From Minisyncoccota bacterium (GTDB taxonomy: Bacteria > Patescibacteriota > Minisyncoccia > Phycocordibacterales > JAQTLZ01): DNA of 64,000 bases. How positions within the stretch are numbered: position 1 is the first letter of the stretch; each line of letters opens with the position of its first letter. This document shows, in pieces, positions 1 through 64,000 of the stretch. The position numbers were made by a program, and so were the translations under genes. The stretch is taken from contig JAQTSY010000002.1 in the NCBI GenBank assembly GCA_028711065.1, positions 8,263 through 72,262 on the forward strand. The letters are read 5' to 3'. The notes beneath the pieces were generated by a model. It made no database searches. It was not told the DNA's origin and saw only the letters and a list, made by a program, of their open reading frames with translations.

Positions 1-726
1 ATTTCCCTGTACAAATGCCGGTCCCGGATTTCTCCCAACCGCTCCCCACGAATGGGCGTAGGAAATATCGTAGTTGAAGGAAATCGGTTTCGAGTTGAGG
101 GAGAGTCCGGTATTTTGAGAACCGGAAAATCCAACCCAACTAAACCATCCGCCTTCTGGCGCTTTACTCCCGAGCGGTTCGAATTCTCGGATTTTTACAT
201 ACGGAACGAACTGCTTGATTTTCATACCGACCATGTCGACTTTCAAATCGGCGGCGAAGAGATCGTTGTCGATTCTTTTCACTCCGCCGTTTGGCCCTTC
301 GAGATTGAATTCGCTCACCGTGACATTTGTCTTCACCCAGCCTTTCCAGGTGTTGACCCATCCGGCGTAGAAATCTATCTCGTCGGCGAAATTTTCTCCG
401 TAGTGACCCTTGAGGTCGAGTTCTACAGAATTCCAAGTGCCGACGTAGACGCTTCCCAGATTGGTCTGGTAGGCGGCGGAGAAATCTACCACTCCGATCG
501 GCGCCTTGGTCAGGGTCACGCCGACTGCTGTCGTGTATTCAGAGAGAAGTGAAGTTTTGAGACTGAAACTCAAGCGACTCTCTTTCTTCTCTGTCTCCGG
601 TGGCTTTGGCCTTTCCGATTCGGTCAGATCGGGCACTCTTTCTGGAGCCAGCTCGATCTTTGGCGCTTCCGCTCCCCACATGAGAGCCGGGAAGAGCGCC
701 ATTACAGCAACAAACATTCTGCGCAT
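1..726 (-). CDS. partial secreted beta-rich protein (signal peptide MRRMFVAVMALFPALMWGAEA); runs off window start; putative outer-membrane-like protein, foreign-looking
   Basis: Open minus-strand frame from ATG (724-726) to position 1 with no stop. GGAGGG Shine-Dalgarno at 735-740, 8 nt upstream. Local GC above window average. Absent from ORF track because no in-window stop. Confidence 0.45.
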   Translation of the reverse strand, partial: MRRMFVAVMALFPALMWGAEAPKIELAPERVPDLTESERPKPPETEKKESRLSFSLKTSLLSEYTTAVGVTLTKAPIGVVDFSAAYQTNLGSVYVGTWNSVELDLKGHYGENFADEIDFYAGWVNTWKGWVKTNVTVSEFNLEGPNGGVKRIDNDLFAADLKVDMVGMKIKQFVPYVKIREFEPLGSKAPEGGWFSWVGFSGSQNTGLSLNSKPISFNYDISYAHSWGAVGRNPGPAFVQGN

Positions 727-871
727 GATCAATTCCCTCCGTTTTGAGGCCTTTAAACCTCGGTTTATGTTTCAATCAGACTACCCGATGAAGAGGATAG
801 CATCGATTGAATGAGTGGCACATACCACCTTATGGTGCTATACTACACCATATAGAAATAATCAAAAATAT

Positions 872-1627
872 ATGTCTTATACTGATCTCTTTTCGAAACT
901 TGATCTTTCAAAAAATGAATCAAAGATTTATGAGAGCCTTCTTATCGAGGGCGAATCGCCAATCGGGCACATTGCTACAAAATCGAATATCAATAGAAGG
1001 AATGTCTATGATTCGATGAATCGTCTTATTGAAAAAGGGCTGGTATTTGAGATCTTGCAGAAAAATGAAAATCGCTACAAGGCAGTAGACCCGCGAAAGC
1101 TCATGGAAGTGCTTAAAGAAAAAGAAACTGAACTTCAAAAAGTCATGCCGGACTTGGAGGAACTTTATAACGGCAAGCCTCATGAAGAAGATGTCTATGT
1201 GTATCGAGGCATTGAGGGTTGGAAAAATTTTATGCGCGATATTTTACGAATTGGACAGGATGCATATGTTATCGGAGGGAAAGGTGCATGGGCAGATCCG
1301 AAAATAGCAAATTTCCTGAAAGAGTTTCTCAAAGAAGCAGACAAGAAGGGTTTAAAGACCCATGCTCTGTATGATATTGAGATTCAAAAAACAAATCACC
1401 CAATTTTATCTCTCATCAATCGCGAACACAGATTTCTTCCTGAAGGATTTTCTTCTCCTTCAACGGTTACCGTTTTTGGAAATCAGGTAGTTGTGCAATC
1501 TGGTTTTAAAATTGGGCAGATTAATGAGAATGCTACTTGCACTGTTATTGTGAATGAATTTATCGCCGAGACTTTTCGGACCTGGTTTAAATTTATGTGG
1601 GAGGCGAGTAAAATCTCTGACAAATAG
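872..1627 (+). CDS. TrmB-family HTH transcriptional regulator
   Basis: N-terminus MSYTDLFSKLDLSKNESKIYESLLIEGESPIGHIATKSNINRRNVYDSMNRLIEKGLV matches the TrmB wHTH domain. Start moved to second ATG after a TATACT -10-like hexamer at 838-843. Confidence 0.6.
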   Translation: MSYTDLFSKLDLSKNESKIYESLLIEGESPIGHIATKSNINRRNVYDSMNRLIEKGLVFEILQKNENRYKAVDPRKLMEVLKEKETELQKVMPDLEELYNGKPHEEDVYVYRGIEGWKNFMRDILRIGQDAYVIGGKGAWADPKIANFLKEFLKEADKKGLKTHALYDIEIQKTNHPILSLINREHRFLPEGFSSPSTVTVFGNQVVVQSGFKIGQINENATCTVIVNEFIAETFRTWFKFMWEASKISDK

Positions 1628-1690
1628 TTTAGTTGCAGAGAGGTTTCGTTCTGGTAGAATTTAGTCATTATCCATTTTTCTTAAACTTAT

Positions 1691-2140
1691 ATGCCAATCA
1701 GCGGAATGCCTAGTCAGACAAAAACAGAAAACGCCCCAACTTCTCTTCGCGAGGATTTTGAGAAAGCTTCAATCATGGAACTCTGGAGGCAGTTTGTCGA
1801 TTTTCCCAAAGTTGTCAGTATCTCCATAAATAATAGCGCTAGGGAAATCCAGAATACTATAATTGAATCAAGAAAAAGAATGGCTGAAGAAGCTCTTCCT
1901 AGCACACCTTTACCGGCAGGGAAAAATGAATGGGTCGCTCCAAATATAGAAACAGGTGTTAGATCAGCAGAGGCATTTGAAATTGCAATCAGGAATCTTA
2001 CAGCTCCTGGGGGAACTATAGATGTTAGGATGGCGGAATTGCAGGAAGAGTTGGATTTGCTGAAAGCGATTTTCTATGTTAAATTGCAGTCTGCAACGAA
2101 TGAGGAACGCACTGCCATTGCAAGCCAAAAGATTGGCTGA
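1691..2140 (+). CDS. hypothetical protein
   Basis: 149-aa ORF, no recognisable motif. Confidence 0.35.
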   Translation: MPISGMPSQTKTENAPTSLREDFEKASIMELWRQFVDFPKVVSISINNSAREIQNTIIESRKRMAEEALPSTPLPAGKNEWVAPNIETGVRSAEAFEIAIRNLTAPGGTIDVRMAELQEELDLLKAIFYVKLQSATNEERTAIASQKIG

Positions 2141-2180
2141 TTGAGTTTCTCGACCCGAGCTCCGGAAAGGAGGCAATACC

Positions 2181-2516
2181 ATGGTGGCGCGGGAACATGC
2201 TGTCCATTTGGAAAGCTTGTACACGTTTTGTTTTAAGCGAGGCAGAGAAGTACTCTGGTTTGATTTGATGGGGCTCGTTTGGTATGCCCTCAACTATCAG
2301 AGGTTTTGGGCGCTTCGTACGCAGGCTGAAAAAGAGGAGAAGCTATGCCTCGCGGTAAAATTGGTGGACAAAGAGGTTGCCGCCAGAAAGGAGTTTGAAG
2401 GCGCCCTCGCTGATTTTTGCGAGGAATGTGAAAGAGAGGGTTTGCAGGTCGATGGCAATTTGTCGCCGTTCGATCTCTGCCAATACGAAGTCGAGATACG
2501 CCGGCGGGGCAAATAA
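2181..2516 (+). CDS. hypothetical small protein in higher-GC islet
   Basis: AGGAGG Shine-Dalgarno 7 nt upstream of ATG (2162-2167). 111 aa, elevated GC. Confidence 0.4.
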   Translation: MVAREHAVHLESLYTFCFKRGREVLWFDLMGLVWYALNYQRFWALRTQAEKEEKLCLAVKLVDKEVAARKEFEGALADFCEECEREGLQVDGNLSPFDLCQYEVEIRRRGK

Positions 2517-2649
2517 CCCTCCGGTTTTTCATTTCTGGCCAGGCAAAAAAGTTTTTCTTGCTGGCTCGCTTTTTCTGCGCTAGACTCACAGGAGGTTAGG
2601 ACAAAAGAAGGTTTCTTTCGGGAAGGATTCAAAGAAAGAGGGTGACCAG

Positions 2650-2982
2650 ATGCACAAAGAAATGGATATACCCTCTCTTTTTAGGTTTTGTTCGAAGGGT
2701 GGGCGTGAGAAGGAGTTGGCACTTCTCAATGAAGCGCTTGAGATTGGCCGTTGTCACGAGTTTTACTCGGCAAAGGTGCTCGCCTGTGAGAGGGGAGGAA
2801 GATGCATACCGCGCAAGTATCTCTGGTGGAAGCGGGAAACTCGCAGTATGTTTCGGGAGCGTCTGAAAAGGCTCTGTGCGTGCTGCCAACGGCACGGGTT
2901 TTCTTTTCCCGACTCATTTGAACCTTCTTTTTTCTGCGGGCATAAAGAATTTCTGCCGGGCAAGCATAAGAGATCAGTATAG
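2650..2982 (+). CDS. hypothetical Cys-rich small protein in higher-GC islet
   Basis: GAGGG upstream of ATG. 110 aa with several Cys pairs. Followed by hairpin 3033-3058. Confidence 0.3.
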   Translation: MHKEMDIPSLFRFCSKGGREKELALLNEALEIGRCHEFYSAKVLACERGGRCIPRKYLWWKRETRSMFRERLKRLCACCQRHGFSFPDSFEPSFFCGHKEFLPGKHKRSV

Positions 2983-3032
2983 CTTTACGGACACTTCGGT
3001 GTCTGTTTTTCTTTCAACAAAAAACCGCCCTA

Positions 3033-3058
3033 GGGCGATTTTTTGCTTGAGTAAACAG
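3033..3058. terminator. A/T-flanked hairpin (aaaaaaccgccctagggcgatttttt), bidirectional terminator-like
   Basis: GC stem with A-run before and T-run after. Confidence 0.5.
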
Positions 3059-3192
3059 TCGAGTGACTATAAACGAGGAGAATTCTACGAAGTTCAAGGC
3101 GGGAATGAGCACCGCGACCAAACTGTAGTAAACCTACTGTGCGGGAGCGAGCGGAATTCCCAACGCAGAAATTCGTGAATTCTGTTCGTTTA

Positions 3193-3465
3193 TTATTTTA
3201 CTGCGTCCTTGAGGGCCTTTGCTGCTCGGAATTTCGGAACCTTCATAGCTGCAACCTGGATAGATTCGCCAGTTCGAGGGTTTCGAGCTTGCCGTGCTGC
3301 TCGCTGTTTTACTGAAAAGATACCAAGACCTGCTATAGAAACTTCTTCTCCTTTCTTAAGAGAACCTACAATGCCATCAAGCATCGTATCAACGAGCTGT
3401 TCTGCTTGTACTTTTGTGGTGCCGAGCTTCATGTGCACCATATCCACTATTCCTGCTTTATTCAT
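3193..3465 (-). CDS. hup: DNA-binding protein HU
   Basis: 90 aa; MNKAGIVDMVHMKLG...GLGIFSVKQRAARQARNPRTGESIQVAAMKVPKFRAAKALKDAV is a classic HU/IHF fold signature. Confidence 0.9.
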   Translation of the reverse strand: MNKAGIVDMVHMKLGTTKVQAEQLVDTMLDGIVGSLKKGEEVSIAGLGIFSVKQRAARQARNPRTGESIQVAAMKVPKFRAAKALKDAVK

Positions 3466-3661
3466 ATTGTTATAACTTACATATCCGGCGCATTTTTTCG
3501 TTGCCTGCTCGTTTGCTCCTGCAATGTACTATTAAGTACATTTTAGTCGCAAGCCTCACAGTCGCCTCAAACTGCATCCGTATCTGTAAGTTCTATTTAA
3601 TTATCAAGCTTTTAAAATCGACCTTATTTATTTTTCTCGGAGAAAAGTGTTGTTTCTCCTT

Positions 3662-3701
3662 CCTGTAATGTACTTTCCCATTATATTACAGGGCTTTTTT
3701 C
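3662..3701 (+). terminator. Hairpin cctgtaat-N15-attacagg followed by TTTTTT
   Basis: 8-bp stem plus T-run on plus strand in the 3466-3802 intergenic region. Confidence 0.35.
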
Positions 3702-3746
3702 ATGCAAGGCAAGGAAAATTGGGCTATAAACGGGGGAGGAATGCAA

Positions 3747-3786
3747 GAGCCCGGCACCTTCTTCGGAAGGTGCCGGGCTCTTTTCC
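3747..3786. terminator. Strong hairpin gagcccggcacctt/aaggtgccgggctc followed by TTTT; downstream of rny
   Basis: 14-bp perfect stem, loop cttcgg, T-run on plus strand; 17 nt past rny stop. Confidence 0.6.
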
Positions 3787-3802
3787 CTATTTTATGTCCT
3801 AA

Positions 3803-5332
3803 TTACCTCGCAAATTCGATAGAACGTGATTCTCGAATGACATTTACCTTGATTTCTCCAGGGTAGCGGAGCTCATTTTCTATCCTAACAGCTATATCTC
3901 GAGCCATAGTTTTGGCTTCTACGTCAGTCACATCAGCTGGAGTGACAAATATTCGTATTTCCCGCCCTGCTTGGAGTGCGTATGATTTTTCAACGCCCTT
4001 AAAGCTGTTTGCGATAGCTTCGAGGTCTCCAAGTCGCTTCAAGTAGTTCTCTACGGAATCACGTCGTGCTCCTGGGCGTCCACCAGAGATAGCATCGGCA
4101 GTCTGGACGATGATTGATTCGATAGTTTCGTATGGATATTCACCATGATGAGCTTCCATCGCCTTCACAATGAGCGGATCCGCGCCAAATTTCTGAAGAA
4201 TTCTTCGTCCAATCTCTACGTGAGTACCAGTTACTTCATGGTCTACTGCTTTTCCAATGTCGTGAAGGAGGCATCCTGCTTTTGCAATGTTTACGTTTGC
4301 GCCAAGCTCTTCCGCGAGCATTCCTCCAATATGAGCCATCTCAATTGAGTGCTGGAGAACATTTTGGCCGTAACTTGTTCTGAAATAGAGTCGTCCGAGG
4401 ATGGAAATAATTCTTGGATCGAGGTTGAACACCCCACATTCATACGCTGCTTGCTCGCCCTTCTCTTTAATAATTTTATTGATCTCCAATTTCGCCTTTT
4501 CTACCATCTCCTCGATCTTTGCCGGCTGGATTCTTCCATCGAGAATGAGGTTCTCCAACGCTAACTTCGCGACCTGGCGCCGAATCGGATCAAAAGAAGA
4601 AATAGTGATCGCTCCTGGAGTATCATCTACGATAACTTCGACTCCGGAAGCTCGCTCAAATGTCTTGATATTTCGTCCTTCTTTTCCGATGATCTTTCCT
4701 TTGATTTCATCTGAAGGAATTGCGACGCTTGTAGAGAGCATGTCAGAAGAAACACTCGCAGCGAGGCGCTGGATAGTGGTCGAAAGAATATCTTTCGCCT
4801 TCGATTCAAGCTTTTCTTGTCCGGTCGTCTCGAGCTTTTTCATCCGGACCATGATGTCCTCTTCCGATTGTTTCTCAACGATCGCCAGGAGCTCCTTCTT
4901 CGCGTCTTCGGTAGAGAGGCGAGCGATTTTCTCGAGCTCTCCCCGCTTTGCTTCCTGTATTTTCTCCGTCTTATCCTTTATGTCTTTGATCTCAACAATT
5001 TTTGCTTTAATAGACTCGACTTCTTTGTCGATATCCATCTGACGCTTGTCGAGCGTATCTTCCTTTTTAATCAGTCTGTCTTCTGTTGCCTTTATCTTGT
5101 CTTCCCGCTCCTTCATATCGAGTCGGAGCTCTTTCATTGTCTCGGCAGCTTTTGTTTCTGCTTCGACGGTTATCTTCTTTGCGCTTTCTTTTGCCTCAAG
5201 GAGAAGGTTTTTGACCTCAAGTTCCACCGATCCCTTCTTCCCCAAAGAGATGATGAGCCGGAGATAATACCCGATGAGAATTCCCGCGACGCCGGCTATG
5301 CTCGCGAGGAGAAATGCTATTTTTAATGACAT
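3803..5332 (-). CDS. rny: ribonuclease Y
   Basis: N-terminal TM helix, coiled-coil region, KH domain (GKIIGKEGRNIKTFE), HD domain (HSIEMAHIGGMLAEELG...LLHDIGKA...HH). Confidence 0.93.
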   Translation of the reverse strand: MSLKIAFLLASIAGVAGILIGYYLRLIISLGKKGSVELEVKNLLLEAKESAKKITVEAETKAAETMKELRLDMKEREDKIKATEDRLIKKEDTLDKRQMDIDKEVESIKAKIVEIKDIKDKTEKIQEAKRGELEKIARLSTEDAKKELLAIVEKQSEEDIMVRMKKLETTGQEKLESKAKDILSTTIQRLAASVSSDMLSTSVAIPSDEIKGKIIGKEGRNIKTFERASGVEVIVDDTPGAITISSFDPIRRQVAKLALENLILDGRIQPAKIEEMVEKAKLEINKIIKEKGEQAAYECGVFNLDPRIISILGRLYFRTSYGQNVLQHSIEMAHIGGMLAEELGANVNIAKAGCLLHDIGKAVDHEVTGTHVEIGRRILQKFGADPLIVKAMEAHHGEYPYETIESIIVQTADAISGGRPGARRDSVENYLKRLGDLEAIANSFKGVEKSYALQAGREIRIFVTPADVTDVEAKTMARDIAVRIENELRYPGEIKVNVIRESRSIEFAR

Positions 5333-5523
5333 GGTGCGAAAGATTTCGCCTCCTTCTAGACTTTATACAGTGAGAGATTGCTTGTAGAACGGCTTAACAT
5401 AAGGGTTTTTGACAATTTGTCTCCTTTGAATATTCTAAGTCTTAATAAAAAAACGAAATCGTGAATAATGAATAAATGACTATAGCTTTATCATACAAGA
5501 TTTCGCTTTTTTGTCTATTAAAG

Positions 5524-5562
5524 AAAGAGCCCCCCGCTTGCATGCAAGCGGGGGGCTCTTTG
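5524..5562 (-). terminator. Hairpin gagccccccgcttg-catg-caagcggggggctc after clpP
   Basis: 14-bp GC stem flanked by A/T runs, just downstream of clpP stop. Confidence 0.6.
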
Positions 5563-5567
5563 CCCCT

Positions 5568-6167
5568 CTATTTATCTGACTCTTTCGTCGGTTCGTAGAT
5601 TTTGTCTACCACTCCGTATTTTTTCGCCTCTTCTGCCGACATGAAATAGTCTCGGTCGACATCTTTTTCAACTTGGGCCAGAGCTTTCCCGGTATTTTTT
5701 GCGAGAATTCTGTTTAGATTCGCTCTTGTTTTCAAAATATGTTTTGCAGTGATTTCGATATCAGATGCGCGTCCTTCCGCTCCTCCCCATGGCTGGTGGA
5801 TCATTACTTCGGCATTTGGGAGCGCGAATCGTTTCCCTTTTGCTCCGGCAGAGAGAAGAACTGCTGCACCAGAAGCTGCCATTCCTACACAAACCGTCGA
5901 GACATCGGGCTTGATGTAGTTCATGGTATCAAGCATCGCGAGCGTTGCTGTGACAGAACCTCCGGGAGAGTTGATATAGAGCTGAACGTCTTTCTTCGGA
6001 TCTTCGGATTCGAGGAAGAGAAGCTGGGCAATGACGATATTTGCTACAGTATCTTCGATCGGCCCTCCGAGGAAAATAATACGCTCTTTAAGAAGTCGCG
6101 AATAAATATCATAGGCTCGCTCGCCCATTGAGGTTTTTTCGATGACTGTTGGGATGAGAATAGACAT
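5568..6167 (-). CDS. clpP: ATP-dependent Clp protease proteolytic subunit
   Basis: 199 aa; ...[10 protein letters not shown]...[17 protein letters not shown]...MIHQPWGG; Ser-His-Asp triad context. Confidence 0.93.
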
Positions 6168-6270
6168 AATCGGTAGTATTTATTGATAACAATGCCAGTA
6201 TAGCAAAAGCATTTTCCGATACAAGTTCGAGGTCTATTTTTTTATAACGAAATACGCTATGGTAGTAACC

Positions 6271-6966
6271 ATGCGACTCCACCGATTTTTCATTGAAAAA
6301 AAGCTCCAGGGGAAAGATACGATACGAATCCGAAATCGCGAGCTTCATCATCAGCTTAAGGATGTTTTCCGTTTTCAGATCGGGGCATCCGTGCTTCTCC
6401 TTGATAATTCCGGTTTTGAATTTGAAGCTGTGATCACCTCTTTTGAAGAGGGAAATTTGAATTTTAAAATTGTCGGGTCGGCAAAAGTCAAAAATATTCC
6501 AAAACGGGAAATTTATTTGTTTGCATCGCTCATCAAGAAAGACAAATTCGAATGGGTGCTTGAAAAGGGTACGGAAATCGGCGTGACTCATTTTATTCCG
6601 ATACTTTCGGAGAGGAGCGAGAAAAAATCTTTGAATATCGAGCGAGCGAAGAAAATTATTCAAGAGGCGTCCGAGCAGTCGGGGCGGGGAATTTTGCCGG
6701 AGCTTCACGAAGTGATGAAATTGGAGAGCGCTCTTTCGTCCACGTCAGGAGAAATCATCGCCTTCGATTTTTCAGGAATTCCTTTTAGAGATTTTAAATT
6801 GCAAGGTGATATTTTTAAAATATTTATAGGTCCAGAAGGAGGCTGGAGCGAGAGGGAATTGAAGCTGTTTCGAGACAAAAAGGCTTCCATCCTTTCTCTT
6901 GGTGAGCAGGTGCTTCGAGCCGAAACGGCCTCTTTGGCTGTTTCGGCCCTTCTCCTTCTTGTTTAA
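6271..6966 (+). CDS. rsmE: 16S rRNA (uracil1498-N3)-methyltransferase RsmE
   Basis: MRLHRFF... N-terminus and C-terminal SPOUT motif IFIGPEGGWSERELKLF...ILSLGEQVLRAETASLAVSALL. Start set to second ATG. Confidence 0.8.
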   Translation: MRLHRFFIEKKLQGKDTIRIRNRELHHQLKDVFRFQIGASVLLLDNSGFEFEAVITSFEEGNLNFKIVGSAKVKNIPKREIYLFASLIKKDKFEWVLEKGTEIGVTHFIPILSERSEKKSLNIERAKKIIQEASEQSGRGILPELHEVMKLESALSSTSGEIIAFDFSGIPFRDFKLQGDIFKIFIGPEGGWSERELKLFRDKKASILSLGEQVLRAETASLAVSALLLLV

Positions 6967-6987
6967 GGCTCGAATTTCTCTGAATTC

Positions 6988-6996
6988 CTATCCACA
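6988..6996. promoter_or_regulatory. DnaA-box-like site ctatccaca (8/9) upstream of secreted-protein gene 7078
   Basis: Near match to TTATCCACA; one of a recurring set. Confidence 0.3.
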
Positions 6997-7077
6997 GGAG
7001 GAAAGTATGTCTCCTGGTATACTAAAATTAGCATTTTTACTTTGTCCTCTTATTACTAACTAGTATCAATCTTTCGT

Positions 7078-8469
7078 ATGAAGAAATTTATAGGTATTAT
7101 CGTCATTGTTTTGATCGGAGTCGGTGTTTTTCTTTTCTTTCAAAACAATAATGGTTCTAATCTCTTGAGCAGTCTGACGGGCAGTGGGGATCTTGCTGCG
7201 ATCGGTGCCTTTGATGCCAGCTCTTTCTGTGCTTCTAATAATAATTCGATCAAAACTTGCAACACTGCGGGCGCAGGTATGTGTGAGCGCTATCTTGGTT
7301 CGTGTGTTCCTCAAGACACTGGTAAAAGTCTGCGTGTCGTGGTTTTTGCCTACAGCGCAGATCCTGCGAAGCCAGGGACAACTGATGCAGATAGGATTGA
7401 TCTTGTGAGAGGCGGATTTGGAGGAGAACCTATCTGGTTAACGGCAAATGCAATCCAGGTAGTAGTAACAAAAATGCCGAATGGATTCAGATCACGTGTT
7501 GTGAAAAATGTTCCGATTGGCAGCGTAAAATGGAATATCAAAGCGGGTTCTCTCGTCATAGCAAAAAACCAAACTTCTAGCGGTGCTTATAAAGTAACAT
7601 TGCCTGCGGGGCACGGGAGTTTAAAAGTTACGGCTGATGTGGCCTCTGCTTCCGGAGCCAGTGCTCGGGATAGTAAAGGTACTGCCGCAACTGTTATGAA
7701 GGGGTCAGGAAGCTATAGTGTTGTATACGGAGATCCATATATAAAATCGATAACCCTCACTGCCGATCCAACGACTATAGTAGCTCCTGGGAGTACTCAT
7801 GTTACTGTAAAAATTGATTCAAACGTTCCTTTCATATTCGCTCCTTACGGATTTTTTGATAGGGCTACTTATAGTTGCGAGTCAGGTAGTCCGAGTGTCG
7901 AATGGAATCATACCGATTTTTATTGCGGTTATAGTACCGTTGGCGAGAAAACCATTGTCTATTATGCACATGCAAAAGTCGGCGAAAAACAAGTGGGATT
8001 GACAGCTTCTACGAAAGTAACAGTTGTTGCTCCTACGCCTACTCCGACCCCAACTCGTGCTCCGACTCCGACACCTACCCCAACCGCGACTCCAACTCCA
8101 ACCGCGACTCCTGTCCCTACACCGACCCCAACGCCAGTTTGTCCTTACGGAGCGAGACGAACAAGCATTAGCTCTCCTCTTACAGCAAGCGGGATAGTTG
8201 GGCAGCAGTTCCATTATGGTCTCTCTGCGGGATACACACCTTACGGCGGCACATCTTATTATTACAAGTCTCATTTGGGCGCAACACCCCCTTTCCCTCC
8301 AGGATTGAGGGGAACGAATGGATTTGATGACACAGAGTATTCTATTGACGGTACTCCTACTACTCAGGGCACATATTCAGTTCCTATCCATGCAACAAAT
8401 ATATGCGGTACGGATAATGAGACACTCGTTATCACGATCACAGGACCATCTCCTCTTACAAGTCACTAA
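7078..8469 (+). CDS. secreted/membrane-anchored protein with Pro-Thr linker
   Basis: N-terminal hydrophobic anchor MKKFIGIIVIVLIGVGVFLFF; PT-rich linker APTPTPTPTRAPTPTPTPTATPTPTATPVPTPTPTP. Confidence 0.6.
   Translation: MKKFIGIIVIVLIGVGVFLFFQNNNGSNLLSSLTGSGDLAAIGAFDASSFCASNNNSIKTCNTAGAGMCERYLGSCVPQDTGKSLRVVVFAYSADPAKPGTTDADRIDLVRGGFGGEPIWLTANAIQVVVTKMPNGFRSRVVKNVPIGSVKWNIKAGSLVIAKNQTSSGAYKVTLPAGHGSLKVTADVASASGASARDSKGTAATVMKGSGSYSVVYGDPYIKSITLTADPTTIVAPGSTHVTVKIDSNVPFIFAPYGFFDRATYSCESGSPSVEWNHTDFYCGYSTVGEKTIVYYAHAKVGEKQVGLTASTKVTVVAPTPTPTPTRAPTPTPTPTATPTPTATPVPTPTPTPVCPYGARRTSISSPLTASGIVGQQFHYGLSAGYTPYGGTSYYYKSHLGATPPFPPGLRGTNGFDDTEYSIDGTPTTQGTYSVPIHATNICGTDNETLVITITGPSPLTSH
8032..8142 (+). 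repeat. Pro-Thr linker-coding low-complexity tandem repeat (ACNCCN units) within gene 7078
   Basis: Repeated ccgac/ccaac/actcc units encoding PTPT. Confidence 0.6.
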
Positions 8470-8492
8470 TTCCAGTTTCTCAGCGTATTTAA

Positions 8493-8523
8493 AACAAAAG
8501 CCCTTTGAGGGCTTTTGTTTTTC
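8493..8523 (+). terminator. Hairpin aaaagccc-tttga-gggctttt plus T-run after gene 7078
   Basis: Stem-loop with trailing TTTTT. Confidence 0.6.
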
Positions 8524-8573
8524 TAGCAGAACACTTTATTTTTCTGTTGTAATGTATGAGAGAGCAATCGCTA

Positions 8574-8582
8574 TGCTATAAT
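8574..8582 (+). promoter_or_regulatory. Extended -10 element TGcTATAAT upstream of gene 8628
   Basis: TGn+TATAAT located 46 nt upstream of ATG. Confidence 0.4.
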
Positions 8583-8627
8583 CAATAATTAATCAGGAAT
8601 TATTCGGTTAACTTCAAAAACAGTAAT

Positions 8628-9227
8628 ATGGAAATTAATAAAAAAAAGTATCTGCTTCTCGTAATCATTCTCGTTATCGCCGGATCTATTTTTTGGTATG
8701 CTCGCACTAAGACGACTCAACCTGCAATAGTCAGTGAGAGTCCTACTCCTCTTGTTGATTCTTTGGCCACACCGACTCCCTCTGCGACAAATCTTTCAAC
8801 ACCAACCTCGACAACCATACCCTCACCTTCTCCAAAGATCACTCCTCCTCCAATAACCATAAGATACGGTACTAGTACTCCTCCCTCGGTTACTTTGAAA
8901 GTGAATGGTTCTCATATCCCCGAAGCTGTCTCTTATAATTCGACTAATACGATTTCTTGGAAAACAACAGGGAACATTTTTGGTTGCGTTCCTGGCGGAT
9001 ATTATGTCCCGCTTGCCGATGCTTCCAGTACGCTTTGGAGTCGCCAAGGCCAAATGCAGCCCTCTGGTGCAGAAGAATTTATCGCGAAGATGCTCTCTGG
9101 AACACCGCCCGCAACTGGATATAAATATTTTTCTCCTCTCGAGCTTAATATTACTTGTACGGGGTATAGCGTAGATGGTGCGACAGTTACTGTGAAAGAT
9201 GCTATCAGTATTCCGGTAAATGAATAA
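8628..9227 (+). CDS. membrane-anchored hypothetical protein (Ser/Thr/Pro-rich stalk)
   Basis: N-terminal TM anchor LLLVIILVIAGSIFWY; STP-rich region. Confidence 0.55.
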   Translation: MEINKKKYLLLVIILVIAGSIFWYARTKTTQPAIVSESPTPLVDSLATPTPSATNLSTPTSTTIPSPSPKITPPPITIRYGTSTPPSVTLKVNGSHIPEAVSYNSTNTISWKTTGNIFGCVPGGYYVPLADASSTLWSRQGQMQPSGAEEFIAKMLSGTPPATGYKYFSPLELNITCTGYSVDGATVTVKDAISIPVNE

Positions 9228-9260
9228 TCTTTTGTAGAAAAAATACAAGCAATTCAGCTC

Positions 9261-9839
9261 ATGAAAAAAACTGAAATCAAAAAGAAATCATCCGTAAAGG
9301 TAAAAGCGAAAAATCCTTCGCAAGCTGTAAAGAAAAATGCAAAGATTCCTGCGAATCCTAAGGTGCAAAAATTTTCACCCGCGGTCACGCATGTTTGGTC
9401 AATCCTTTGCCGTTCTTCCAATATTGACCCGCAGACCAATAACATAAGCCTCTCGAATGTGATTGAGAGAGTTACTCTGAAAAGAGATCCAAAATTGGTC
9501 CAATATGATGGGGGACTTTCTTCGGAGATAAAACCGGATGTTGTGATTGGTATTCCACTTGAAATTGTTTCTCTTTGGAGAAGGGATGTTTCCGGAGTGG
9601 AACTTAAAGCAGATGTCGCGGTCGATTTGTACGGTCCGAGTGGCGAAGTGATAAATACTTTTCCCTATAATTTTGAGATGAAAAACGAACATCGTCGTAT
9701 CCGCACCCGATTGCTTTTCGGTGAGATTCACACGAAGGGCGGAGGCGATCATTTCCTTGTTGTAAAAGTAAAAGAAATGGGCGAGCAGGATTTTCGTCCA
9801 GTCGCCCACATTCCTCTTGAAGTAGTTGTTCAGCAGTAA
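9261..9839 (+). CDS. hypothetical protein with Lys-rich N-terminus
   Basis: 192 aa ORF, no known motif. Confidence 0.5.
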   Translation: MKKTEIKKKSSVKVKAKNPSQAVKKNAKIPANPKVQKFSPAVTHVWSILCRSSNIDPQTNNISLSNVIERVTLKRDPKLVQYDGGLSSEIKPDVVIGIPLEIVSLWRRDVSGVELKADVAVDLYGPSGEVINTFPYNFEMKNEHRRIRTRLLFGEIHTKGGGDHFLVVKVKEMGEQDFRPVAHIPLEVVVQQ

Positions 9840-9870
9840 CTTTAATTTAAATCCGGTATACTTTTAACAT

Positions 9871-10677
9871 ATGAAAAACTTACAAAAAGGTTTCGTAGTC
9901 CCACTTTTAATAGCATTTATCGCGTTGTTGGCGATTGGCGGAGGTATTTATCTTTATTCAAAAAATACTAAAAATACTAATTCTTTGACGGTGAATACTG
10001 CACCTGAAAATAGTCCGAGTGGGGTATCTTCAAATACTACACCCAGCTCACTTGTTTCAGGTAATGCGATAAGTGATTACATTTTCAGCAATACAAAGCC
10101 ACAAAATCTAGTTGAGGTAAGATTATCCCACCATTCCATAGATATTGAGTCACCCTGGGGTTTAGAGAAAAGCTATAGAGGAAGCAGGGATAGTCTTGGC
10201 CAGTATACTTTCGTAAATGGTATAAAGATGACTGTGACTTTAAACAAACTTAGTCCGCAAGATGAACTCAAACAATCAGATTTTTCTCCCACTGAACTGG
10301 CTCAATTCAATTCGCTCTTCCAGTTCATAGGTTCTAAAATTGAGCCAAATTTTTCCAGTTATGAATTTCAAAAATTTTTACACGGGACAAATCAGCAGGT
10401 AATTGATGAAGCCACAACACAAGAAGATAAAACTGGGTATTCAAAAGTTTTAGTTCTGAAAAACATCACAGCTTTTTTTGGTTCTAGTACTCCTGTGTAT
10501 CAATTTGCAAATAAAAATGGAAAGGGATTTGTGTATGTGAAGTCGGACACGACTGTCCCAAGCGGTGTAGATTTTTGGGGTCCAAATGGGTGGAGATATA
10601 CTTTTATGCTTCCAGCAAAACAAAATATATCAAAAGGAGATGTTGATGCTTTGATTCAATCGATCAAGAGTCTTTAA
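9871..10677 (+). CDS. membrane-anchored hypothetical protein
   Basis: N-terminal TM anchor GFVVPLLIAFIALLAIGGGIYLY. Confidence 0.55.
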   Translation: MKNLQKGFVVPLLIAFIALLAIGGGIYLYSKNTKNTNSLTVNTAPENSPSGVSSNTTPSSLVSGNAISDYIFSNTKPQNLVEVRLSHHSIDIESPWGLEKSYRGSRDSLGQYTFVNGIKMTVTLNKLSPQDELKQSDFSPTELAQFNSLFQFIGSKIEPNFSSYEFQKFLHGTNQQVIDEATTQEDKTGYSKVLVLKNITAFFGSSTPVYQFANKNGKGFVYVKSDTTVPSGVDFWGPNGWRYTFMLPAKQNISKGDVDALIQSIKSL

Positions 10678-10691
10678 TATAAATATAGAAA

Positions 10692-11756
10692 CTATTTCTT
10701 CTCCTCGTCTTCGAGAAATGCGATGACTTTTTCGTTCATGAGGAGCATTGTCACATAGGCTCGGACTCGTTCCGGCTCGACATGCTGATAGTGTTCCATG
10801 AGAGCTTTTGATTCCTCATCAACCTCCTCTTTTGTTGGAATAATTTTTTCTTTGCGAGCAATTTCACTCAAGATGAGTTCTGTCTTCGCGTGATTTTCCG
10901 CACTCGGCCTCCATTCTTTTGCGATTCCCTCTTCTGTTTTCTTGATGTGTTTCAGATAATCGGGGAATGAAAGTCCTGCATGAGCGAGCTCGTCTTCAAA
11001 TCGCGCTTTCATCCGGTCGAGCTCACTTTTGACGAGAATTTCCGGCAAGTCAATTTTTGTGTTTTCAAGGAGAGCGTCGATGATCTGTGATCGGCGCTTG
11101 TCTTTTGCTTTCTGTTTTTTCTCCTCTTCGAGATTCTTTTTCGCTTTTGCTCTGAAGTCTGCAACATTTTCGAACTCGCCGAGTTTCTTTACAAATTCGT
11201 CATTGAATTCTGGCAAAGTGTGCTCGTGTTTTGAATGGTCTTCGGTTTCTCCTTCTTTGTGAGTGCCGTTCCCGTGTTTCATATGGAGTTTGCGGACCTC
11301 CTCGATGACGTCATCAATATCTTTTTCAGTAACTTCAATCTTATCCTCCTTCTTTTTCATCTCCTTGTCGGCAATCTTTTTGTAGTCGCCTATGACAATT
11401 TCTGGAATGACAGTTGCTTTGATCTTGAAACCAGCATCAGAGCCTGGAGCAATTTTGGTGAGGATAACTTCTGGTTTGCCAATGACTTCAAGTTTGTGTT
11501 CATCAACGATACTGACATATTCATGCTGGAGAGCGATTTCCGCCGCTTCTTCAAGAATGGAAACTTCACCAAGCTTTGAAACGAGGACGGTTTCTGGTAC
11601 ATGTCCTTGTCTGAAGCCGTCGAGTTTTATGTTTTTACTCAAATCTGCGAGCGCCTCCTTTCTGTGGATTAGGAGTACTTCAGCAGGGATTTCTCCCTCA
11701 ATCTCCACTATCGAGTGGGGAAGTTTGGTGATTTTTATATTTTTCGTATGTGTCAT
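10692..11756 (-). CDS. tig: trigger factor (short form, apparently lacking the PPIase domain)
   Basis: Ribosome-binding signature GFRQGHVP; domain layout of TF N- and C-terminal regions; 354 aa versus ~430 typical. Confidence 0.7.
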   Translation of the reverse strand: MTHTKNIKITKLPHSIVEIEGEIPAEVLLIHRKEALADLSKNIKLDGFRQGHVPETVLVSKLGEVSILEEAAEIALQHEYVSIVDEHKLEVIGKPEVILTKIAPGSDAGFKIKATVIPEIVIGDYKKIADKEMKKKEDKIEVTEKDIDDVIEEVRKLHMKHGNGTHKEGETEDHSKHEHTLPEFNDEFVKKLGEFENVADFRAKAKKNLEEEKKQKAKDKRRSQIIDALLENTKIDLPEILVKSELDRMKARFEDELAHAGLSFPDYLKHIKKTEEGIAKEWRPSAENHAKTELILSEIARKEKIIPTKEEVDEESKALMEHYQHVEPERVRAYVTMLLMNEKVIAFLEDEEKK

Positions 11757-11818
11757 AGTTCGCTAGTGTAGCCGTTAATTTGGATTTTGTCGAATCCCGT
11801 AGTAAGATTCTTGTCTAT

Positions 11819-13189
11819 ATGGAAAGGATTGAGAATTTTCTCTCTCGGCACGGATGGATCACGCTTCTCGTGCTTAGTCTCGTGAGCCACTTCACGCTTT
11901 TCGGCTATCCGAAAGAAGTTGTGTTCGACGAGGTGCATTTTGGAAAGTTCGCGACGGATTATTTCACCGGAAATTTCTTTTTTGATCTTCATCCTCCTTT
12001 GGCGAAGCTCCTCATCACTTTTTTTGGCTGGATCGGGGGTTATCAGCCGGGTTTTAGTTTCGCATCGATCGGCCAGAATTTTCCCGATTCAAGTTATCTG
12101 TGGCTCCGACTCTTGCCTGTCATTGCTGGAGTGCTTTTGCCGATCATCATTTATTTTCTCTGTCTCAAACTACACTTTTCTAAAACAGCCTCATTCGTCG
12201 CGGGACTTCTCATTATCCTAGAAAATTCGCTCTTGGTTCAGTCTCGATTTATTCTTCTCGACAGCTTACTCTTGCTTTTTGGGTTCGGCGGGATTTTGCT
12301 ATCGATCATTGCTCGGGAGAGAAAACTTATGTGGCTTTCCTTTCTTTCCGGAGCCAGCCTTGCCTGCGCCTTTTCCATAAAATGGACTGGACTTTCTTTT
12401 CTCGGCTTGGTAATTCTTTGGGAGCTCTGGAACGGAATTCGAAATAAAGTTTCACTTAAGGGGTTGATAATCAAGGTGGTTTCTTTTTGCATCATTCCGG
12501 TACTTCTCTATATGGCTATTTTTGAAGTTCATTTTCTTCTTCTGCCGAAATCCGGCACGGGAGATGCTTTCTTGACTACGGCTTTTCAGGGGACACTTGC
12601 CGGAAGTCAATATGCAGGAAAAGAACCTGCGCCCAGTTTTATTTCAAAGTTTCTTGAGCTCAACAAGGTGATGTATACAGCCAATTCTCCGTCTCTCACG
12701 CACCCTTACGGAAGCAAGTGGTGGACGTGGCCCCTCATGCTTCGCCCTATCTATTATTGGAACCACGCGGGAGATGTTCCCGGCACTGAAGCAAAAATTT
12801 ATCTCATCGGGAATCCAGTTTTGTATTGGGGAGGGCTTTTATCTGTATGGCTTTTGTTTTGTTCCGTCCTGCTTCATTTTAGGAAATACAAGCCGAAGCT
12901 TGAAATTATGGCTTTTCTTTCTGTTGGATACCTTGTAAATCTTTTGCCGTTTATGTTTATCGCCAGAGTGATGTTTTTATATCACTATTTTACAGCGCTT
13001 ATCTTCTCAATTCTCATTATGGTATTTCTCATTGATTCGATCGAAAATCGCAAGACAAGATATACCCTTTTCATTCTTCTCGTCGCACTGTCACTTGTCC
13101 TTTTTCTCTTTTTTGTACCACTCACTTATGGCATTCCACTTTCGGAACATGGGCAAGCGCTTCGCTTCTGGTTTAATTCATGGAGATGA
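11819..13189 (+). CDS. protein O-mannosyltransferase-like glycosyltransferase (PMT / GT39 family)
   Basis: Multi-TM; loop-1 motif DEVHFGKFATDYFTGNFFFDLHPPLAKLLI typical of PMT/GT-C. Alternative start at 11780. Confidence 0.8.
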   Translation: MERIENFLSRHGWITLLVLSLVSHFTLFGYPKEVVFDEVHFGKFATDYFTGNFFFDLHPPLAKLLITFFGWIGGYQPGFSFASIGQNFPDSSYLWLRLLPVIAGVLLPIIIYFLCLKLHFSKTASFVAGLLIILENSLLVQSRFILLDSLLLLFGFGGILLSIIARERKLMWLSFLSGASLACAFSIKWTGLSFLGLVILWELWNGIRNKVSLKGLIIKVVSFCIIPVLLYMAIFEVHFLLLPKSGTGDAFLTTAFQGTLAGSQYAGKEPAPSFISKFLELNKVMYTANSPSLTHPYGSKWWTWPLMLRPIYYWNHAGDVPGTEAKIYLIGNPVLYWGGLLSVWLLFCSVLLHFRKYKPKLEIMAFLSVGYLVNLLPFMFIARVMFLYHYFTALIFSILIMVFLIDSIENRKTRYTLFILLVALSLVLFLFFVPLTYGIPLSEHGQALRFWFNSWR

Positions 13190-13229
13190 AAAAATCCCGC
13201 GGAAGCGGAATTTTTTCATCTCCAATTTC

Positions 13230-13427
13230 TTAATTGATTCCCAAGCTCCCGTTTTGGATATAGTTTTGTCGCTCTTTAATTTTTGCTCGAAGGTATAAGA
13301 TTCCCCCGACAAGAATAATGATGAGAATGATAATAATCCCGATCATTCCGCCGATGGCTTTCTTTTTTGGTTTCGGGGTGTCCGTTTGTGGGTTTTGCGT
13401 TTCTTCCATAATTTTATTCGTCTTCAT
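13230..13427 (-). CDS. small single-TM membrane protein
   Basis: 65 aa, hydrophobic core GGMIGIIIILIIILVGGILYL. Start placed after the hppA terminator hairpin. Confidence 0.35.
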   Translation of the reverse strand: MKTNKIMEETQNPQTDTPKPKKKAIGGMIGIIIILIIILVGGILYLRAKIKERQNYIQNGSLGIN

Positions 13428-13436
13428 TCTACACAA

Positions 13437-13473
13437 AACCGCGACTGGTGAACAGTCGCGGTTTTGTACCAAA
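13437..13473 (-). terminator. Hairpin acaaaaccgcgactg-ttcac-cagtcgcggttttgt downstream of hppA
   Basis: 15-bp perfect stem immediately after hppA stop. Confidence 0.55.
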
Positions 13474-13486
13474 TCTTTTAATAAGA

Positions 13487-15493
13487 TTATTTCAAAAACA
13501 TTTTTACGAGAATCGGAACGATAATGAGAGCGACGATGTTTAGGATCTTGATCATCGGGTTGATTGCTGGACCAGCAGTATCTTTATATGGATCTCCCAC
13601 GGTATCACCAGTGACAGCGGCCTTGTGAGCGTCTCCTCCTTTGCCTCCGTAATTTCCTTTTTCAATGTATTTCTTCGCATTGTCCCATGCTCCACCGCCG
13701 GAAGTCATTGAGATTGCCACGAAAAGTCCAGTGATGATTGAGCCGACGAGAAGTCCTCCGAGAGCGATAGGGCCGAAGATAAATCCGACAAGAATTGGGA
13801 CGATAACTGGGATAAGAGCCGGAATAATCATCTGCTTGATTGCCGCTTTGGTTACGATATCAACACATCGTGCGTAATCCGGTTTCGCTTTTCCTTCCAT
13901 AATTCCTTTTATTTCTCTGAATTGTCTTCGTACCTCTGTGACAACTTCTCCCGCAGTTTTACCGACCGCTTCCATAGAAAGCGCAGCAAAATAATAAGGA
14001 AGCAGTCCTCCGATAAAGAGACCGATGATGACCTGCGGATTTCCAAGATCAAAGAAAAGTCTGTGTCCGAGATTTATGAATTCTTGCGTATATGATGCAA
14101 ACAAAACGAGAGCCGCAAGTCCCGCAGAACCGATGGCGTAGCCTTTTGTCACTGCTTTTGTAGTGTTTCCAACTGCGTCGAGTGCATCGGTGATCTCGCG
14201 AACATTTTCTGGAAGCTCTGCCATTTCTGCAATTCCGCCGGCGTTATCAGTAATCGGTCCGTATGAATCGATTGCGACAATAATTCCTGCCATTGAAAGC
14301 ATGCTCATTGTTGCAATAGCAATTCCATAAAGTTCTGCGAAATGATACGCAAGCAAAATTCCTCCGACAATTGTGAGAAGCGGGAACAGAGTTGATTTCA
14401 TCGAAACAGCAAGGCCTTGGATCACATTCGTACCATGCCCCGAAACACTTGCCTTCGCGATCGATTGCACAGGAGCGTATTTTGTCGAAGTGTAATATTC
14501 GGTAATCACGACAAGCAGCGCTGTAACAACAAGTCCGACGAGAGATGCAAGATAGAGATTGGTTGTACCATAGCTAGTTCCTGCCATGAGCATTTTTGTC
14601 GCAGGATAAAATGCAATTGCGGAGATTACTCCGGAAGCAATGAGTCCTTTGTAGAGAGCTCCCATAATGTTTCCTGATTTTCCGAGGCGTACGAAAAAGG
14701 TTCCGATGATGGAAGCGATGATCGCAATTCCGCCAAGAACAAGCGGATAGATGATTGCGTTTTGAAAATTATCGAAAATAAGAGAGCCAAGAAGAATCGT
14801 CGCGACTGAAGTGACAGCGTATGTTTCGAAAAGGTCAGCTGCCATTCCCGCACAATCTCCGACATTGTCTCCAACATTGTCCGCGATCACTCCGGGATTT
14901 CGAGGGTCATCTTCTGGAATCCCTGCTTCAATTTTTCCAACAAGATCAGCTCCGACATCTGCTGCTTTGGTAAAGATTCCTCCTCCAAGTCGAGCGAAAA
15001 CAGAAATAAGAGATGCTCCGAATCCAAATCCGATAAGCGCTTTTACGTCATGAGTGAGCGCATAAAATCCAGCGACTCCAAGAAGTGCGAGTCCGACAAC
15101 AAGAAGTCCTGTGACAGAACCTCCCTGAAAAGCGAGCTTAAGCGCCTCTTTCAGTCCTTTCTTTGCAGCTTCTGCGGTTCGTACATTCGCTCGGACAGAA
15201 ACATTCATTCCGACATACCCCGCTGCTCCAGAAAGAATCGCTCCGACAAGAAAAGCCAGAGCTGTATTTACACCAGTAACAAAAAGAAGGACGATAAAAA
15301 GAATGATCGCGATAATGCCGATAGTTCGGTACTGTCTATTAAGGTACGCTTTCGCGCCATCCTGGATCGCCTTTGCAATTTCCTGCATTCGAGCGTCTCC
15401 AGCATCCTTTTTAAGAATGGAGCGGATAAGAATAAATCCGTAAAGAAGGGCAAGCACTGCACTACCGAGAGCAAACCATAGATATGAACTCAT
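13487..15493 (-). CDS. hppA: membrane-bound H+/Na+-translocating pyrophosphatase
   Basis: 668 aa polytopic; signature motifs [22 protein letters not shown] and [22 protein letters not shown]. Confidence 0.95.
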
Positions 15494-15533
15494 AGAATTA
15501 AATTGCTAATTATTAATTTCTAAAAAATAATGC

Positions 15534-16685
15534 TTATGATTTTACTACTTCCGGCTCCGCTTCCGCAATAGATTCGCCTTTTGCTGATTGGATATCAATT
15601 TTCCATCCAGTAAGTTTTGCGGCGAGGCGGACATTTTGTCCTCCCTTTCCGATAGCGAGCGATTGCTGGTCGGACGCAACTTCGACTATCGCTTTTCTTT
15701 CTTTCTCATCAATTTGCACTTTCAAAATTTTTGCAGGAGAAAGCGCGTCTTCGATAAATCTCTTTGGATCAGCTGACCATTCAATGATGTCTATTTTTTC
15801 TCCGCCGAGTTCACTCATGACAGTAGAGACCCGCACTCCTCGTTGTCCCACAAGTGATCCAACAGGATCAACATGTTCGTCTTTTGAAGAGACGGCAATT
15901 TTGGTTCGTGAGCCTGCTTCTCGGGCAACCGCTTTTACTTCCACCGTTCCATTTGCGATCTCCGGCGCTTCGACAGCAAAAAGCTTTTCCAAGAATTTCG
16001 GATGCGCGCGAGAAATGCGAAGGAATACTCCTTTAGTATTGTCTTCTACTTTATAAAGATAACCTCGCACTCGCTCGCCTTGCTGGTAGCGTTCTCCGGG
16101 AATTTGCTCTTCGTATGGCAAAACTGCAGTCGTTCGTCCCATATCAATAAAGATATTTCCTCGCTCCACTCTCTGCACTGTTCCAGAGACGATTTCTCCT
16201 TCGCGCTTTCCGTATTCAGCCAACACTCCAGTTTTTTCTGCTTCGCGGATTTTCTGAATGATAACTTGTTTCGCAGTCTGCGCAGAAATTCGTCCGTAAT
16301 CATCTTTTGATTCAAGCGGGAAGACAATTTCTTCTTCGACTTGCGCGTCTTTTTTTATTTTCTTCGCGTCAGCAAGAAGGATGTGATGTTCAGGATTGAA
16401 TCGGATTCGGTCATCTTCGACTCCTTCTTCCACTTTTGATTCCCCCTCCTCTTCTTCAGGGAAAATAACTTTTTCCGGATCGACAACAATTTTTACTTGC
16501 AAAAATTCTACTTTTCCGCTGTTCAAATCAAATTTTGCGCGGACAATCTGTCCTTTTTTTCCGTACTCTTTTTTGTACGCGGTTGCCAAAGCGACCTCGA
16601 TCGCTTCGATGAGTTTATCTTTCGGAATACCGCGCTCTTCACCGAGCTGGTCAATGACTGAATTTATAATCTTTAAATCAAACAT
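15534..16685 (-). CDS. nusA: transcription termination/antitermination factor NusA
   Basis: N-terminal domain, S1 domain, two KH domains (AIGKGGQNVRLAAKLTGWKIDI). Confidence 0.93.
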   Translation of the reverse strand: MFDLKIINSVIDQLGEERGIPKDKLIEAIEVALATAYKKEYGKKGQIVRAKFDLNSGKVEFLQVKIVVDPEKVIFPEEEEGESKVEEGVEDDRIRFNPEHHILLADAKKIKKDAQVEEEIVFPLESKDDYGRISAQTAKQVIIQKIREAEKTGVLAEYGKREGEIVSGTVQRVERGNIFIDMGRTTAVLPYEEQIPGERYQQGERVRGYLYKVEDNTKGVFLRISRAHPKFLEKLFAVEAPEIANGTVEVKAVAREAGSRTKIAVSSKDEHVDPVGSLVGQRGVRVSTVMSELGGEKIDIIEWSADPKRFIEDALSPAKILKVQIDEKERKAIVEVASDQQSLAIGKGGQNVRLAAKLTGWKIDIQSAKGESIAEAEPEVVKS

Positions 16686-16763
16686 AGTTTTTCCTTCTAA
16701 ATTGATAATTTCTTTCTTTTTTACCCTTTTGGGTAAAAAAGAAGCCCGCCGGAAGGCGAACTG

Positions 16764-16772
16764 TTATCCACA
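16764..16772. promoter_or_regulatory. DnaA-box-identical site TTATCCACA (10-mer gTTATCCACA) upstream of giant secreted-protein gene
   Basis: Exact 9-mer, 46 nt upstream of ATG 16818. Confidence 0.45.
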
Positions 16773-16817
16773 GTATACATCCTGTATCTGCCATCTGTCA
16801 AATGCCCTATGGTATAA

Positions 16818-19800
16818 TTGAGGGAAATGATTTTTTCTAAGAAGTCTCTTTTGGTGAAATCGTCTCTTTTCGTTTTTTTCCTTGCAGGGCTTTTTTTCGT
16901 CTCGCCGAATGTGAGTCATGCCACTTGTAATCCAGCTCTTTGGCCAAATTATACTAGGACTTGGATAGGTCCAGCCACTGGTGTGTGGTCTGATGGTAAT
17001 AATTGGAGCGCTATTACCCCGAGATCTGGCTGTCGAGCACTTTTGAATGGCGATAGTGTTATCATTCCGAGCGGAGGAGGTGTAGTTGATGATTTGATCG
17101 CGGGTGTAGCGCTTAGGGATGTGACGATAAGTGGAGGTTCCGTGAGAGATGACTATGGATTTGGAGTTACCGGTACCCTCACCATGAATGCTGGTACTGG
17201 TATTACCTTCATTTATTCGGATTATGGTGGTCTCAATATTTCTGGAAATGCTGTCATTAACGGAAGCTTTAGCAACTGCGCCTCTATAGCTTGTATTAGT
17301 GCCGCAAGAGTTTCTTTTACCGGTAGTGGCAAAACTCTAAGCGGAACATCGATATTGCCGGGGACTTGGCTGTCAGGCAGTTACACTATTTCTTCTGGTT
17401 CTAATTTTACTTTTGGTGGCGCGGCGTATGCAACTCGATTAGACTCGCTTAATCCCGATTCTCTTGGGGGAACCTGGATAAATAACGGAACCGTCACGGC
17501 TTCTTTCCCTTCTGGAGGTGGAACTTGGACTCAAGGAGCATCTGGCATCCTCAATACCTGTGGTATTCCTACCGCCACTCTAAATGCTGTCGCGCAAGGA
17601 AATATCGTCAATTATATCGGTTCGTGCACAGTAAAACCGACAAGTTATAGCATCTTGAAAATAAATGGTGTTGGCTCGTTAAGCGGAGCAACCTCTCTCC
17701 AAAAACTCTTTATTGGAGACCAAACTGCAAACTCTTCATTTCTTGATAACGGTTGGCCTATCACTCTTCTTTCAACCACCCTTTCCGCTCCCCGTCTCAC
17801 GATGAACCAAGCAAGTACGTATGGAGTCGATGCTCCTGCGATGGCATCATATGGAACGTATACGTTAGATCTCGGCACAACAGTAGCGTATAGATCGAAT
17901 AGCGCGCAAACAATTGCGACTATTCCTTCTCCTGGATTCGCTAATCTTTCTCTCTTTGGTGGGGGAGTGAAAACCGCGCCAGGGAATCTTACGGTCAGAG
18001 GAAATTTTCTCAACAGCGCGGGGGTTACCTATGATCCAACTGCTTCGAACTATAACTTAACTGTTGGTGGCAACTTTACCAATGCCGGCACGTTCATCAC
18101 TCGTTCTCCCTGGCTTCTTACGCTTAATCCTATCAACGTAGCCGTTTCAGTTCTTTTGAATGCCCCGACAGCTTTGAGCAGTCTCATGCTTTCTCCGACT
18201 GGCACTACGACAAGGCAGTTTAATTTCACGAGCTCGAATCCGAACGCTCTTACTGTCCCGGGTACCTTTACCGCAAATGGAGCTTCCGGTGCTCTTATAT
18301 CTTTGCGCTCGGTCACTAACGGCACGCAATGGTTTATTAATCCTAACTTTGCCACAACGAGCGTGAGTTATCTGGATGTAAAAGATGGGGGATGTACGAG
18401 TAATTCGCCGCTTATTAATCCTGCGAATTCCAATGACACAGCTAATAACGGCCTTTGTTGGTTCCCTGCAACTATAACTGTCTCGCCCCCGTCACTTATT
18501 ACTACAGAAGGCGCAGCGAATCAGACTTTCACAATAACACTTTCCAAAACTTCTACAACGACTGTCACTATTCCTATTTCAATTATCGCCACTCCGCCAG
18601 CCACGACTCCTCCATCACCGGCTCGAATAACATTACCAGTCATTAATGTCGTCATTCCCGCTGGCTCCCTCACAGCAACCACCACCGTGACGACGGTAGA
18701 CGATGCAATAAATAACGATACCGAGTATTCCACAATCAAGCTAAGTCCTGCATCGGTCGGAAGCGGAATTTTTACTGGTATTGATCCATCTGATATTCCA
18801 GTAACAAGCATCGATAATGATATCGGTTCTACCACAAATGGCACAGCAGGAAATGTGACCGGCTGGGCATGGGGAGGGGATGGGCCGAATGCCGCCGATT
18901 ACACCACTGCCGGAGGAGCCGGTCGCATCAGTATGAATTGTAGGACCGGCGGAACGGATGGTAGTACAAATCCTGTAGATAACATAGTGAATAGTGTTTG
19001 TGGAGCTCATGACTATGGGGTGAATGTGGCTCCATCGGGCAAAGCTGGCCAATATGTCTTTTCAGGTTATGCTTGGAGTGATAATTTTGGATGGTTGAGT
19101 TTCAATGCGGCTGATGTTGCCGGATGCCCTGTTCCTCTCGCATCACCCCTTCCTCCTTGCCAAGGGAATCTGGACAATCTACAAAGTTCACCGACAAGGA
19201 ATAAAGTGACCGGCTGGGCGAGATTTTTATCCAGGGATAATGGCTGGGACGGTTGGGTTGAGCTCTCGGGGACTAATCACGCCTCGCCCGATACCACAGG
19301 CAATAACGGAGTTACGTATACGCTTACAAAGTTCGTCGGGTATGGATGGGGAGGAGACCCTACAGGAGGAGGAATAGGTTGGATTCAATTTTATGATGTG
19401 CATTTACCACCAGCTCCTGGATTCTCTTGTCAAAGCGTTCAACAAGGAACGACTCTCAAGGCTGACTTTACTTGTTCTGTGTCAGGAGGCAGTGGCTACG
19501 ATAGCTGTACTTGGAATTTTGGAGATAGCTCTACTGGAACCAGTTCAGCAACTTCAACAATCACTCACACTTACGCTTCTACAGGTACCTATTCATCCAG
19601 TGTTTCTATCAATGACTCAGGTTCGGGTATAACTGGTACTGCAAATTGCCCAGTAACAATTTCTCCCCCACTTCCAATTGGTCTCGACAGTTGTGCTCCA
19701 GATGATACGACACCTCTCTTAAATAGTGTCGTGACTTGGACAGCCTATGGCGCCCATGGTGGGGATGGCACGTATTCCTACTCATGGGGAGGTGATGATG

Positions 19801-20309
19801 GGTTTTCTGCTCCTTCTAGTCCTATTGCATCTACTACATGGAAATACACGTCACTTGGTCCTAAGAATGCTCATGTGATAGTTTCAAGTGGTGGCGCAAC
19901 TCCTTTCACGAGGAATTGTACTCCTGCTACTGTAGTGCAGGCTTTTGACCCTGCTACCAGCAAATGTTCACTTCTTAGAGCGGGCAATCTTTTTAGTGTG
20001 CCAAAAATTAACGATTCTTTTAATTGGAAGGTGACTGCTACTCCGGACTCTACTGTCGCGGGAGCAAAATGCGATTACGTCTGGTCTTCCAGTAACTCTG
20101 ATATGACGGGAACTTTGGGAAGCGGAAGCAGTCCGACATGTGCCGCTCTTTCTCCTGTCATAAGCGGTGCCGTCTCCTATTCCGCTTCGGGCACAAAGAG
20201 TGTCAATTTGCAGATTACCGCGGGAGCCGGGACGCCGACTTCGACGGTAAGTAATATTCCTTGTTCTTGGATTGTCATTGATCCAAACTTTCATCCAAAG
20301 GACAAGTAA
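16818..20309 (+). CDS. giant secreted protein (1163 aa) with PKD-like domains
   Basis: Signal peptide LFVFFLAGLFFVSPNVSHA; PKD-like segments (FTCSVSGGSGYDSCTWNFGDSSTG...HTYASTGTYSSSVSINDSG; WTAYGAHGGDGTYSYSWGGDDG). Confidence 0.7.
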   Translation: MREMIFSKKSLLVKSSLFVFFLAGLFFVSPNVSHATCNPALWPNYTRTWIGPATGVWSDGNNWSAITPRSGCRALLNGDSVIIPSGGGVVDDLIAGVALRDVTISGGSVRDDYGFGVTGTLTMNAGTGITFIYSDYGGLNISGNAVINGSFSNCASIACISAARVSFTGSGKTLSGTSILPGTWLSGSYTISSGSNFTFGGAAYATRLDSLNPDSLGGTWINNGTVTASFPSGGGTWTQGASGILNTCGIPTATLNAVAQGNIVNYIGSCTVKPTSYSILKINGVGSLSGATSLQKLFIGDQTANSSFLDNGWPITLLSTTLSAPRLTMNQASTYGVDAPAMASYGTYTLDLGTTVAYRSNSAQTIATIPSPGFANLSLFGGGVKTAPGNLTVRGNFLNSAGVTYDPTASNYNLTVGGNFTNAGTFITRSPWLLTLNPINVAVSVLLNAPTALSSLMLSPTGTTTRQFNFTSSNPNALTVPGTFTANGASGALISLRSVTNGTQWFINPNFATTSVSYLDVKDGGCTSNSPLINPANSNDTANNGLCWFPATITVSPPSLITTEGAANQTFTITLSKTSTTTVTIPISIIATPPATTPPSPARITLPVINVVIPAGSLTATTTVTTVDDAINNDTEYSTIKLSPASVGSGIFTGIDPSDIPVTSIDNDIGSTTNGTAGNVTGWAWGGDGPNAADYTTAGGAGRISMNCRTGGTDGSTNPVDNIVNSVCGAHDYGVNVAPSGKAGQYVFSGYAWSDNFGWLSFNAADVAGCPVPLASPLPPCQGNLDNLQSSPTRNKVTGWARFLSRDNGWDGWVELSGTNHASPDTTGNNGVTYTLTKFVGYGWGGDPTGGGIGWIQFYDVHLPPAPGFSCQSVQQGTTLKADFTCSVSGGSGYDSCTWNFGDSSTGTSSATSTITHTYASTGTYSSSVSINDSGSGITGTANCPVTISPPLPIGLDSCAPDDTTPLLNSVVTWTAYGAHGGDGTYSYSWGGDDGFSAPSSPIASTTWKYTSLGPKNAHVIVSSGGATPFTRNCTPATVVQAFDPATSKCSLLRAGNLFSVPKINDSFNWKVTATPDSTVAGAKCDYVWSSSNSDMTGTLGSGSSPTCAALSPVISGAVSYSASGTKSVNLQITAGAGTPTSTVSNIPCSWIVIDPNFHPKDK

Positions 20310-20329
20310 AAAGTGTATAATAATTTAGT

Positions 20330-20650
20330 ATGAATCCAACCACATCATCGCGCTTCTCTCCACTCGCAAAAACAGTTCTTGCGATTATTTGCATTGCTCT
20401 CGTCATCGCACTTGCCCTGTTTTTGCAAAATTATATTAAGAGACGCAGTTCGGGGGAGGTAATACAAATGCCTATACTGACGAAAGAACAACAGGCGCTT
20501 CTCAACGCAAGATTGAAAACTGTTCCTCCTCCTGTCTTAACCGCGAAACAGCAAGCGGAAATGACGCAAAAGATTAAGCAAGCCGAGATTCCTGCACTGA
20601 CTGAAGAGGAGAAAGCAGCCCTTGAAGAGAGGCTCCAGGCTGGGCAGTAG
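20330..20650 (+). CDS. small membrane-anchored protein with Q/A-rich repeats
   Basis: TM anchor VLAIICIALVIALALFL. Confidence 0.45.
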   Translation: MNPTTSSRFSPLAKTVLAIICIALVIALALFLQNYIKRRSSGEVIQMPILTKEQQALLNARLKTVPPPVLTAKQQAEMTQKIKQAEIPALTEEEKAALEERLQAGQ

Positions 20651-20731
20651 TTATTGCGTCAATGTCCGTGGTATTATAGATAAAATATTTCGATACAAGT
20701 TTCTTTTTTTATTAGATAAAAATTAAGACGT

Positions 20732-21436
20732 ATGATTACGAAAAAAGATTTTCTCCAGGTCGCAAAAATGTCTGCAGTAGCTCTTCTCCTCATCCTTGGA
20801 GCAGGAGCATTAGGCGCGGCAAATTGGGTCGGTCCAACTGGCGTTCCGACAAATGCCAATGTGAATGCTCCAGTGAATGTTGGATCCGGTACTCAGACAA
20901 TGGGATCTGCAGGAAATACCAAAATTCTCACGCTCTTCGGCTCCTTCCAGGCATCATCTGTGGGTGTGACTGGGAATATTGCTTCTCCGAGCTATTGTTT
21001 CGGGTCTACCGCGTCGCCGACGAATTGCATTAGCGCGTGGCCCTCTGGAGGTGCAGGCGGTGTTACTGACGTCACCGCATCCGCGCCTCTCGCAAGTTCT
21101 AGGGGGACGACGCCGAATATTTCTCTTACTGGAACCGTGCCGATTGCCGCAGGCTGCAAAATAGTTCAAGCCGCAAGCGGTGCTTACGCTGCTATGTGCA
21201 CCAGTCCTATGAAAGCAGTTGGAGGAGGAAGCAATTGTGATAATTCCACGACTCCTTCGGCAAGGCTGATCTTTAATGGCCCCATGTCACAATATACGGG
21301 CACTTTCAATAACGATGTATTTGAAGCTGGTCCGGGAACGTCGAGTTCTTTGCCAGCTGGTTGGGGTGGGTATTGTTACAACTCCAACAATGTGCCGTCT
21401 AGTCCGCTTTGGGCATGGGCTGTCTGTTGCCCGTAA
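20732..21436 (+). CDS. secreted Gly/Ser/Thr-rich hypothetical protein (upstream of pilus operon)
   Basis: Signal peptide MSAVALLLILGAGALGAA; C-terminal CC pair. Confidence 0.55.
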   Translation: MITKKDFLQVAKMSAVALLLILGAGALGAANWVGPTGVPTNANVNAPVNVGSGTQTMGSAGNTKILTLFGSFQASSVGVTGNIASPSYCFGSTASPTNCISAWPSGGAGGVTDVTASAPLASSRGTTPNISLTGTVPIAAGCKIVQAASGAYAAMCTSPMKAVGGGSNCDNSTTPSARLIFNGPMSQYTGTFNNDVFEAGPGTSSSLPAGWGGYCYNSNNVPSSPLWAWAVCCP

Positions 21437-21543
21437 AAGAACTCTATCGGATTTTTCCCCGAAAAACTTGTCCACTCTCGAGAGGGCAAGTTTTTTGTTA
21501 TACTAATACTAATCAAGGAACGAAGTGACTATGATTAGTTTAT

Positions 21544-21581
21544 CCAGCACTTATTTTGCAATATTCCAAAATAAGTGCTGG
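21544..21581. promoter_or_regulatory. Perfect 14-bp inverted repeat ccagcacttatttt-N10-aaaataagtgctgg just upstream of pilB -10 (tataat 21593-21598)
   Basis: Palindrome adjacent to promoter; operator-like. Confidence 0.35.
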
Positions 21582-21618
21582 ATGCAGATTTTTATAATCA
21601 CTTTGTTCATTAAAAATC

Positions 21619-23376
21619 ATGCACATTGATGAGAAACAACTGAAAGAATTTATCCTCGACTCCGGCCTCGTCTCTCGAGCTGATTTTGAAAAGGTGGAAG
21701 AAGAGGCAATAGCGCAGAAAATTCCCCTCAGCAAGGCGCTCATTAAGACCGGGAAGCTGAACGACGATGACTGGAGAAGAGTCCAGGCCTATATGATGGG
21801 TATTCCTTTTGTCGAGCTCAAAGGCCTCAAAATTGAGAGCTCGGTGCTTTCTCTCATTCCGGAACCGATTGCTCGAAATCACAACATCCTTGCGTTTGAA
21901 AAAAATGGCGACTCGCTCCAGGTGGCGATGCTTGACACCGATGACCTTCCTGTCATTGACTTCATTAAAAAGAAGCTTGGACTTAAAATTTTGCCTCGCC
22001 TGACCGACGTGGAGAGTATGAAATCCGCGCTTCTTCAATATCAAAAAAGTCTGAAGGCGGAATTCGGCGATATTATCCAAAAAGAGGCGGAAACCATTCA
22101 GACCTACGCGTCTTCTGATGATAAAGGCGCTGGCGCGACTGAAAGCGATTTGAAAAAGATGGCGGAAGATTTGCCGATTGTGAGGATTGTGGAGACACTT
22201 CTCAAACACGCCATTATTCAAAACGCATCTGATATTCATATCGAGCCACTCGAGACAGAAGTTCTGGTGCGTTATCGGATTGATGGAATTCTCCACGACG
22301 CGATGGTGCTTCCCCGAAATGCCGCGCTTGGCATTGTTGCTCGAATCAAAGTGCTTTCCAATTTGAAACTCGACGAGAAAAGATTGCCACAGGACGGGAG
22401 ATTTAAGGTAGAGGCGAACGCCGAGAAAGTTTCTTTTCGTGTATCAGTTCTTCCGACGTATTTCGGCGAGAAGATCGTGATGAGACTTTTGAAAGAAGGA
22501 AAGTCCGGCTTTACTCTTGAGCGGCTCGGATTTCACGGAGAAAGTCTTGAAAGAATTCATATAGGCACTAAACAGCGCACAGGAATGATTCTTTGCGCGG
22601 GTCCGACCGGTTCAGGAAAGACGACAACGCTCTATACGGTGCTCGATATACTAAACACGCCTTTGGTGAATATTTCTACTATCGAAGACCCGATCGAATA
22701 TCAGATGCCTCGAGTGAATCAGACACAAGTGAAACCGGAGATTGGCTTTAGTTTTGCAAATGGACTCCGCTCTCTGCTTCGCCAAGATCCGGACATCGTG
22801 ATGGTGGGAGAGATCCGCGATAATGAAACTGCCTCGCTCGCGATCAACGCCTCTCTTACGGGGCATTTGGTTCTTTCAACACTGCACACCAACTCCGCCG
22901 CTGGCGCTATCCCGCGTCTTATTGATATGCAATGCGAGCCGTTTCTTCTTGTTTCGACGGTTAATATTATTATAGGGCAGAGGCTTATTCGAAAACTTTC
23001 TGATACAAAAGATAAATACTTTTTGAGCAAGGCTCAATTTGCCGATATCTCTAAAGTGGTAGACATGAACCACGTCCTCGATATTTTGAAAGAAGAAAAG
23101 ATTGTCGAAAAAAACGCGACTTGGGACAAGATCCCTTTTTTCAAAGCAAAACCTTCCAATGAATCCGAAGACGGCTACCACGGGCGAATCGGCATTCACG
23201 AAGTGCTTAAAATTTCCTCTCCGATCAAGGAGCTTGTCATGAAGAGAGCTTCCGCCAAAGAAATCGAAGATCAGGCGAAAAAAGAGGGTATGCTTACGAT
23301 GATAGAAGATGGTATTTTTAAAGCAGTAGAAGGGGTCACTACGATTGAAGAAGTATTGCGAGTGGTATCAGAATAA
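21619..23376 (+). CDS. pilB: type IV pilus assembly ATPase PilB/GspE family
   Basis: N-terminal GspE_N domain, Walker A GPTGSGKTTTLY, Asp/His boxes, tetracysteine-less CPR-type. Confidence 0.93.
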   Translation: MHIDEKQLKEFILDSGLVSRADFEKVEEEAIAQKIPLSKALIKTGKLNDDDWRRVQAYMMGIPFVELKGLKIESSVLSLIPEPIARNHNILAFEKNGDSLQVAMLDTDDLPVIDFIKKKLGLKILPRLTDVESMKSALLQYQKSLKAEFGDIIQKEAETIQTYASSDDKGAGATESDLKKMAEDLPIVRIVETLLKHAIIQNASDIHIEPLETEVLVRYRIDGILHDAMVLPRNAALGIVARIKVLSNLKLDEKRLPQDGRFKVEANAEKVSFRVSVLPTYFGEKIVMRLLKEGKSGFTLERLGFHGESLERIHIGTKQRTGMILCAGPTGSGKTTTLYTVLDILNTPLVNISTIEDPIEYQMPRVNQTQVKPEIGFSFANGLRSLLRQDPDIVMVGEIRDNETASLAINASLTGHLVLSTLHTNSAAGAIPRLIDMQCEPFLLVSTVNIIIGQRLIRKLSDTKDKYFLSKAQFADISKVVDMNHVLDILKEEKIVEKNATWDKIPFFKAKPSNESEDGYHGRIGIHEVLKISSPIKELVMKRASAKEIEDQAKKEGMLTMIEDGIFKAVEGVTTIEEVLRVVSE

Positions 23377-23386
23377 TTTTTTTATA

Positions 23387-24616
23387 ATGCCAAACTTTCG
23401 TTACAAAGCACAAAAATCAACCGGAGAAATGTATGAAGGAGAGCGCGAAGCGGCGGATAAGTTTGCTCTCTACCGAGAACTTAAGAAGGAGGGCGAAACT
23501 GTTTTCTCTGCGAAAGTCCTCGATCAGAAGCGTGGGAAACTTTCTCGATCCGTTTCTCAAGTTTCAAGTTCATTTGGGTCAGTCAGTGCTCATGAGCAGA
23601 TCATGCTCGCCCGAAACTTGGGCTCGATGATGAAGGGTGGGCTCCCGCTTTCCCGTGCGCTTGACGTTATTTCTCGCCAATCGAAAAATAAAAAATTAAA
23701 AAGTGTATTGGAAAGCATCCGCACCGATATCAGCTCTGGGATGAGCCTCAGCGAGGGAATGAAGAAATTCCCCAAAGTATTTTCTCCTGTATTTGTGTAT
23801 ATGACCAAAGCTGGAGAAGAGAGCGGAAATTTAGATGAATCGCTCAAAGTAGTCGCTAATCAAATCGAGAGAGTGTATCTTCTTCAGAAAAAAATAAAAG
23901 GAGCGATGATGTACCCGGGCATTATTGTCTGCGTGATGATCATTATTGCGGTTCTCATGTTTATCTTCGTCGTACCAACGCTTGCAAGCACTTTTAAAGA
24001 TCTTGGAGGAGAATTGCCGTTCTCGACAAAAATAATTATCGGAATGAGCGATATTCTCGTCAACCACTTCTTCCTCGCCCTCGGTTCGGCTGTCGGATTC
24101 ATTATTCTGCTCGTTTCATTTTTGAAGACGAAAAAAGGAAAACGTACTATGGATTTCCTCTTTCTCCATATTCCGCTTATCGCGGGAATAACCCGAGAAG
24201 TAAATTCCGCAAAAACTACCCGCACTCTTTCTTCGCTTCTCTCGGCAGGAGTAGAGGTAGTGACCGCCATCACTATCACTGGAGACGTCATCCAAAATTC
24301 ATATTACAAAGTAGCTCTTAAGGCGGCTGAGATAAAAATACAGAAAGGGGAAAACATCTCGAGTACTTTCGCCGGCCAGGAAAAACTTTTTCCCGTATTT
24401 GTTGGAGAGATGATTTCTGTCGGCGAAGAGACGGGTAAGCTCTCAGGGATGCTCCTTGAAGTCGCAGTATTTTATGAGGATGATGTTGATCAAAAAACAA
24501 AAGATATGTCTACGGTCATTGAACCGTTTCTTATGGTGACCGTCGGAGTTGCTGTGGGATTCTTTGCTATTTCTATCCTGTCCCCAATCTATTCTTTGGT
24601 TAGCCATATTTCATGA
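23387..24616 (+). CDS. pilC: type IV pilus platform protein PilC/GspF family
   Basis: Two GspF repeats, 3 TM segments. Start at ATG 23387 just after pilB stop. Confidence 0.9.
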   Translation: MPNFRYKAQKSTGEMYEGEREAADKFALYRELKKEGETVFSAKVLDQKRGKLSRSVSQVSSSFGSVSAHEQIMLARNLGSMMKGGLPLSRALDVISRQSKNKKLKSVLESIRTDISSGMSLSEGMKKFPKVFSPVFVYMTKAGEESGNLDESLKVVANQIERVYLLQKKIKGAMMYPGIIVCVMIIIAVLMFIFVVPTLASTFKDLGGELPFSTKIIIGMSDILVNHFFLALGSAVGFIILLVSFLKTKKGKRTMDFLFLHIPLIAGITREVNSAKTTRTLSSLLSAGVEVVTAITITGDVIQNSYYKVALKAAEIKIQKGENISSTFAGQEKLFPVFVGEMISVGEETGKLSGMLLEVAVFYEDDVDQKTKDMSTVIEPFLMVTVGVAVGFFAISILSPIYSLVSHIS

Positions 24617-25098
24617 TGAACTCTTTCAAGAAAAGCACATATCATTTTCGAGAAGGATTCTCGGCACTCGAGCTTCTAGCTGTTATTGCGATATTGGGAA
24701 TTATCGTCACTCTCACCTATACCTCGTTTGCTTCTCTCCGACGGGGTAAAAATCTCGATACAGAAACGCTTTCTGTTTTGTCACTTCTTGAAAAAGCTCG
24801 CGCTGATACATTGGGTGCAAAGGGAGCTTCGCAATACGGCGTACATTTTGAGACAACAAAGGCAGTATTTTTCTCTGGTGGGACGTACGTCTCTGGGAAT
24901 GCTTCGAATATCACAATGATTTTGAATCCTCTCATACAGATAAGTTCCATCAATCTCACTGGAGGTGGAGCCGAAGTTATTTTTGACAGGCTTTCTGGAA
25001 AGACAGAAGAGGCTGGGACGCTTACCCTTTCTCTTGTGTCTGCCTCTTCTTCAAAAACGATAGCAATAGGAGCGACTGGTCTTCCGGAGATACAATGA
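24613..25098 (+). CDS. prepilin-type pseudopilin (class III signal G|FSALELLAVIAILGII)
   Basis: N-terminal prepilin cleavage/methylation motif followed by hydrophobic helix. Confidence 0.75.
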   Translation: MMNSFKKSTYHFREGFSALELLAVIAILGIIVTLTYTSFASLRRGKNLDTETLSVLSLLEKARADTLGAKGASQYGVHFETTKAVFFSGGTYVSGNASNITMILNPLIQISSINLTGGGAEVIFDRLSGKTEEAGTLTLSLVSASSSKTIAIGATGLPEIQ

Positions 25099-25105
25099 TT
25101 TTTGT

Positions 25106-25588
25106 ATGAACTATCGCGCAATCAAAAAAGGAATAACAGTCGTGGAGGTTCTTGTTGGGGCGAGTATCTTCTTAGTTGTCCTTTTGGGACTTTCTACTGC
25201 TTTGAATCTTATTATAAGAGCTTCACTTCAGAATACCGCAAAAATCCAAGGAACTTTCTTGGCGGAAGAAGGTCTTGAAGCTGTCCGAGTACTGCGCGAT
25301 CAGGGATGGAATGCAAACATACAGTCGCTTCTTTCAGGTACTGATTATTATCTCACTTTTAACGGGAGCACTTTTCAATCTACTACCACCCCTCTTTCTG
25401 TAGAGAGCACCTTCCTCCGAACATTCCGACTTTCCGATGTCTATCGAAACGCTTCGCAAGATATAGCGGGAAGCGGCACTCTTGATCCCAAGACAAAGCT
25501 CATCACTGTTTCGGTATCTTGGAATGATCATGGTGCTACAAGTACACAATCGATTTCGACCTATCTGACCAATATTTTTAATAATTGA
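25106..25588 (+). CDS. prepilin-type pseudopilin (KKG|ITVVEVLVGASIFLVVL)
   Basis: Prepilin-like N-terminus with Glu at +5. Confidence 0.7.
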   Translation: MNYRAIKKGITVVEVLVGASIFLVVLLGLSTALNLIIRASLQNTAKIQGTFLAEEGLEAVRVLRDQGWNANIQSLLSGTDYYLTFNGSTFQSTTTPLSVESTFLRTFRLSDVYRNASQDIAGSGTLDPKTKLITVSVSWNDHGATSTQSISTYLTNIFNN

Positions 25589-26151
25589 AGCCAATGTTAC
25601 TTTCTTTTTTCCAGAACAAAAGAATATATTGCGGAGCCACTCGAAAAAGAGGAACCACTCTGGTCGAGGCTCTTATCTACATTTTTATTCTAGTTCTTCT
25701 CCTTCTTGTTATTGTGGATGCACTTGTTTCCTTCTCCCATTCCTTCAACATGCTTCAATCCGGTCGCGATGTTGAAAATTCCGCGATCGCCTCATTTGAA
25801 CGTATCACTCGAGAAATTCGTGATGCAAAAAGTATCGATGTCGCGCAGAGTTCTTTCGGTTCCTCTCCTGGACAACTTTTTCTCAACACCACAGATGCGA
25901 ACGGAAATACCGAGACGATCCAATTCTATCTTGTCGGCCAAGCTCTTCACGTAAAAGAAAATGGCACGGATGAAGGGGCATTAACTCGTTCTTCTGTTCG
26001 AGTCACTAGTCTTATCTTCCAGCACATTTCCACGTCTCTCTCGGAAGCGGTGAAGATTTCGATGACGATCGAAAGCGGGAGCGCTACGAGTTATAAGTCG
26101 GCCTCTTTCTATGACAGCGCTACGCTTCGGGGCTCGTATCCACTTCAATAA
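25585..26151 (+). CDS. prepilin-type pseudopilin (KRG|TTLVEALIYIFILVLL)
   Basis: Prepilin-like N-terminus with Glu at +5; ATGA overlap with upstream gene. Confidence 0.7.
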   Translation: MKPMLLSFFQNKRIYCGATRKRGTTLVEALIYIFILVLLLLVIVDALVSFSHSFNMLQSGRDVENSAIASFERITREIRDAKSIDVAQSSFGSSPGQLFLNTTDANGNTETIQFYLVGQALHVKENGTDEGALTRSSVRVTSLIFQHISTSLSEAVKISMTIESGSATSYKSASFYDSATLRGSYPLQ

Positions 26152-26155
26152 TTCT

Positions 26156-27484
26156 ATGAATTGTAAGGACTACAAAAAACTTTCGAGAAAAAAAGGGCAA
26201 GCGGTTATGATTGCTGTCGTATTCTTTATGCTTATCGCCGTAGTCATTGTCCTTGGTGTGACCGCTCCCGTCATCCGACAAATACAAATTGTTCGCGGAT
26301 TACAGCTTTCCCGCCAAAGTTATTTTGCGGCAGAAGCAGGAAGTGAAGATGCGTATTACAGGATTAAGAATAATCTTTCCACCTCATTTCCGGAGACGAT
26401 GACTATCGGAGAAGCAACAGCCAATATAACACTTGCGACGACGGGGGTGAATGAAGAGGAAATTACCTCTGTAGGAGACGCGTCGAATTATATTCGTAAA
26501 GTATTGAAAGATATAACAGTTACGAACGGTTTCTCTTTTAATTTCGGCGTTCAAACAGGCGTGGGGGGTCTTTACATGAAAAACAATTCAGTCGTTTTGG
26601 GAAATGTGTATTCAAACGGCATTATCAAAGGATTTAGTAATAATGTTATTGCAGGTTCTGCGGTAGCGGCGGGTGCTTCTGGATCTATAACCGATGTGCA
26701 TGCGACATCGAGTGTTTACTCTCATTCAATTGATCAGACCACTGTCGGAGGAGATGCCTATTATGCAGCAACTTCCACCCTGACGAATTCGACTGTCACA
26801 GGAGTGAAGCATCCAGGGAGCCCTGATCAACCCACGATCGCTTTTCCAATCAGTGACAGTCTTGTGAGTCAGTGGGAAAGCGATGCGGCTTCTGGCGGCA
26901 CCGTGAGCTGTACAAATGGGAGTTACACCATTACCTCAAGTGTGACTATTGGACCTAAAAAAATTCCTTGTAATTTGACAATAAGTGGCAATAACATAAC
27001 TGTCACTGTCACAGGGGCGCTGTGGGTTGTGGGGAATATCACAGTGAGCGGAAGCGGAGGAACTGGCGTACAAATGAAAGTCGCTGATTCAGTAGGGGAC
27101 AAGAGTGTTCCTATTATTGCCGAGGATTCTTCCAATCCGACAACGTCTGGGCAGATTTCAACTGATGGTAATTCAAATTTCTATGGCTCTACAGGAAATG
27201 CTGATTCATTTGTAATGTTTATTTCAATGAACAAAAGCTCTGAACAAGGAGGGAGTAATTTGGCTATTAATGTCATCAATGGCGCTGCGGGAAATCTTCT
27301 TATCTTTGCGCCTCATGGCGAAATCGAGCTCCAGAATAATGTTGTGCTTCGCGAAGTGACTGCTTATAAGCTCACCCTCATCAACAATACCGAAGTTATT
27401 TATTCTATCGGTCTTGCGCAATCGCTCTTTACCTCTGGTCCTGGGGGGACTTGGAAGATTAAAAAGTGGAGGGAGAGTTTCTAG
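26156..27484 (+). CDS. large minor pilin, PilX-like N-terminal segment (KKGQAVMIAVVFFMLIAVVIVLGV)
   Basis: PilX_N-like hydrophobic N-terminus, then long Gly/Ser/Thr/Asn-rich beta-rich domain. Confidence 0.6.
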   Translation: MNCKDYKKLSRKKGQAVMIAVVFFMLIAVVIVLGVTAPVIRQIQIVRGLQLSRQSYFAAEAGSEDAYYRIKNNLSTSFPETMTIGEATANITLATTGVNEEEITSVGDASNYIRKVLKDITVTNGFSFNFGVQTGVGGLYMKNNSVVLGNVYSNGIIKGFSNNVIAGSAVAAGASGSITDVHATSSVYSHSIDQTTVGGDAYYAATSTLTNSTVTGVKHPGSPDQPTIAFPISDSLVSQWESDAASGGTVSCTNGSYTITSSVTIGPKKIPCNLTISGNNITVTVTGALWVVGNITVSGSGGTGVQMKVADSVGDKSVPIIAEDSSNPTTSGQISTDGNSNFYGSTGNADSFVMFISMNKSSEQGGSNLAINVINGAAGNLLIFAPHGEIELQNNVVLREVTAYKLTLINNTEVIYSIGLAQSLFTSGPGGTWKIKKWRESF

Positions 27485-27513
27485 AAACGCCAGAAATTGT
27501 TTTTGAGACAGCA

Positions 27514-27540
27514 GAAAAAGCCCCCAGCGGGGCTTTTTCC
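27514..27540 (+). terminator. Hairpin aaaaagccccc-agc-gggggcttttt after pilus operon
   Basis: Perfect stem with A/T flanks. Confidence 0.65.
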
Positions 27541-27729
27541 TCATCCTCGGCCAAGCACTCCTTACAGGAGCTGTACACCTTTTGGATTTTCTTTCAGAAA
27601 ATCTCAAAAGGTCTTGCGGAGCGGGTTCCTGCCCGCTCCTCACTCGCCTCCGGACTGCCTCAAAAAGAATTTCTCTCGTTTCTAGTGGTTGTATGGGTAA
27701 AAAGTGGCGGAAATGCTACAATAGTTAAC

Positions 27730-28491
27730 ATGAAAAAAATTGTTATCGGGAACTGGAAAATGAACCCAGCTACTCTACTGGAAGCACGAAAGATTTTTTC
27801 AAAGGTAAAAAAGACCGCTTCGAGCTGTAAGAAAGTGCATACCGTTATTTGTCCCCCCTTTCTTTATCTCTCCGATCTAGCTTCAAAATCTTCGAAAGAG
27901 TCTCTAGCTCTCGGGGCGCAGGATACATCTTCTCTTGAATCTGTAGGTTCTTATACCGGCTTTCTTTCTCCTCTTATGGTTAAAAATATAGGAGCACAGT
28001 ACGTCATTATCGGTCATTCTGAACGCAGGCGGGAGGGCGAAACGGACGAAATGATTAATAAGAAGATACTCGCAAGCTTAAGCATCGGGCTTAAAGTGAT
28101 TTTCTGCGTGGGAGAGAAAGAGAGGGGACACGACGGACATTTTCTCGAATTTGTGAAGCAGCAGATCCATTTGGGACTTCAGGGAGTTTCTAAAAAATCT
28201 CTTCAGAATGTCCTCATTGCATATGAGCCCGTGTGGGCGATTGGAGCGGAAAATGCAATTTTGCCCCGAGACCTGCATCAGATGAAAATTTATATTCGGA
28301 AAGTGCTATCGGAATTTTTCGGTCCGAGCGCTGTCGTCAAAGTTCCCGTCATTTACGGAGGCACAGTCAATCCTGAAAATGTGGAGCTCCTTCTTCTCGC
28401 GGGAGAAGTGGATGGGTTTTTGGTAGGACGAGCGTCTCTCAATCCGAAAGATTTCAGCGCTATCTTAGAAGTTGCTAATGCGTCAAAATAA
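27730..28491 (+). CDS. tpiA: triosephosphate isomerase
   Basis: MKKIVIGNWKMN...IGHSERR...AYEPVWAIG...GGTV...LVGRASL canonical TIM motifs. The ORF-track N-terminal extension is rejected. Confidence 0.92.
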   Translation: MKKIVIGNWKMNPATLLEARKIFSKVKKTASSCKKVHTVICPPFLYLSDLASKSSKESLALGAQDTSSLESVGSYTGFLSPLMVKNIGAQYVIIGHSERRREGETDEMINKKILASLSIGLKVIFCVGEKERGHDGHFLEFVKQQIHLGLQGVSKKSLQNVLIAYEPVWAIGAENAILPRDLHQMKIYIRKVLSEFFGPSAVVKVPVIYGGTVNPENVELLLLAGEVDGFLVGRASLNPKDFSAILEVANASK

Positions 28492-28494
28492 TTA

Positions 28495-29613
28495 ATGAAG
28501 CCAATTAAGGATGCAGAAAAACTAAAAGGGAAAAGAGTACTGGTGCGATGCGACTTCAATGTTCCTGTTTCTGGAAAAACTATCACCGACGATTATCGGA
28601 TTCAAAGAACGTTACCGCTTCTTTCGTATCTCCAAAAAGAGGGTGCCAAGACGACTCTTGTGAGCCACATTGAAAGCGAGGAGAAGACTCTCATGCCGGT
28701 GTTTGCATATTTGAAGAAGACGTTTTCAATGTCTTTTGTCCATGATATCTATGATCAATCAACGAAAGAAATTTACGGCAATCTGCCAGAGGGAGATTTT
28801 CTCATGTTGGAGAATGTGAGACGGTACGAAGGAGAGATGTCTAACGATGAAAAATTCGCTAATGACCTTTCAAAATTTGGAGAGATCTATGTGAACGAAG
28901 CATTTTCCGCTTCTCATCGCGCTCACGCATCTATCGTCGGAGTGCCGAAATATATTCCAGGATTTGCCGGGTTGCTTTTTGATGAGGAAGTAAAGAATCT
29001 GTCAAAAGCTTTCAATCCTCCGCACCCATTTCTTTTTATTCTTGCTGGAGCAAAATTTTCGACCAAATTGCCGCTTGTAGAAAAATTCTTGAAATTGGCG
29101 GACACTGTTTTTATCGGCGGAGCGCTTGCCAACGATCTTTTCAAGGCGGAGGGCTATGAGACGGGAAAATCTCTCGTTTCAGAAGAAAAAATTGATTTTT
29201 CTTCAATTCTCAAAAATCCCAAACTTATTTTGCCGGAGGACGTAACGGTAGAAAATGCCGGAAAGATCTCTGTGGAGACGCCAGACGTGGTTTCAAAGGA
29301 AGACAAGATGACTGACGCCGGGCCGAAGACTGATGAGGTGTTGGAAAAGAAAATCAAAGAAGCGAAGTTCATTCTTTGGAATGGACCGCTTGGACAGTAT
29401 GAAAAAGGATTTAAAGAACCGACCTTTGTTCTTGCGAAAGCAATTGCTGAAAGCGGAGTCGAAGCAATTGTCGGCGGGGGAGATACACTCGCCACTATTC
29501 GCGAACTTAATCTTTTTGAAAAATTTTCATTCGTATCAACTGGAGGCGGAGCGATGCTTGAGTTTTTGGCAAATGAGACTTTGCCGGGTATCGAGGCTCT
29601 GAAAAAAGCCTGA
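28495..29613 (+). CDS. pgk: phosphoglycerate kinase
   Basis: VRCDFNVP N-terminal motif, hinge and C-terminal GGGAMLEFL nucleotide-binding motif. Confidence 0.93.
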   Translation: MKPIKDAEKLKGKRVLVRCDFNVPVSGKTITDDYRIQRTLPLLSYLQKEGAKTTLVSHIESEEKTLMPVFAYLKKTFSMSFVHDIYDQSTKEIYGNLPEGDFLMLENVRRYEGEMSNDEKFANDLSKFGEIYVNEAFSASHRAHASIVGVPKYIPGFAGLLFDEEVKNLSKAFNPPHPFLFILAGAKFSTKLPLVEKFLKLADTVFIGGALANDLFKAEGYETGKSLVSEEKIDFSSILKNPKLILPEDVTVENAGKISVETPDVVSKEDKMTDAGPKTDEVLEKKIKEAKFILWNGPLGQYEKGFKEPTFVLAKAIAESGVEAIVGGGDTLATIRELNLFEKFSFVSTGGGAMLEFLANETLPGIEALKKA

Positions 29614-29642
29614 AATTTCAATATTTTTTCTCTTTGCAAAAG

Positions 29643-29651
29643 TTATCCACA
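29643..29651. promoter_or_regulatory. DnaA-box-identical site TTATCCACA (10-mer gTTATCCACA) upstream of secreted-protein gene 29798
   Basis: Exact 9-mer in the 5' region. Confidence 0.45.
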
Positions 29652-29797
29652 TTTGGCCTCTTTTCCCGAATGAAATCGGGGAGTACTATAGACACTAAGA
29701 GAGAGGCACGTTCTCGTGAGTAATCGTAAAAACGATTCCTTCCGAAAGCGTGCCTTTTGCATTATTAGAAAATTATTAATTTTATAAGCAAACACAA

Positions 29798-32116
29798 ATG
29801 GAAAAAATTCACAACAGCATTCAGGAAAAAAGTTCTCTCTACAATTTTTGGCATAAAACTCCAAAGATCTCTTTTTTGCATTTTCTCCTTTTTGTATTAG
29901 TGCTCATTTTTGCTCTACAGGCAATTTCACAGGCAACAGAAAACATGGTTGCCGATTACTTTGCTCCTTCAGATCTCGCCGCCATTGCAAACGTAAATAT
30001 TCCCGTAATCACAAGTCCTCTTACAGCCTCCGGTATGGTAGGTCAGCCATTTAGCTACCAGATGACAGCTACCAATGGGCCGATCTCTTTGTATGGGTGT
30101 AATGCTATTCCCAAAACTATACCTGGTCTTACGTGCGACTCCGCAACAGGCCTTATTTCTGGGATTCCCCAAGCACCGCTCCCCCCAACCGGCCTCCCTG
30201 TGTCTGTGACTAGTACTCCGTATGTGAATGGTTACGCTACTATACAGTTCACTATCGATGGCGGTTCGGATGTATTTAATACTCTTTCCATGGCCTCAAG
30301 GGTCACTCTTATTCCCGGGGATGTCTATCGATTTTTCCCTCAAGTTCTTGATAAAAATAAAAAAGTCGTGTCTTGGAATCTTTATACTTTTACGGGCACG
30401 CAGGGTGTGAACGCCAATGCGGGATATTATTCTGCTGATACTCCAGGGACATTTCCTATCACTGCCACTGCAACCGGTGTTCCCGGTGCGTCTCTTGCAA
30501 CTGCCAGCGCGGAGGTTACTGTGGTGCCTGATGCTAGTTTTTTGCCGGCTGCGACGAGCATTAAGATTAGTGGACCTGATAAGGTGGCGAACTCTACTAT
30601 CTTTGAAACTCGTCACACTGCTGGGGTGTTGCTTCAGGCCTATGATGCAAATGGAACACTTCAGCTTATCCATGCAGATGATCCTCTTATAGAGTGGAGC
30701 GTTTCTGGAGGGGGAGTCATAAATCCTAATCCCAATCACACAGTGAATCCTGCCAATGCAACTTTTTTTGCTGGACCGACGCCCGGAAATTATGTGATCA
30801 CGGCAAAATGGAATGGGCTTGTCACCACTTTTCCAATTGAGGTGACCAATCCTCCGTCGCTCTCAACCGTGACACTTTCCCCCGCCTCATCTGCCCAGGC
30901 GCCCATCCAAGTGCCAAGTGGAGCAACTCAAATTTTTACTGTTGGCATCTTTGATCAATTCGGTAATTCTCTCGGTAATAAGACAATAAACGGCAAAGGG
31001 ATAAGCGGTGATTGCGGTACTGTCTCTGGCGCGCTTGCTTTCACTGCCGGAAATAATGTTGGTCATACTTGTGCCGTCTGGGTAAATGTACCGTTCGGAA
31101 CATTTACGAGTGATGTCCTTGGAGAACCCGAAACGGCTTTTTACAGTGCAGTGCAAGGTGTCGCATATGTGACAGTTGCAGATGCTCCAACTCCTGCATC
31201 AATCACACTTTCTACGTCTGCCACTACGCTTTTGCCGAATGCTTCTGCCCATATAACCGCTAATGTGAAAGATCAATACGGTAAACAAATGAGCCCTGTA
31301 CTCTCTTGGTCTGCGGACAGCGGAATTTCTGTTCCACCTTCAGGTTATACCGCTGACGCAGTTGTTGATATCTACGCAAAAGGTTCTTATGTTGTGACTG
31401 CAAAATCTTCAAACGGAGTAACGGCAAATATTACGCTTACCGTTCCAACGGTATTTAAAACTCTGCAAATTACTCCTACTTCTGTTACCTTACCTTTCAA
31501 TGGTAAACAACAGTTCACGGTAACCGCTCTTGACCAAACCGGAACAGCTCTCGATCCACAGCCGTCGCTCACGTATGCAGTTACCAACGGAGGTTCTATT
31601 TCTTCTTCTGGCCTCTTTTCCGGTACAGTAGCGGGAAGTCACAGCGTGTCTGTGACAAATTCCGTCAATGCGCTTGTCGCGAAGGCCTTTGTCTTTGTAA
31701 ATGGACCAAGTACTGCGGCGGCTCCATCTTCTCCTACTCCAACTCCGACTCCAGCTCCACAATCGCCTAGCTCAACAACACCGACGCCAACTCCGACTAC
31801 GGCGACTCCTACCCCAGTCCCTACACCTGTTGATGCTAGTCAGACAATAGCAACAATTTCTATTTCACCAACGAATCCATCTATTCCACGAGGTGGCTCG
31901 CAACAATTCAGTGCCACTGCCTATAATTCGGCTGGTGTCGCTCTGTCTCCTCAGCCAACCTTTGCGTGGTCTGGGCAGATTTCTCCTGATTTTAGCAATA
32001 ACAATGGTCTTATTACTGTGACTCCCGGAGCGACTGTGGGAGCAAGTCACATTGTTGTCGTGGCTGTTCCGAAGGCAAACAAATATGCTTACACTTCCTT
32101 TGTTGTTACTCCATAA
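29798..32116 (+). CDS. large secreted protein with bacterial Ig-like (BIG2-type) domains and PT/ST linker
   Basis: Signal/anchor FLHFLLFVLVLIFALQAISQA; repeated Ig-like segments; linker SPTPTPTPAPQSPSSTTPTPTPTTATPTPVPTPV. Confidence 0.7.
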   Translation: MEKIHNSIQEKSSLYNFWHKTPKISFLHFLLFVLVLIFALQAISQATENMVADYFAPSDLAAIANVNIPVITSPLTASGMVGQPFSYQMTATNGPISLYGCNAIPKTIPGLTCDSATGLISGIPQAPLPPTGLPVSVTSTPYVNGYATIQFTIDGGSDVFNTLSMASRVTLIPGDVYRFFPQVLDKNKKVVSWNLYTFTGTQGVNANAGYYSADTPGTFPITATATGVPGASLATASAEVTVVPDASFLPAATSIKISGPDKVANSTIFETRHTAGVLLQAYDANGTLQLIHADDPLIEWSVSGGGVINPNPNHTVNPANATFFAGPTPGNYVITAKWNGLVTTFPIEVTNPPSLSTVTLSPASSAQAPIQVPSGATQIFTVGIFDQFGNSLGNKTINGKGISGDCGTVSGALAFTAGNNVGHTCAVWVNVPFGTFTSDVLGEPETAFYSAVQGVAYVTVADAPTPASITLSTSATTLLPNASAHITANVKDQYGKQMSPVLSWSADSGISVPPSGYTADAVVDIYAKGSYVVTAKSSNGVTANITLTVPTVFKTLQITPTSVTLPFNGKQQFTVTALDQTGTALDPQPSLTYAVTNGGSISSSGLFSGTVAGSHSVSVTNSVNALVAKAFVFVNGPSTAAAPSSPTPTPTPAPQSPSSTTPTPTPTTATPTPVPTPVDASQTIATISISPTNPSIPRGGSQQFSATAYNSAGVALSPQPTFAWSGQISPDFSNNNGLITVTPGATVGASHIVVVAVPKANKYAYTSFVVTP
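31727..31830 (+). repeat. Pro-Thr linker-coding low-complexity repeat in gene 29798
   Basis: acNccN tandem units. Confidence 0.55.
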
Positions 32117-32136
32117 AAATCTATAAAAGCTAGTTC

Positions 32137-32175
32137 AAAACCCCCGCCTTCGGAAACGAAGGCGGGGGTTTTGTT
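32137..32175 (+). terminator. Hairpin aaaacccccgccttcg-gaaa-cgaaggcgggggtttt
   Basis: 16-bp stem, GAAA tetraloop, T-run. Confidence 0.7.
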
Positions 32176-32206
32176 CCCTTGCACTTCTCTTTGCGGGGGA
32201 GATATA

Positions 32207-33019
32207 ATGAATCCATTACTCGTCTTAATTATTATTATGAAAGTAGAAAAAAATCCTGGTATTCCGACAGTAGACGATTCTTTTGAGGTGACAGCGCCCG
32301 CTGAACGCGCCGCAATTGAGAAGCGTGAAGCCGGAGCTTCAAAAGTAGAAAAAGGAGCCGAAAGCTCGGTCTTTGATGCCGGAAGAGCTCGGTTTGAAAA
32401 TGTCGCAAATGTTATCGGCGGTTGGAAAGAGAAAGGCATGTCAATGTTGAAGAGCGGTTGGGGAAAGGTAAGCCGTTTTTTCGGCAAAATTGGAAAAGTT
32501 GGAAAGGAAGCCGCAGTTGTCGCTCTCTCCTTGCCTGAGATAAAGGACAAGGCCGTAGAAGGTGTTAAGTCAGGTGTAGAGCGCGGAGTCAACGCCGTAA
32601 AAAGCGGCGCTGAATACGTAAAAAATGGAGTTCTCGATACTGCTGCGTATGGAGCGATGCTCGCGCAAGATGGAGCACAATTTGCCGAGGCAAAAGCAAA
32701 ATGGGCCAAAGATAAAACTGTTGAAGGTGGCCAAGCGGTCTATGGATATGCGGCAGAACGTTACAACTCTCTCCGAGACGGAGCAGAATCTCTAGTAAAC
32801 GGAGCGACCGAGAGAATTCGGGCTGCAAAAGAAAGTTTTGGCAATCGCATAAATGCAATCAGGATGAAGCGCCTTGCTGCAGAACTTGCCCGCGAAGAAT
32901 TGAAACAAGCAGAAGGAGCTCGTAGAGTCGAAGCTCTAAAGGCCAGAATTAATAAATTCCAAGAAGCAGAGAAGCTAAAGAGCATGAGTTCAGCTATCTC
33001 CTTTGACGGAAGCTTCTAA
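32207..33019 (+). CDS. Ala/Lys/Glu-rich coiled-coil hypothetical protein
   Basis: GGGGGAG SD-like 6-7 nt upstream of ATG 32207; short N-terminal hydrophobic segment; start placed after terminator. Confidence 0.5.
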   Translation: MNPLLVLIIIMKVEKNPGIPTVDDSFEVTAPAERAAIEKREAGASKVEKGAESSVFDAGRARFENVANVIGGWKEKGMSMLKSGWGKVSRFFGKIGKVGKEAAVVALSLPEIKDKAVEGVKSGVERGVNAVKSGAEYVKNGVLDTAAYGAMLAQDGAQFAEAKAKWAKDKTVEGGQAVYGYAAERYNSLRDGAESLVNGATERIRAAKESFGNRINAIRMKRLAAELAREELKQAEGARRVEALKARINKFQEAEKLKSMSSAISFDGSF

Positions 33020-33031
33020 TTTTTCCTCTCT

Positions 33032-33388
33032 ATGACACCACAAGCATATTTACAACAAATCAAAGCAAGCTCTCTTTCGGAGAGTACAAAAAAGGCAATA
33101 GAAAAACTTCTTTCTGCGCCGGATACAGCGACAACAGCTAAAATCCAAGAGCTTATCCAAGCTGATATTGATGAGAGTTTCAAAGCAGATGATCCGGCAA
33201 AAATGGATGATCCAGAGGTCATGAAGGTTTTTGCAGATACTGATGTGGAACTCAAAAAAGTCGAGGGCGATCTCGAATCAGGCTTGGAATTCATATCAAA
33301 AGAAATGGAGAAATTGGAAGCGGACGTGGCTCAACTCGACAAGATTGCCGATGCAAACAAACTTTCCCAAGTGAGAGCTTCTCTCTAA
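33032..33388 (+). CDS. small acidic hypothetical protein
   Basis: 118-aa ORF. Confidence 0.5.
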   Translation: MTPQAYLQQIKASSLSESTKKAIEKLLSAPDTATTAKIQELIQADIDESFKADDPAKMDDPEVMKVFADTDVELKKVEGDLESGLEFISKEMEKLEADVAQLDKIADANKLSQVRASL

Positions 33389-33485
33389 TTTTTTTCTCTC
33401 GTCTTAAATAAAAAAGCAGCCTTTGTAATGGGGCTTGCTTTTTTATTATTATGTGTTATTCTAGTTTTGAAAGGAGGTTTCGAAT

Positions 33486-33680
33486 ATGCGTGATCTTCTG
33501 TTCTTTTTCCAGATCCAGTGGGGAGTGTGCCACCTTCGAGCGCTTCTTCACAGAACGAGGATGATCCGTTTTCTTCATTGGTCGTATTGGCCATCGAATG
33601 CCAAGACCAAGAAGGCTCATGAAGAGTTACGCAGAGCGAATCGTCGCACTGCGAGGCAAATTCTCGAAGGCAAATGCTGA
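33486..33680 (+). CDS. possible small basic protein (64 aa) in higher-GC islet
   Basis: AGGAGG SD 9 nt upstream (33471-33476); own hairpin+T-run terminator at 33688-33722; composition odd, could instead be an ncRNA. Confidence 0.2.
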   Translation: MRDLLFFFQIQWGVCHLRALLHRTRMIRFLHWSYWPSNAKTKKAHEELRRANRRTARQILEGKC

Positions 33681-33723
33681 AGTGTATATGCTCACGGCCC
33701 ACTGGGGATCGTGAGTGTTTTTA

Positions 33724-34092
33724 TTATTTTATTTCTTCCTTCAACTTCTCTGCATTTCCGGCGAGATCTTTTTTATCGCCTTTTACTTTATCATTTGGAA
33801 ATACCCATACGTGAGCGTGTGGAACTTCGTCGCCTATTATTTTTGAAAGTATCCAATCAGTTCCGAACGTTTTTCTTTGCGCGAGAGCTACTTTTTTTAC
33901 GAGCTCAAAATATTCTCCTGCATTTGGTATATCCCATACCCAGCGGTAGTGTTTCTTGGGGATAACTTGTGTATGTCCTGGGGATTGGGGGTTGATATCT
34001 AAAAAGGCTAGAAAATCACTATCCTCATACACAATATGGGCGGGGATTTCTTTTTTCACAATTTTGCAAAATACACAATTTTTATCTTCCAT
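33724..34092 (-). CDS. HIT-family hydrolase-like protein (variant histidine triad HAHVW)
   Basis: CVFCKIV zinc motif, [17 protein letters not shown], triad region PHAHVWVFP with third His replaced by Trp. Confidence 0.8.
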
Positions 34093-34117
34093 AATGGTCT
34101 ATAATAGCTCTTAATGA

Positions 34118-34200
34118 ATCCCGTTAGAAGCAACCAACATTTATACATTATGCTTTATTCAAACCATTATCAAATAATCGGAGCTAGCTTCTAACGGGAT
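34118..34200 (+). promoter_or_regulatory. 14-bp perfect inverted repeat (atcccgttagaagc ... gcttctaacgggat) with 55-nt spacer; right arm overlaps recJ start codon
   Basis: TATAAT at 34101-34106 precedes left arm; predicted 5'-UTR stem sequestering recJ translation start. Confidence 0.35.
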
Positions 34201-35923
34201 GAAATCTTATTCAGTTAGAGAAAGTATACCAAAAGATCAGGGAAAAGGTTTGGAAGCATTTCCTGAACTTACTCGCCATCTTTTATTTCACCGAGGTATA
34301 CAAAATGCTGAAGATGCGAAAACATTTTTAAATCCCGATTATATTTCGCATGTTCATGATCCCTATCTTTTGTCTGGAATGGACAAAGCGGTCCAAAGGA
34401 TTCTTTCCGCGATAGAAAAAAAAGAAAAAATCTGCATCTACAGCGACTATGACATGGACGGAATCCCTGGAGCGATCGTTCTCTCTGATTTTTTCAAGAA
34501 AATTGGCTATAAAGAAAATATTCGAGTCTACATTCCGCATCGGCATGACGAAGGATTTGGATTGAATCATGATGCGATAGAAGATATTGCAAAAGAGGGC
34601 GCGAAGCTTCTCATCACCATTGATTGTGGTATTGCTGACCCGAAAGAAGTCGCCCACGCAAATTCGCTTGGTCTCGATGTTATTGTTACCGATCATCATT
34701 TGCCTGGGAAAACCCTGCCCGAAGCGTTTGCGATCATAAATCCGAAATGTTCTCCAGAATATCCGTTTCAAGATCTTTGCGGTTCCGGAGTTGTCTTCAA
34801 GCTTGTTCAAGCCCTCCTTACAAAAAATAATTTTGGTTTGAAAGAGGGAACAGAGAAATGGCTCTTGGATATGGTGGGAATGGCAACTTGTTCGGATATG
34901 GTTCCTCTTGTCGGGGAGAATCGCGTTTTTGCCCAGTATGGTTTGAAAGTGCTTCGCAAATCTCCTCGAGTCGGACTTTTGAAATTCTTTGCGAAAAATA
35001 AAGTAAATCAGCGCGATCTTACCGAAGATGATATTGGTTTTACTATCGCTCCGCGAATAAACGCGGCTTCTCGAATGGGGGATCCGATGCAAGCCTTTCG
35101 ACTTCTCTCGACCGATGATGAAGCGGAGGCAGACGAACTATCTGATTATTTAAATCAGGTGAATGATGAACGAAAGGGGGTTGTCGCTTCAATGGTTAAA
35201 GAAATGAAGAAAAAAATCGAAGTTCGATTTGCCAAGAAAGAGATGCCGAAAGTTTTGGTAATGGGAAATCCGCTTTGGCGCCCATCGCTTTTAGGACTTG
35301 CAGCGAACACATTAATGGAAGCTCATTCTCGGCCGGTATTTTTGTGGGGCAGAGACGGAGGAGATGGAGAGGGGGCGCTTAAGGGTTCGTGCAGATCGGA
35401 TGGAAGCGTTTCTCTCGTTGGACTTATGCAAGCGACACGCCCTGGAGTATTTGCGGAATTTGGCGGGCACCATATGGCTGGAGGATTTACTGTTGTATCC
35501 GACAAAGTGCATTTTCTTGAAGCGGAATTGGAGCATGCGTATGAAAAAGCACGGGAGGCATATGAAAAACCAGACGCGCTTCTTGTAGACAAAAAACTTT
35601 TGCTCGAGGATGTAAATTGGCAAACCTACGGAGAAATCGAGAAGCTCGCACCATTTGGAGTGGGGAATGCAAAACCGGTTTTCCTTTTCGACAATGTAAT
35701 CATTGAAGAAGTAAAACAATTCGGAAAAGAGAAAAATCATCTCGAACTGCTCTTCAGAAAAGCAGACGGCAGAAAAGTCTCAGCAATTTCTTTTTTCTCA
35801 TCTCTCGCAGATTTTGAAGTACCGATTGAGAAGGGGAGTATGGTTAACCTCGTGGCATCACTTGAAAAATCTACCTTCAGAAATTTTCCTGAATTACGAT
35901 TACGGATTATTGACATTGTATAA
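34199..35923 (+). CDS. recJ: single-stranded-DNA-specific exonuclease RecJ
   Basis: DHH motifs (DYDMDG, ITIDCG, DHH at VTDHHLPG), DHHA1 domain. Confidence 0.92.
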   Translation: MKSYSVRESIPKDQGKGLEAFPELTRHLLFHRGIQNAEDAKTFLNPDYISHVHDPYLLSGMDKAVQRILSAIEKKEKICIYSDYDMDGIPGAIVLSDFFKKIGYKENIRVYIPHRHDEGFGLNHDAIEDIAKEGAKLLITIDCGIADPKEVAHANSLGLDVIVTDHHLPGKTLPEAFAIINPKCSPEYPFQDLCGSGVVFKLVQALLTKNNFGLKEGTEKWLLDMVGMATCSDMVPLVGENRVFAQYGLKVLRKSPRVGLLKFFAKNKVNQRDLTEDDIGFTIAPRINAASRMGDPMQAFRLLSTDDEAEADELSDYLNQVNDERKGVVASMVKEMKKKIEVRFAKKEMPKVLVMGNPLWRPSLLGLAANTLMEAHSRPVFLWGRDGGDGEGALKGSCRSDGSVSLVGLMQATRPGVFAEFGGHHMAGGFTVVSDKVHFLEAELEHAYEKAREAYEKPDALLVDKKLLLEDVNWQTYGEIEKLAPFGVGNAKPVFLFDNVIIEEVKQFGKEKNHLELLFRKADGRKVSAISFFSSLADFEVPIEKGSMVNLVASLEKSTFRNFPELRLRIIDIV

Positions 35924-35988
35924 TATTTAGTATATAATATAACTCGGTAGTTTTTCGATAACATTCACTCTTTTGGGAGACCGGGATC

Positions 35989-36414
35989 ATGTTGATTCTC
36001 AGAGATTTTTTCCTTTTGGGCCTAGCCGGCCTTGGGATGGAAGTCGTATTCACCTGGTTCTTTGCAGCGAAGAGGAACCAGGCGAACGTCGTTCATCACC
36101 GGATGGCAATGGGTTACAGCCACCCGTATTTCATCGTGACGTATGGAACTGTCGCGCTTTTGTTCGCGTGGCAGGGCAATGCGATCTTTGAGTGGCATTG
36201 GATCGGGAGATATTTCTTTTTCACAGCATATGCATTCGTCCTCGAGACGTTGCAGAATCTGTGTCTAAGAGCGATCCATGGTCAAGGGCCTTGCGAAGAA
36301 GTGTATCGCAGGTCGGGGAAGGCACTTTTCGGCGGATTGGTCCGCTGGGACTTCCCATTTTACTTTGGCGGTGCGGGGTTTTTGTTCCAGCTCGCCTACC
36401 AGTCAATGCACTAG
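35989..36414 (+). CDS. hypothetical 4-TM membrane protein in high-GC islet
   Basis: 141 aa, aromatic-rich TM segments; -10 TATAAT at ~35953. Confidence 0.4.
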   Translation: MLILRDFFLLGLAGLGMEVVFTWFFAAKRNQANVVHHRMAMGYSHPYFIVTYGTVALLFAWQGNAIFEWHWIGRYFFFTAYAFVLETLQNLCLRAIHGQGPCEEVYRRSGKALFGGLVRWDFPFYFGGAGFLFQLAYQSMH

Positions 36415-36434
36415 AGAGATTTAAGGAGGGGAAA

Positions 36435-36533
36435 ATGTTGAAATATTTCGGTGCAGAGATGCTCTTTTTGATGATGATCACCTTGATGCTTTTGGGGGTC
36501 TTCATTGTCGCATGCTGGAGGCCGGCCTTTTAG
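36435..36533 (+). CDS. small hydrophobic peptide (32 aa) with strong SD
   Basis: AAGGAGGGG 5 nt upstream of ATG; MLKYFGAEMLFLMMITLMLLGVFIVACWRPAF single TM. Confidence 0.3.
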   Translation: MLKYFGAEMLFLMMITLMLLGVFIVACWRPAF

Positions 36534-36757
36534 TGTCTTCACTTTTAGCGGGGGGACTCTCGTGGGTAAAGTCGAAAAAACAGGCTGGAAACAAAGAGTT
36601 TGCGATTTCTTGGCAGAGTGCTTAAGTTGGGCAGTGGCGATCATTGCCTGGCTTTGCACTCGGCCTCTCAAACTTATTTTCTGGGCACTGTCGGAGATCA
36701 AAGGTAACGAGTAACAGAGGACGAAAGTTCTCTGTTTTTTTATGTTACTATATTTCG

Positions 36758-37465
36758 ATGCAATCAATTATTATTTTTACTGATGGAGCATCTCGAGGAA
36801 ATCCTGGGCCGGGCGGGTGGGGAGCCGTGATCGTAGAGAATGGAAAAGTTATTGAACTTGGCGGCACTGATAAAAAGACTACAAACAATAGAATGGAACT
36901 TTCAGGTGCCCTTGGAGCACTGCTTTCTCTGGGACAGAATAAAAATGAGAAAATCATGCTCTATTCCGATTCAAGTTATCTTCTAAACGGCATAACCAAA
37001 TGGGCAAAGGCATGGGAAGCGAACGGTTGGAAAACAAAAACAAAAGAAGATGTGCAAAATCGCGATCTGTGGGAAAAACTTCTCGACGCAGTAGATGGCA
37101 AAAATATTGAATGGAAATATCTCGGAGGGCACGTTGGAATCGCTGGCAACGAACGTGCAGATGAGATTGCAACTTCTTTCGCAGGTGGTGTGCCGACGAA
37201 GCTTTACAGTGGAGCACTTTCCGGATATGGAAGAAACATTTTAAATTTCGATCTCGACAAATCTCTCGCAAAAGAAAAAAGCGCTTCGCGCGCCCATTCG
37301 AACGCGAAAGCTTATTCATACTTAAGCCTTATCGATGGGATGCTTATCAAACATTCGACTTGGGCGGACTGCGAAAAGCGAGTAAAAGGCAAAAAAGCGA
37401 AATTTCGCAAAGCTCTCTCGGCTGACGACGAACAAGCTATTATGAAAGAGTGGGGCGTGAAATAG
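36758..37465 (+). CDS. rnhA: ribonuclease HI with C-terminal Cauli_VI-like (viroplasmin-type) domain
   Basis: N-terminal RNase H fold (FTDGASRGNPGPGGWG...MELSGAL...YSDSSYLLNGITKW...HVGIAGNERADEIA); C-terminal YSYLSLIDGMLIKHSTWADCEKRVKGKKAKFRKALSADDEQA resembles Cauli_VI domain, which is usually N-terminal. Confidence 0.85.
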   Translation: MQSIIIFTDGASRGNPGPGGWGAVIVENGKVIELGGTDKKTTNNRMELSGALGALLSLGQNKNEKIMLYSDSSYLLNGITKWAKAWEANGWKTKTKEDVQNRDLWEKLLDAVDGKNIEWKYLGGHVGIAGNERADEIATSFAGGVPTKLYSGALSGYGRNILNFDLDKSLAKEKSASRAHSNAKAYSYLSLIDGMLIKHSTWADCEKRVKGKKAKFRKALSADDEQAIMKEWGVK

Positions 37466-37467
37466 CA

Positions 37468-39000
37468 ATGCAAAATAAAACTTTTTATATCGTCCTCTCC
37501 AGTTTTATTTTGGGAGTTTTTCTTCGATCATTTTTGGAAATAAGTTTTACACTCTCTGTGCTCCTCTGTCTTGTGAGCGCAGCTGTGCTTTTTTATATTT
37601 GGTATGTCCGTCAAGGAGAAGAGAGTGGCGAAAATTTTTCGAAGTCGGTAGTCACCGCGTCGCTCTGTCTCTTTCTTATCTCTCTAGGTATCCTTCGCTA
37701 CAGCATTTCCGAGCGAGGTCGCTATCCGCTTCCTGAAAGGTTTGTCGGTCAAAAAGTTTCCGCTGAAGGCATCATTACCGAAGAACCCGATATTCGCGAT
37801 ACTTACCAGAGGCTTACGATTACGCTCCAAAAGATCGCCTCTACTACTGTTTCGGCAAAAATTATTACGAAGGCTGATCATTATGTCAATTTTCACTACG
37901 GTGATCGAGTCAGTCTCTCCGGTGCTATCACAAAACCGGAAAATTTTGAACCAGAAGCAGGCGAGCGCGCTTTCGACTATGTCTCCTATCTAGCAAAGGA
38001 CAATATTTACTACGAAATGAAATTTCCCAAAGTTTCTCTGCTTGGAGAAGGAGAGGGGAATCCGATTCGTTCCGTACTTTTCAAGATAAAAAATAATTTT
38101 ATCGAGCATATAAATGCCATTCTTTCTCCTCCGCACTCCTCGCTTCTGTCCGGGCTTTTAGTCGCAGGGAAAGGATCACTGGGCAAAGATTTGCAAGACG
38201 AATTTGTTCGAGCTGGCGCGATCCAGGTCGTTGTTCTTTCTGGCTATAACGTCACTATCGTTTCTGATGCGATCACGAAAGTGCTCTCATTTTTGCCTCG
38301 AACCTCGGCACTTTCATTTGGCGCTCTCGGCATAATCCTTTTTGTTCTTATGGCAGGAGGAACAGCGAGTATCGTTCGCGCGGGGATTATGGCCCTTGTG
38401 GTTATTTTGGGAAAAGCTTTCGGGCGCCGTTATGATGTGCTTCGCGCTCTCTGTATTGCCGGGGTGCTTATGATTATCGTCAATCCAAAAATTTTAGCAT
38501 TTGATCCTTCCTTTCAATTATCTTTTTTAGCAACGCTCGGTCTTATTTTAGCAACTCCGCTCATTGCGCCACATCTCTCATTTCTTCCTCTTCGTTTTAA
38601 AATAAGAGAAACAGTGACAGCGACGATTGCAACGCAAGTTTTTGTCTTGCCGTTTCTCTTATATCAGATCGGGAATCTTTCGCTTGTCGCTCTTTTCACC
38701 AATACGCTCATTATGATGTTCGTGCCCCTTACAATGTTTGCGGGTTTTCTCGCCACACTTTTTAGTTACATTTCAATCGCGGTCGCTTTTCCGCTCACTC
38801 TCATTTCATATTTCTTCCTGGGGTACGAACTTTTTGTGGTTCACTTTTTCTCTTCGCTCCCATTCGCTGCGGTCCAGATTCCATGGTTCCCTTGGTGGCT
38901 CATGTTTGCTTTCTATTTTTTCTACGCCAGAGTACTTTCGAAATTTTATCGCAACACTCATTCGATAGGGAATTCATTGGTGAGCTCGTCTGAAAAATAG
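37468..39000 (+). CDS. comEC: ComEC/Rec2 DNA-internalisation channel protein (channel domain only, no MBL domain)
   Basis: DUF4131-like N-terminus plus competence domain (LLSGLLVAGKGSLGKDLQDEFVRAGAIQVVVLSGYNVTIV), multiple TM; possible GTG start at 37450. Confidence 0.8.
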   Translation: MQNKTFYIVLSSFILGVFLRSFLEISFTLSVLLCLVSAAVLFYIWYVRQGEESGENFSKSVVTASLCLFLISLGILRYSISERGRYPLPERFVGQKVSAEGIITEEPDIRDTYQRLTITLQKIASTTVSAKIITKADHYVNFHYGDRVSLSGAITKPENFEPEAGERAFDYVSYLAKDNIYYEMKFPKVSLLGEGEGNPIRSVLFKIKNNFIEHINAILSPPHSSLLSGLLVAGKGSLGKDLQDEFVRAGAIQVVVLSGYNVTIVSDAITKVLSFLPRTSALSFGALGIILFVLMAGGTASIVRAGIMALVVILGKAFGRRYDVLRALCIAGVLMIIVNPKILAFDPSFQLSFLATLGLILATPLIAPHLSFLPLRFKIRETVTATIATQVFVLPFLLYQIGNLSLVALFTNTLIMMFVPLTMFAGFLATLFSYISIAVAFPLTLISYFFLGYELFVVHFFSSLPFAAVQIPWFPWWLMFAFYFFYARVLSKFYRNTHSIGNSLVSSSEK

Positions 39001-39785
39001 AAAGCGCCTGTTATCGATCCGAAGCTCCATGTTTCTCCATTCAATATGATTTCTGCTCCTCCTGTATCAGGGTACTCTTTTGGTTTTGAATTTGTGAAGC
39101 CGATATTAAAAAGCGTTCCAAGGATTTCGGGTCTCTTGGCGATAGGGAAGCTGGCATTTTCCCACTGTTTCTCGATTTCTTTGAGATAGAGGGCCGAATA
39201 GAGATACGAATAATAATGATCGTGCTCATTCACTAGTCGTTCATACCGCTCTTTTCCCGCGTCATCTGTTTTAAAATCAAGCGTATGCTGCCAAGCTTCA
39301 CCTAGATAAAATGGGGAAGTGGGGTCTTTCAGATTATTTTCTATTTGTATCGCCGTCTCCATCTTTACTCCCATAACTCCCAAAGAAAATTGGGATTGAT
39401 TGCCTAAAATCTTGAGCGGAGAAAAAGCCAGTTTGAATATTTCGCGTTCTGTGAAGAAAAGGCGGAGCTGTTCTGTCGCTAAAATCGCGACAAGAAGGCG
39501 TCGAGGCACTCCCGTCTCTCTTTCGACTCTCACCAAGGTGCCTGTATCTTTTACAACTGCAGTTTTAAATATTTGCCACTCCTCGCTGTTAGCCCAGGAG
39601 AGTTTTATTTTATCTTTCACCCCTCCAATTCCTGCTTGTATAAATTCAGCGTGAGAATTGTCTATAATTCCTGTCTCATTTGTCAGTCCGTATCTCACTG
39701 CAAAGTAACCGGAAGTAAGAAAAAAGCCGATGACGGCAAAGGTGTATACGGCTACAGAAAAGGCTTTTTTCATAAATATTTTCAC
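38958..39785 (-). CDS. membrane-anchored hypothetical protein
   Basis: N-terminal TM anchor SVAVYTFAVIGFFLTSGYFAV; convergent 43-nt overlap with comEC 3' end. Confidence 0.5.
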   Translation of the reverse strand: MKIFMKKAFSVAVYTFAVIGFFLTSGYFAVRYGLTNETGIIDNSHAEFIQAGIGGVKDKIKLSWANSEEWQIFKTAVVKDTGTLVRVERETGVPRRLLVAILATEQLRLFFTEREIFKLAFSPLKILGNQSQFSLGVMGVKMETAIQIENNLKDPTSPFYLGEAWQHTLDFKTDDAGKERYERLVNEHDHYYSYLYSALYLKEIEKQWENASFPIAKRPEILGTLFNIGFTNSKPKEYPDTGGAEIILNGETWSFGSITGAFYFSDELTNEFPIE

Positions 39786-39832
39786 TGGGTAAGTATACTC
39801 GAACAGCTTTGTTTCCAGGGCTTGACTTTGTG

Positions 39833-39841
39833 TGTGGATAA
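39833..39841. promoter_or_regulatory. DnaA-box-identical site TGTGGATAA (10-mer TGTGGATAAC) upstream of secreted-protein gene 40007, adjacent to TTGACT
   Basis: Exact 10-mer. Confidence 0.45.
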
Positions 39842-40006
39842 CTTTCTATTGTAAATTTTGTTAATAAGCGTATTCTTAACGGTAAGAGAGACTTCTCAAC
39901 ATTTGAGGAAAGCGGTGACTTTTAAGAAAAGCACCGAGTTTTTTGTCTTTAAAATAGTTTTACGTGTCGTCATTTCTTAACCATATTATAAATAATTCAA
40001 AATAAA

Positions 40007-42583
40007 ATGAGAAAACCAATTCTCGTCGGTTTCGCGCTCTTGTCAATTTTCATTCTCCCCTCATTTGCCCGTGCGAATACCTATCCTGCACTGACAGTCT
40101 GCGGACCGGAAGCGAAGTATAATTCACTAACAGGTTTGCCTTGCCCGAATAATTTTCCGTCTATAAGTTTCTTTTCTCCTCATGGCGGGGAGGTGTGGCA
40201 AGAGGCTCCTCGGATCACGGATACCATAAGTGGTTTTGAACAATATAGACAAGATATCCGATGGAGCGGTGCGCCGGATGATTACAATATTGTCAGTGCC
40301 TATCTCGAACAACAAGTTCCTGGCGGCACTTATGTGACTGTAGGCAGGATTCCTCCCTTTGCGTACGGGTCTATTCAGTGGGTCGTCGGCGTTGTAGGTA
40401 CTCCGACTTGCGATCTCATTTATGCATCTGATCGACCAAATAATTGTTTCAATAAAATAAATATGCGTGTTGTTCCTCCGGGGCAATACAATATTCGATT
40501 AGTGAACACACAGACTGGTGAGTGGGGAAGGAGTGTTGCATTTACTCTCGTTTCTAGCAGTAGCACTCCCGGATGTCCAGCTGGCGCAAAGTATAGCTTT
40601 CTTACCGGCATACTTTGCGGATCAGTCCCTCCTTCTTCTTTCACTCTAAGCGATTCTGATGACAGCCCTGATTATCATTTGGGATTGCCGTCTCCAAGTC
40701 AGATTTCCCCGCAGAGTTATCCCGATCTTTTCGTGCGTGGTGTTGGCCGAGGTCATTATTCGAGCGGAGCTTTTCCCGCTATCTATGGTCTTTCTGCGAC
40801 TCAAGCAATGCAGCCGACAACTGACAGCTATTCGACGTATTATGATAATTGTTCTGGTCCACAACAGTTGAACGAGGCCTTTATGGATTCAAAGACCGGT
40901 AATTTGGAAGCGACGGCTGTAAATCCTCCTTCTGGTTATATCTGTTCAAACGGCGCTTTCGTGTGGGCGGGTCCTGGTTTTCCTAATAGCGGACCAATTA
41001 CCGTTAATTCGCCAGGCGGAGGAGAGCTGTGGTATACAGGCGAGACGCACCAGATATCTTGGAGCTCTGTCCCGGGCGCTTCTTTCTATCAACTATATTT
41101 GAATCGCACCATTGGAGATACGACGAGATTTCCGATGTACATCGGTCAAGCAAACGATAGTTCGAAAGTCTACTCATATTATTCCTGGTCTATACCAAAG
41201 AATCTTGTCGATTTGGCAAAATCTCTCACCGGCCTTTCTATCGATGTCCGAGCTTACAACAATGCAAAAGAGGCGGTGCTTTTGGAGAAAGGGAAGAGCA
41301 ATACCTTCACCGTTAGCAATGGAAATACAAGCACCCAATGCGGTTCAGTACATGTCACTTTTCCAGGAGTGTCGGGTAGCGGTGTCTGGGCGGGAGGCCA
41401 ATACACACTGACTTGGACTGGTTTTGATCCGTGTTCCGCTTCGGGGAGCGCCCTTTTCAGCGTTTACCTTGTCGGTGGGCCAAATGGCAGCAATTGGTCG
41501 CGCTTTTTAGGTACTGTCTCTGTTTATCAAAATTCTGTGCCTGTCACAATTCCAACTGATATTCCGCCTGGAAGCGGCTATCAATTCCAGTTAAGCGGTC
41601 CTGGTGTGAGCGGAGACAACAGTGATTCATTCACAGTCACCTCTTCGCAAGTACCCCCTCAGCCTTTGAGAATCGTTTCTCCAAATGGAGGAGAGACCTA
41701 TCAAATTGGTAACCAAATGAACATCTCGTGGGTCTCTTCGATTGCCGGCAGCGTAGCTATAAATCTTGATAATATAGATAACGGTCAGCGATACGGGACC
41801 ATCAGCGCTTCTTCTGTAGACGCGAAGCTCGGTTCAATTTCTTTTGTGATCGGCAATAATTTCCCTCCTGGCCGCTATAAAGCAGTTGTTGTTTTGACAG
41901 ACGGCTATAATCCGAATGGAGGAAATGTGACCCCAACCGATTCGAGCGATACTTATTTCACAATTACTGGCGCTACGACACCGACTCAAAATATTTCTGT
42001 AGCTTCACCGACTGGAGGAGAGACCTGGACCCTTGGATCTTCCCAATCAATTCAGTATACAAGCTCGGGTCTTTCTGGAAGAGTGGTGAATTCTTTCCTC
42101 GGGCCACTGAATGATGGAACCTATACACAGCTCTCTGTTGGGACAACTATTCCTTCAAGCGGGAATAATACGCTTACTTTCACGCTACCTTCTTGGGTTT
42201 CTCCCGGGCGATATGGAATACGGCTTGAAGTTGTGAACACAAATAATGCATTGATAGTTGGGAAAAGTAGTGGATTTGTCTCGGTTGTTTCTGCAACGAA
42301 TCCAACTCCAACCCCCACTCCTCCATCGATTACGACATTTCGCACCAGTCACGATTTGACGGGTACGATTCGCAGTACCACTTTGGTGTGGGATGCTGTC
42401 TCTGATTACTGCATCTTGAACGGCCCTAATTTTGCTACTAACTCAAGATGGAGTGCTCATGAAGCAATTAGTACTGGCAATCTTTCCCCAACCTCTGCCA
42501 GGTACGATCTTGCCTGTTACAACAACGCTGGTCAATCTGACATGGCGAAACTCTTGATTTCTGTCCCGTATCCGACTCAATAA
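40007..42583 (+). CDS. large secreted hypothetical protein (858 aa)
   Basis: Signal peptide MRKPILVGFALLSIFILPSFARA; Cys-containing N-terminal repeats; short PTPTP linker. Confidence 0.7.
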   Translation: MRKPILVGFALLSIFILPSFARANTYPALTVCGPEAKYNSLTGLPCPNNFPSISFFSPHGGEVWQEAPRITDTISGFEQYRQDIRWSGAPDDYNIVSAYLEQQVPGGTYVTVGRIPPFAYGSIQWVVGVVGTPTCDLIYASDRPNNCFNKINMRVVPPGQYNIRLVNTQTGEWGRSVAFTLVSSSSTPGCPAGAKYSFLTGILCGSVPPSSFTLSDSDDSPDYHLGLPSPSQISPQSYPDLFVRGVGRGHYSSGAFPAIYGLSATQAMQPTTDSYSTYYDNCSGPQQLNEAFMDSKTGNLEATAVNPPSGYICSNGAFVWAGPGFPNSGPITVNSPGGGELWYTGETHQISWSSVPGASFYQLYLNRTIGDTTRFPMYIGQANDSSKVYSYYSWSIPKNLVDLAKSLTGLSIDVRAYNNAKEAVLLEKGKSNTFTVSNGNTSTQCGSVHVTFPGVSGSGVWAGGQYTLTWTGFDPCSASGSALFSVYLVGGPNGSNWSRFLGTVSVYQNSVPVTIPTDIPPGSGYQFQLSGPGVSGDNSDSFTVTSSQVPPQPLRIVSPNGGETYQIGNQMNISWVSSIAGSVAINLDNIDNGQRYGTISASSVDAKLGSISFVIGNNFPPGRYKAVVVLTDGYNPNGGNVTPTDSSDTYFTITGATTPTQNISVASPTGGETWTLGSSQSIQYTSSGLSGRVVNSFLGPLNDGTYTQLSVGTTIPSSGNNTLTFTLPSWVSPGRYGIRLEVVNTNNALIVGKSSGFVSVVSATNPTPTPTPPSITTFRTSHDLTGTIRSTTLVWDAVSDYCILNGPNFATNSRWSAHEAISTGNLSPTSARYDLACYNNAGQSDMAKLLISVPYPTQ

Positions 42584-42599
42584 GTATAAAAAAGTAGAA

Positions 42600-42635
42600 A
42601 GAAAATCCCCGAGGCATCTCGGGGATTTTCTTTTA
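42600..42635. terminator. Bidirectional hairpin aaaatccccgag-gcat-ctcggggatttt between convergent genes
   Basis: 12-bp stem with A/T flanks. Confidence 0.65.
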
Positions 42636-43229
42636 CTGATTTGCTAAAGTGAAATTTTTTTCGATAACTTCCCAATTGAGATTCTCAAAAAATGCTTCAA
42701 TGTATTTTTTCTTTTCGGACGGAATGTAATCGAAGAGATATGAGTGTTCCCACATATCGAGCATAAGTACTGGGCGAGTGTCAGTCAGTTGCCCCAAATG
42801 CTGTTCGTCCATCCATGCGTGAGTAAGCTGTTTTGAATTTGGGTCCCAAAGCATCATTGCCCAGCCGATTCCTCGAGTGAGCGCGATTGATTTAAATCCC
42901 TGAAGCCACATTTCAAATGAGGGAGCTTGTTTTTCTATCTGCGCTTTGAGTTTTGAGCCGGCAGGAAGTCCTTTTGCTCCTCCTTCGAGTGAGTGGAAAT
43001 AGTATTCATGATTTCGCATACCATCGAACTCAAATGAAAATCTGCGCTGAAGCTCTCCTAACACATAGGCGTTTTTTTCTGAATCGGCCATGTATTCGCC
43101 GATCTTTTCCAATATGAGATTGGCATTCTTTACATATCCCGCATAGAGTTTGAGGTGCTCCGTAATCGTTTTTTCAGAAATTCCCTTGAGAGCGGGGATG
43201 GCAAACTTTTGCTCTTCGTATTTATTCAT
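42633..43229 (-). CDS. sodA: Fe/Mn superoxide dismutase
   Basis: Metal ligands in HH..YF motif, DMWEHSYLFDY signature. Confidence 0.93.
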   Translation of the reverse strand: MNKYEEQKFAIPALKGISEKTITEHLKLYAGYVKNANLILEKIGEYMADSEKNAYVLGELQRRFSFEFDGMRNHEYYFHSLEGGAKGLPAGSKLKAQIEKQAPSFEMWLQGFKSIALTRGIGWAMMLWDPNSKQLTHAWMDEQHLGQLTDTRPVLMLDMWEHSYLFDYIPSEKKKYIEAFFENLNWEVIEKNFTLANQ

Positions 43230-43391
43230 CCGCCTAAATTTTCTACTTATGGCTCTTTAATTGAGTTTTTGTAGAAATTTGTATTATTTTGATAACTTAC
43301 TACTATTTTTTATCCCCGAAAACTTTGGCGGATAAATATGGGTGTGGATTAGTAGTGATAAAAATCAAGTATAGCATGATACTATGGACGT

Positions 43392-43967
43392 ATGAAAATC
43401 CTTCTCATTAACAACGGGGAAGTGCTCTCCGATAAGCTACAAAAAGCTTTGCAGACGAAACATACTGTTGATGTTATTGATTGGAAGAAAGATGAAGTAG
43501 GGGATGAAAATAAATATGATCTTGTTGTCTTGGCTGGTGGACACGCTGACCCAGTAGTGGGGAATGACAAGATGCTTAAGTCAGAAATGGATCTCATTAA
43601 GAGGACAAAGAAACCGCTTCTCGGAATTTCTTATGGATGTGAGCTTGTGGCATTTGTGTTCGGAGGACATCTCGAAAAATTGGAACCCGCTCGAAATGGA
43701 AATGTTGATGTGAATGTCGTCGAGCCTGACCCGCTGTTTGCAGATTGCAGACATTTCAAGGCGTTTGAAAATGAACGCTGGGTTATTACCGATGTTTCTC
43801 ACGATCTTCAGCCTTTAGCCTTTTCTTCTTTCGGTATTGAAGCTTTGAAGCATGTCTCGCGCCCTATCTATGGACTCCAATTTGACCCAGAGGCGTTTGA
43901 AGAAGCGGCGTCCGGAGAAAAAATTCTCTCGAACTTTTTCAGGATACTTGAGGGTATACCCGCTTAG
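43392..43967 (+). CDS. class I glutamine amidotransferase-like protein
   Basis: Nucleophile elbow LLGISYGCELVA; HPE motif appears as GLQFDPE (His replaced by Asp). Confidence 0.65.
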   Translation: MKILLINNGEVLSDKLQKALQTKHTVDVIDWKKDEVGDENKYDLVVLAGGHADPVVGNDKMLKSEMDLIKRTKKPLLGISYGCELVAFVFGGHLEKLEPARNGNVDVNVVEPDPLFADCRHFKAFENERWVITDVSHDLQPLAFSSFGIEALKHVSRPIYGLQFDPEAFEEAASGEKILSNFFRILEGIPA

Positions 43968-43975
43968 TTTCTAGA

Positions 43976-44854
43976 ATGGATTTTCTACGACAGCACCGGC
44001 GTTCCACACTTCTCCTTTTTCTTTTGCTCGCGAACGTTTCTATCTGGTATGCCGTGTTGGCACAGAGTCGGCACGGCTTTTTGACTGTCGCCGTTTTAAA
44101 TATCGGACAAGGGGACGCGATATTCATCGAAGCGCCAAATGGAAACCAGATTATTGTAGACGGAGGTCCTGATCAGAAATTGCTTTCAGAACTTGGACAC
44201 GTAATGCCTTTCTATGACCGCTCGATTGATATGATCATAAATACCAATCCTGATTCGGATCACTACGCAGGATTTCTAGATCTCTTAAAATCCTACAAAG
44301 TCGGAGAGTTTATGGAATCTGGGACAGTTTCAGATACGCCGACCTATCATGAACTGGAAAAAACTGTGGCTGAAAAACATATTCCCAAAATCATCGCGAA
44401 AAGGGGAATGAAAATTGTCCTCGACAAAGACGTGTCTCTGTATGTTCTCTATCCTGATCGAGACGTCTCGAATTGGACTTCGAATAATGGTTCGATTGTA
44501 ATGAAACTGGTCTATGGAAACACCTCGTTTCTTCTCCAAGGAGATGCGACTGCGGAAGTGGAAAAATATCTCATTTCTCTCGAGAAATCTCCGGAATCGA
44601 GAAGTTACGGCGGTCTCTCCGGGCAAGTCCTCAAGGTCGGGCATCATGGCTCGCGCACTTCGACGTCAGAAGAATATGTAGAAGCTGTGTCTCCCGAGTA
44701 TGCAGCGATTTCAGACGGGAAAAATAATCGTTACGGTCATCCGCATAAAGAGACGCTCGATACTCTCTCGAAAAATAACGTAAAAATCCTCCGCACCGAT
44801 TTACAAGGGAGGATTATTTTTGAGTCGGATGGAGAAACTATTGCAGTAAAATAA
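43976..44854 (+). CDS. ComEC-type metallo-beta-lactamase domain protein (stand-alone, TM-anchored)
   Basis: LNIGQGDAIFIE...NTNPDSDHYAGF...VGHHGSRTS motifs typical of the ComEC C-terminal MBL domain; N-terminal TM anchor. Confidence 0.8.
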   Translation: MDFLRQHRRSTLLLFLLLANVSIWYAVLAQSRHGFLTVAVLNIGQGDAIFIEAPNGNQIIVDGGPDQKLLSELGHVMPFYDRSIDMIINTNPDSDHYAGFLDLLKSYKVGEFMESGTVSDTPTYHELEKTVAEKHIPKIIAKRGMKIVLDKDVSLYVLYPDRDVSNWTSNNGSIVMKLVYGNTSFLLQGDATAEVEKYLISLEKSPESRSYGGLSGQVLKVGHHGSRTSTSEEYVEAVSPEYAAISDGKNNRYGHPHKETLDTLSKNNVKILRTDLQGRIIFESDGETIAVK

Positions 44855-44880
44855 AAAAATGCCGTTTGGCATTTTTTTAT
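44852..44880. terminator. Bidirectional hairpin aaaaaaatgcc-gttt-ggcattttttt
   Basis: Stem with A/T runs between convergent genes. Confidence 0.65.
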
Positions 44881-44883
44881 TTC

Positions 44884-45126
44884 TTATATTAAACCTGCTT
44901 TCTTGAGAACAGGATATGCTCCGTGTTTCTGAATAGTCTTGAGTCCTTTTGTTGAAATAGTAACAGTGATGAATTTTTTGAGTTCAGGAACATAAATCTT
45001 CTTTTTCTGAAGATTTGGGTAGCTTCGAGTCATCCCGGTAGGATTAAACTGGGTTGCACGAGTGCGGTTTGAATATCCGCCGCGCATCATTGAAGTCTTT
45101 TTGGTTATTGCACAGATTTTCGGCAT
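44884..45126 (-). CDS. rpmB: 50S ribosomal protein L28
   Basis: 80 aa; C.IT.K N-terminus, PNLQ motif, KGL..I.K.G pattern aligning with bacterial L28. Confidence 0.8.
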   Translation of the reverse strand: MPKICAITKKTSMMRGGYSNRTRATQFNPTGMTRSYPNLQKKKIYVPELKKFITVTISTKGLKTIQKHGAYPVLKKAGLI

Positions 45127-45176
45127 ATATTTCCTTTTTAGAGAAGTGCGCTCTATGCTATCATAGAGGACATCTT

Positions 45177-45779
45177 ATGGCAATTACTACCCTTTTTGAA
45201 TTCGCAATACTCATTTTTTCGATCGTGCTTCACGAGGTGAGTCACGGCTATATGGCCAATTACCTCGGAGATCCGACCGCGAAATATGCTGGCCGATTGA
45301 CGTTGAATCCCATTAAGCATGTTGACCCGTTTGGCTCTATTGTTCTTCCCATTCTCTCATTTCTCACCGGAGGATTCATTATCGGCTGGGCGAAACCGGT
45401 TCCGTATAATCCGTACAATTTAAGAAATGGTAAAACGGGGGAGGCGCTCGTCGCTTTCGCCGGCCCTCTTTCGAATCTTGCAATCGTCCTTATTTTTAGT
45501 CTCGTCATCCGCCTTGGCCAACATGTTTTGCCCTCCTCATTTATCCTTATATCTGGTTTTGTGGTCTATATCAATCTTACTCTCATGCTTTTCAATCTCG
45601 TTCCTGTTTTTCCTCTCGACGGTTCGCGAATTCTCTTTTCTTTCCTGCCTGTTAGATTTCAATATATAAAGGACTGGTTTGAAAAATATTCTCTCTTCTT
45701 TCTCCTTATTCTTATCTTCTTCTTTCTCCAGCCGTTCTCTCATCTTGTGGATATTCTTTTCAATTTTTTCGTCCCTTAA
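45177..45779 (+). CDS. M50 family (site-2-protease-like) zinc metalloprotease
   Basis: HEVSHG (HExxH) in TM helix and LFNLVPVFPLDG second motif. Start moved to internal ATG. Confidence 0.8.
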   Translation: MAITTLFEFAILIFSIVLHEVSHGYMANYLGDPTAKYAGRLTLNPIKHVDPFGSIVLPILSFLTGGFIIGWAKPVPYNPYNLRNGKTGEALVAFAGPLSNLAIVLIFSLVIRLGQHVLPSSFILISGFVVYINLTLMLFNLVPVFPLDGSRILFSFLPVRFQYIKDWFEKYSLFFLLILIFFFLQPFSHLVDILFNFFVP

Positions 45780-45859
45780 TCTCTCGTCTTCAAGCCCGCT
45801 GTACTACACAATAAATTCTTCTTGGAAGCCATGTCTTTTTGTGATTAACTATTAGCACT

Positions 45860-46492
45860 ATGAAAGTGCTTATTGCGGTATCGGTATCGGGGATAAAACA
45901 ATCCGACCATCTCATGCATATGGTAAAAGAGGATCCGAAAAATATTGCTATTATTTCCTACGGTTCAAAATCTTCCACCACAAATGATGATCGAAGCGCA
46001 ATCATCAACGCGACCACCAATAAGAATGTGCTGCGTTCGATGGCGCTCGCGTCTCCGGCAGAGTGGGTACTTTTTTTGGATGATTCAGTTTATTTGCCGA
46101 AAGGTTCTATCGAGAAATTTCTGAAAGAGGGGAAGGAGATTATGGGCGGGTGGTATCAGGACAAAGGCGCTACTGTTTGGAGCGCGCTTTCTGAAAATGC
46201 AGACGGACGATTTGAATTTTTCATGAAGCCGGAGAAGGATGCGAAAGACGTAGGGGCGATTGGGCTCGGCTGTCTTATGATTCACCGACCAACACTTATG
46301 AAAATCGCTTTTGAACCGGGCTTCGAGCACATCTCTCTTATAGACGGAATGAAACAGAAGAATGGGCCATTCCCGCATATGGGAGATGCTTTGGCCTTTG
46401 CATTTTCCGCAAAAAAGATCGAAGAAAAAATTGCGATGGTGGGAGATGTAATCTGTGGGCCGGAGGAAGCAGTAAAAGAAAAAACAAAATAA
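45860..46492 (+). CDS. mini GT-A fold glycosyltransferase (GT2-like), paralog 1
   Basis: NKNVLRSMALASPAEWVLFLDDSVYLP (DxS/DxD-like), GLGCLMIHR; ~35% identical to downstream gene. Confidence 0.55.
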   Translation: MKVLIAVSVSGIKQSDHLMHMVKEDPKNIAIISYGSKSSTTNDDRSAIINATTNKNVLRSMALASPAEWVLFLDDSVYLPKGSIEKFLKEGKEIMGGWYQDKGATVWSALSENADGRFEFFMKPEKDAKDVGAIGLGCLMIHRPTLMKIAFEPGFEHISLIDGMKQKNGPFPHMGDALAFAFSAKKIEEKIAMVGDVICGPEEAVKEKTK

Positions 46493-46496
46493 TTCT

Positions 46497-47114
46497 ATGC
46501 CTAAAGTACTTGCAATCATTCCTACAAAAGCAGAGATCGAGCCGAGAGCCCTGAAAGCTCTTCAAGCTCAAGACTATCCAGATTTCGGATTTCTCAACAC
46601 AGTGCTACAGCCGACGAACCTCCATCCAGATCCGGAGAAAAATCGCGTAACGAATATCGTGGTGAATAGAAACTATGCTCGTAGACTCGCTCTCGCGACT
46701 GACGCGGAATGGTTTTTCTGGATTGATTCTGACGTAGTCATCCCTCCTCATACTATTTCAGAATTCATGCGCCACCGACTTCCCTTTATGGGAGGCTGGT
46801 ATAAAAAGATGGCTGGGCCGGACTGGGTATCGAGTAGGTGGGTTGCAGAAGGCCTCTTTTATCTTTTCCAAGAACCGCAAAGGGGAGTTCAGCCGGTAGA
46901 TATGATGGGGCTGGGGTGCGTCATGATGCATCGCAAAGTTTTGGAGCGGATTGATTTCAAACCAGGCACGGAAGTCTATTTACGAGACGTCTTTGGGCGA
47001 AGCTATTTCTATGCGGAATGTATGTATTTCTGCCAAGAGGCGATTCAAAACGGTATTCGTCCTCATATTCTCGGAAGTATCATCTGTGATCATATAGAGA
47101 AGAAAGTAGGCTAA
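46497..47114 (+). CDS. mini GT-A fold glycosyltransferase (GT2-like), paralog 2
   Basis: [51 protein letters not shown]. Confidence 0.6.
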
Positions 47115-47203
47115 AACGTCTCCAAAACTTGCTTTTTTCCCTCTACTTCGATACAGTAGTGGCTACTGTTTTCAAGCAGTTTTTTCTTTCCAAGATTCAC
47201 AGA

Positions 47204-47620
47204 ATGCCGACAATCAATCAATTAATCAAGCGAAAACGAGTTCCGCTCAAACGCAAGCCAAAAGCGGTAGCTTTGATGCGCTCTTTTAATGCTTTGAAGA
47301 ACCGACCAAAATTCCTCCCATCTCCATTCAAGCGAGGTGTCTGCACGAAAGTAACCACAAAGACTCCAAAGAAACCAAACTCTGCTATCCGAAAGATCGC
47401 TCGTGTACGACTTACCAATGGTCTCGAAGTTACTGCTTACATCCCAGGAATTGGCCACACTCTTCAGGAACACTCTGTAGTGCTTCTTCGAGGAGGACGA
47501 GTAAAAGATGTCGGACTTCGCTACACTATTGTACGAGGAGTTTTGGATGCGACCGGCGTAGAGAAGAGAATGAAAGGACGAAGTTCATACGGCGCTAAGC
47601 GGCCGAAGGCCGCAAAATAG
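47204..47620 (+). CDS. rpsL: 30S ribosomal protein S12
   Basis: [12 protein letters not shown]...[60 protein letters not shown]. Confidence 0.95.
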
Positions 47621-47713
47621 CTTCTCCAGCTTCATGGAGCTTCACGAGCTTTGAATTCAAAAGCTAAAGAAGCTACAGGAAGCTCTAAGAATCTTACGAA
47701 GCTAAACAAAACC

Positions 47714-48184
47714 ATGCGAAGAAAAATAAAAAACCGAAAAGTTGTTGGACCTGATATGGTATTCAATTCTCCACGCGTGGCGAAGTTTACCAATTACCTC
47801 ATGCTTAGCGGTGAAAAGAGCATTGCTCGCAAAGTTGTCCATGATACTTTTGAGTTAATCAAAGAAAAAGCAAAAGTAGCTGATCCTGTAGAATTTCTAG
47901 AATCTGCTCTTAAGAACACCACTCCTCTTATGGAAGTTCGCTCACGACGAGTCGGAGGCGCCAACTATCAAGTTCCCCGAGAAGTCCGGAAAGAAAGACA
48001 GCAAGCGCTTTCCATGAAATGGATTATCGAAGCTGCTCGAAGCAAGAAAGGAGCAAACATGCACAAGAAACTCGCTGATGAAATTATTGCAGCTTCTAAG
48101 AATGAAGGAGAGGCTGTGAAGAAGAAGGAGAATACTCATAAGATGGCAGAAGCAAACAAAGCATTCGCTCACTTCACCTGGTAG
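47714..48184 (+). CDS. rpsG: 30S ribosomal protein S7
   Basis: ...VAKFTNYLMLSGEKSIA...VRSRRVGGANYQVP...KMAEANKAFAHFTW. Confidence 0.93.
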   Translation: MRRKIKNRKVVGPDMVFNSPRVAKFTNYLMLSGEKSIARKVVHDTFELIKEKAKVADPVEFLESALKNTTPLMEVRSRRVGGANYQVPREVRKERQQALSMKWIIEAARSKKGANMHKKLADEIIAASKNEGEAVKKKENTHKMAEANKAFAHFTW

Positions 48185-48215
48185 TCAAAATTTCTTTCTT
48201 GGTAAATTTCATCGT

Positions 48216-48248
48216 TGAATACTGCGAGTCTCCCTCGCAGTATTTTTC
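48216..48248 (+). terminator. Hairpin aatactgcgag-tctcc-ctcgcagtatt plus TTTT immediately after rpsG
   Basis: 11-bp stem and T-run; terminates rpsL-rpsG before the insertion. Confidence 0.65.
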
Positions 48249-48334
48249 ATACAGCTCGGTACGATTCTCGTATTCGCCTCGAACTTTGCTCAAAAAATTA
48301 ATTTTGGAAGCCTCACTGAACTTGAGATTAAAAC

Positions 48335-48376
48335 AAAAAACCTCAGACAAAGAAGCATGAGGCTTTCTGTCTGAGG
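48335..48376 (-). terminator. Hairpin cctcagaca...tgtctgagg with A-run on plus side; terminator for minus-strand small gene
   Basis: Lies 10 nt past stop of 48386..48622 on minus strand. Confidence 0.5.
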
Positions 48377-48385
48377 CTTGTCCCC

Positions 48386-48622
48386 TTACATCTGATGAAA
48401 GGGGATTTCTTTCTCGTTTCTGATTTCCTTGAAGGATTCGAGGCAGTATCCGTTCTCGAGGCTGGCGTACCAGCAACCACTCTCGGGAGGCCGGACGACT
48501 TCCAGGACCTTCATTCCCAACTTTGTTGCCGCCAGCTCGATATTTTCTGCCACGACAATCCCGAGTTGAGTGTGTGACTTCCGACCCGGATTCTGTTCGT
48601 CGTCCCGGGCGTGCTGTAGCAT
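48386..48622 (-). CDS. small VOC (glyoxalase-like) half-domain protein, foreign-looking
   Basis: AAGGAG SD 9 nt upstream; own terminator; sequence HTQLGIVVAENIELAATKLGMKVLEV...LENGYCLESF resembles a VOC beta-alpha-beta-beta-beta module; high GC. Confidence 0.35.
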   Translation of the reverse strand: MLQHARDDEQNPGRKSHTQLGIVVAENIELAATKLGMKVLEVVRPPESGCWYASLENGYCLESFKEIRNEKEIPFHQM

Positions 48623-48913
48623 GAAGAACATGAGCGCATCTCCTTGAAATGAGGTTAGACGGACACAATTTCGGCATTCTTCCCCTGTCTACTATATTAG
48701 CATATTTATGTCTAAAAGTCAATCTCTGTTTTGGCCCTCTCCGGCTTGATAATTTGGTCCCTTTGCCGTCTCATATTGTCGAGAAGCCCTGTTTCTTTTT
48801 GCATTTTTTTGAATTCCCAACTTTTTGGGTGAAATTCTTATACACTTCTCAATATGTCGAAATGATTGGATAATGCAGGGAAAGGTAACTATTATTCACT
48901 AATAAAAAACTCT

Positions 48914-49276
48914 ATGACAAATGAGAAAAAAGTTGAGTGGCTGCTCCGCATCGGAGTAGCGGGGGAGTTTGCAGGGCACGGCCTTCTTGCTGTGCAGGGG
49001 AAAGCAGATTGGATTGGCTGGATCAGTCAAATGATTCATGTCGATACCGCGACTGCGACGACACTGCTTCTTATTATCGGCATTACGGATGTCATTATGG
49101 CTATTATTGTTCTCGTAAAACCTATCCGCATTCTTCTCCTCTGGATGGCTCTTTGGGGTTTCTGGACAGCACTCCTTCGACCATTGGTGGGGCAGTCAGT
49201 ACTCGACTTTGTTGAACGTTCGGCAAATTGGGCTGCGCCTTTAGCTCTCTATTATTTCTATAGATCCCGACAATAA
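48914..49276 (+). CDS. DoxX-like small membrane protein
   Basis: WLLRIGVAGEFAGHGLLAV...TM helices typical of DoxX family; followed by terminator 49293-49325. Confidence 0.5.
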   Translation: MTNEKKVEWLLRIGVAGEFAGHGLLAVQGKADWIGWISQMIHVDTATATTLLLIIGITDVIMAIIVLVKPIRILLLWMALWGFWTALLRPLVGQSVLDFVERSANWAAPLALYYFYRSRQ

Positions 49277-49292
49277 ACCCTCATCCATAAAA

Positions 49293-49325
49293 AAGCAAAA
49301 CCGCCTCAGGGCGGTTTTGCTTTGC
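49293..49325 (+). terminator. Hairpin gcaaaaccgccc-tcag-ggcggttttgc
   Basis: 12-bp stem, T-rich tail. Confidence 0.6.
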
Positions 49326-49326
49326 T

Positions 49327-49355
49327 TGACAGTATACCCCCTGGGGGTATATGCT
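49327..49355 (+). promoter_or_regulatory. csoR-copA promoter (-35 TTGACA 49327-49332) with 17-bp perfect CsoR-type operator palindrome ATACCCCCTGGGGGTAT (49335-49351) in the spacer
   Basis: GC-rich pseudo-palindrome of the type bound by CsoR-family repressors, placed between -35 and -10. Confidence 0.6.
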
Positions 49356-49362
49356 TGTGTGT

Positions 49363-49626
49363 ATGACAAATACCAAACAAAAAATGGTTCGACGGCTCAA
49401 GATTATTGAGGGACAAGTGCGGGGGTTACAAGAAATGATCGAGAAAGGAAAATATTGTATCGATATCATCACCCAGACATCTGCGGTGAAGCAGGCGCTT
49501 TCGGGCGTAGAAGATACGCTTATGGAAAATCATTTGAACACGTGCGTAGTGCATCAGATGCAGAAAGGCAAAGAGGGCACTGCGGTCAAAGAAGTTTTGA
49601 AAGTGTATCGACTCAAACGCAAATAA
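49363..49626 (+). CDS. csoR: CsoR/RcnR-family metal-sensing transcriptional repressor
   Basis: [36 protein letters not shown]...ENHLNTCV with Cys-His-Cys ligand pattern. Confidence 0.85.
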
Positions 49627-49631
49627 AATAT

Positions 49632-51911
49632 ATGAGCACTCAAAAAACATTTCGCGTCCGTGGAATGCACTGCGCCTCATGCGCAGGGATTATTGAAAAG
49701 ACTTTCAAAAAGACTCTGGGCGTGGCTTCTGCCGAAGTAAATTATGGAACTGAAAAGGCTAAAGTCTCATATGACGAATCAAAAATAAGTCCTCATCACC
49801 TTTCAAAAAAGATAGAACCGCTTGGGTATTCTCTTGTCACTGAAGATATGACGGCAGAACAAATGGGGATGTCCGCCGATGAACATGCCGCTCATATAGG
49901 CTTGAGTCAATCAAAGCGGGAAAAACTTGCCGAGATTCGCTCAATTCGAAACAAAGTGGTTTCAGTCATCCCTCTCGCTGTCGTGAGTATCTTGTTTATG
50001 GTGTGGGACATTGTTGGGGGAATGTCTGCATCTGTAGAAACTTTTTTCAAATATTTCCTTCCGATTTCTGCAACCTACACGCTTTTCTATGTTGGAAAGC
50101 CATACCTTCAGGGTTTTGGCCGGTTTCTCCGCTTTGGCCATGCAAACATGGACACGCTTATTGGTATCGGCACTTCGGTCGCCTATGTATATAGTCTCGC
50201 AATTATTTTTATCCCGACCTTCTCACAATTTGTCGGCAATTCCAATACTTTCTTTGATGTCACTATTATCGTCATCACATTTATCGCACTTGGAAAATAT
50301 TTGGAAGCGCGTTCAAAATTAAAAACCGGGGATGCTATCGAGAAACTTTTAAATCTTCAAGCAAAGACGGCTCTTGTGTTGCGGGGTGGGAAAGAAGTCG
50401 AAATTTCCTTTTCCGATGTGAAGCATGGAGATTTGGTAATTGTAAAACCAGCACAGAAAATTCCGGTTGATGGAGAGGTCACGGAAGGGAATTCGTTCAT
50501 TGATGAATCGATGATAATGGGAGAGCCGATTCCGGTAGAAAAAAATATCGGTGATCGGGTCGTGGGGGGAACGATGAACACGACAGGGTATTTTGTATTT
50601 AAAGCCACAAAAGTTGGTGATGAGACAGTACTGGCGCACATTATTAAGGTCGTCGAAGAGGCGCAGGGAAGCAAAGCTCCAATCCAAGCTTTGGCAGATA
50701 AAATCTCGGCTGTTTTTGTGCCGATTGTCCTCGTACTATCTTTTGTAACTCTAGGGCTATGGCTTGTCCTCGGTTCGCACTATCTTGGATTTTCGCAAGC
50801 ACTCTCGGACGGCCTCGTTTCTTTTGTTGGAATTCTGGTCATTGCGTGTCCCTGCGCGCTTGGGCTCGCGACCCCGACCGCGATCATTGTTGGAGTCGGC
50901 AAGGGAGCAAAAGAGGGAATTTTAATTAAAGATGCCGCGTCTCTCGAGAAACTGCATCTTGCAAATGTCGTAGTGGTGGATAAAACAGGTACGATTACCA
51001 AAGGGAAACCGGAACTTATCGATGTAATTTGCGCTCAAAATCAAAACAAAGACGAGGTCATTTCGATTCTCGCATCTTTGGAAAAAAGATCAGAGCATCC
51101 GATTGCTCATGCTATTGTCGCGCATGCAAAAGAGAATAAAATAGATTTCTTAAATGTACAGAATTTTGAGATTGTAAAAGGAAAAGGTCTGAGCGGAGTA
51201 ATAAATGGAAAACAGTATTTTGCCGGGAGTGCAAAATTTGCAGAAAGTTTTGGTCTCGCTTTTGATTACAGGACGATAGAAAACGAAACTCACGAAGGAA
51301 AATCTCCCGTTGTTCTTTTTACCAGAGAGTCTGTACTTGGTGTGGCTTTGGTTGCTGATAAGATAAAAGAAGAAGCTGTTCAGGCAGTCAAAAATCTCCA
51401 GGCGCTTGGTATCAAAGTAGTAATGCTTACCGGAGATAATAAAAACACCGCCCATTTTATCGCGAAAAAGGCCGGAATTACGGACGTGGTATCAGACGCT
51501 TTACCAGAAGAAAAATTGAAAGAAATACAGAGACTTCAGTCAAATGGAAATATTGTGGCTATGGCGGGGGATGGAATTAATGATGCTCCTGCGCTTGCGC
51601 AAGCCGATATCGGAATTGCTATGAGCACCGGGACAGATGTGGCAATCGAAACTGCTGGAATCATTCTTCTTCACGGAGATATTTCAAAATTAATGAAAGC
51701 AATTCGACTCTCGAAACTCACGATGCGAGGCATTAAGCAAAATCTTTTCTGGGCATTCTTTTACAACATTGTCGGCATTCCTTTGGCGGCTGGTGCATTC
51801 TATCCAGTGTTTGGAATCCTTTTGAATCCTGTTTTTGCGGGAATGGCTATGGCCTTGTCGAGTGTGTCTGTGGTTTCAAACTCATTACGAATTAAAGCGA
51901 AAAAATTATAA
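49632..51911 (+). CDS. copA: copper-translocating P1B-type ATPase
   Basis: N-terminal HMA (GMHCASCA), CPC motif [29 protein letters not shown]. Confidence 0.95.
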
Positions 51912-51914
51912 TTT

Positions 51915-52940
51915 ATGAGCGCACAAACATATACTTTTCATGTTCACGGAATGCATTGCCGAGCTTGCGAGCTTATGACGGAAAGTGAGATCGGCGACTT
52001 GCCGAATATTTCGAGTGTGAAATCGAGTTTTAAAAATCACTCGGTAGAAGTTGTGGGGGATTTCGGCGCCAAAACTCCGGAACAAATCGCCGAAGAGCTT
52101 ACCGTGCCCCTGAAACCCCACGGATACACAGTTTCTATCGAAAAACAAAACCATTCCGCAAAATGGGGAGATTTTAAAATTGCTGTGCCGATTGCCCTTG
52201 GGTTTGCCGTTTTATTTGTGCTTCTACAAAAACTTGGCATTGTAAATCTCGTGAATGCTGGAAATGTCACATACGGGACAGCATTCGTGATCGGTATCAT
52301 TGCTTCACTTTCGACGTGTATGGCAGTTGTCGGAGGACTTCTTCTCTCAATGTCGGCGACGTTTGCCAAAGAGGGTGATAAGGTAAAGCCGCAACTTATG
52401 TTCCACGGAGGACGGATTGTTTCATTCTTTATTCTCGGCGGAGCGATTGGTGCGATTGGTTCTGCGTTTACTCTCAACACATCAGCGACATTTATCCTAA
52501 GCCTCATTATTGGCATTGTGATGCTTATTCTCGGTGTGAATCTTCTCGACGTCTTCCACTTTGCAAAAAAGCTCCAGCCCAGTATGCCGAAATTTATTGC
52601 AAAGCATGCTCACGGCGTATCCAAATTCAATCACACACTTACCCCGCTTCTTGTTGGTGTCGCCACATTTTTCTTGCCGTGCGGGTTTACGCAATCAATG
52701 CAACTCTATACTTTGACGACCGGGAGTTTTTTGAAAGGAGGACTCACTATGCTTGCCTTTGCGCTCGGCACACTTCCGGTTCTTGCACTTGTAAGTTTCA
52801 GCTCATTCAGTATGAAAAATAATTCGAAATCTGGAATTTTTTTCAAGAGTGCTGGGCTCGTAGTAATTCTCTTTGCTCTTTTTAATTTAATAAATAGCTT
52901 GGTTGTAGTTGGAATTATTTCACCCGTGTTCAATTTCTGA
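51915..52940 (+). CDS. HMA-domain fused to polytopic membrane domain (DsbD_2/TauE-like); putative metal-handling membrane protein
   Basis: N-terminal GMHCRAC metal-binding fold, then 6+ TM segments with LPCGFTQS motif. Confidence 0.75.
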   Translation: MSAQTYTFHVHGMHCRACELMTESEIGDLPNISSVKSSFKNHSVEVVGDFGAKTPEQIAEELTVPLKPHGYTVSIEKQNHSAKWGDFKIAVPIALGFAVLFVLLQKLGIVNLVNAGNVTYGTAFVIGIIASLSTCMAVVGGLLLSMSATFAKEGDKVKPQLMFHGGRIVSFFILGGAIGAIGSAFTLNTSATFILSLIIGIVMLILGVNLLDVFHFAKKLQPSMPKFIAKHAHGVSKFNHTLTPLLVGVATFFLPCGFTQSMQLYTLTTGSFLKGGLTMLAFALGTLPVLALVSFSSFSMKNNSKSGIFFKSAGLVVILFALFNLINSLVVVGIISPVFNF

Positions 52941-52953
52941 TAAACTTACAAAC

Positions 52954-53337
52954 ATGAAGGCAACTATTATTTCCATCATAATTTTCGTAGCTCTTATCGG
53001 AGGAGCCTTTCTTCTCACGAGAGGTGTTTCCAATACTCCAGTCGCAAACGCAAACAACGTAACTATAGTTGACGGAAAACAAATTATCGAAATTCATGCG
53101 AAAGGTGGATATCAGCCGAGAAAGAGTATTGCAAAAGCTGGCATTCCCACCATTCTTCGATTTGATACAAGCGGAACATTCGACTGTTCATCTTCTGTCC
53201 GAATCCCGAGTATGAATATCTCGAGACTTCTTCCGCAGACCGGCACAACAGATATTGATATAGGAAATCAGCAAGTGGCAACCCTTCGAGGGACTTGTGG
53301 AATGGGAATGTATCCATTTGAAGTGACATTTAACTAG
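52954..53337 (+). CDS. small membrane-anchored cupredoxin-like protein (putative)
   Basis: TM anchor IISIIIFVALIGGAFLL; C-terminal CSSS...TCGMGMYPFEVTF Cys/Met-rich motif; typical partner of the HMA-membrane protein in copper cassettes. Confidence 0.45.
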   Translation: MKATIISIIIFVALIGGAFLLTRGVSNTPVANANNVTIVDGKQIIEIHAKGGYQPRKSIAKAGIPTILRFDTSGTFDCSSSVRIPSMNISRLLPQTGTTDIDIGNQQVATLRGTCGMGMYPFEVTFN

Positions 53338-53468
53338 AGTGGTTTCCTTTTGCATTTTTCCCGACTTTGCGGTACTCTAGTGCTACGTTATTTAGGCCTC
53401 TGGCCTTTTATTTATTTGTTTAATTTTAAGCTACAAGCCACAAGCTAACAGCTACAAGCTAATTTATC

Positions 53469-55622
53469 ATGGAAAGAGACTATCCACTCGCAAAAGTCCG
53501 TAACTTCGGCATCATCGCGCACATCGACGCCGGGAAGACCACCACATCCGAGCGAATTTTGTATTACACGGGAGAAATTCATAAGATCGGCGAGGTGCAC
53601 GAAGGCGAGACGACGACCGACTGGATGGAACAGGAACGAGAGCGAGGCATTACTATTACCGCCGCTGCGATTACTTGTTTTTGGAACAAGACCGATCTTC
53701 CCGATCGTTCAAAGAAAGAAACAAAATATCGTTTCAATGTAATCGATACCCCTGGGCACATCGACTTTACCGTAGAGGTAAAGCGATCTTTGCGAGTACT
53801 CGACGGAGCTGTGGTGGTATTCGACGGAGTGGCCGGAGTAGAACCGCAATCAGAAACGAACTGGAGATATGCCGACGAGGGAAACGTGCCTCGAATCTGT
53901 TTCATCAACAAGCTCGACCGAACAGGCGGAAGCTTTGAGCGATCATTCCAATCAATCCTCAATCGTTTGAATAAAAACGCTGTCCGAATGCAGCTTCCTA
54001 TCGGAGAAGAAGAAAAATTTGAGGGAGTTATCGACCTTCTCAAAATGAAGGCGTACTACTTCGAAGGGGAAATGGGAGGCACTATTGTTGAAAAAGAAAT
54101 TCCTGCTGAATATCTCGAATCTGCACAGAAATATCGAAATGAACTCGTAGAGAAAATTGTTGAGCGAGATGAGAAGCTTATGAACGAGTACTTTGAAGGA
54201 AAAGTTCCTCCAGTAGACGTGCTTAAGAAACTGCTTCGAGAAGCATGTCTCAAAGTAGAGATCGTTCCTGTATTCACCGGTTCTGCTCTTAAGAACAAGG
54301 GAGTTCAGCTTGTACTCGATGCTGTCGTTGATTATCTTCCTTCGCCTCTCGATATTCCTCCTATCAAAGGAATTGATCCAAATACAGATCAGATTATTGA
54401 ACGACATGCTGATGATTCTGAACCATTTGCTGCACTCGCATTCAAATTGCAAAGCGATCCATTCGTAGGACAGCTTACCTTCTTCCGAGTCTATTCTGGA
54501 ACACTCGAAGCTGGTTCATATATTTACAACGTCACAAGCGGGAAGAAAGAGCGACTCGGACGAATCGTTAGACTTCAGGCTGACAAGCGCGAAGAAGTGA
54601 AGAAAGTATTTGCCGGAGAAATTGCCGCCGCTGTAGGACTCAAAGAAGCGAAAACTTCAGATACTTTCTGTGACGAAAATCATCCGATCATTCTTGAAAG
54701 AATTAAATTCATGGAGCCGGTGATTTCTCTTCGCATTGAACCAAAGACAAAAGCTGACCAGGAGAAAATGGGATTTGCTTTGAAGCGTCTTTCTGATGAA
54801 GATCCTACTTTCAAAGTGGTTGCTGATTCTGAAACAGGGGAAACGGTTATCAAAGGTATGGGAGAGCTTCAGCTTGAAATTATGGTTGACCGAATGAAAC
54901 GAGAATTCGGCGTTGAAGCAAATGTCGGTAAGCCTCAAGTTGCGTACAAAGAAACAATTCAGGGTTCAGCAGAGGCAGAACATAAATACATCAAGCAGTC
55001 TGGAGGTAAGGGACAATACGGACACGTGCGAATTACGATCAAACCGCTCGAACCGCTCGAGCTTGCGGAAGGAAAGAAAATTCCGAAGAACGTACACCGA
55101 GAAGAAGAATTTGAATTCATCGATAATATTAAAGGAGGTGTTATCCCAAACGAATTTATTCCAGCTGTTGAAAAAGGAGTGAAAGAAGCGATGGAGAGAG
55201 GAATTGTTGCCGGATACAAGATGGTGAATGTTTCTTGCGAACTTACCTTCGGATCGTATCACGATGTGGACTCGTCTGAAATTGCCTACAAGATCGCTGC
55301 TTCGCAAGCTTTCCAAGATGCTGCGAAGAGAGCAAAGCCTGTCATTCTCGAACCGATTATGAAAGTGGAAGTGGTTACACCGGATAAATTCATGGGAGAC
55401 ATCACTGGACATCTTTCTTCAAAACGAGCAGTGATCGACGGTATGAGCGAGAGGGGAATGAACAAAGTGATTGATGCAAAAGTTCCACTCGCTGAAATGT
55501 TCAGCTATGTGACGACCCTTCGTTCGATGTCAGAAGGACGAGCAAGCTATACAATGGAATTTGATCACTACGAGGCTGTTCCACCAAACGTTGCGACTAC
55601 GATCATAGAAGCCCGTAAATAA
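53469..55622 (+). CDS. fusA: elongation factor G
   Basis: G1-G5 motifs (AHIDAGKTTT, DTPGH, NKLD), domains II-V. Confidence 0.97.
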   Translation: MERDYPLAKVRNFGIIAHIDAGKTTTSERILYYTGEIHKIGEVHEGETTTDWMEQERERGITITAAAITCFWNKTDLPDRSKKETKYRFNVIDTPGHIDFTVEVKRSLRVLDGAVVVFDGVAGVEPQSETNWRYADEGNVPRICFINKLDRTGGSFERSFQSILNRLNKNAVRMQLPIGEEEKFEGVIDLLKMKAYYFEGEMGGTIVEKEIPAEYLESAQKYRNELVEKIVERDEKLMNEYFEGKVPPVDVLKKLLREACLKVEIVPVFTGSALKNKGVQLVLDAVVDYLPSPLDIPPIKGIDPNTDQIIERHADDSEPFAALAFKLQSDPFVGQLTFFRVYSGTLEAGSYIYNVTSGKKERLGRIVRLQADKREEVKKVFAGEIAAAVGLKEAKTSDTFCDENHPIILERIKFMEPVISLRIEPKTKADQEKMGFALKRLSDEDPTFKVVADSETGETVIKGMGELQLEIMVDRMKREFGVEANVGKPQVAYKETIQGSAEAEHKYIKQSGGKGQYGHVRITIKPLEPLELAEGKKIPKNVHREEEFEFIDNIKGGVIPNEFIPAVEKGVKEAMERGIVAGYKMVNVSCELTFGSYHDVDSSEIAYKIAASQAFQDAAKRAKPVILEPIMKVEVVTPDKFMGDITGHLSSKRAVIDGMSERGMNKVIDAKVPLAEMFSYVTTLRSMSEGRASYTMEFDHYEAVPPNVATTIIEARK

Positions 55623-55643
55623 TTTTCTCTATAACCACGAAGC

Positions 55644-55678
55644 CACGAAAAAAGCCCTCAACTGGGGCTTTTTTCGTG
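55644..55678. terminator. Long hairpin cacgaaaaaagccc-tcaact-gggcttttttcgtg after fusA
   Basis: 14-bp stem including A/T tracts; bidirectional. Confidence 0.65.
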
Positions 55679-55679
55679 C

Positions 55680-55688
55680 TGTGGATAA
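55680..55688. promoter_or_regulatory. DnaA-box-identical TGTGGATAA (10-mer TGTGGATAAC) abutting the -35 of the lipoprotein promoter
   Basis: Exact 10-mer, 2 nt upstream of TTGACA. Confidence 0.45.
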
Positions 55689-55690
55689 CC

Positions 55691-55720
55691 TTGACAAATA
55701 GGGTGCTTTGGTGGTATAAT
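55691..55720 (+). promoter_or_regulatory. Consensus sigma70-type promoter TTGACA-N18-TATAAT driving lipoprotein gene
   Basis: Perfect -35 and -10 hexamers. Confidence 0.6.
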
Positions 55721-55788
55721 ACAGGTACGTTAGGGCGTGCGCCCCGACCATTAAACGGAAATAGTTCTTCAAAGAAGGAGTGTGATTC

Positions 55789-56256
55789 ATGTGCAAGATC
55801 ATCACGTTCGCGAGCCCGTTTCTCTTCTTCATTTGCTTACTCACTGGCTGTTGCCGTGAGGAAGTGATGGAAGAGGGACAGTTCCGCGATGTTCCCTTGT
55901 CCTACGCCGGCGTTTCCGGCGAGTACAAGGTCTCGATCTCCTCCGAGCGCGAAGGAGAAAAACAGGTAACCCTCGATCCCATAGAGGGAAAGGGAGACCG
56001 GTTTTGGCGGATCTTCGCCAACATCACCACTTTTCAAGGGAAAACGGAAATCTCTCTCCACGTCTGGACGCCGAGTGACGAATGGAAGTTCGTCCACTAC
56101 AGAGTCTATGATAATGGAAAAGAGAAGTCCGTAAGGAAGCAGGGCGGCCGCTTCTCGAAAGAGGAGCTCAAGAGTGCGAAAGCACTTCTGAAGCAGGCGC
56201 TGGCGGACGTCGAGAACGACGAACACCGGCGGCCAACCCAGGTTTCCGAACCCTGA
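55789..56256 (+). CDS. lipoprotein (lipobox LLTGC), high-GC, foreign-looking
   Basis: AAGGAG SD 8 nt upstream; signal peptide plus LTGC lipobox; ~55% GC. Confidence 0.55.
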   Translation: MCKIITFASPFLFFICLLTGCCREEVMEEGQFRDVPLSYAGVSGEYKVSISSEREGEKQVTLDPIEGKGDRFWRIFANITTFQGKTEISLHVWTPSDEWKFVHYRVYDNGKEKSVRKQGGRFSKEELKSAKALLKQALADVENDEHRRPTQVSEP

Positions 56257-56363
56257 ACGATTGTCTACAATGATAGACAAAAATGCCACGCTCCCTGAGT
56301 GTGGCCTTTTTGATTCCCAATAATTCTCCACAGCTTGCCTAGAGCCTTTGCACTCTATGCTGT

Positions 56364-57587
56364 ATGATAAAAGCAATGGAACAAAAAGAGAAAAATCTCT
56401 TTGGGGCTTCTCTCAAATGTAAGAGTATAGAATTTTATCTCTGCCTCACTTTACTCGTCTTTGCTTCTTTCTCCATCGTAATCGAAAAAGTCGAAGCTTC
56501 TTTTAGTGATGATCCGAACTTCAAGGTTGAACTTATCACCAATCCAACTGCCACAACGGCCACGGTGCCGCCAGATTATAACGTAACTCTTACTGCTCGT
56601 GTTACTACTCCTCCCGCAGGAATATCGAAATTCATCTATACGATGATCTGCGATTACTATAACCCTGATGCTGGAATAGAAGAGTCGTGGATCCGTGCTG
56701 CTGGCGAGTATGGCGCTCCGATTGTCTATACTCCAGACACAACGTATACGATGTCAAAACCATGTGTATACTCTCATCCGAAAAGTTATGTTGATCCGGC
56801 TACTGGAAAGGCGGTCTATTTTCCCTATACGCCATTTATAAGAGTGGAGGGGAGAAATGAGCAGGGATGGGGCGCCCGAGCTATTGATTATAAGACGATA
56901 GACGTTTTTCCACCTTCGCCAGATGCGATAGGAAACAAAACTGCTACTCTCGTCTTTACGAACAAAGTCCTGCCAAGCAAAGAAGGATTTCCTTCAGTGA
57001 AGCAAGCAAGCGATTTCTCTGTGTTTGTTGATACGACAGAGTACCCGCTTGGAGACAGCGTCTCCATTCCCGTGACTCCCGGGTATCACTTGGTGAGTTT
57101 GGTCGGAGATCCTTATTATGACCAAACATCCTCTCCAGGTTGCAATACAGAATCTGTCTATGCCGGAGATAACGATGTAGCGACCTGCGCATTCACACAG
57201 ACATTCAAAGGCGGTTGGCTTACGGTAACCATAGATGGAGCATCGATAAATGGTTCCTATGACGCATTCACTCCGGTGCTTGCGGGAGGGTCTAATATTC
57301 AGAAATCTTTGAAGATTGGGGAAGCAACATATCTACCTATGGGTGTTTATAAAGTGAAAGAAAACCTCATCAATGCTCATAATCCGAAATTCAGCGGAGA
57401 TTGCAAAAAGCTTGGAGGGGGAGCTCTCTCGAAAATTGCGCAAGTGGTTGTCAATAATGGGACTCATTCCTATTGTCACATTACCAACAGTGGCCAATCG
57501 GCATTTCTAAGCGGACAAAGTTTTGTCGCGAATATATTGGGAGGATTCGGTTCTCTTTTCAACACCATTCAATCGATGTGGAAATAA
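56364..57587 (+). CDS. secreted hypothetical protein (407 aa)
   Basis: N-terminal anchor FYLCLTLLVFASFSIVI; alternative start 56376. Confidence 0.6.
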   Translation: MIKAMEQKEKNLFGASLKCKSIEFYLCLTLLVFASFSIVIEKVEASFSDDPNFKVELITNPTATTATVPPDYNVTLTARVTTPPAGISKFIYTMICDYYNPDAGIEESWIRAAGEYGAPIVYTPDTTYTMSKPCVYSHPKSYVDPATGKAVYFPYTPFIRVEGRNEQGWGARAIDYKTIDVFPPSPDAIGNKTATLVFTNKVLPSKEGFPSVKQASDFSVFVDTTEYPLGDSVSIPVTPGYHLVSLVGDPYYDQTSSPGCNTESVYAGDNDVATCAFTQTFKGGWLTVTIDGASINGSYDAFTPVLAGGSNIQKSLKIGEATYLPMGVYKVKENLINAHNPKFSGDCKKLGGGALSKIAQVVVNNGTHSYCHITNSGQSAFLSGQSFVANILGGFGSLFNTIQSMWK

Positions 57588-57604
57588 TCGAGATCTAAAA
57601 GGAT

Positions 57605-60600
57605 ATGCATTCATTTCTTAAATACTTCACGATCACATTTATCACTGCTTTCCTTGTTATTGGTGGCGGAATTCTTCTCACACATTCTCCTCGGCATGTT
57701 GCTGCTGATTTTTCAGGTCCAGCTCCCTCAACTCTTCCAAATACATTAAGTGTAAAACTTGAAACTATTCCCGAACCTCCTCCAGGAGAAACTACGGATG
57801 GAATTCTTGTCCCTCCAGGACTTTCGAATCAAAAATTTAAAGCCAGTGTGTATCTGAGCGATGGCAGTTTGGATACTAACTTTCCTATTACCTATCAATT
57901 TGGATGCGATGACGATACCAGCAAAACAGGAAGTGGTAAGACTGAGTATGAAAATCCCTTTACAGTCGGAGATCCTGGCCCCGATTCTCCAATTTTGTGT
58001 AATTTCACTACGATTCAAAAGTATGATGCGAACGTACCGGGTCTTGGAGGAGCTTCGCGTGCGTACTACTATCCGACCATCTACAATGTTTACGACCACA
58101 GCGGATCGGGTCCGGGACTCGCGAGTAGGACTCTCGTATTGAAGCCCGATAGCGACGATTGGAGTATTTCGCTGACCGGGAGAATTTTTGATAAAGCGCC
58201 TGGGGATTGGTTTTACCTCGGCGCTGTTCAGGGAGATATCACTCCCAAAAAGAATCATGAAGGATTAACGTACACCTATGACTTTGATTGCGCTGCTCCT
58301 CAAGATGGGGGACAAACCACGAAAAGTTTTCCGAATCGTGCAGCAACCTCGCTTAGCACTACCTGTCGTTTTCCCGATATCCCCGATACCACTTACCACC
58401 TCGGACTTACAGTGACGGATAGCAAGGGAGATTACAAGACTACAACGTATGATGTGAAAACTCCATCGGTAACGCCCACACCGACTCCGCCTGGTCCTAC
58501 CCCAACTCCGACAGCAACCCCGACCCCAACTCCAACACCTACGCCTGGAGGATGCAGTGTTTCTCTCACCTCCGATCAAGACACATACTTTATTCATCCG
58601 CCTTCGGAAGTTCAGGCAACATATACAGCGACAATTCACAACCCGCCTCCAGGCGCAACAAGATTCGAGTATACTTTCATCTCTTATCAGCGTACGAATG
58701 TGGATACATTGGGTCCGGTTGATGGAGGAGATTCATATGTACAAACTAGATGGTATAACAGCACCAAAGATAAAAAAGGCAATGCAGCTAATTCAGCTAC
58801 AGTAAGCGTGCACGCGAAAGTGAAAGGAGGACAGTCGTGCGGTGAAGCTGATAAAGCGGTGAGGATCGAAGAAAACCCGAGCTCTATGAGCGTAGTTCTC
58901 AAAATCAAGCCGCAAAAGGTGGCAAAGTTGCCGGATAAAAAGGACAAGTCGACAGCGGCAAAAGCTGATAAGCCGGATGCTCGCTCAAAAGTGGAAGAGA
59001 CGGCTACTATCACCATAGCGAAAGGTGCAGCCAATAAGCCTCAAGGACCTTATAAATACACACTGACGGGTGGGGGAGATTGTACCCCGGCGACGACCGT
59101 TTCGAATACGCAACTGACCCAGCTTTTTAATTGTTATTACAAAGACGGTACACCTTCCGGAAAGGAATATACGAAAAAAATTCATGTTGAAGATTCGAGC
59201 TACCCTCCGCAGACTGCAGAAAATACTGCGAAATTAAAAGTGGTAGATCCGGCGCCTGTGCCTCTTGGCGAGATAGATGTTGTGGTGAAAGTCGCTCCGC
59301 CTGCAAAAGGAGTCAAAGAAACCCTAAAGGCGAAAGATGTGACTTTGAAGGTGGGGAGTACGTCTGCTAAAGATGGAAGCAAGATCAAATTCTTGCCTCT
59401 CACTACCTATCCTGTTGTGGTAGACCCTCAGCCAAACCACACGGCAGATATGAGCGGATGTGGCGAAGGTTCAATCACACTTACTCCAAGTGCTCCGAAG
59501 CAGACGTGTACTGTCACTGAAGTGTCTTCTCCCAATCCAACCCCAACGCCCACACCCACCCCGACCCCTACGCCTACTCCTCCAATACCAACCCCTACTC
59601 CGACTCCGACACCTACACCAACGCCGAGTCCGACTCCAACCCCTCCAGCGAGTTGTGACAGGAATCCTATTTTCTCCGACAACCCTTGTGAAAATAGGTT
59701 TGGATCGGATTCTGTGACGACGAGCAAAGATCTCGGGCGTTCAAATGTGTCCGAAAATTCCGTAAAGAGAAACACTATCCCAAACCTAACGAACTATTGT
59801 CAGAATGTTCCGACTAATCAGTGTGCTGTCCACAATCCTTGTGATCTGAAAAGATTTTGGTGCTATACAAAATTAGTTGGCACAAACACCTATGATCGGA
59901 CTAGTTCGAGTGATTCGGATTATGGCTACAAGGCTTGTTCCTGCGGTTTTTCAGGTTCTGGACTTCCAACACCCACCCCAACCCCAACGCCAACTGACAT
60001 TCCTCCCGTTACCCCAACTCCCACACCAACACCAACCCCCACTCCTATTCATACGCCGACTCCAACAGTAACTCCTACGCCAACGCCTACTCCAACACCT
60101 ACTCCAGGTAAACCGGCAGGACAAAATATAAGACTCAATGTGCTTTCAATTCCTGGGAAGGCTGGTGTGACTTCAAAAGTTGCGGTTATTGCACGAGTGG
60201 GTAAAGTAAGCTTTAGCCTTGGGAATATGAATACTTTTCAGCCGATAGAGGCGGGAAAGTACGATATTGTAGAGCGCAGTGAGAAAGGCTACACGGCGGT
60301 AGTATCTGGCGATTCCGCATGTGAGACAAAAAATGCTAATGGAAGTGATACGCCAACGACATTCACGAACAATGGGACTATGACTGTTGTGGGGAGCGTG
60401 ACTATAAATTCCGGAGAGAATATTTCTTGCATCATCACTAATACCGCTGTATCAAATGTGCCGAAAACTCAAAATATTAAACTTGATGTAAAAGTAGTCG
60501 GAGGAGAATCAGCAGTGAGAGATTTCCTGATTGCTCGAGCAGGTACAGTAAGTTTTAATCTGGCGAATCTCAATACTTTCCGTCCTATTAAGGCGGGGAC

Positions 60601-61786
60601 GTATGCTATTCAGGAACATAGCCGAAAAGGCTACACGGCGGTAGTATCTGGCGACTCTTCGTGCGAAACAAAAAATAAAGATGGGAGCGACAAGCCGACA
60701 GTTTTTACCGGGAATGGCAGTCTTGTTTCAGTGGGGTCAGTCACAATTAATGCTGGAGAGAATATCTCTTGTGTCATTACTAACACTGCCGCAACAAAAC
60801 CAGCATCGCTTACGGTAGAGAAAATCGTCGCTGGAAAAGGCGCCCCAGATAAGGCGAACAAGTTTGATGTCTGTATCGGAACGGATTGTGCGAAGGGTTC
60901 TAAAACTGAAAAGAATTTGGTTGTGGGGCAAGAATATACTGTTTCAGAGAAGAATCTCCCTCATTATGCACCAAGCTGGGCTCTTCCTTGTGTCCAGTCA
61001 AAAACTGATCCGACAAAAGCGACGATCACACTTTCCGCAGGAGAGAATACGTGTTATGTCACGAATACGTATACAAAACCGGGGTTGGATTTGTCTTATG
61101 ACAAGACAAAAATGGGTCTCTTCGATCCAAAATCGGGTATTCCTGTAGTAATCCACGCAACCATTGATGTGAGTGCTCTTATTATTGGATATTTTGTGGA
61201 TTCAAACGGTCAGATAGTTACGATATCTATTACGCCAGATGCTCGTTCCGGTCTTATGACAAAATATTACACCCTTCGCAATAGTTCAGGGGATCCGTCG
61301 GATAAGTTGAAAGGAAACTTAACCACGCTTCTCAGTGGAAGACAGCTTTCTTTTACCGCTGTCGATCAAAATGGTAAATCTAGCACACTCACTATGGAGT
61401 TGGACAAATCGGATAAATGGGATGAGTGGGGGAAGGCTTGGAAGAAAAATCATATTATCCCTACGATCAGTGTTGATTCGGTATTAATAGATAGTAAACT
61501 CGCCAAAGAACTTAATGTAAATGGAAAGGATAGGCAGCTCTCAGACGATAACGCTCTGAAAGCTCTCTTGGACCGCATTGCAAATGACCCTTCGCGTGTG
61601 CATGAAGGAAATATAACCAAAGGAGCAGACGGTTCATACCAATATGATCCGCTTCCTCCTCCACCACCGCCAAAAGGAAATCCCAGAAAAGTATCCTCAT
61701 CAGTAGATCCTCTTGCGGGCGTGAAAGAAGGCCTCGCTAATATCTGGTCAGGATTTATGAGTCTTTTCCAGAGTGTCACGCCATAA
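57605..61786 (+). CDS. giant secreted surface protein (1393 aa) with PT linkers, PKD-like module and three tandem ~105-aa domains
   Basis: Signal/anchor FTITFITAFLVIGGGILL; linkers PTPTPPGPTPTPTATPTPTPTPTP, SSPNPTPTPTPTPTPTPTPPIPTPTPTPTPTP, LPTPTPTPTPTDIPPVTPTPTPTPTPTPIHTPTPTVTPTPTPTPTPTP; repeated domains ending GEN(I/T)(S/T)C(I/V/Y)(I/V)TNT. Confidence 0.75.
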   Translation: MHSFLKYFTITFITAFLVIGGGILLTHSPRHVAADFSGPAPSTLPNTLSVKLETIPEPPPGETTDGILVPPGLSNQKFKASVYLSDGSLDTNFPITYQFGCDDDTSKTGSGKTEYENPFTVGDPGPDSPILCNFTTIQKYDANVPGLGGASRAYYYPTIYNVYDHSGSGPGLASRTLVLKPDSDDWSISLTGRIFDKAPGDWFYLGAVQGDITPKKNHEGLTYTYDFDCAAPQDGGQTTKSFPNRAATSLSTTCRFPDIPDTTYHLGLTVTDSKGDYKTTTYDVKTPSVTPTPTPPGPTPTPTATPTPTPTPTPGGCSVSLTSDQDTYFIHPPSEVQATYTATIHNPPPGATRFEYTFISYQRTNVDTLGPVDGGDSYVQTRWYNSTKDKKGNAANSATVSVHAKVKGGQSCGEADKAVRIEENPSSMSVVLKIKPQKVAKLPDKKDKSTAAKADKPDARSKVEETATITIAKGAANKPQGPYKYTLTGGGDCTPATTVSNTQLTQLFNCYYKDGTPSGKEYTKKIHVEDSSYPPQTAENTAKLKVVDPAPVPLGEIDVVVKVAPPAKGVKETLKAKDVTLKVGSTSAKDGSKIKFLPLTTYPVVVDPQPNHTADMSGCGEGSITLTPSAPKQTCTVTEVSSPNPTPTPTPTPTPTPTPPIPTPTPTPTPTPTPSPTPTPPASCDRNPIFSDNPCENRFGSDSVTTSKDLGRSNVSENSVKRNTIPNLTNYCQNVPTNQCAVHNPCDLKRFWCYTKLVGTNTYDRTSSSDSDYGYKACSCGFSGSGLPTPTPTPTPTDIPPVTPTPTPTPTPTPIHTPTPTVTPTPTPTPTPTPGKPAGQNIRLNVLSIPGKAGVTSKVAVIARVGKVSFSLGNMNTFQPIEAGKYDIVERSEKGYTAVVSGDSACETKNANGSDTPTTFTNNGTMTVVGSVTINSGENISCIITNTAVSNVPKTQNIKLDVKVVGGESAVRDFLIARAGTVSFNLANLNTFRPIKAGTYAIQEHSRKGYTAVVSGDSSCETKNKDGSDKPTVFTGNGSLVSVGSVTINAGENISCVITNTAATKPASLTVEKIVAGKGAPDKANKFDVCIGTDCAKGSKTEKNLVVGQEYTVSEKNLPHYAPSWALPCVQSKTDPTKATITLSAGENTCYVTNTYTKPGLDLSYDKTKMGLFDPKSGIPVVIHATIDVSALIIGYFVDSNGQIVTISITPDARSGLMTKYYTLRNSSGDPSDKLKGNLTTLLSGRQLSFTAVDQNGKSSTLTMELDKSDKWDEWGKAWKKNHIIPTISVDSVLIDSKLAKELNVNGKDRQLSDDNALKALLDRIANDPSRVHEGNITKGADGSYQYDPLPPPPPPKGNPRKVSSSVDPLAGVKEGLANIWSGFMSLFQSVTP
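58478..58548 (+). repeat. PT linker-coding repeat 1 in gene 57605
   Basis: acNccN units. Confidence 0.55.
59533..59650 (+). repeat. PT linker-coding repeat 2 in gene 57605
   Basis: acNccN units. Confidence 0.55.
59966..60110 (+). repeat. PT linker-coding repeat 3 in gene 57605
   Basis: acNccN units. Confidence 0.55.
60120..60800 (+). repeat. Tandem internal domain duplication (two ~330-nt units, ~45% aa identity) within gene 57605; a third degenerate copy follows to ~61080
   Basis: NIRLNVLSIPGKAGVTSKVAVIARVGKVSFSLGNMNTFQPIEAGKYDIVERSEKGYTAVVSGDSACETKN... versus NIKLDVKVVGGESAVRDFLIARAGTVSFNLANLNTFRPIKAGTYAIQEHSRKGYTAVVSGDSSCETKN... Confidence 0.7.
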
Positions 61787-61804
61787 GCATTTTTCATTGA
61801 TTTA

Positions 61805-61845
61805 CCACAGCAAAAATCCTCCGTTCTGGAGGATTTTTGCTGTGG
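61805..61845. terminator. 18-bp-stem hairpin ccacagcaaaaatcctcc-gttct-ggaggatttttgctgtgg after gene 57605; right arm overlaps DnaA-like box
   Basis: Perfect long stem with A/T tracts. Confidence 0.65.
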
Positions 61846-61849
61846 ATAC
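61841..61849. promoter_or_regulatory. DnaA-box-like TGTGGATAC (8/9) upstream of secreted-protein gene 61919
   Basis: Near match. Confidence 0.3.
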
Positions 61850-61918
61850 TCTTTTTGTGAGGGGGGTATATAATAAAATCAGTAATTATTATTTATTCTA
61901 AATAAGCGCGAATATCCT

Positions 61919-63757
61919 ATGAAGAAATACTTATCACTTTTAAGCGTCGTCTTCGTTCTTGCTGCTGCAAGTTTTGCTTTTTCTGCGGTTTTGGTAAAAG
62001 CTGTGACAAACGGAGCGACTGACCCGTCCGTCACCAATTCTATTTATGTCACCGATATAAGCGGTCCAAGATCCATCGCTTTGAATACTGTTGCAAAAGT
62101 AACTGCGACAGTTCTCATTCCTGCCAATACGACAGTTACCTCGAGCGTAGGATGGGGGGAAAGACTCGAGACTCCCACAAAGGTCACTTATCCCGCTTCT
62201 TCTGTTGATAGAAAAGAAGTATTCACTTTCACTCACACCTATACTAAAAACGGTTCGTATAAATTTAGCCTTCCTCTCACGGGGACGGGAGCGAGCGGAG
62301 CCTCTGTGCCAATCGTCCCCGAATCGGACAAACTTTTTCCTATATCAGTAAGAGAGAAACCTCTCTCGGCGTTTGGGAATAATCCAATCACACTTCACTT
62401 TGCGCCCAAAGGTGCAATATGTCCTCCTGGTTATTCTTATCAATACTGCTATTACACTTTCTGGAGACCTGGAGCCACACAAGTCGGCCAAGTTGCGTTT
62501 TGGAAACTTGAAGCAAGGACTGCTGTCTCTGCCCCAGTCACTATTCACGCAAAGTGGGGAGACGGGCAAACTTCTGATATCACTCTTGCTTCTCCGGCTT
62601 CCGATGCTGATTTTCTTTTGAGTCACACCTACAATGCTACAAGCAAATATAATGTCGAATTTACCGCTTCTGATATGATGACTCCATCACATACTGTTGT
62701 TCTCAAAGATACAGTAACTGTGAGACCTCTTAGCGGAAAAAATAAAGCAGATCTTCCAGCGCCGACACCAACCCCCACACCAACACCTACTCCGACACCA
62801 ACACCTACGGTGACACCGACGCCAACAGTAACTCCGACCCCTACGGTCACTCCAACACCGACACCGACGCTTTCTTTTTCCACTTCTCAAACAACTGTGC
62901 AGGCGGGAGCGGCTGGAGATGCTGGCGTCATTCATTACACTTGGTCAAAGAGTTCCCCATACTTCACGGCTTATGCGGTGTTAGGAAGCGGCGCGTCATG
63001 TTATAACCTTGTGATGGCGAATCAGAATCAAAACACAAACGGCATTCCTCCTGTTGCGAGTTATGCAATTGTACCCGCTACTGTGCCTCCAGGAAGCTAT
63101 ACTCTCATACTTCAAAGTTCGCCATGTCCTGCAAGCAGCCATCAGCCTTCAGCATATGCGACAGGTATTACAGTAATTGCTCCACTCTCTTGTACCATCA
63201 CTTCGAGTATTCCAAGTGGGCATGTCACTGATCATGTTGACTTCACTACGAATGTAACCGGCGGGTTGGCTCCATTTACTTATGTATGGAACGCAGATGG
63301 GCAGAGTTTGCCTGGAGGGACGAGCAATCTAACAAGTAATATCTTGTCGATTGGGCGTTGGACGACTGGCATAGGGCAAAAAACTGTTACCGCCACTTTC
63401 ACTTCGGGCGGTCAGAGCGCGTCGTGCTCAAAGACATTTACCGTGACTTCACTCTTACCAGTTGCTGTCACCGATCCGGCAGCAGGTGTCGTTCGGCATA
63501 TTGGATCAGCGTATACTTTTTCTTGGGATAAGACACAATTGGCGGCGACCTCTGCAGATATCTATGTTGATACCATAAATCCTACGAGCGGTGTGATAAT
63601 CAAGTCATTCCTCATCCTTCCGGCTCGGCCAAACGACGGCAAGATGAGTGTTGCACAAAAGATTCCAACAGGCTCTGCTGGTACTGCAGAGGTGCGCTTA
63701 GTGAAAGCGGGGGCTTCAGGTCCAGCAATCATCAGCAATCCCTTCACTATTCAATAG
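61919..63757 (+). CDS. secreted protein with PT linker (612 aa)
   Basis: Signal peptide LSLLSVVFVLAAASFAFSA; linker PAPTPTPTPTPTPTPTPTVTPTPTVTPTPTVTPTPTPT. Confidence 0.7.
   Translation: MKKYLSLLSVVFVLAAASFAFSAVLVKAVTNGATDPSVTNSIYVTDISGPRSIALNTVAKVTATVLIPANTTVTSSVGWGERLETPTKVTYPASSVDRKEVFTFTHTYTKNGSYKFSLPLTGTGASGASVPIVPESDKLFPISVREKPLSAFGNNPITLHFAPKGAICPPGYSYQYCYYTFWRPGATQVGQVAFWKLEARTAVSAPVTIHAKWGDGQTSDITLASPASDADFLLSHTYNATSKYNVEFTASDMMTPSHTVVLKDTVTVRPLSGKNKADLPAPTPTPTPTPTPTPTPTVTPTPTVTPTPTVTPTPTPTLSFSTSQTTVQAGAAGDAGVIHYTWSKSSPYFTAYAVLGSGASCYNLVMANQNQNTNGIPPVASYAIVPATVPPGSYTLILQSSPCPASSHQPSAYATGITVIAPLSCTITSSIPSGHVTDHVDFTTNVTGGLAPFTYVWNADGQSLPGGTSNLTSNILSIGRWTTGIGQKTVTATFTSGGQSASCSKTFTVTSLLPVAVTDPAAGVVRHIGSAYTFSWDKTQLAATSADIYVDTINPTSGVIIKSFLILPARPNDGKMSVAQKIPTGSAGTAEVRLVKAGASGPAIISNPFTIQ
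62758..62872 (+). repeat. PT(V) linker-coding tandem repeat in gene 61919
   Basis: Repeated acggtgacaccgacgccaaca-like units. Confidence 0.6.
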
Positions 63758-63774
63758 GACTGACTGAATCGTGA

Positions 63775-63806
63775 GAAAACCCCCAAGTATTCTCTTGGGG
63801 TTTTTC
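63775..63806. terminator. Hairpin gaaaacccccaag...cttgggggtttttc after gene 61919
   Basis: Stem with A/T tracts. Confidence 0.6.
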
Positions 63807-63811
63807 GTTTT

Positions 63812-63820
63812 TGTGGATAA
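63812..63820. promoter_or_regulatory. DnaA-box-identical TGTGGATAA (10-mer TGTGGATAAC) upstream of secreted-protein gene 63921
   Basis: Exact 10-mer immediately after terminator. Confidence 0.45.
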
Positions 63821-63920
63821 CTGAATATTGAGATTGGACTTGAACAGGGTACTATAAGAGCTAAGAGGGAAATGAAATTTATCTATTTTATTCGTCGTTA
63901 TTATACATATTAATATTATC

Positions 63921-64000
63921 ATGAGAAAATCTATTCTTACCGGTTTCGCGTTTCTCGTACTCATAATGGTCGCTCTTTTAAGCGGGGCTTCTTCCGCTCG
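63921..64000 (+). CDS. partial secreted protein (N-terminus MRKSILTGFAFLVLIMVALLSGASSA), continues beyond window
   Basis: ATG followed by signal-peptide-like sequence; no stop before window end. Confidence 0.4.
   Translation, partial: MRKSILTGFAFLVLIMVALLSGASSA

Follow-up and report, generated by a model that had tools for sequence, protein, structure and literature searches.

The gene that lies on the minus strand at positions 1–726 of the window (the whole stretch of 64,000 nucleotides that was analysed) is probably a resident, patchily distributed accessory gene of Parcubacteria-type CPR bacteria, neither a fresh insert nor an artefact. The gene (PHV93_00880 in NCBI, here called the barrel gene) starts with the ATG at 726–724, and its 3′ part crosses the window start. 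The window thus contains the first 242 codons of a signal-peptide-bearing protein of 293 amino acids with a predicted 12-stranded beta-barrel; the last 51 codons lie to the left of the window and were taken from an independent assembly (L001:107–988), which covers 262 bp on that side. The signal-peptide coding part (670–726, minus strand) specifies MRRMFVAVMALFPALMWGA before EAP and was judged to be Sec-like by inspection. It is followed by a Pro/Glu/Lys-rich linker of 30 residues, which extends to approximately residue 48 and is modelled with low confidence (pLDDT below 65 at residues 1–40). In the predicted structure the strands begin at residue 49, and the remainder of the protein past the signal peptide is all-beta, with 12 long strands and a pLDDT of 86.7, forming a closed antiparallel barrel with an even strand number. 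The polypeptide ends with an aromatic residue of the beta-signal type (…GIEFGWKF, in the closest orthologue …LNWKF), and the C-terminal residue is F or W in 27 of 39 members of the family. The first-pass annotation had described a secreted, beta-rich, outer-membrane-like protein, and the signal peptide (seen by inspection) and the all-beta model both agree with this. By its model the product is a Sec-exported, 12-stranded protein of the outer-membrane-channel type, and it would function as a channel.

Relatives of the barrel protein are few and distant. Among 1.84 billion cluster representatives 58 were found, which are approximately 250 amino acids long and at most 36% identical. The best non-self homologue (58% identity) is from a second Pacebacteria metagenome-assembled genome (MAG), the next being at most 36% identical, and no homologue with more than 36% identity was found outside these two MAGs in searches of 1.84 and 5.8 billion sequences. 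A word-indexed protein search returned only the barrel protein itself, and one more orthologue when the family profile was used. Metagenome contigs profiled with the two orthologues yielded no relatives. The score with the Pfam family Gcw_chp (PF09694) is 22.1 bits for the partial protein and 21.7 bits for the complete one (P0001) versus a cut-off of 24, and with TIGR02001 (TorF) it is 15.6 bits versus a cut-off of 47.15; curated membership of TorF/Gcw_chp was therefore rejected. TIGR02001 is matched by 6 and PF09694 by 2 of 37 relatives at E<=0.01 (best TIGR02001 E=1.3e-7), and for one relative, P0053, a precomputed PF09694 match is on record. Judged from these sequence similarities, the protein is a divergent, superfamily-level relative of the TorF/Gcw_chp putative porins. 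It shares with them the length of about 250 amino acids past the signal peptide, the predicted barrel, the C-terminal aromatic residue and a weak but specific HMM similarity; it differs from them in its Pro/Glu/Lys-rich linker, in its occurrence in CPR genomes and in its pairing with a gene for a TrmB regulator. No solved structure is detectable by sequence for the TorF/Gcw_chp families, and we know of no member whose function has been tested. The homology search thus bore out the weak Gcw_chp/TorF similarity and failed to reveal a donor lineage, the best non-self match being to another Pacebacteria MAG.

In the model, the fold is nearest to that of small substrate-specific porins (e.g., KdgM, NanC, GalP). 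Like KdgM, NanC and VhGalP (and also Tsx, COG4313, FapF, PcoB and autotransporter beta-domains), the protein has a Sec signal peptide and a terminal Phe. However, sequence identity to channels of this type is only 5–11%, no match to the Pfam families of KdgM/NanC, Tsx or autotransporters was obtained at E<=1, and the profile of the barrel family found none among PDB sequences at the same threshold. The KdgM family is specific for sugar acids, of which the sugar-type regulator encoded next to the barrel gene is reminiscent. It should be noted that these channels are assembled by BAM in a true outer membrane, a structure not known from CPR cells.

The surprise voiced in the first-pass annotation at such a protein in a CPR organism is justified, the contig being labelled 'Candidatus Pacebacteria', whereas its suggestion of contamination or chimerism at the contig edge did not survive. 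The window edge is internal to a contig of 147,673 bp, on which the barrel gene continues past the window. The junction between the barrel gene and the neighbouring TrmB gene is 100% identical over 3.0–3.2 kb in two independent Logan assemblies from separate runs (SRR22315508 and SRR22315509; L001 and L002), and the gene order is matched in three other genomes. That an assembly chimera or a contaminant fragment was fused to the CPR contig, as the compositional jump near position 790 beside the window boundary might suggest, has therefore next to no probability.

With respect to composition, the barrel gene has a GC content of 0.518 and a GC3 of 0.587, as compared with a GC3 of 0.406 for the native genes (sd 0.044, maximum 0.491, n=50), which corresponds to z=4.1. 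Plain GC calculated over 300 bp is not distinctive, since about 20 stretches within native genes also reach approximately 0.5. Tetranucleotide distances deviate only weakly: region 1–790 is at the 95.6th percentile, hence marginally deviant, and the five other regions discussed below are between the 42nd and the 92nd. Of the higher GC that had been claimed for the gene, it is GC3 that discriminates, not plain GC. The second discriminating property is the leader. The gene is preceded by the Shine-Dalgarno (SD) sequence GGAGGG (735–740, minus strand), 8 nt 5′ of the ATG as annotated earlier, for which pairing with the 3′ end of 16S rRNA is predicted at −10.0 kcal/mol. Native leaders contain 3–11% G across positions −13 to −6 and have T at −1 in 69% of the cases; a value of −7 kcal/mol is reached by 2 of the 50 native genes, both with doubtful TTG starts, which confirms that native genes lack an SD. 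For comparison, −6 kcal/mol is reached by 12% of random positions. An SD precedes all seven GC3-rich genes versus 2 of 50 native ones (Fisher p=1.4e-7). Since GC3 and the leader discriminate and plain GC and k-mers do not, the signal resides in the third codon positions and the leader.

The same signature had been reported for five further places, and it is indeed found at all five, in six genes, which are ORFans. A 111-amino-acid Cys-rich protein is encoded at 2181–2516 (plus strand; SD AAGGAGG, GC3 0.58) and its 110-amino-acid paralogue at 2650–2982 (plus; SD −9.0 kcal/mol, GC3 0.53); the two proteins find each other with phmmer at E ~1e-6, and for the first there was no match in Pfam, NCBIfam or PHROG. 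The third, a putatively coding ORF of 64 codons (33486–33680, plus; SD AAAGGAGG, −12.8 kcal/mol, GC3 0.54), is flanked by two convergent native genes and has no Pfam, PHROG or Rfam match. Between recJ and rnhA there is a gene for a hydrophobic protein of 141 amino acids (35989–36414, plus; SD −7.3 kcal/mol, GC3 0.65), and between rpsG and a copper-resistance cluster one for a protein of 81 amino acids (48386–48631, minus; SD AAGGAG, −8.5 kcal/mol, GC3 0.67), which is followed by a terminator hairpin. The sixth (55789–56256, plus; SD AAGGAG, −12.2 kcal/mol) directly follows fusA, has the highest GC3 (0.70) and encodes a protein of 155 amino acids with a lipobox-like LLTGC, for which the homology search returned only the protein itself; the NCBI version (PHV93_01155) starts at an internal ATG and has 129 amino acids. 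For the five other than 33486–33680, GC3 z is 2.9–6.7. Rfam and tRNA scans of the whole window and a permissive Rfam scan of 33300–33800 revealed no credible RNA gene. A phage origin was discarded because no protein of these islets had a PHROG match, and common mobile-element borders were discarded because the islets share no repeats.

Such a pattern invites the interpretation, put forward in the first-pass annotation, that the barrel gene is one of several recent insertions from an SD-using, higher-GC donor, possibly a host, whose SD and GC3 have not yet been ameliorated. Indeed, the combination of odd GC3 and SD occurs in seven small genes scattered among native ones; genomic islets acquired by horizontal gene transfer likewise show atypical third positions and translation signals that look foreign, and they likewise lie in variable regions. 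Furthermore, L003, the locus of the second Pacebacteria MAG, lacks the pair at 2181–2982 at the syntenic position; SD-led, GC3-rich blocks are present in the variable rny-HU region of other Parcubacteria (e.g., L054, 10634–13444); and the superfamily of the barrel is otherwise found in diderms. For the barrel gene itself, however, recent transfer is quite improbable, and the claim was abandoned. Its 58% identical orthologue in L003 (P0059) is found in the same order, rny-HU-x-TrmB<->barrel, and an approximately 31% identical homologue has the same order in L004 on an 858-kb contig, as has the GTDB representative locus L026. The site is thus occupied in L003, L004/L005 and L026, which means that also distant genomes carry barrel homologues at the same position. 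Between the two orthologues dS is 1.65, comparable to that of the neighbouring genes (0.76–3.3), and dN/dS is 0.20, i.e., the gene is under purifying selection. Also at variance with recent transfer are the missing homologues above 36% identity outside the two Pacebacteria MAGs and the native composition of the partner TrmB gene. With respect to all the islets, there are no shared or flanking repeats, no integrase, no tRNA anywhere in the window, no phage families and no identifiable donor; for the barrel gene neither a donor nor a sign of mobility was found. In this it differs from typical islets, which the synteny and the purifying selection at dS ~1.6 underline.

The patchy distribution could also have arisen by an ancient transfer from a diderm to CPR bacteria, followed by spread via recombination at the rny-HU flank, with SD and GC3 as functionless, decaying relics. 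The 80 closest rny loci in an RNase Y scan of genome contigs are all from Parcubacteria/Patescibacteria MAGs, and the barrel gene is present in 1 of 80 GTDB-representative rny loci. The close relatives of L026, L042 and L077, have no barrel gene after HU, and in the rny tree the three lineages carrying the gene are scattered, so that occurrence is patchy at a single variable site, where repeated gain is as possible as repeated loss. The tree of the barrel family shows no single clade of members from CPR contexts; they are interspersed with non-CPR ones, and L087 (a non-CPR context of 60% GC) is nested inside the family. A capacity for DNA uptake is indicated by the ComEC and type IV pilus genes in the window, and three of the loci, L026, L090 and L091, have no SD before the barrel gene. 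That SD and GC3 are relics is nevertheless unlikely. A 6-nt SD would hardly outlast a dS of ~1.6 without selection, and its core is intact while the spacer has changed: in L003 the sequence is GGGGAGGG, with −11.7 kcal/mol. The two orthologues are equal in GC3 (0.587 in both versus 0.31–0.40 in most neighbours), although both may alternatively descend from an ancestor with very high GC and have decayed in parallel and incompletely. And even barrel homologues of merely ~30% identity have an SD. Of nine SD-poor contexts, six have an SD before the barrel gene, with energies between −8.3 and −12.2 kcal/mol, the exceptions being the three loci just named; the taxonomy of L006, L089, L091 and L092 is read from weak context alone. 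By comparison, −8 kcal/mol is reached by 2.2% of 1,234 genes from 83 CPR loci versus 4% of random positions, i.e., the lack of SD is clade-wide.

That the barrel gene is a resident one is in line with its partner. Divergently oriented to it is a gene (872–1627, plus strand) for a winged-helix regulator of the TrmB family, of the sugar-sensing type (Pfam PF01978, E=8e-16), which has native composition (GC3 0.37) and no SD; the pair was therefore not imported as a single foreign block. The divergent pairing of the two genes is also found in L003, L004/L005, L026 and L090. The intergenic region of 145 bp contains the palindrome TATGGTG-CTATACTA-CACCATA (831–852), which overlaps a TG-extended −10-like TATACT of the TrmB gene and which is the intergenic block best conserved between the window and L003. 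The palindrome is probably the TrmB operator, and via this shared site the regulator would control the barrel gene in response to a sugar-like ligand. A short leader hairpin of 4–5 bp (GAGG-N8-CCUC, 744–763), whose CCUC could instead pair with the SD, has a GAGGU/ACCUC counterpart at the equivalent position in L003. Sequestration of the SD by this hairpin was considered and dropped because it has merely 4–5 bp and the prediction is inconsistent, the predicted folds of the two orthologues being different.

Since both orthologues have kept SD and GC3 although most of their synonymous sites have been replaced, the SD appears to be under selection and functionally used. It would then have to be read by ribosomes that retain an anti-SD, and would mark gene-specific translational control rather than be the fingerprint of a donor. 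A precedent may be seen in the Flavobacteriia, in which rpsU reportedly keeps an SD, the anti-SD being present but sequestered. There, too, SD sequences are nearly absent genome-wide and a few genes have a strong, conserved one, which implies a regulatory role, although phylum and genes differ from the CPR case considered here. In Parcubacteria an anti-SD motif was detected in just 48% (Tsurumaki et al., 2022; PMC9297842). A 16S 3′ end was sought in the 1.2 Mb of loci that were analysed, and none was present in them.

To our knowledge, neither an outer membrane nor BAM machinery is to be expected in CPR cells, which leaves a BAM-type barrel without an obvious place in the cell. No match to Omp85/POTRA, Lpt or Lol was obtained with the proteins scanned from the window (64 kb of genome). 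It is conceivable, if rather doubtful, that the barrel is aimed at the host, as a porin that a monoderm CPR epibiont exports and installs in the outer membrane of its diderm host as a nutrient channel; a more radical version is that host-type, SD-reading ribosomes translate an SD-led, GC3-rich set of genes for interaction with the host, in a genome that otherwise does not depend on SD. Known CPR cell biology accounts for none of three features that are conserved in CPR contexts, namely the beta-signal, the SD and the GC3.

CPR/Patescibacteria are regarded as episymbionts with a single membrane, and the way in which they exploit their hosts is largely obscure. A gene for an outer-membrane-type channel that is under selection in these organisms is therefore a testable lead, either to an unrecognised outer layer in part of the clade or to a pore for the host membrane. 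The few strong, conserved SD sites in a clade otherwise poor in them offer a handle on translation initiation in CPR bacteria and on the reading of SD sequences by their ribosomes. And for the annotation of these genomes it should be considered that an SD together with a high GC3 is by itself no proof of recent transfer or of contamination.

About 57 genes were annotated in the window (among them rny, clpP, rsmE, tig, H+-PPase, nusA, pilB/pilC, tpiA, pgk, recJ, rnhA, comEC, sodA, rpsL, rpsG and fusA), and native GC3 is 0.406 ± 0.044 and at most 0.491 (n = 50 window genes). Native leaders are A/T-rich (GC 0.29) and poor in G (3–11% at −13 to −6, nearly absent at −8 to −6), and T is found at −1 in 69% of the starts of 35 confident window genes, a context that suggests a non-Shine-Dalgarno (non-SD) initiation signal. 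A duplex energy of −7 kcal/mol with the 16S 3′ end is attained by two of the 50 native genes, both with doubtful TTG starts; in a random-position control 12% attain −6 kcal/mol. Set apart from these are seven genes, at 1–726 (−; the barrel gene), 2181–2516 (+), 2650–2982 (+), 33486–33680 (+), 35989–36414 (+), 48386–48631 (−) and 55789–56256 (+). All seven start with ATG, are preceded at the usual distance by an SD (−7.3 to −12.8 kcal/mol) and have a GC3 of 0.53–0.70 (Fisher p = 1.4e-7 for the association of SD with the GC3-rich class). The first-pass annotation had described this contrast with the native genes and its recurrence along the window, and an SD-led, GC3-rich gene is indeed present at every site it listed; the contrast resides in GC3 and SD energy, however, and is much weaker in plain GC and tetranucleotide frequencies, which discriminate the seven genes far less well.

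The SD-poor background is a clade trait. Scanning GTDB species representatives with RNase Y yielded 80 loci, all from Parcubacteria-type MAGs (Taylor-, Nomura- and Paceibacterota, and "Patescibacteria group"). In these and other CPR loci an SD of −8 kcal/mol or below precedes 2.2% of 1,234 genes, as against 4% of random positions, in keeping with Tsurumaki et al. (2022; PMC9297842), who could detect the anti-SD motif in no more than 48% of Parcubacteria. As a separate observation, 68 of 79 Parcubacteria loci (L007–L086; window 5333–5360, −) have a small stem-loop that ends 0–2 nt 5′ of the rny start codon and whose stem varies between loci in a compensatory way (GCGAAT/ATTCGC, GCGGAT/ATCCGC, GCGGT/ACCGC, GGGCG/CGCCC). 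The window's stem-loop is preceded by GAAGGAGG, and GGAG/GAGG occurs at −32 to −13 in 19/79 rny leaders versus 69/1157 other genes (p = 7e-7, uncorrected for phylogeny). The rny leader may be structured and autoregulatory, with an SD inside it, and rny may be a second SD-using gene of the clade.

The barrel gene begins on the minus strand with ATG at 726–724, 8 nt downstream of GGAGGG (740–735), and is open at the window start, with 242 codons inside. Contig-edge chimerism or contamination had been considered for it. Logan assemblies of two separate runs, L001 (SRR22315508) and L002 (SRR22315509), both contain the gene and its right-hand neighbors, at 100% identity to the window over 3.2 kb and 3.0 kb, respectively, and the NCBI entry (PHV93_00880, hypothetical protein, "Candidatus Pacebacteria bacterium" MAG) lies on a contig of 147,673 bp. 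The window edge therefore lies inside a contig, and the 780–880 junction is no mis-join. The gene runs on beyond the window: with the 3′ end read from L001 the protein has 293 aa (C-terminus ...GIEFGWKF), and a hairpin follows.

The earlier description of the product as an outer-membrane-like secreted beta protein is borne out. An exhaustive HMMER search found 58 relatives, most of them signal-peptide-bearing proteins of about 250 aa at 26–36% identity, and a confident AlphaFold2 model from their alignment (pLDDT 86.7, pTM 0.79) shows a disordered Pro/Glu/Lys-rich linker followed by twelve long beta-strands. The top 50 Foldseek matches are all Gram-negative outer-membrane barrels, and 27 of 39 family members have F or W as their last residue, where a beta-signal usually sits. 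A sequence search for a related solved structure detected none; among sequence families only the TorF/Gcw_chp putative porins show similarity, slightly under curated thresholds. The product is an exported barrel with 12 strands, of the class of outer-membrane channels, and its fold and superfamily are already known.

Recent insertion had also been proposed, and on this question comparison between genomes is decisive. In a second Pacebacteria MAG (GCA_028710915.1) a profile search detected P0059, which shares 58% identity with the barrel protein and whose locus (L003) has the window's gene order: rny, HU, a small gene, TrmB, and the barrel gene divergent from TrmB (identities of rny 96%, HU 93%, TrmB 80%). 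Between the two loci the barrel gene has a dS of 1.65 and a dN/dS of 0.20, compared with 0.76–3.3 and 0.035–0.064 for its neighbors; it has therefore been inherited together with them under purifying selection, yet evolves faster. The signature was inherited too: the L003 orthologue has the same GC3 (0.587) and is preceded by the SD GGGGAGGG (−11.7 kcal/mol), and in the intergenic alignment the SD core is conserved while the spacer has diverged. Most genes around it have a GC3 of 0.31–0.44 and no SD. The exceptions, a gene for 415 aa that matches radical SAM faintly (9080–10327; GC3 0.66, AAAGGAGG ahead of the start) and a sigma-70 region-4 protein (5808–6482; GC3 0.52), indicate that the SD/GC3 minority class is present in this MAG too.

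More distantly, P0061 (31% identical) lies on an 858-kb contig (L004) in the order nusA-tig-rsmE-clpP-rny-HU-TrmB<->barrel, matching the window, and is preceded by AAGGAGG (−12.2 kcal/mol) amid 16 neighbors without SD. The GTDB locus L026 is also rny-HU-TrmB<->barrel, and in L090 the TrmB<->barrel pair occurs in different surroundings. Homologues with an SD occur also in L006, L089 and L092, those without in L026, L090 and L091. Synteny, selection and independent assemblies exclude a recent one-off insert, contamination and chimerism as the source of the barrel gene. Its constant partner TrmB is native in composition and lacks an SD, so the pair was not delivered as one foreign block.

An old diderm origin followed by spread among CPR genomes is, nevertheless, quite possible. 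The barrel gene is present in only one of the 80 GTDB rny loci, whose (L026) close relatives lack it; carriers are dispersed across the rny tree; and a homologue from a clearly non-CPR, 60%-GC setting (L087) nests inside the family. The region around HU is variable and holds other SD-led, GC3-rich blocks. One example is L054, from a related MAG of the Parcubacteria, where five genes of one orientation, including CoaE-like and CoaD-like ones, are inserted between rny and TrmB/HU (10634–13444); a strong SD precedes three of them (−8.7, −11.3, −11.6 kcal/mol), and four have a raised GC3 of 0.52–0.65 (locus median 0.45). Here, in the same variable region, the block appears to be genuinely foreign and to bear SDs.

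For the other six genes recent acquisition is plausible, with no donor that can be named. Their proteins have no match in Pfam, NCBIfam or PHROG, and no border repeats are common to the islets. Those at 2181–2516 and 2650–2982 are paralogues of each other and absent at the equivalent site in L003; 55789–56256, with the highest GC3, is an ORFan among 5.8 billion sequences. NCBI starts the latter at an internal ATG (129 aa, PHV93_01155). When it is started at an upstream ATG with an SD of −12.2 kcal/mol, the protein includes a signal peptide that is lipoprotein-like (LLTGC), and this 155-aa form seems preferable.

Elsewhere in the window, the str operon rpsL-rpsG-fusA is split: rpsG (47651–48184) is separated from fusA (53469–55622) by genes (48866–53337) for a membrane protein, a copper P-type ATPase that has an HMA domain, a DsbD_2+HMA protein and a cupredoxin-like protein. 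Each of these genes is native in composition and lacks an SD. Trigger factor (10692–11756) has only 354 aa, with matches to its N- and C-terminal Pfam domains and none to a PPIase domain between them; that of L004 is similarly short (353 aa). The longest ORFs of tpiA (27466–28491; 341 aa, TIM domain from residue 91) and rpsL (47129–47620; 163 aa, S12 domain from residue 61) have long N-terminal extensions with GTG/TTG starts that overlap upstream genes, and the true starts are probably internal. No tRNA genes and no Rfam families at gathering threshold were found in 1–64000.

The barrel gene is kept together with a TrmB-type regulator. The 145-bp intergenic region contains a conserved palindrome (831–852) overlapping a −10-like box, and a sugar-like ligand is probably the cue on which TrmB controls the two divergent promoters, the barrel being a putative small solute channel. 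CPR cells are regarded as having neither an outer membrane nor BAM, and no outer-membrane or BAM-type components were found among the window proteins scanned. The barrel's membrane could be an unrecognized outer layer, a host outer membrane after spontaneous insertion, or something stranger. The literature searched contains no description of this setting: a conserved, TrmB-paired barrel gene in Parcubacteria with a selected SD amid an SD-less clade. This SD is probably functional, because it was kept despite synonymous saturation; the ribosomes translating the mRNA must in that case carry an anti-SD, and the SD would be a gene-specific control within an otherwise SD-independent system.

Follow-up and report, generated by a model that had tools for sequence, protein, structure and literature searches.

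Intergenic DnaA-box words at predicted promoters of a Paceibacteria genome as candidate DnaA operators

A DnaA-box word and its sites in the window

The analyzed stretch of DNA (64,000 nt, hereafter the window) belongs to a genome of the Paceibacteria (Parcubacteria, CPR). It contains five copies of the 10-mer TGTGGATAAC, compared with a mean of 0.05 expected from dinucleotide shuffles, and none of 100 shuffles reached five copies. No other 10-mer that is not of low complexity occurs five times in the window; each occurrence of the 8-mer TGGATAAC falls inside one of the five 10-mers, and the tenth base, C, is constant among them. All five exact copies are intergenic, as are four of the 14 one-mismatch copies, and since just 8.45% of the window is intergenic, the placement of the exact copies has p = 4e-6. 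The density of the box is 0.08 per kb, with no coding copy, and the single boxes are spaced 2-16 kb apart over a total of 57 kb.

The DnaA box, bound by domain IV of DnaA, has the asymmetric 9-bp consensus TTATNCACA, with TTATCCACA as its stringent form, and the window holds five exact copies of the latter. Sites 16763 and 55680 match the E. coli oriC boxes R1 and R4, flanks included, over the whole 11-mer CTGTGGATAAC, and all five sites match them over the 10-mer (flanks of R1 and R4 were taken from oligonucleotides in PMC11952115). In the literature the 10-mer was found in E. coli oriC and primer sequences only, and no paper combining “DnaA box” with Patescibacteria was found. Paceibacteria encode dnaA (PMC12102498). 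Neither dnaA nor dnaN was detected in the window by Pfam, by a regular expression for the DnaA signature or by tblastn, and no dnaA was detected in 171 loci by the signature expression or by tblastn with a B. subtilis DnaA query. An Rfam scan of the window gave no match.

Promoters named throughout were predicted by consensus matching and are not mapped transcription start sites. The leftmost site is a near-box, TGTGGATAGG (8 of 10 positions; 6987-6996, minus strand, where the plus strand reads CCTATCCACA), located 40 nt past a terminator (6919-6947); 82 nt separate it from the downstream gene 7078, whose 463-aa product has an N-terminal membrane anchor. The first exact box, CTGTGGATAACA (16763-16772, minus strand), shares a 12-mer with E. 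coli R1 and lies in a divergent region, with nusA on one side and a gene for a 1160-aa secreted PKD-domain protein on the other. The last base of the predicted nusA promoter (TTGACA-18-TATACT, 16772-16801, minus strand; 11 of 12 consensus matches) is the first base of this box, which would therefore span about -7 to +3. A structured nusA leader follows (16686-16762, minus strand), composed of a hairpin (16743-16762), a T-run and a second hairpin. The next exact box (29642-29651, minus strand) follows the pgk stop codon by 29 nt and precedes by 147 nt gene 29798, which encodes a membrane-anchored protein of 772 aa. The exact box at 39833-39842 (plus strand) sits inside a promoter-like stretch, TTGACT-19-TATTGT, flanked by two divergent genes: 38958-39785 on the minus strand, whose product has a membrane anchor, and 40007, which encodes an 858-aa protein with a signal peptide.

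An intrinsic terminator downstream of fusA, encoding EF-G (55644-55678, plus strand), is followed by an exact box (55680-55689, plus strand) placed 5 nt past the terminator T-run and 1 nt ahead of the -35 hexamer of the promoter TTGACA-18-TATAAT (55691-55720, plus strand). This promoter matches the consensus at 12 of 12 positions, has a TG ahead of the -10 hexamer and serves gene 55789, encoding a lipoprotein-like product of 155 aa. Further downstream, a terminator with a 19-bp stem (61805-61845, plus strand) ends its 3′ arm in the TGTGG of the near-box TGTGGATACT (8 of 10; 61841-61850, plus strand). This near-box coincides in part with the -35 position of a TATAAT promoter and is separated by 69 nt from the downstream gene 61919, which encodes a 612-aa protein with a signal peptide. 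A bidirectional-type intrinsic terminator after this gene (63781-63800, plus strand) precedes the last exact box (63812-63821, plus strand), situated 6 nt ahead of TTGAGA-16-TACTAT and 100 nt upstream of gene 63921 (signal peptide; 905 aa in locus L087). Two one-mismatch boxes were also distinguished: TGTGGATTA (43343-43351, plus strand) in the divergent SOD/GATase region, where a surrounding block of 61 nt is 100% identical in locus L081, and the intergenic TGTGGAGAA (56324-56332, minus strand) ahead of gene 56364, whose 407-aa product has a membrane anchor.

Terminator hairpins stop 0-5 nt short of the boxes at 55680, 61841 and 63812. Measured against the best predicted promoter, the centre of the box falls at -36 to -54 in about 20 of 28 sites, in either orientation, and most boxes are positioned 1-9 nt upstream of the -35 hexamer (centre about -45). 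Overlap or abutment with predicted core promoter elements was seen at 55680, at nusA and at about 20 of the 28 sites. Relative to the downstream gene, seven boxes are co-oriented and about 14 anti-oriented. Most occupy an untranscribed gap, with the terminator of the upstream gene on one side and the next -35 hexamer on the other. The first-pass annotation of this DNA had reported the five copies, their excess over chance, their intergenic placement, their adjacency to terminator hairpins or -35 hexamers and the absence of dnaA and dnaN from the window; each of these observations was reproduced, with all five copies found where it had placed them.

Recurrence of the word in related loci

The word was scanned in 165 related loci (about 2 Mb, window left out). 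Among widely distributed words, those of the DnaA box show the highest intergenic bias for each k from 8 to 10. Intergenic DNA holds 26 copies of the 9-mer, compared with 1.5 expected from length, and coding DNA holds seven, compared with 13.9 expected; for the 10-mer the counts are 13 and one, respectively. The intergenic bias extends to relatives with 62-79% EF-G identity, the variants TGTGTATAA and TGTGGAAAA occur among relatives, and box density outside the lineage of the window is low (about 13 per Mb).

A genome of the same genus keeps the boxes after EF-G and after PGK. Downstream of EF-G, the box and the -35 hexamer are retained in L081 and L082, and the terminator stem differs from that of L081 through compensatory changes while box and -35 hexamer are unchanged; L083 has a one-mismatch box, and the more distant L084 has the exact 9-mer in inverted orientation. 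The box after pgk is retained in the same-genus locus L089. Upstream of nusA, five relatives carry an exact box and about eight a one-mismatch box, at -89 to -155. Close spacing of terminator and box (0-5 nt) recurs in L081, L084, L108, L113 and L138.

Several conventional assignments could be rejected. The sites do not form a chromosomal origin (oriC), as had already been stated in the first-pass annotation: the boxes are single, no cluster appears in the window even when one mismatch is allowed, and dnaA and dnaN were not found. Nor do they belong to a dispersed repeat such as a REP or MITE element, an alternative named beforehand, since the 25 nt flanking the 10-mer on each side contained no conserved column and the downstream genes are not paralogues. 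A titration locus of the datA or cluster type would hold several boxes within a few hundred bases, compared with one per intergenic region here. Occurrence in both orientations argues against a sigma-factor promoter element. An extended -10 element has the wrong register, GATAAC lacking the T at position -7 of the -10 hexamer. A DNA uptake sequence does not agree with the low density, the absence of coding copies in the window and the intergenic excess in relatives.

In relatives, an array of two or three boxes beside yraN occupies the place where -35 and -10 elements would be. It is not regarded as oriC. Given the small number of boxes, their -35/-10 position and flanking genes that do not diverge, we read this array as a putative DnaA-box promoter.

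Genes downstream of the boxes

Signal peptides were called with a crude hydrophobicity rule, according to which all seven genes downstream of the sites in the window (7078, 16818/16827, 29798, 40007, 55789, 61919 and 63921) encode a hydrophobic signal- or anchor-like N-terminus. Their start codons lie 46-166 nt from the boxes. This is in agreement with the first-pass annotation, which had placed the sites upstream of signal-peptide genes and proposed a surface-protein regulon with no copy upstream of housekeeping genes. The last point is not strictly true, since box 16763 is 78 nt upstream of nusA and overlaps its predicted promoter.

The enrichment itself gave divided results. Among relatives fetched around nusA and in the first EF-G look-ups, the 40.0 kb upstream of signal-peptide or membrane-anchor genes held 17 boxes and the 63.3 kb preceding other genes held 4 (17 of 21; p about 1e-4), and 12 of 14 sites remained in the secreted/membrane class (p about 4e-4) when the non-independent orthologous nusA-side sites were collapsed. 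An independent metagenome set centred on EF-G showed no significant bias (3 of 9; p = 0.35). Boxes in relatives were also found upstream of tuf (seen in the independent set), a response regulator gene, SOD/ComEC and at the conserved yraN promoter. The proposed regulon therefore stands as a strong bias in the window and in one set of relatives, and not as an exclusive rule. At two further sites of the metagenome set, the N-termini are visibly hydrophobic and fall below the threshold used.

A proposed role of DnaA at promoters and competing explanations

These results support a real, selected intergenic motif that is neither an origin nor a repeat. Its intergenic bias across the whole class points to a class-wide conserved factor, which fits DnaA, and its placement suggests, without proving it, that DnaA also regulates genes. 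We see about an even chance that each site is a lone DnaA box of high affinity, resembling E. coli R1 and R4, and acts as a promoter-proximal operator in this genome. The analysis established the motif with its statistics, its conservation, its position at predicted promoters and the secreted/membrane bias; DnaA as the binder and the sign of regulation are inferred. A DnaA monomer would bind each box via its C-terminal helix-turn-helix domain, the asymmetry of the word being as expected of a monomer site, and would modulate RNA polymerase binding. Repression is predicted at nusA and at the promoter-spacer box 39833, and a box at about -45 may cause either repression or activation. Mostly large secreted and membrane protein genes (in the genus of the window) would be tied to the level of free DnaA and, with transcription set by that level, coupled to the replication cycle.

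DnaA is known as a transcription factor of E. coli dnaA, nrdAB and mioC, of B. subtilis dnaA, sda and ywlC, and of the Caulobacter DnaA regulon. Those known from B. subtilis usually have several boxes at a promoter, which speaks against the operator reading. The Paceibacteria sites resemble such promoters in that an asymmetric 9-bp word lies within or next to -35/-10 elements, in either orientation and far from oriC, and the nusA site covers -10/+1, as a repressor operator would. They differ in having one perfect box each rather than a cluster, in their uncultivated CPR host and in that binding and regulation are predictions; the targets, which in the genus of the window are mostly large proteins, secreted or in the membrane, with no assigned function, are also unlike known DnaA targets. 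The same set of layouts occurs in synthetic E. coli reporters of DnaA activity, in which a single DnaA box in or beside a sigma-70 promoter confers DnaA-responsive transcription (PMC12626423). There the box precedes the -35, lies in the spacer or follows the -10, as at 55680, 39833 and 16763, respectively. Those reporters are engineered constructs, whereas the Paceibacteria sites occur naturally and show conservation within a CPR lineage. The sites share their sequence with E. coli oriC R1 and R4 but lack clustering, an AT-rich unwinding element and nearby dnaA/dnaN. Known DnaA-titrating loci, namely datA of E. coli and the DnaA-box clusters of B. subtilis (Ishikawa et al. 2007, PMC2533591), are likewise intergenic high-affinity boxes outside oriC, but these hold many boxes in a few hundred bases and are not, as here, single per intergenic region and tied to promoter geometry.

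It is rather unlikely, though not negligibly so, that the boxes chiefly soak up free DnaA and time initiation in a control-poor genome, with secondary effects on neighbouring genes. For E. coli, titration of DnaA by chromosomal boxes is established as a model (bioRxiv 10.1101/2024.10.07.617004), and single boxes of the strongest-affinity type would suit it, as would their roughly two-fold depletion in coding DNA (7 vs 13.9 expected) and their occurrence in both orientations in gaps 0-5 nt past terminator T-runs, where DNA is untranscribed and RNA polymerase would not sweep DnaA off. However, a pure sink needs neither a place 1-9 nt from a -35 or over a -10 nor a preference for a gene class, and about 13 boxes per Mb outside the lineage is a low density. 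A further step down in probability, we think it distinctly unlikely that another DNA-binding protein of the Paceibacteria reads TGTGGATAAC and runs an envelope or surface regulon, its identity with the DnaA box being coincidence or shared specificity. Candidates would be a monomeric helix-turn-helix regulator or a stand-alone protein resembling DnaA domain IV. Promoter placement, a bias towards a secreted/membrane class not known among DnaA targets and the constant tenth base in the window fit such a protein, and a TrmB-family regulator is encoded at 815-1627; TrmB-type regulators, however, bind palindromes, whereas the word is asymmetric. A chance exact match of 10-11 bases to E. coli R1/R4 is itself very unlikely, intergenic bias down to 62-79% EF-G identity calls for a universally conserved factor, and the variants found in relatives are within the known degeneracy of the DnaA box.

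DnaA bound just past an intrinsic terminator might instead serve as a roadblock that backs up the terminator or insulates the next gene from read-through, which we regard as improbable. The spacing of 0-5 nt at 55680, 61841 and 63812 and in L081, L084, L108, L113 and L138 accords with this, as does the participation of box 61841 in a terminator stem, and Schaefer and Messer reportedly described in 1988 that DnaA-box complexes block RNA polymerase at E. coli asnC. Sites in divergent regions (16763, 39833 and the nusA-side sites of relatives) nevertheless have no upstream terminator, and intergenic regions that are short and must accommodate a terminator as well as a promoter could by themselves account for the close spacing. 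Absence of any function of its own, with the word recurring by chance or within a dispersed or mobile element, is scarcely credible: nothing favours it except that a single window holds few sites, and it has against it the shuffles, the wholly intergenic placement (p = 4e-6), dissimilar flanks that change while the box is kept at matching positions elsewhere, and the top rank of the word among intergenic-biased words in 2 Mb of relatives.

CPR/Patescibacteria have tiny genomes with very few recognisable regulators, and their gene control is barely known. The canonical DnaA box, which surpasses every other word in intergenic specificity across about 2 Mb of Paceibacteria DNA and is positioned at promoters, is a concrete and testable regulatory candidate. 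On a wider and more tentative reading, possible but on balance doubtful, DnaA would double as one of the few global transcription factors in Paceibacteria, perhaps in the wider CPR. Single boxes of R1/R4 grade, placed directly ahead of the -35, would then make the surface and secreted proteome (adhesins and variable surface proteins of large size), nusA and a small number of further genes depend on the replication cycle in an episymbiotic cell, and the conserved terminator-box-promoter junctions would be fixed 5′ borders of slots in which close relatives exchange surface-protein genes. Such regulation by DnaA may tie replication status to the expression of large surface proteins thought to mediate host contact. 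The box also provides a simple sequence marker for promoters and variable surface-protein loci in Paceibacteria genomes, and if DnaA is not the binder, the motif still defines a conserved operator of a class-wide regulator.

Copies and identity of the box word

The window holds five exact copies of the 10-mer TGTGGATAAC, at 16763 and 29642 on the minus strand and at 39833, 55680 and 63812 on the plus strand. All five had been reported in the first-pass annotation and were recovered here, as were the two near-matches, TGTGGATAGG (6987, minus strand) and TGTGGATACT (61841, plus strand). Dinucleotide shuffles gave a mean of 0.05 copies and none of 100 reached five; among the 10-mers present five times in the window, this is the only one that is not of low complexity. 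All exact copies are intergenic, although only 8.45% of the window lies between genes according to the gene map and Pfam matches (p ~4e-6). The corresponding count for one-mismatch copies is 4 of 14. Within 25 nt on each side the sites share nothing, and the proteins encoded downstream are not paralogous, so both a longer dispersed repeat, which the first-pass annotation had proposed checking, and spread by gene duplication were rejected. The window is richer in boxes than the class average (five copies versus about one expected, p = 0.004), and its nearest relatives are likewise box-dense (two copies each in stretches of 41 kb and 44 kb, and three within 22 kb).

The 9-mer core of the word is the stringent DnaA box TTATCCACA, and sites 16763 and 55680 have the full 11-mer CTGTGGATAAC in common. 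The word and its flanks are identical to the two strongest boxes of Escherichia coli oriC, R1 (CCCTGTGGATAACAAGG) and R4 (GAGTTATCCACAGTAG), as these appear in a published oligonucleotide table (PMC11952115). The word is asymmetric, as would be expected of a site bound by a monomer. Paceibacteria encode dnaA (PMC12102498); neither dnaA nor dnaN was found in the window or in any fetched locus of a relative, and the earlier statement that the sites do not form an origin is upheld.

The gene content of the window fits a placement in the class Paceibacteria (Parcubacteria) within Patescibacteria, near Candidatus Taylorbacteria, as indicated by NusA-centred loci from GTDB genomes and by EF-G and PilB homologues. 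It comprises a type IV pilus operon, ComEC, an H+-pyrophosphatase and many secreted proteins of unassigned function. Beside the many secreted-protein genes lies a gene (11780-13189) for a eukaryote-type protein O-mannosyltransferase with PMT and PMT_4TMC domains, which hints that the surface proteins may be glycosylated. A copper/metal island (48866-53337), located between rpsG and fusA and encoding a CopA-type P-type ATPase, an HMA-DsbD protein and a cupredoxin-like protein, was seen in the window only; it is missing from this place in four related loci (L081-L084).

Distribution and conservation among relatives

Of the 20 copies of the 9-mer TGTGGATAA present in 80 NusA-centred loci (1.17 Mb), 16 are intergenic, as against 10.4% of the sequence. 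An unbiased k-mer scan was performed on 165 loci (~2.0 Mb), from which the window and near-duplicate loci had been left out. Among widely distributed words, those of the box showed the strongest intergenic bias for k = 8, 9 and 10 alike and outranked terminator words. The 9-mer was found in 26 intergenic copies (23 loci) and 7 coding copies, where sequence length alone predicts 1.5 and 13.9, respectively, so that intergenic DNA holds about 17 times, and coding DNA about half, the expected number. For the 10-mer the counts were 13 intergenic and one coding. The bias of the 9-mer persists in relatives whose EF-G identity is as low as 62%, a pattern indicative of a class-wide conserved binding factor.

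Boxes were also found at matching positions. In two loci of the same genus (L081 and L082), with 87-90% nucleotide identity to the window in housekeeping genes, TTTTTTCGTGCTGTGGATAACnTTGACAAA is kept after fusA (encoding EF-G); the fusA terminator stem is altered by compensatory substitutions, and the remaining spacer and the downstream genes differ. Another locus (L083, EF-G 87%) carries TGGGGATAAC at the aligned position; in the more distant L084 (EF-G 82%) an exact TTATCCACA follows straight after the EF-G terminator in inverted orientation. Exact or one-mismatch boxes stand 1-23 nt past the rpsG, fusA and rpsJ terminators of L084 (9353, 12195 and 14485), all oriented opposite to the post-terminator boxes of the window. 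The box after pgk is kept, in the same orientation, in L089, another locus of the genus. An exact box precedes nusA in five relatives, and a one-mismatch version (TGTGTATAA, TGTGGATAT or TGTGCATAA) does so in about eight; these boxes stand at -89 to -155 and are co-oriented with nusA, as in the window. In one relative (L090), TGTTGATAAC lies 2 nt ahead of the nusA promoter TTGACT-17-TATAAT.

After fusA and pgk, where the terminator-box-promoter junctions are conserved, the same-genus genomes encode large secreted proteins that differ between them (window 55789-64000 versus L081 12443-22050, and window 29798-32116 versus L089 from 15606 onward, respectively). By this comparison, both junctions look like variable surface-protein slots.

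Two structured leaders were noted in the window. The nusA leader (16686-16768, minus strand) is predicted to form two hairpins (fold z = -4.5), with a T-run behind the first, and a word of the first stem, AAGTTCGCC, has one copy in each of 21 related loci, at positions that were not mapped. This leader may be a conserved attenuator, perhaps serving NusA autoregulation. The leader of gene 29798 (29695-29797) contains a long irregular hairpin and then UUUU (z = -4.8); it is nearly 100% identical in L089 (~15500-15600), compared with ~75% in the flanks. Rfam gave no match for either leader.

In six relatives, the interval from a tRNA gene to yraN (UPF0102) holds a conserved array of three boxes in the same orientation, CTGTGGATAAC-TCTGTGGAAT-TGTGTATAAAAGACA: L027 (~19960-20010), L028 (18600-18650), L035 (~12480-12530), L041 (~18880-18930), L044 (~20450-20500) and L079 (~18190-18240). 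No such three-box array is present in the window. The array stands where the -35 and -10 elements would be, and is probably a DnaA-box promoter, not an origin.

Promoter geometry and downstream genes

Box 55680 follows a terminator T-run by 5 nt and is separated by 1 nt from a perfect promoter downstream (TTGACA-18-TATAAT); boxes 63812 and 61841 are 0-5 nt behind a terminator. The stem of the terminator at 61805-61845 is unusually long (19 bp), with CCACAG in its 5′ arm. The TGTGG of the near-box forms the end of the 3′ arm, which leaves the near-box half buried in the hairpin. On the nusA strand at 16763, TTGACA-18-TATACT is the top promoter-like site within 12 kb. This predicted promoter and the box overlap by one base, the first of the box, which would put the box at about -7 to +3.

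For 28 sites of the window and relatives, promoters were predicted as the best sigma-70-type score in the stretch from 70 nt ahead of the box to the start codon. With these consensus-predicted promoters, the box is centred at -36 to -54 in about 20 of the 28 sites, in either orientation, and in clear cases the gap to the -35 hexamer, judged by eye, is 1-9 nt. Two observations speak against a sigma-factor element: boxes occur in both orientations, and GATAAC departs from a -10 hexamer in having no T at -7. This candidate and an extended -10 were both rejected. The 5′ region of gene 40007 also contains a hairpin with a T-run (39905-39950), ~70 nt beyond the box and the promoter-like stretch; it may act as a leader attenuator or mark where a short transcript ends.

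The genes downstream of the seven boxes and near-boxes, described previously as having signal peptides, all have a signal- or anchor-like hydrophobic start. For most of their products, Pfam returned either nothing or no more than PKD, Kre9_KNH or SpaA-like Ig-type domains. The gene-class preference was assessed in intergenic regions of 40-600 nt from the window, the NusA loci and the loci of the first EF-G search. Regions upstream of genes with hydrophobic N-termini contain 17 boxes in 40.0 kb, versus 4 in 63.3 kb before other genes (binomial p ~1e-4), three of these four being the yraN array. When orthologous positions were collapsed, 12 of 14 preceded hydrophobic-N-terminus genes (p ~4e-4). 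At the nusA-side boxes the divergent partner is in every case a gene for a signal-peptide protein.

In an independent EF-G-centred metagenome set the corresponding figure was 3 of 9 (p = 0.35). Boxes of this set lie upstream of tuf (L103, L149) and a response regulator gene (L113); at two further sites, in L108/L160 and L138, the N-termini are visibly hydrophobic though below the threshold. In L084, where housekeeping genes are also preceded by boxes, these stand ahead of ComEC, a divergent SOD/lactamase-B pair, and a small membrane protein followed by tuf. In the genus, then, the bias toward secreted and membrane proteins is real, but it is not exclusive across the class. Of the surface-protein regulon proposed earlier, the preference stands within the lineage, whereas exclusivity is contradicted by tuf, the response regulator and nusA.

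Possible roles of the boxes

The reading with the most support, to which we give about an even chance, is that the sites are true DnaA boxes that serve as operators close to promoters. DnaA would then be the protein bound there, and the box would regulate the promoters, with a sign that we infer. This reading draws on the perfect match to the universal high-affinity site, the class-wide intergenic restriction with avoidance of coding DNA, the maintenance of boxes at matching positions, inversion included, and the preferred place just upstream of the -35 hexamer, with one site over the -10/+1 region. Synthetic E. coli promoters respond to DnaA activity when a single box is placed ahead of the -35, within the spacer or downstream of the -10 (PMC12626423), and these layouts are the same as those at the window sites.

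Chance or a repeat element is excluded. If the boxes mainly soaked up free DnaA, this would explain why the sites are strong, why they lie in untranscribed gaps and why coding DNA is depleted of them, but such a titration sink, which we consider unlikely, leaves the promoter geometry and the gene-class bias unexplained. Recognition of the same site by another regulator is quite improbable; it would need both a coincidental identity of 10-11 bases with R1/R4 and a factor conserved across the class. A roadblock behind terminators would fit the 0-5 nt spacing from T-runs but not the sites in divergent promoter regions, and seems very improbable.

The operator reading retains part of the earlier interpretation, i.e. 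promoter-side operators of the DnaA-box type, a preference for secreted and membrane proteins and the lack of an origin, without the exclusive surface regulon. Literature searches found no described regulatory sites in this phylum. Judged from sequence, the sites would extend the known group of DnaA-box promoters to this phylum.

Follow-up and report, generated by a model that had tools for sequence, protein, structure and literature searches.

The PF06541 family (formerly DUF1113; COG4905) consists of polytopic membrane proteins and includes the animal proteins TMEM229A and TMEM229B. It is named after CmpB of Clostridium hathewayi, the gene of which is located beside that of the ABC protein CmpA, and an involvement of CmpB in the transport of fluoroquinolones has been reported (Rafii and Park 2008, cited after PMC8635124 and PMC5577244). 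For human TMEM229B the only functional hint is an association with choline-plasmalogen ratios in a genome-wide association study, and a lysoplasmalogenase-like role has speculatively been proposed for it (PMC12393746). In the literature on PF06541, DUF1113 and CmpB we found no experimentally tested mechanism. Bacterial membrane proteins can also be accompanied by very small ones: KdpF, CydX and AcrZ are small single-helix membrane proteins which are encoded next to their partner.

The locus described here may be compared to both. In the window, that is the whole stretch of 64,000 nt that was analysed, three open reading frames are located on the plus strand between recJ and rnhA: ORF-A (35989–36414), encoding a protein of 141 aa, ORF-B (36435–36533), encoding the 32-aa peptide MLKYFGAEMLFLMMITLMLLGVFIVACWRPAF, and the putative ORF-C (36562–36714), with a GTG start and 50 codons. 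Reading the sequence directly, we found these three frames, the strong Shine-Dalgarno (SD) sequence of ORF-B and the recJ and rnhA flanks just as a preliminary description had given them, except that the start of ORF-C had been placed at 36559 and the GTG codon actually is at 36562. The upstream flank codes for a RecJ protein with DHH, DHHA1 and RecJ_OB domains and the downstream flank for RNase H, followed by ComEC; a HIT protein is encoded upstream on the opposite strand. We consider it rather probable that the three frames mark a self-contained accessory transcription unit in a variable slot, in which ORF-A would be a protein of the CmpB/TMEM229 type, ORF-B a likely translated peptide and ORF-C no gene.

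The promoter scan detected a sigma-70 type promoter matching the consensus at 12 of 12 positions (TTGACA-17-TATAAT; 35910–35938, plus strand), the -35 box of which lies within the last codons of recJ. This promoter is identical in two related metagenome-assembled genomes (MAGs), here called L001 and L002, and is also present in L003, a contig with an ORF-A relative of 65% identity. ORF-A is preceded by a weak SD sequence, GGGAG (35975–35979, plus strand), which can be read directly 9 nt ahead of the start codon. ORF-B follows after a spacer of 20 nt and has an SD sequence of its own, AAGGAGGGG (36423–36431, plus strand), conserved in L001 and L002. The terminator scan found an intrinsic terminator with a 10-bp stem and a T-run at 36713–36743 (plus strand), which is predicted to end the ORF-A/ORF-B transcript; its T-run and the ATGTTAC downstream of it are common to the window and L001. 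The consensus promoter and the terminator on either side thus delimit one transcription unit, with predicted transcript ends near 35945 (5') and 36740 (3'), within which ORF-B would be co-transcribed with ORF-A behind the strongest SD sequence of the window. A stretch of 181 nt at 35864–36044 (plus strand), running from the 3' end of recJ through the promoter and a 5' UTR of some 44 nt to nucleotide 56 of ORF-A, is 100% identical to the sister genome. This is the longest perfect run in the approximately 8 kb compared, the sister genome being 88% identical overall. Folding of the 5' leader gave nothing significant (z = +0.8 and -1.1), therefore a riboswitch-like cause for this identity was dropped; regulatory constraint or gene conversion are possibilities. 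A search of Rfam at E ≤ 1 over 35800–36900 returned no family.

For the GC content of the segment a value of about 55% had been claimed, whereas the measured value over 35973–36720 is 0.500, which is in the top 1.7% among equal-sized windows; the whole window has 0.445 (44.5%) and ORF-A alone 0.516. The true compositional anomaly is in third-position GC (GC3) rather than in overall GC. GC3 reaches 0.65 in ORF-A and 0.73 in ORF-B, compared to 0.416 ± 0.061 in the other genes of the window (z = 3.8 for ORF-A), and L001 shows the same deviation. The view that the surrounding genes are SD-less was correct as well, since most genes of the window have no recognisable SD sequence and that of ORF-B is the strongest one.

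When 5.8 billion clusters were searched with a word index, only two relatives of ORF-A came up. One of them (P0001, 96% identity) comes from the two 'Candidatus Pacebacteria' MAGs L001 and L002, obtained from different samples, the other one (P0002, 65% identity) from the 813-bp ENA contig L003, and all three place the gene between recJ and rnhA. ORF-A differs from its L001 counterpart by 29.5 synonymous and 6.5 nonsynonymous differences, corresponding to a dN/dS of 0.046 (recJ, 0.039). Because homologues exist and dN/dS is 0.046, ORF-A can be regarded as a genuine and conserved gene, clearly beyond chance. When a profile of the three sequences was compared exhaustively with 1.84 billion representatives using HMMER, 28 matches were obtained at E ≤ 1e-3, among them about 25 full-length proteins of 128–186 aa. 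The family-profile search of 5.8e9 gave 36 matches, including two TMEM229B-like proteins (5e-18 and 3e-15). Profile searches with the three-sequence alignment found only one Melainabacteria locus among genome contigs and no locus among metagenome contigs. In the family alignment E86, P101 and Y106 are invariant; nearly invariant are G14, E18, T22, G42, S44, Y52, R74, G98 and G116.

ORF-A itself matched no family in Pfam at E ≤ 1 or in NCBIfam and did not reach the PF06541 gathering score of 25.9 bits. PF06541 (ABC_trans_CmpB) was matched, however, by 10 of the 28 family members; the individually scanned relatives P0018, P0020, P0010 and P0043 scored 46.8, 35.7, 31.8 and 27.6 bits, respectively, and the two TMEM229B-like proteins were also above the gathering score. 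Three of these relatives (P0010, P0018 and P0020) are matched by the three-sequence window profile at 4e-8 to 3e-5 in the library of 1.84e9. Furthermore, hhalign aligned the window clade with the PF06541-positive members, including the TMEM229B-like ones, over 130 columns with a probability of 99.5% (E 2e-22). The family aligns to about positions 4–115 of the 151 positions of the PF06541 model only. The motif set that was tested (helix-1 Glu, G-Y-S loop, helix-3 Arg and Glu, P-x-x-x-Y and G-L-x-R-x-D) is present in ORF-A as E18, G42, S44, Y52, R74, E86, P101, Y106, G116 and D121. On this transitive and profile-profile evidence, with no direct Pfam match, ORF-A is a divergent, shortened member of the PF06541 CmpB/TMEM229 superfamily, belonging to a rare clade of proteins of about 140 aa that is mostly missed by Pfam. 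A description of ORF-A as a protein of unknown function and without relatives has to be amended.

The homology between PF06541 and ORF-A extends over essentially the full length. Both are polytopic membrane proteins and have in common the helix-1 motif G-x-x-x-E-V-x-F-T, the helix-3 Glu, the P-x-x-x-Y loop and the G-L-x-R-x-D/E hairpin. They differ in that the usual CPW(D/E)Y of PF06541 is replaced by (S/G)P(S/C)E..Y in the ORF-A clade and the helix-4 Glu by Gln134 in ORF-A. Unlike CmpB, ORF-A has no ABC partner gene, and unlike PF06541 at large, its clade is short and extremely rare. Human TMEM229B falls into the same superfamily but is a eukaryotic protein that is extended at its N-terminus by about 40 aa, and the lysoplasmalogenase-like role proposed for it is not transferable to ORF-A.

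That ORF-A is an aromatic-rich membrane protein with four transmembrane segments, as had been described, agrees well with our results: F, W and Y make up 22% of its residues, and the AF2 model shows four long hydrophobic or aromatic helices. This model was taken from a run with the 28-sequence alignment (pLDDT 90.8, pTM 0.83), since with three sequences only it was unusable (pLDDT 53). The helices span residues 2–28, 48–67, 71–97 and 123–140, with hydropathy values of 0.75–1.84, and are supplemented by a short helix at 103–109 and a small hairpin. None of the solved structures resembles the model, a sequence profile search of the PDB gave noise only, and in a viral library the only fold neighbours were uncharacterised proteins of Klosneuvirinae. 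The loops 28–45 and 97–122 hold three and four K/R residues, respectively, therefore we infer an N-out topology of the four helices in which the conserved motifs of the loops face the cytoplasm. E18 in helix 1, E86 in helix 3 and R74 would then be within the membrane, and the loops GYS(S/H)xxY and G-x-(S/G)-P-x-E-x-x-Y...G-L-x-R-x-D would be on the positive, presumably cytoplasmic, face. Because of these membrane Glu and Arg residues and the conserved loops on the cytoplasmic face, ORF-A may bind or transform, at the inner leaflet and with no ABC ATPase as a partner, a small substrate that is amphiphilic, lipid-like or cationic.

Conservation of genomic context was assessed by scanning metagenomes with the RecJ protein of the window, which yielded 80 loci with a RecJ identity of 50–63%. 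The family HMM, applied to all six-frame ORFs, detected an ORF-A homologue in the positive controls L001 and L003 but in none of these 80 loci. The block HIT-recJ-rnhA-comEC is widely conserved across the related loci. In the 56 loci with rnhA downstream, the gap between recJ and rnhA is at most 50 nt in 26, 51–300 nt in 10 and longer than 300 nt in 20 cases. Such large gaps hold unrelated small genes: in L042 these code for a HicA toxin (E 1.3e-14) and a HicB-like partner, in L049 for an RHH protein and in L033 and L068/L069 for small membrane proteins; several unknown ORFs occur as well. Since no homologue was found in the 80 loci and the cargo of the large gaps is unrelated, the junction is a variable accessory slot and ORF-A the cargo of one lineage. 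The type II toxin-antitoxin pair HicAB of L042 occupies the same slot as ORF-A, so this slot takes up small accessory modules; its proteins are nevertheless unrelated to ORF-A and ORF-B, neither of which shows toxin-antitoxin homology.

The suspicion that the unit is foreign to its surroundings gains support from the deviating GC3, from its own promoter and terminator and from its absence in the 80 related loci; in the comparison among relatives that had been suggested, ORF-A is present in L001, L002 and L003 and was not found in these 80 loci. A recent transfer between the lineages of L003 and the window was considered and rejected, as the two ORF-A proteins (65% identity) are no closer to each other than the N-termini of the corresponding rnhA products (74%). 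Judged from its presence in a relative of 65% identity and from the GC3 anomaly also found in L001, the insertion of ORF-A is not recent. The unit is accessory cargo inserted into the conserved HIT-recJ-rnhA-comEC block of a Pacebacteria-like lineage of Patescibacteria.

ORF-B had been described as a 32-aa hydrophobic peptide with a very strong SD sequence, and this is what we found: AAGGAGGGG is followed by an ATG at 36435, and the peptide, a single hydrophobic helix with a GRAVY of 1.61, ends at 36533. Frame and SD sequence are intact in L001 and L002, with 81% amino-acid and 92% nucleotide identity, while the non-coding DNA flanking ORF-B cannot be aligned between the window and L001. At the synonymous rate of ORF-A one would expect 24.9 nonsynonymous differences, compared to 6 observed (Poisson P = 7e-6), this evidence for constraint coming from one genome pair. 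Each of the six replacements is conservative or exchanges one hydrophobic residue for another, and the GC content is periodic over the three codon positions (0.33/0.30/0.73, p = 6e-4), matching the codon bias of ORF-A. By its own dS, the dN/dS of ORF-B is 0.76 (2 synonymous, 6 nonsynonymous differences), which indicates a significantly weaker constraint than for ORF-A (Fisher p = 0.003). The peptide is absent from L003, and no small hydrophobic ORF follows the ORF-A homologue at 11 other family loci; among the loci compared, ORF-B is restricted to the lineage of the window and its sister species. Similar to KdpF, CydX and AcrZ, it has about 30 aa, one hydrophobic helix and its own SD sequence and directly follows the gene of a polytopic membrane protein; the 20-nt spacer together with a single promoter and a single terminator is what would be expected for co-transcription. 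In contrast to these examples, there is no sequence relationship and the pairing with ORF-A occurs in one species pair only. Translation of ORF-B appears likely to us, and it may be a young, fast-evolving single-helix membrane peptide which could associate with ORF-A.

The alternative, that ORF-B is untranslated and its conserved 99 nt are a constrained 3' UTR or RNA element such as a termination or processing signal, with frame and SD sequence being incidental, is less likely. The eight substitutions are distributed as 1, 5 and 2 over codon positions 1, 2 and 3, and the dN/dS of 0.76 is statistically indistinguishable from neutral partitioning (p = 0.67). Besides this, a weak terminator-like hairpin is located at 36514–36526, the element is missing from L003, and an open frame of 32 codons is not improbable by chance. 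These arguments have to be balanced against the fully conserved arrangement AAGGAGGGG-N4-ATG, which is the best SD sequence of a window whose genes mostly lack one, against a GC periodicity that parallels the unusual GC3 of ORF-A, against the conservative or hydrophobic nature of the replacements and against the lack of any Rfam match. For ORF-C the situation is different. It had been suggested as a possible third small transmembrane ORF, but no homologue was found in the protein search, its codon positions show no periodicity (GC 0.47/0.43/0.51, p = 0.73) and it is absent from the sister genome. It lies within a window-specific segment delimited by alignment (36537–36712, plus strand), the place of which is taken in L001 and L002 by a terminator hairpin of 23 nt. 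This segment folds into an imperfect RNA hairpin of about 115 nt (36580–36692, plus strand; -49.0 kcal/mol, z = -4.0, none of 200 shuffles as good), which is less stable on the minus strand (-35.2 kcal/mol) and belongs to no Rfam family. By blastn the segment matched no phage, and a search of viral contigs with the apex of the hairpin gave nothing either. As no second copy of the segment was found in the window or in the loci examined, a repeated MITE could not be shown. ORF-C is probably no gene; it is best explained as a frame that arose by chance across a structured element of the 3' UTR. The idea of a toxin/immunity or bacteriocin-like module, in which ORF-B, perhaps together with ORF-C, would be a membrane-active toxin or bacteriocin and ORF-A would confer immunity, or with the roles exchanged, finds some appeal in a very hydrophobic peptide with a strong SD sequence beside a membrane protein, in the slot that holds a HicAB pair in a relative, and in a weak antisense promoter-like site (9/12; 36796–36767, minus strand) in a region not conserved in L001, the only hint at a type I antisense RNA or antitoxin regulator. 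We nevertheless regard it as very improbable. Scans of ORF-A, ORF-B and ORF-C against Pfam, NCBIfam, PADLOC and PHROGs revealed no toxin, immunity, bacteriocin or defence homology, and ORF-B and ORF-C had no relevant match in these collections; for ORF-A, the suggested HMM and structure predictions gave the PF06541 link and the confident AF2 model. Nor is the peptide kept together with the membrane protein across relatives: the ORF-A homologues of L003 and of 11 other loci stand without a small hydrophobic partner, which argues that ORF-A needs no peptide partner. Furthermore, the ORF-A superfamily includes the animal TMEM229 proteins, ORF-B has neither a leader nor a double-glycine motif, genes for processing or export are not located nearby, and ORF-C is missing in the sister species.

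The Pfam label 'putative ABC-transporter type IV' would suggest another function for ORF-A, namely that of a membrane component in an ABC-type drug efflux system, and the homology to the family named after CmpB, with its reported role in fluoroquinolone transport and its gene beside cmpA, is in line with this. Yet no gene for an ABC ATPase is found beside ORF-A in the window, within 10 kb in L001 or at the other loci of the family that were examined, and the family covers positions 4–115 of the Pfam model only. CmpA-like proteins are of the ABC-F type, a class now regarded as acting on ribosomes, and for this reason the transporter label itself is weakly founded. We consider efflux improbable here. 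The neighbourhoods of the family members are inconsistent with each other, ranging from PPIase/metK and DHH-RmuC-NYN/UvrD to RND efflux, Peptidase_S13, amine oxidase and ArsR. It is also conceivable, though we give it a small chance, that ORF-A and ORF-B assemble into a membrane complex of two subunits, with ORF-A acting as a lipid enzyme or carrier by means of its two intramembrane glutamates; ORF-B would in that case be a recently born peptide recruited as a partner of ORF-A. Finally, the deviant GC3 might raise the question of assembly contamination or a chimera. However, the order recJ-ORF-A-rnhA recurs in the ENA contig L003 and in the NCBI MAGs L001 and L002, which stem from different samples, with junctions that align continuously, and this recurrence in three other independent assemblies practically eliminates an artefact.

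Under the reading that we prefer, an accessory transcription unit with a CmpB/TMEM229-type protein and a likely translated small peptide, profile comparisons now assign to the CmpB/TMEM229 superfamily what would otherwise be a 'hypothetical protein' in an uncultivated lineage of Patescibacteria. None of these findings overturns current understanding. As a plausible candidate for a young small membrane peptide, ORF-B is of modest interest for the evolution of small proteins. Should a complex of ORF-A and ORF-B exist after all, it would point to an accessory lipid remodelling or scavenging function for an ultra-small, episymbiotic Patescibacteria cell, and ORF-A would offer a tractable bacterial model of 141 aa for the human TMEM229 proteins. 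For the organisms themselves, the recJ-rnhA junction turns out to be a place in the reduced genome at which small accessory genes have landed repeatedly.

Downstream of the gene of the four-helix membrane protein, ORF-A (window 35989–36414, between recJ and rnhA), lies a 3' UTR, part of which has no counterpart in the sister genome. Within this window-specific segment, about 115 nt (36580–36692) fold into a long hairpin with imperfect pairing, with a folding energy of –49 kcal/mol on the transcribed strand versus –35 kcal/mol on the other and a z-score of –4.0. The greater stability on the transcribed strand is clear. The hairpin has no match in Rfam, and a second copy was found neither in the window nor in the related loci or in phage and viral sequences. 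It may be a stable RNA or mark a processing site, or else be what is left of a palindromic insertion.

At the other end of the gene, 181 nt (35864–36044) are 100% identical to the sister Pacebacteria locus L001, which is 88% identical elsewhere; this is the longest perfect run in the approximately 8 kb compared. Starting in the 3' end of recJ, it takes in the consensus promoter and 5' UTR and extends 56 nt into the coding sequence of ORF-A. Folding gave no significant RNA structure. Regulatory constraint and gene conversion are both possible causes of the perfect identity.

Elsewhere in the window, the compositional anomaly of ORF-A together with a good Shine-Dalgarno sequence recurs only in a 155-aa ORF on the forward strand immediately 3' of the EF-G gene (55789–56256; GC 0.545, GC3 0.70, SD AAGGAG). 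This ORF belongs to no Pfam family; judged by its residues (…CLLTGC…), the N-terminus looks like a lipoprotein signal.

Some distant members of the ORF-A family are followed, 7–40 nt downstream, by an enzyme gene: an amine-oxidase/phytoene-desaturase-type FAD oxidoreductase in an Elusimicrobia MAG (L093:1837–3759) and a PBP4-type Peptidase_S13 in two Melainabacteria-like contigs (L092:4001–5547 and L095:167–1713). Such neighbours are not consistent across the family; they may be functional hints to lipid or envelope metabolism. Another member, P0052, lies among genes of nucleic-acid metabolism (DHH/DHHA2, RmuC, NYN, then a UvrD/PDDEXK helicase; L008:2287–8850). This setting recalls the recJ/rnhA/comEC surroundings of ORF-A, a likeness that probably arose by coincidence, the reduced genomes being gene-dense.

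L001 carries two additional genes (369 and 99 aa, L001:6747–8162) without Pfam match between the HIT gene and recJ. Both are missing from the counterpart in the window (34093–34198), which makes this a further indel in the conserved HIT-recJ-rnhA-comEC block. In 80 loci of related Patescibacteria (L012–L091), recJ and rnhA either lie close together, with a gap of at most 50 nt in 26 loci, or are separated by varied small cargo (for instance, L042:5069–5498, L049:4856–5071, L033:4762–5025 and L068:4977–5411). Among this cargo are a HicAB toxin-antitoxin pair, an RHH protein, small proteins with 2–3 transmembrane helices and unknown ORFs. The recJ-rnhA junction appears to be a hotspot for accessory genes.

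Follow-up and report, generated by a model that had tools for sequence, protein, structure and literature searches.

In Escherichia coli and most bacteria, the classical str operon has the gene order rpsL-rpsG-fusA-tufA. The locus described here lies in a metagenome-assembled genome (MAG) of the Paceibacterota (Patescibacteria, Candidate Phyla Radiation) and was analysed within a 64-kb stretch of DNA, referred to below as the window. As in the classical operon, rpsL and rpsG are adjacent, a single promoter-like element precedes the pair, and fusA comes after it on the same strand. Unlike in that operon, a strong predicted terminator follows rpsG, three units spanning 5.28 kb separate rpsG from fusA, fusA has its own predicted promoter, leader, and terminator, and tuf lies at a distance of more than 11 kb or in another place altogether. 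Such loosening is common in the lineage.

One of the three units is a copper operon, for which two kinds of described system are the closest. With the CsoR copper efflux operons (cso of Mycobacterium tuberculosis and csoR/copZA of Bacillus subtilis and Streptomyces lividans) it shares a CsoR-family repressor carrying a Cys-His-Cys set of Cu(I) ligands, a pseudopalindrome over the promoter that has G/C tracts and TAC-N9-GTA, and a P1B-1 CopA effector. It differs in having no separate CopZ, with an HMA-DsbD_2 fusion and a CupA-like cupredoxin as accessories, in having csoR as the first and probably leaderless gene, and in its patescibacterial host. In the copY-cupA-copA operon of Streptococcus pneumoniae, the cupredoxin CupA is encoded beside copA and has an N-terminal hydrophobic helix and Cys...CxMxM copper ligands; it is limited to a few streptococci according to a review (PMC7558416). 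A cupredoxin with the same helix and ligand pattern is predicted in the copA operon described here, but the repressor is CsoR instead of CopY, and CopA has a ferredoxin-like HMA N-terminus where pneumococcal CopA has a cupredoxin.

Gene layout between rpsG and fusA and beyond

The genes rpsL (S12; 47204-47620, plus strand; Pfam Ribosom_S12_S23, E = 3.5e-30) and rpsG (S7; 47714-48184, plus strand; Pfam Ribosomal_S7, E = 1e-54) are preceded by a predicted promoter, TTGCTT-17-TACAGT (47129-47157, plus strand), and by a leader hairpin with a U-run (47165-47185, plus strand) of the same design as in relatives. A preliminary description of this DNA had placed a strong terminator after the two genes at 48216-48248, and a predicted intrinsic terminator was indeed found at 48217-48250 (plus strand; 12-bp stem, -17 kcal/mol, z = -3.7, followed by TTTTT). 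The same description had fusA (EF-G) starting only at 53469, which is correct: the gene (53469-55622, plus strand) encodes all five domains (Pfam GTP_EFTU, EF-G_D2, EFG_III, EFG_IV, and EFG_C), starts 5284 bp after the rpsG stop codon, and is followed by a strong predicted terminator of its unit (55645-55683, plus strand; -29.2 kcal/mol, z = -6.8). The presence of a copper operon and two small genes between rpsG and fusA is a real observation. This space had been read as one cassette of approximately 5.2 kb. It consists instead of three separate predicted transcription units with different histories, since each has its own terminator signal and the 120-aa gene occurs in other contexts in relatives. 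The gene identities first proposed agreed with the Pfam results, except for one DoxX-like label discussed below.

The first unit (48330-48722) contains the small minus-strand, high-GC gene noted before, PHV93_01120 (48631-48386; 81 aa; GC 0.54), with a promoter-like site (48722-48694, minus strand; 9/12 matches with TG in a promoter scan) and a predicted terminator (48379-48330, minus strand; -28.4 kcal/mol, z = -5.5). It is a near-orphan: a word-based search returned only the gene itself and an exhaustive HMMER search returned 24 remote homologues, with no credible Pfam family in the 10 of these that were scanned. The second unit (48867-49323) contains PHV93_01125 (48914-49276, plus strand), a gene for a 120-aa membrane protein, with a promoter-like site found in the promoter scan (48867-48895, plus strand) and a predicted terminator hairpin with a perfect 14-bp stem (49292-49323, plus strand). 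More than 1500 homologues occur in Parcubacteria, the best 120 at 72-84% identity, and their neighbourhood varies among relatives without a link to cop genes; the gene is conserved in the lineage. No Pfam family was assigned to it, and the DoxX-like identity proposed for 48866-49276 was rejected, with neither the DoxX profile nor any other Pfam or NCBIfam model matching even at E <= 10.

In the place expected for tuf lies a 155-aa lipoprotein-like gene (55789-56256, plus strand), which belongs to an unrelated unit (55691-56256; GC 0.51-0.54) with a predicted consensus promoter (12/12 matches in the promoter scan) and has no Pfam or NCBIfam family. The reported lack of tuf after fusA holds. A tblastn search with an E. 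coli EF-Tu sequence found no tuf in the whole window, and Logan contig L176, which carries the sequence on to ~66.7 kb, adds just one 905-aa protein without a Pfam match and no EF-Tu match. As both results were negative, there is no tuf for ~11 kb 3' of fusA.

The copper operon

The third unit is preceded by a predicted sigma-70-type promoter (49326-49355, plus strand) with 10/12 matches to the consensus (-35 TTGACA, 49326-49331; -10 TATGCT, 49350-49355). A predicted CsoR operator, GTATACCCCCTGGGGGTATAT (49332-49352, plus strand), fills the spacer between the two hexamers and overlaps the -10; it agrees with the type-2 CsoR operator consensus ATATACCCCTNAGGGGTATAT and with TAC-N9-GTA (PMC3902906), and is kept 5' of the cop genes in the related loci L085, L087, and L177. 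The csoR gene (49363-49626, plus strand; Pfam PF02583 Trns_repr_metal, E = 4.7e-27), whose start had been given as 49351 and is corrected here, encodes a predicted Cu(I)-sensing repressor. Because its start codon lies only 7 nt past the -10, the cop mRNA is probably leaderless. Comparison with the PDB identified 4M1P (E = 6.5e-17), 4ADZ, and 2HH7 as the best solved relatives. Cys32, His57, and Cys61 are present in the translation, line up with YCIDI and H...C in the Geobacillus and S. lividans CsoR proteins, and match the spacing of C36/H61/C65 of M. tuberculosis. Profile, ligands, and operator together assign the predicted protein to the Cu(I)-sensing CsoR subgroup of the CsoR/RcnR family.

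The product of copA (49632-51911, plus strand) has one N-terminal HMA domain and is assigned to the P1B-1-type Cu(I)-exporting ATPases by its subfamily score (TIGR01511, 580 bits versus a cut-off of 397) and by the motifs CxxC, CPC, DKTGT, YNxxxxP, and MxxSS (as MALSS) read in its translation; the motif set of P1B-1 CopA is CPC (TM6), YN(x)4P (TM7), M(x)2SS (TM8), and DKTGT. It scores below the E. coli CopA equivalog cut-off (605 versus 1316), as expected of a distant orthologue. The next gene (51915-52940, plus strand) encodes an HMA-DsbD_2 fusion membrane protein with a putative accessory role (Pfam DsbD_2, E = 3.8e-32; HMA, E = 1.4e-9); L085, L087, and L177-L180 show it in linkage with the cupredoxin gene. 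The last gene (52954-53337, plus strand) encodes a CupA-like cupredoxin and putative Cu(I) chaperone with a Pfam match just above threshold (Cupredoxin_1, 27.5 bits versus a cut-off of 27). Its similarity to CupA of S. pneumoniae is remote (2MRY/4F2E; E = 1.9e-5), and the alignment includes one Cys as well as the CxMxM motif; a hydrophobic N-terminal helix was read from the sequence, and membrane anchoring is probable. The four genes, named correctly from the outset according to Pfam, occur in the same order in L085 in an unrelated genomic context, and they make up a self-contained, canonical copper-export operon of an ordinary kind.

The following account of how CsoR represses and induces the operon, of the promoters as active ones, and of the way copper is passed on is inferred. 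Apo-CsoR would bind the palindrome and block the cop promoter, and Cu(I) bound at Cys32/His57/Cys61 would release it from the operator, allowing synthesis of a csoR-copA-(HMA/DsbD_2)-cupA-like transcript. Cu(I) would then be handed to CopA by the CupA-like chaperone together with the HMA domains, and CopA would pump it out.

The operon had also been credited with terminators of its own. The promoter with its operator stands, but the supposed terminator after the cupredoxin gene is a weak 5-bp hairpin that lies 3' of the predicted fusA promoter and forms part of the conserved fusA leader; nothing else that resembles a terminator closes the operon.

The str cluster in relatives and the transcription of fusA

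Gaps were counted within a set of 160 related loci, 122 of which were used for the rpsG-fusA distance and 92 for the fusA-tuf distance. Between rpsG and fusA there are at least 300 bp in 52/122 and at least 1 kb in 19/122, with a maximum of 7.4 kb, while fusA and tuf are separated by 300 bp or less in only 12/92; in 11 relatives no tuf was found within at least 8.4 kb. The cargo between rpsG and fusA is unrelated from one relative to another and includes Phd/YefM, PIN, HicA, nucleotidyltransferase, and pilin genes, as well as GH15, a 2010-aa subtilase, a 2OG-Fe(II) oxygenase, and GFA. The premise that S12, S7, EF-G, and EF-Tu are encoded contiguously thus fails in this lineage. At the present locus the gap, the rpsG terminator, the predicted fusA promoter, and the lack of tuf for ~11 kb depart from a contiguous co-transcribed str operon. 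It is likely that rpsL-rpsG and fusA are separate units and that the spaces between rpsG and fusA and between fusA and tuf vary in cargo across the lineage. The preliminary description had held that its reading would fall if relatives showed the cassette position to be ancestral or the operon to be generally split. The position is, from this comparison, not ancestral, because none of the 160 relatives has copper genes at the rpsG-fusA junction, but the operon is often split. The split is a habit of the lineage at a variable site, not a striking disruption, and the operon occupying it is of a known kind. The best EF-G matches, at 79% identity, are from Zambryski-, Nomura-, and Parcubacteria MAGs (Paceibacterota), and no relative above this identity was found; NCBI lists the source as Candidatus Pacebacteria.

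The predicted fusA promoter, TTGCAT-17-TACTCT (-35 53350-53355, -10 53373-53378, plus strand), is conserved in relatives. It is followed by the leader hairpin AGGCC-TCT-GGCCT (53394-53406, plus strand; 5-bp stem) with a U-tract, and two AGCTACAAGC repeats (53429 and 53450, plus strand) also lie within 53350-53468. The core of this promoter can be aligned with the sequences 5' of fusA in L093, L037, and L097 and with the rpsL promoter of the window itself, the common form being TTGC[A/T]T, 17 nt, TAC[A/T][G/C]T, then a short hairpin with a U-tract. The promoter pattern was found in 43/103 fusA upstream regions of relatives versus 2.2% of random windows, and a hairpin with a U-run in 29/48 such leaders versus 18/960 shuffled leaders; in 61/115 relatives rpsL is preceded by the design seen at rpsL here. 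It is thus most likely that fusA is driven by a promoter of its own, as was proposed, although it did not acquire this through the insertion. Because relatives have the same promoter-plus-leader design, independent transcription of fusA is probably a trait of the lineage and older than the insertion.

Alternative explanations and origin of the copper module

It is very unlikely that fusA lacks an effective promoter and is mainly transcribed by polymerase reading through from the copper promoter, coupling the EF-G supply to copper. Such read-through would fit a promoter scan with no sigma-70 site scoring at least 9/12 5' of fusA (the predicted promoter agrees at 6-7/12 positions), a single hairpin, of 5 bp, in the stretch from the cupredoxin gene to fusA, within a leader whose overall folding is no better than shuffled (z = -0.5), and a strong terminator after fusA like that of the last gene of an operon. 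However, rpsL likewise has no site of at least 9/12 and yet must be expressed, an essential gene on a copper-repressed promoter would be implausible, and TTGCAT-17-TACTCT is kept 5' of fusA in relatives whose upstream genes differ greatly. Still less probable is an assembly artefact, in which a chimeric contig would join a copper operon to str genes, although the source is a MAG and this exact EF-G or S7 product is not on record elsewhere. Independent Logan assemblies of SRR22315508 and SRR22315509 match at 100% over 48098-52195, one contig running from the 3' end of rpsG into copA, so that the left junction is independently spanned. They also match 52166-53395, where the cupredoxin gene shares a second contig with the fusA-type promoter, itself alignable with the fusA-upstream regions of relatives, and the fusA 3' end onward. 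The contigs stop at 52195 and 53395, and the right junction is spanned to 53395 only, the 73 nt at 53396-53468 being supported only by the window's own assembly. Composition is uniform over both junctions, and large insertions at rpsG-fusA are common in independently assembled relatives.

With separate rpsL-rpsG and fusA units as the preferred reading, a recent arrival of the cop module on a mobile element, for example a serine-recombinase island that later lost its recombinase, would be a real integration into the str genes, as the preliminary description proposed, and it is unlikely. Pointing towards it, besides the absence of cop genes at this site in all 160 relatives, are large serine recombinases adjoining similar modules in L087 and L177-L179, related modules being found in other genomic contexts. 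Identities are discordant, with HMA-DsbD_2 at 89% and the cupredoxin at 79% versus L177 but CsoR at only 61% and CopA at 70%, and the reverse versus L085 (43%, 44%, 78%, and 70%, respectively), a pattern indicating module exchange. A direct repeat of 18-34 nt (48791 and 53342) also flanks the 120-aa gene and the cop operon. This repeat, however, scores no better than another site in the window and resembles the rpsL promoter, which makes a shared promoter-like motif the probable explanation, and relatives do not carry the 120-aa gene of the repeat-bounded block in linkage with cop genes. Neither the insert nor the DNA beside it has a recombinase, transposase, or tRNA gene, and at the DNA level L177 is only 75.6% identical, so that nothing here is recent. 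The features of a mobile island are thus lacking. The insert is not compositionally foreign: GC and codon usage of the cop genes are typical of the genome, and among the best 120 CopA matches (68-71% identity) all named ones are Patescibacteria. Mobility is possible because of the mosaic identities and the serine recombinases beside the modules of relatives.

The promoter with a hairpin and U-tract leader, occurring mainly 5' of translation-machinery genes, is the most novel side result of this analysis.

Gene order and transcription units between rpsG and fusA

Gene identities were assigned with Pfam. The genes rpsL (47204-47620, + strand) and rpsG (47714-48184, +) are separated from fusA (53469-55622, +) by 5284 bp, and this interval contains csoR (49363-49626, +), copA (49632-51911, +), a gene fusing HMA and DsbD_2 domains (51915-52940, +), and a gene for a Cupredoxin_1 protein (52954-53337, +), which together form the cop operon. 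These identities and the size of the gap confirm the preliminary description, in which rpsG and fusA had been reported as split by copper genes. Two further genes precede the cop operon: orf81, an 81-aa gene on the minus strand (48386-48631, locus tag PHV93_01120), and a gene for a 120-aa multi-pass membrane protein (48914-49276, +, PHV93_01125).

Intrinsic terminators were predicted by folding downstream of rpsG (48217-48250, +, -17 kcal/mol), orf81 (48379-48330, -, -28 kcal/mol), the 120-aa gene (49292-49323, +, perfect 14-bp stem, -24 kcal/mol), and fusA (55645-55683, +, -29 kcal/mol). The sole hairpin in the spacer between the cupredoxin gene and fusA has a stem of only 5 bp (53394-53406). 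The interval is therefore divided into three transcription units, namely orf81, the 120-aa gene, and the cop operon, and not occupied by one cassette as initially proposed; the hairpin that had been read as the terminator of that cassette is more plausibly part of the fusA leader. An Rfam search of 46900-56400 returned no match near the gathering score.

The 120-aa protein had been called 'DoxX-like', a label that was rejected because no Pfam or NCBIfam family was matched. It has more than 1,500 homologues, the best 120 of which share 72-84% identity across Parcubacteria, about the level of conservation of EF-G, and its gene context differs among relatives. The orf81 gene has a GC content of 0.54 vs approximately 0.44 nearby, a promoter-like site at 48722-48694, and its own strong terminator. 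A word-based search with orf81 found only itself, and an exhaustive HMMER search found 24 remote homologues, indicating a very rare family; none of the 10 homologues scanned had a credible Pfam family.

Assembly support was obtained from Logan assemblies of two runs (SRR22315508 and SRR22315509), which are 100% identical to the window over three stretches. The first (48098-52195) runs from the 3' end of rpsG into the HMA-DsbD_2 gene, the second (52166-53395), in another contig, has the cupredoxin stop codon followed immediately by the fusA-type promoter, and the third extends from the 3' end of fusA onward. Look-ups of the exact EF-G, S7, and HMA-DsbD_2 protein products gave no exact match, and the 73 nt at 53396-53468 are therefore without independent assembly support. 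The Logan contigs of SRR22315509 found here stop at 52195 and 53395, the latter within the hairpin of the fusA leader; possible causes are low coverage, variation among strains, and the palindrome.

The copper operon and its origin

The CsoR protein matched PF02583 and the solved CsoR proteins 4M1P, 4ADZ, and 2HH7, and contains Cys32, His57, and Cys61. A sigma-70 scan predicted the cop promoter on the plus strand, with TTGACA at 49326-49331, an 18-nt spacer, and TATGCT at 49350-49355. The spacer and -10 are filled by GTATACCCCCTGGGGGTATAT, which agrees with the published type-2 CsoR operator consensus, ATATACCCCTNAGGGGTATAT, at all of the most conserved positions and contains TAC-N9-GTA (PMC3902906). 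Similar palindromes are found upstream of the cop genes in three other loci (L085, L087, and L177). The csoR start codon lies 7 nt past the -10 (49350-49365), so the cop mRNA is probably leaderless. CopA scored above the curated cut-off for copper P1B ATPases and carries the CxxC, CPC, DKTGT, YNxxxxP, and MxxSS motifs. The operon ends with a gene for a cupredoxin whose N-terminus forms a hydrophobic helix. The closest solved relative of this protein is CupA (E = 1.9e-5), described as a pneumococcal copper chaperone in PMC7558416, and the Cys and CxMxM ligands of the two align. In the mechanism suggested by these matches, apo-CsoR would occlude the promoter and be released by Cu(I), the CupA-like chaperone and the HMA domains would hand Cu(I) to CopA, and CopA would export it. 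The operon itself is routine and its value lies mostly in annotation, as it offers a clear predicted CsoR operator and promoter in a genome of the Candidate Phyla Radiation and combines a CupA-like chaperone with a classical HMA-type CopA.

Whether the module is foreign or native was judged from composition, protein and DNA identities, and flanking sequences. The GC content of the cop genes (0.43-0.45) and their codon usage are inside the normal range of the window. Among the best 120 matches of CopA (68-71% identity), every named one is from Patescibacteria. L085 carries these four genes, in this order, in an unrelated neighbourhood, and L087 and four further loci (L177-L180) have versions that are rearranged or expanded; large serine recombinases adjoin the cop modules in L087 and L177-L179. 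When the window (51915-53337) was compared with L177 (10903-12325) and L085 (12301-13713), the HMA-DsbD_2 protein was 89% identical to its counterpart in L177 and 43% to that in L085, and the cupredoxin 79% and 44%, respectively. The corresponding values were 61% and 78% for CsoR and 70% in both cases for CopA. Across the HMA-DsbD_2 and cupredoxin genes the DNA identity to L177 is just 75.6%. These mosaic identities and the low DNA identity point to long-term module shuffling inside the phylum and not to recent foreign import. Shared housekeeping genes, sought to calibrate relatedness to the L177 genome, were limited to one common family, GATase, at 24% identity and not orthologous.

No recombinase, transposase, or tRNA gene was found in or beside the insert. 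A direct repeat of approximately 34 nt with one 7-nt indel (48791-48824 and 53342-53368) brackets the 120-aa gene and the cop operon, and its right copy includes the fusA -35. The repeat GTTTCYTTTTGCATTTTT (48791 and 53342), extendable to approximately 34 nt with one indel, outscores shuffled sequence, with its score attained in 3 of 2,000 shuffles; that score is equalled elsewhere in the window and nearly equalled at the rpsL promoter. The core of the repeat precedes fusA in none of the 80 genome loci checked, nor was it seen before the 120-aa gene in those relatives that were inspected. As a sign of integration, whether an att site or a target duplication, the repeat was rejected, since it does not rise above the window background; it may simply be a shared promoter-like motif.

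Division of the str cluster in related genomes

The best matches of EF-G were to Zambryski-, Nomura-, Kaiser-, and Parcubacteria MAGs, and genome and metagenome scans with this protein detected no relative above 79% identity. The positions of S12, S7, EF-G, and EF-Tu were determined by tblastn in 160 related loci, 80 from one-genome-per-species contigs and 80 from metagenomes. The gap between S7 and EF-G was at least 300 bp in 52 of 122 loci, at least 1 kb in 19, and at least 5 kb in two (5976 and 7388 bp), and in three further loci S7 was missing within at least 5.8 kb upstream of EF-G. EF-G and EF-Tu were within 300 bp of each other in only 12 of 92 loci and at least 1 kb apart in 45; tuf was missing within at least 8.4 kb of EF-G in 11 loci, which include some of the closest relatives (e.g., L046). 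The cargo in the rpsG-fusA gaps of relatives is mutually unrelated and comprises Phd/YefM, PIN, HicA, a nucleotidyltransferase, type IV pilin-like proteins, a GH15 glycosidase, a 2010-aa subtilase, a 2OG-Fe(II) oxygenase, and GFA. These gap frequencies and the unrelated cargo identify the rpsG-fusA junction as a recurrent variable site in the lineage. The cop genes were found near fusA in none of the 160 loci within the retrieved flanks (up to 10 kb per side), and this genome is so far the only one known to have the copper operon there. The original interpretation, of a copper cassette integrated into the str operon, is supported in part: an operon of a known kind occupies a site that is typically variable in the lineage.

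The absence of tuf after fusA was upheld, as tblastn detected no copy in the whole window and none was found in L176, a Logan contig that prolongs the sequence to approximately 66.7 kb. In the place of tuf (55691-63757 and L176) come a lipoprotein-like gene (155 aa, 55789-56256, +) with raised GC and a predicted promoter matching the consensus at 12 of 12 positions, and then genes for proteins of 407, 1393, 612, and 905 aa, the second of which has PT-rich linkers. Pfam detects in these large proteins either no domain or only weak similarity to SpaA-type domains of surface proteins.

A literature search on str-operon organisation in the Candidate Phyla Radiation yielded nothing usable. Breaks at rpsG-fusA and fusA-tuf are routine in the 'universally conserved' str cluster of Paceibacterota, and synteny expectations from model bacteria (binning checks, operon prediction, and 'foreign insertion' flags) should not be transferred to this group.

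Promoter and leader of fusA and other machinery genes

A stringent sigma-70 scan detected no site upstream of fusA, and none upstream of rpsL either. The 120 nt before fusA were compared across relatives in which fusA lies apart from rpsG, and a common layout was found, consisting of TTGC[A/T/C][A/T/C], 16-18 nt (nearly always 17), TAnnnT, a short GC hairpin, a CTTTTTATTT-like tract, and the start codon. This promoter pattern was present before fusA in 43 of 103 cases vs 2.2% of 5,000 random windows drawn from these loci. A hairpin and U-run within 50 nt were present in 29 of 48 pattern-bearing leaders vs 18 of 960 shuffled leaders, with the hairpin starting at a median of 9 nt past the -10. 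On the basis of this shared pattern, the fusA promoter in the window is predicted on the plus strand as TTGCAT (53350-53355), 17 nt, and TACTCT (53373-53378), followed by AGGCC-TCT-GGCCT and TTTTATTTATTT. Its core aligns with the fusA-upstream regions of three related loci (L093, L037, and L097) and also with the rpsL promoter of the window (TTGCTT-17-TACAGT, 47129-47157). Among relatives the same design was found before rpsL in 61 of 115 cases, rpsG in 1 of 116, and tuf in 6 of 89. From these sequence patterns we infer that fusA is an independent unit, and that this independence is characteristic of the lineage and did not result from the insertion.

A composite of TTG[C/A]HH, 16-18 nt, TAnnnT, and a short hairpin with a U-run was searched for. 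It occurs just three times in the 64-kb window, before rpsL (47129-47185, +), fusA (53350-53418, +), and nusA (16801-16745, -), and 164 times in 2.2 Mb of relatives' loci (L001-L168), where 130 copies have an ORF within 150 nt downstream. That ORF encodes EF-G (31), S12 (31), EF-Tu (22), S19 (11), SecE (4), S14 (2), L28 (1), or L3 (1) in 103 of the 130. Stem sequences vary between genomes, and the nusA copy has no co-directional upstream gene to terminate. The distribution suggests a leader element common to machinery genes, for which attenuation, 5' stabilisation, and insulation against read-through are possible roles.

A tentative and on balance improbable extension of this reading is that Paceibacterota control their translation and transcription machinery via a common promoter-proximal module, with the genes co-regulated as a regulon instead of by operon linkage. 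The proposed module would combine a -35 of the TTGC type, a spacer of 17 nt, a -10 of the form TAnnnT, a short GC hairpin with its start at approximately +1 to +10, and a U-tract, and would either attenuate weakly or both stop read-through from upstream and stabilise the mRNA at its 5' end. If regulon control were true, it would account for the ability of the str cluster, and apparently also of the S10 cluster, to be split and to take up cargo such as this copper operon at no cost. Should the shared promoter-hairpin-U leader prove regulatory, it would open growth-rate control to direct tests in organisms that so far cannot be grown alone.

A separate promoter-hairpin module stands before rpsS (S19) in at least 11 relatives (e.g., L014 at ~10927, L025 at ~18495, and L037 at ~21195), suggesting that in this lineage the S10 ribosomal-protein cluster, too, is split into separate units. 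No obvious Shine-Dalgarno sequence precedes fusA, rpsL, or copA. The window contains two copies of the decamer AGCTACAAGC, and both lie in the fusA leader (53429-53438 and 53450-53459), with 0.1 occurrences expected by chance; the decamer is also present twice upstream of fusA in L046 (9926-9935 and 9974-9983), which is among the closest relatives.
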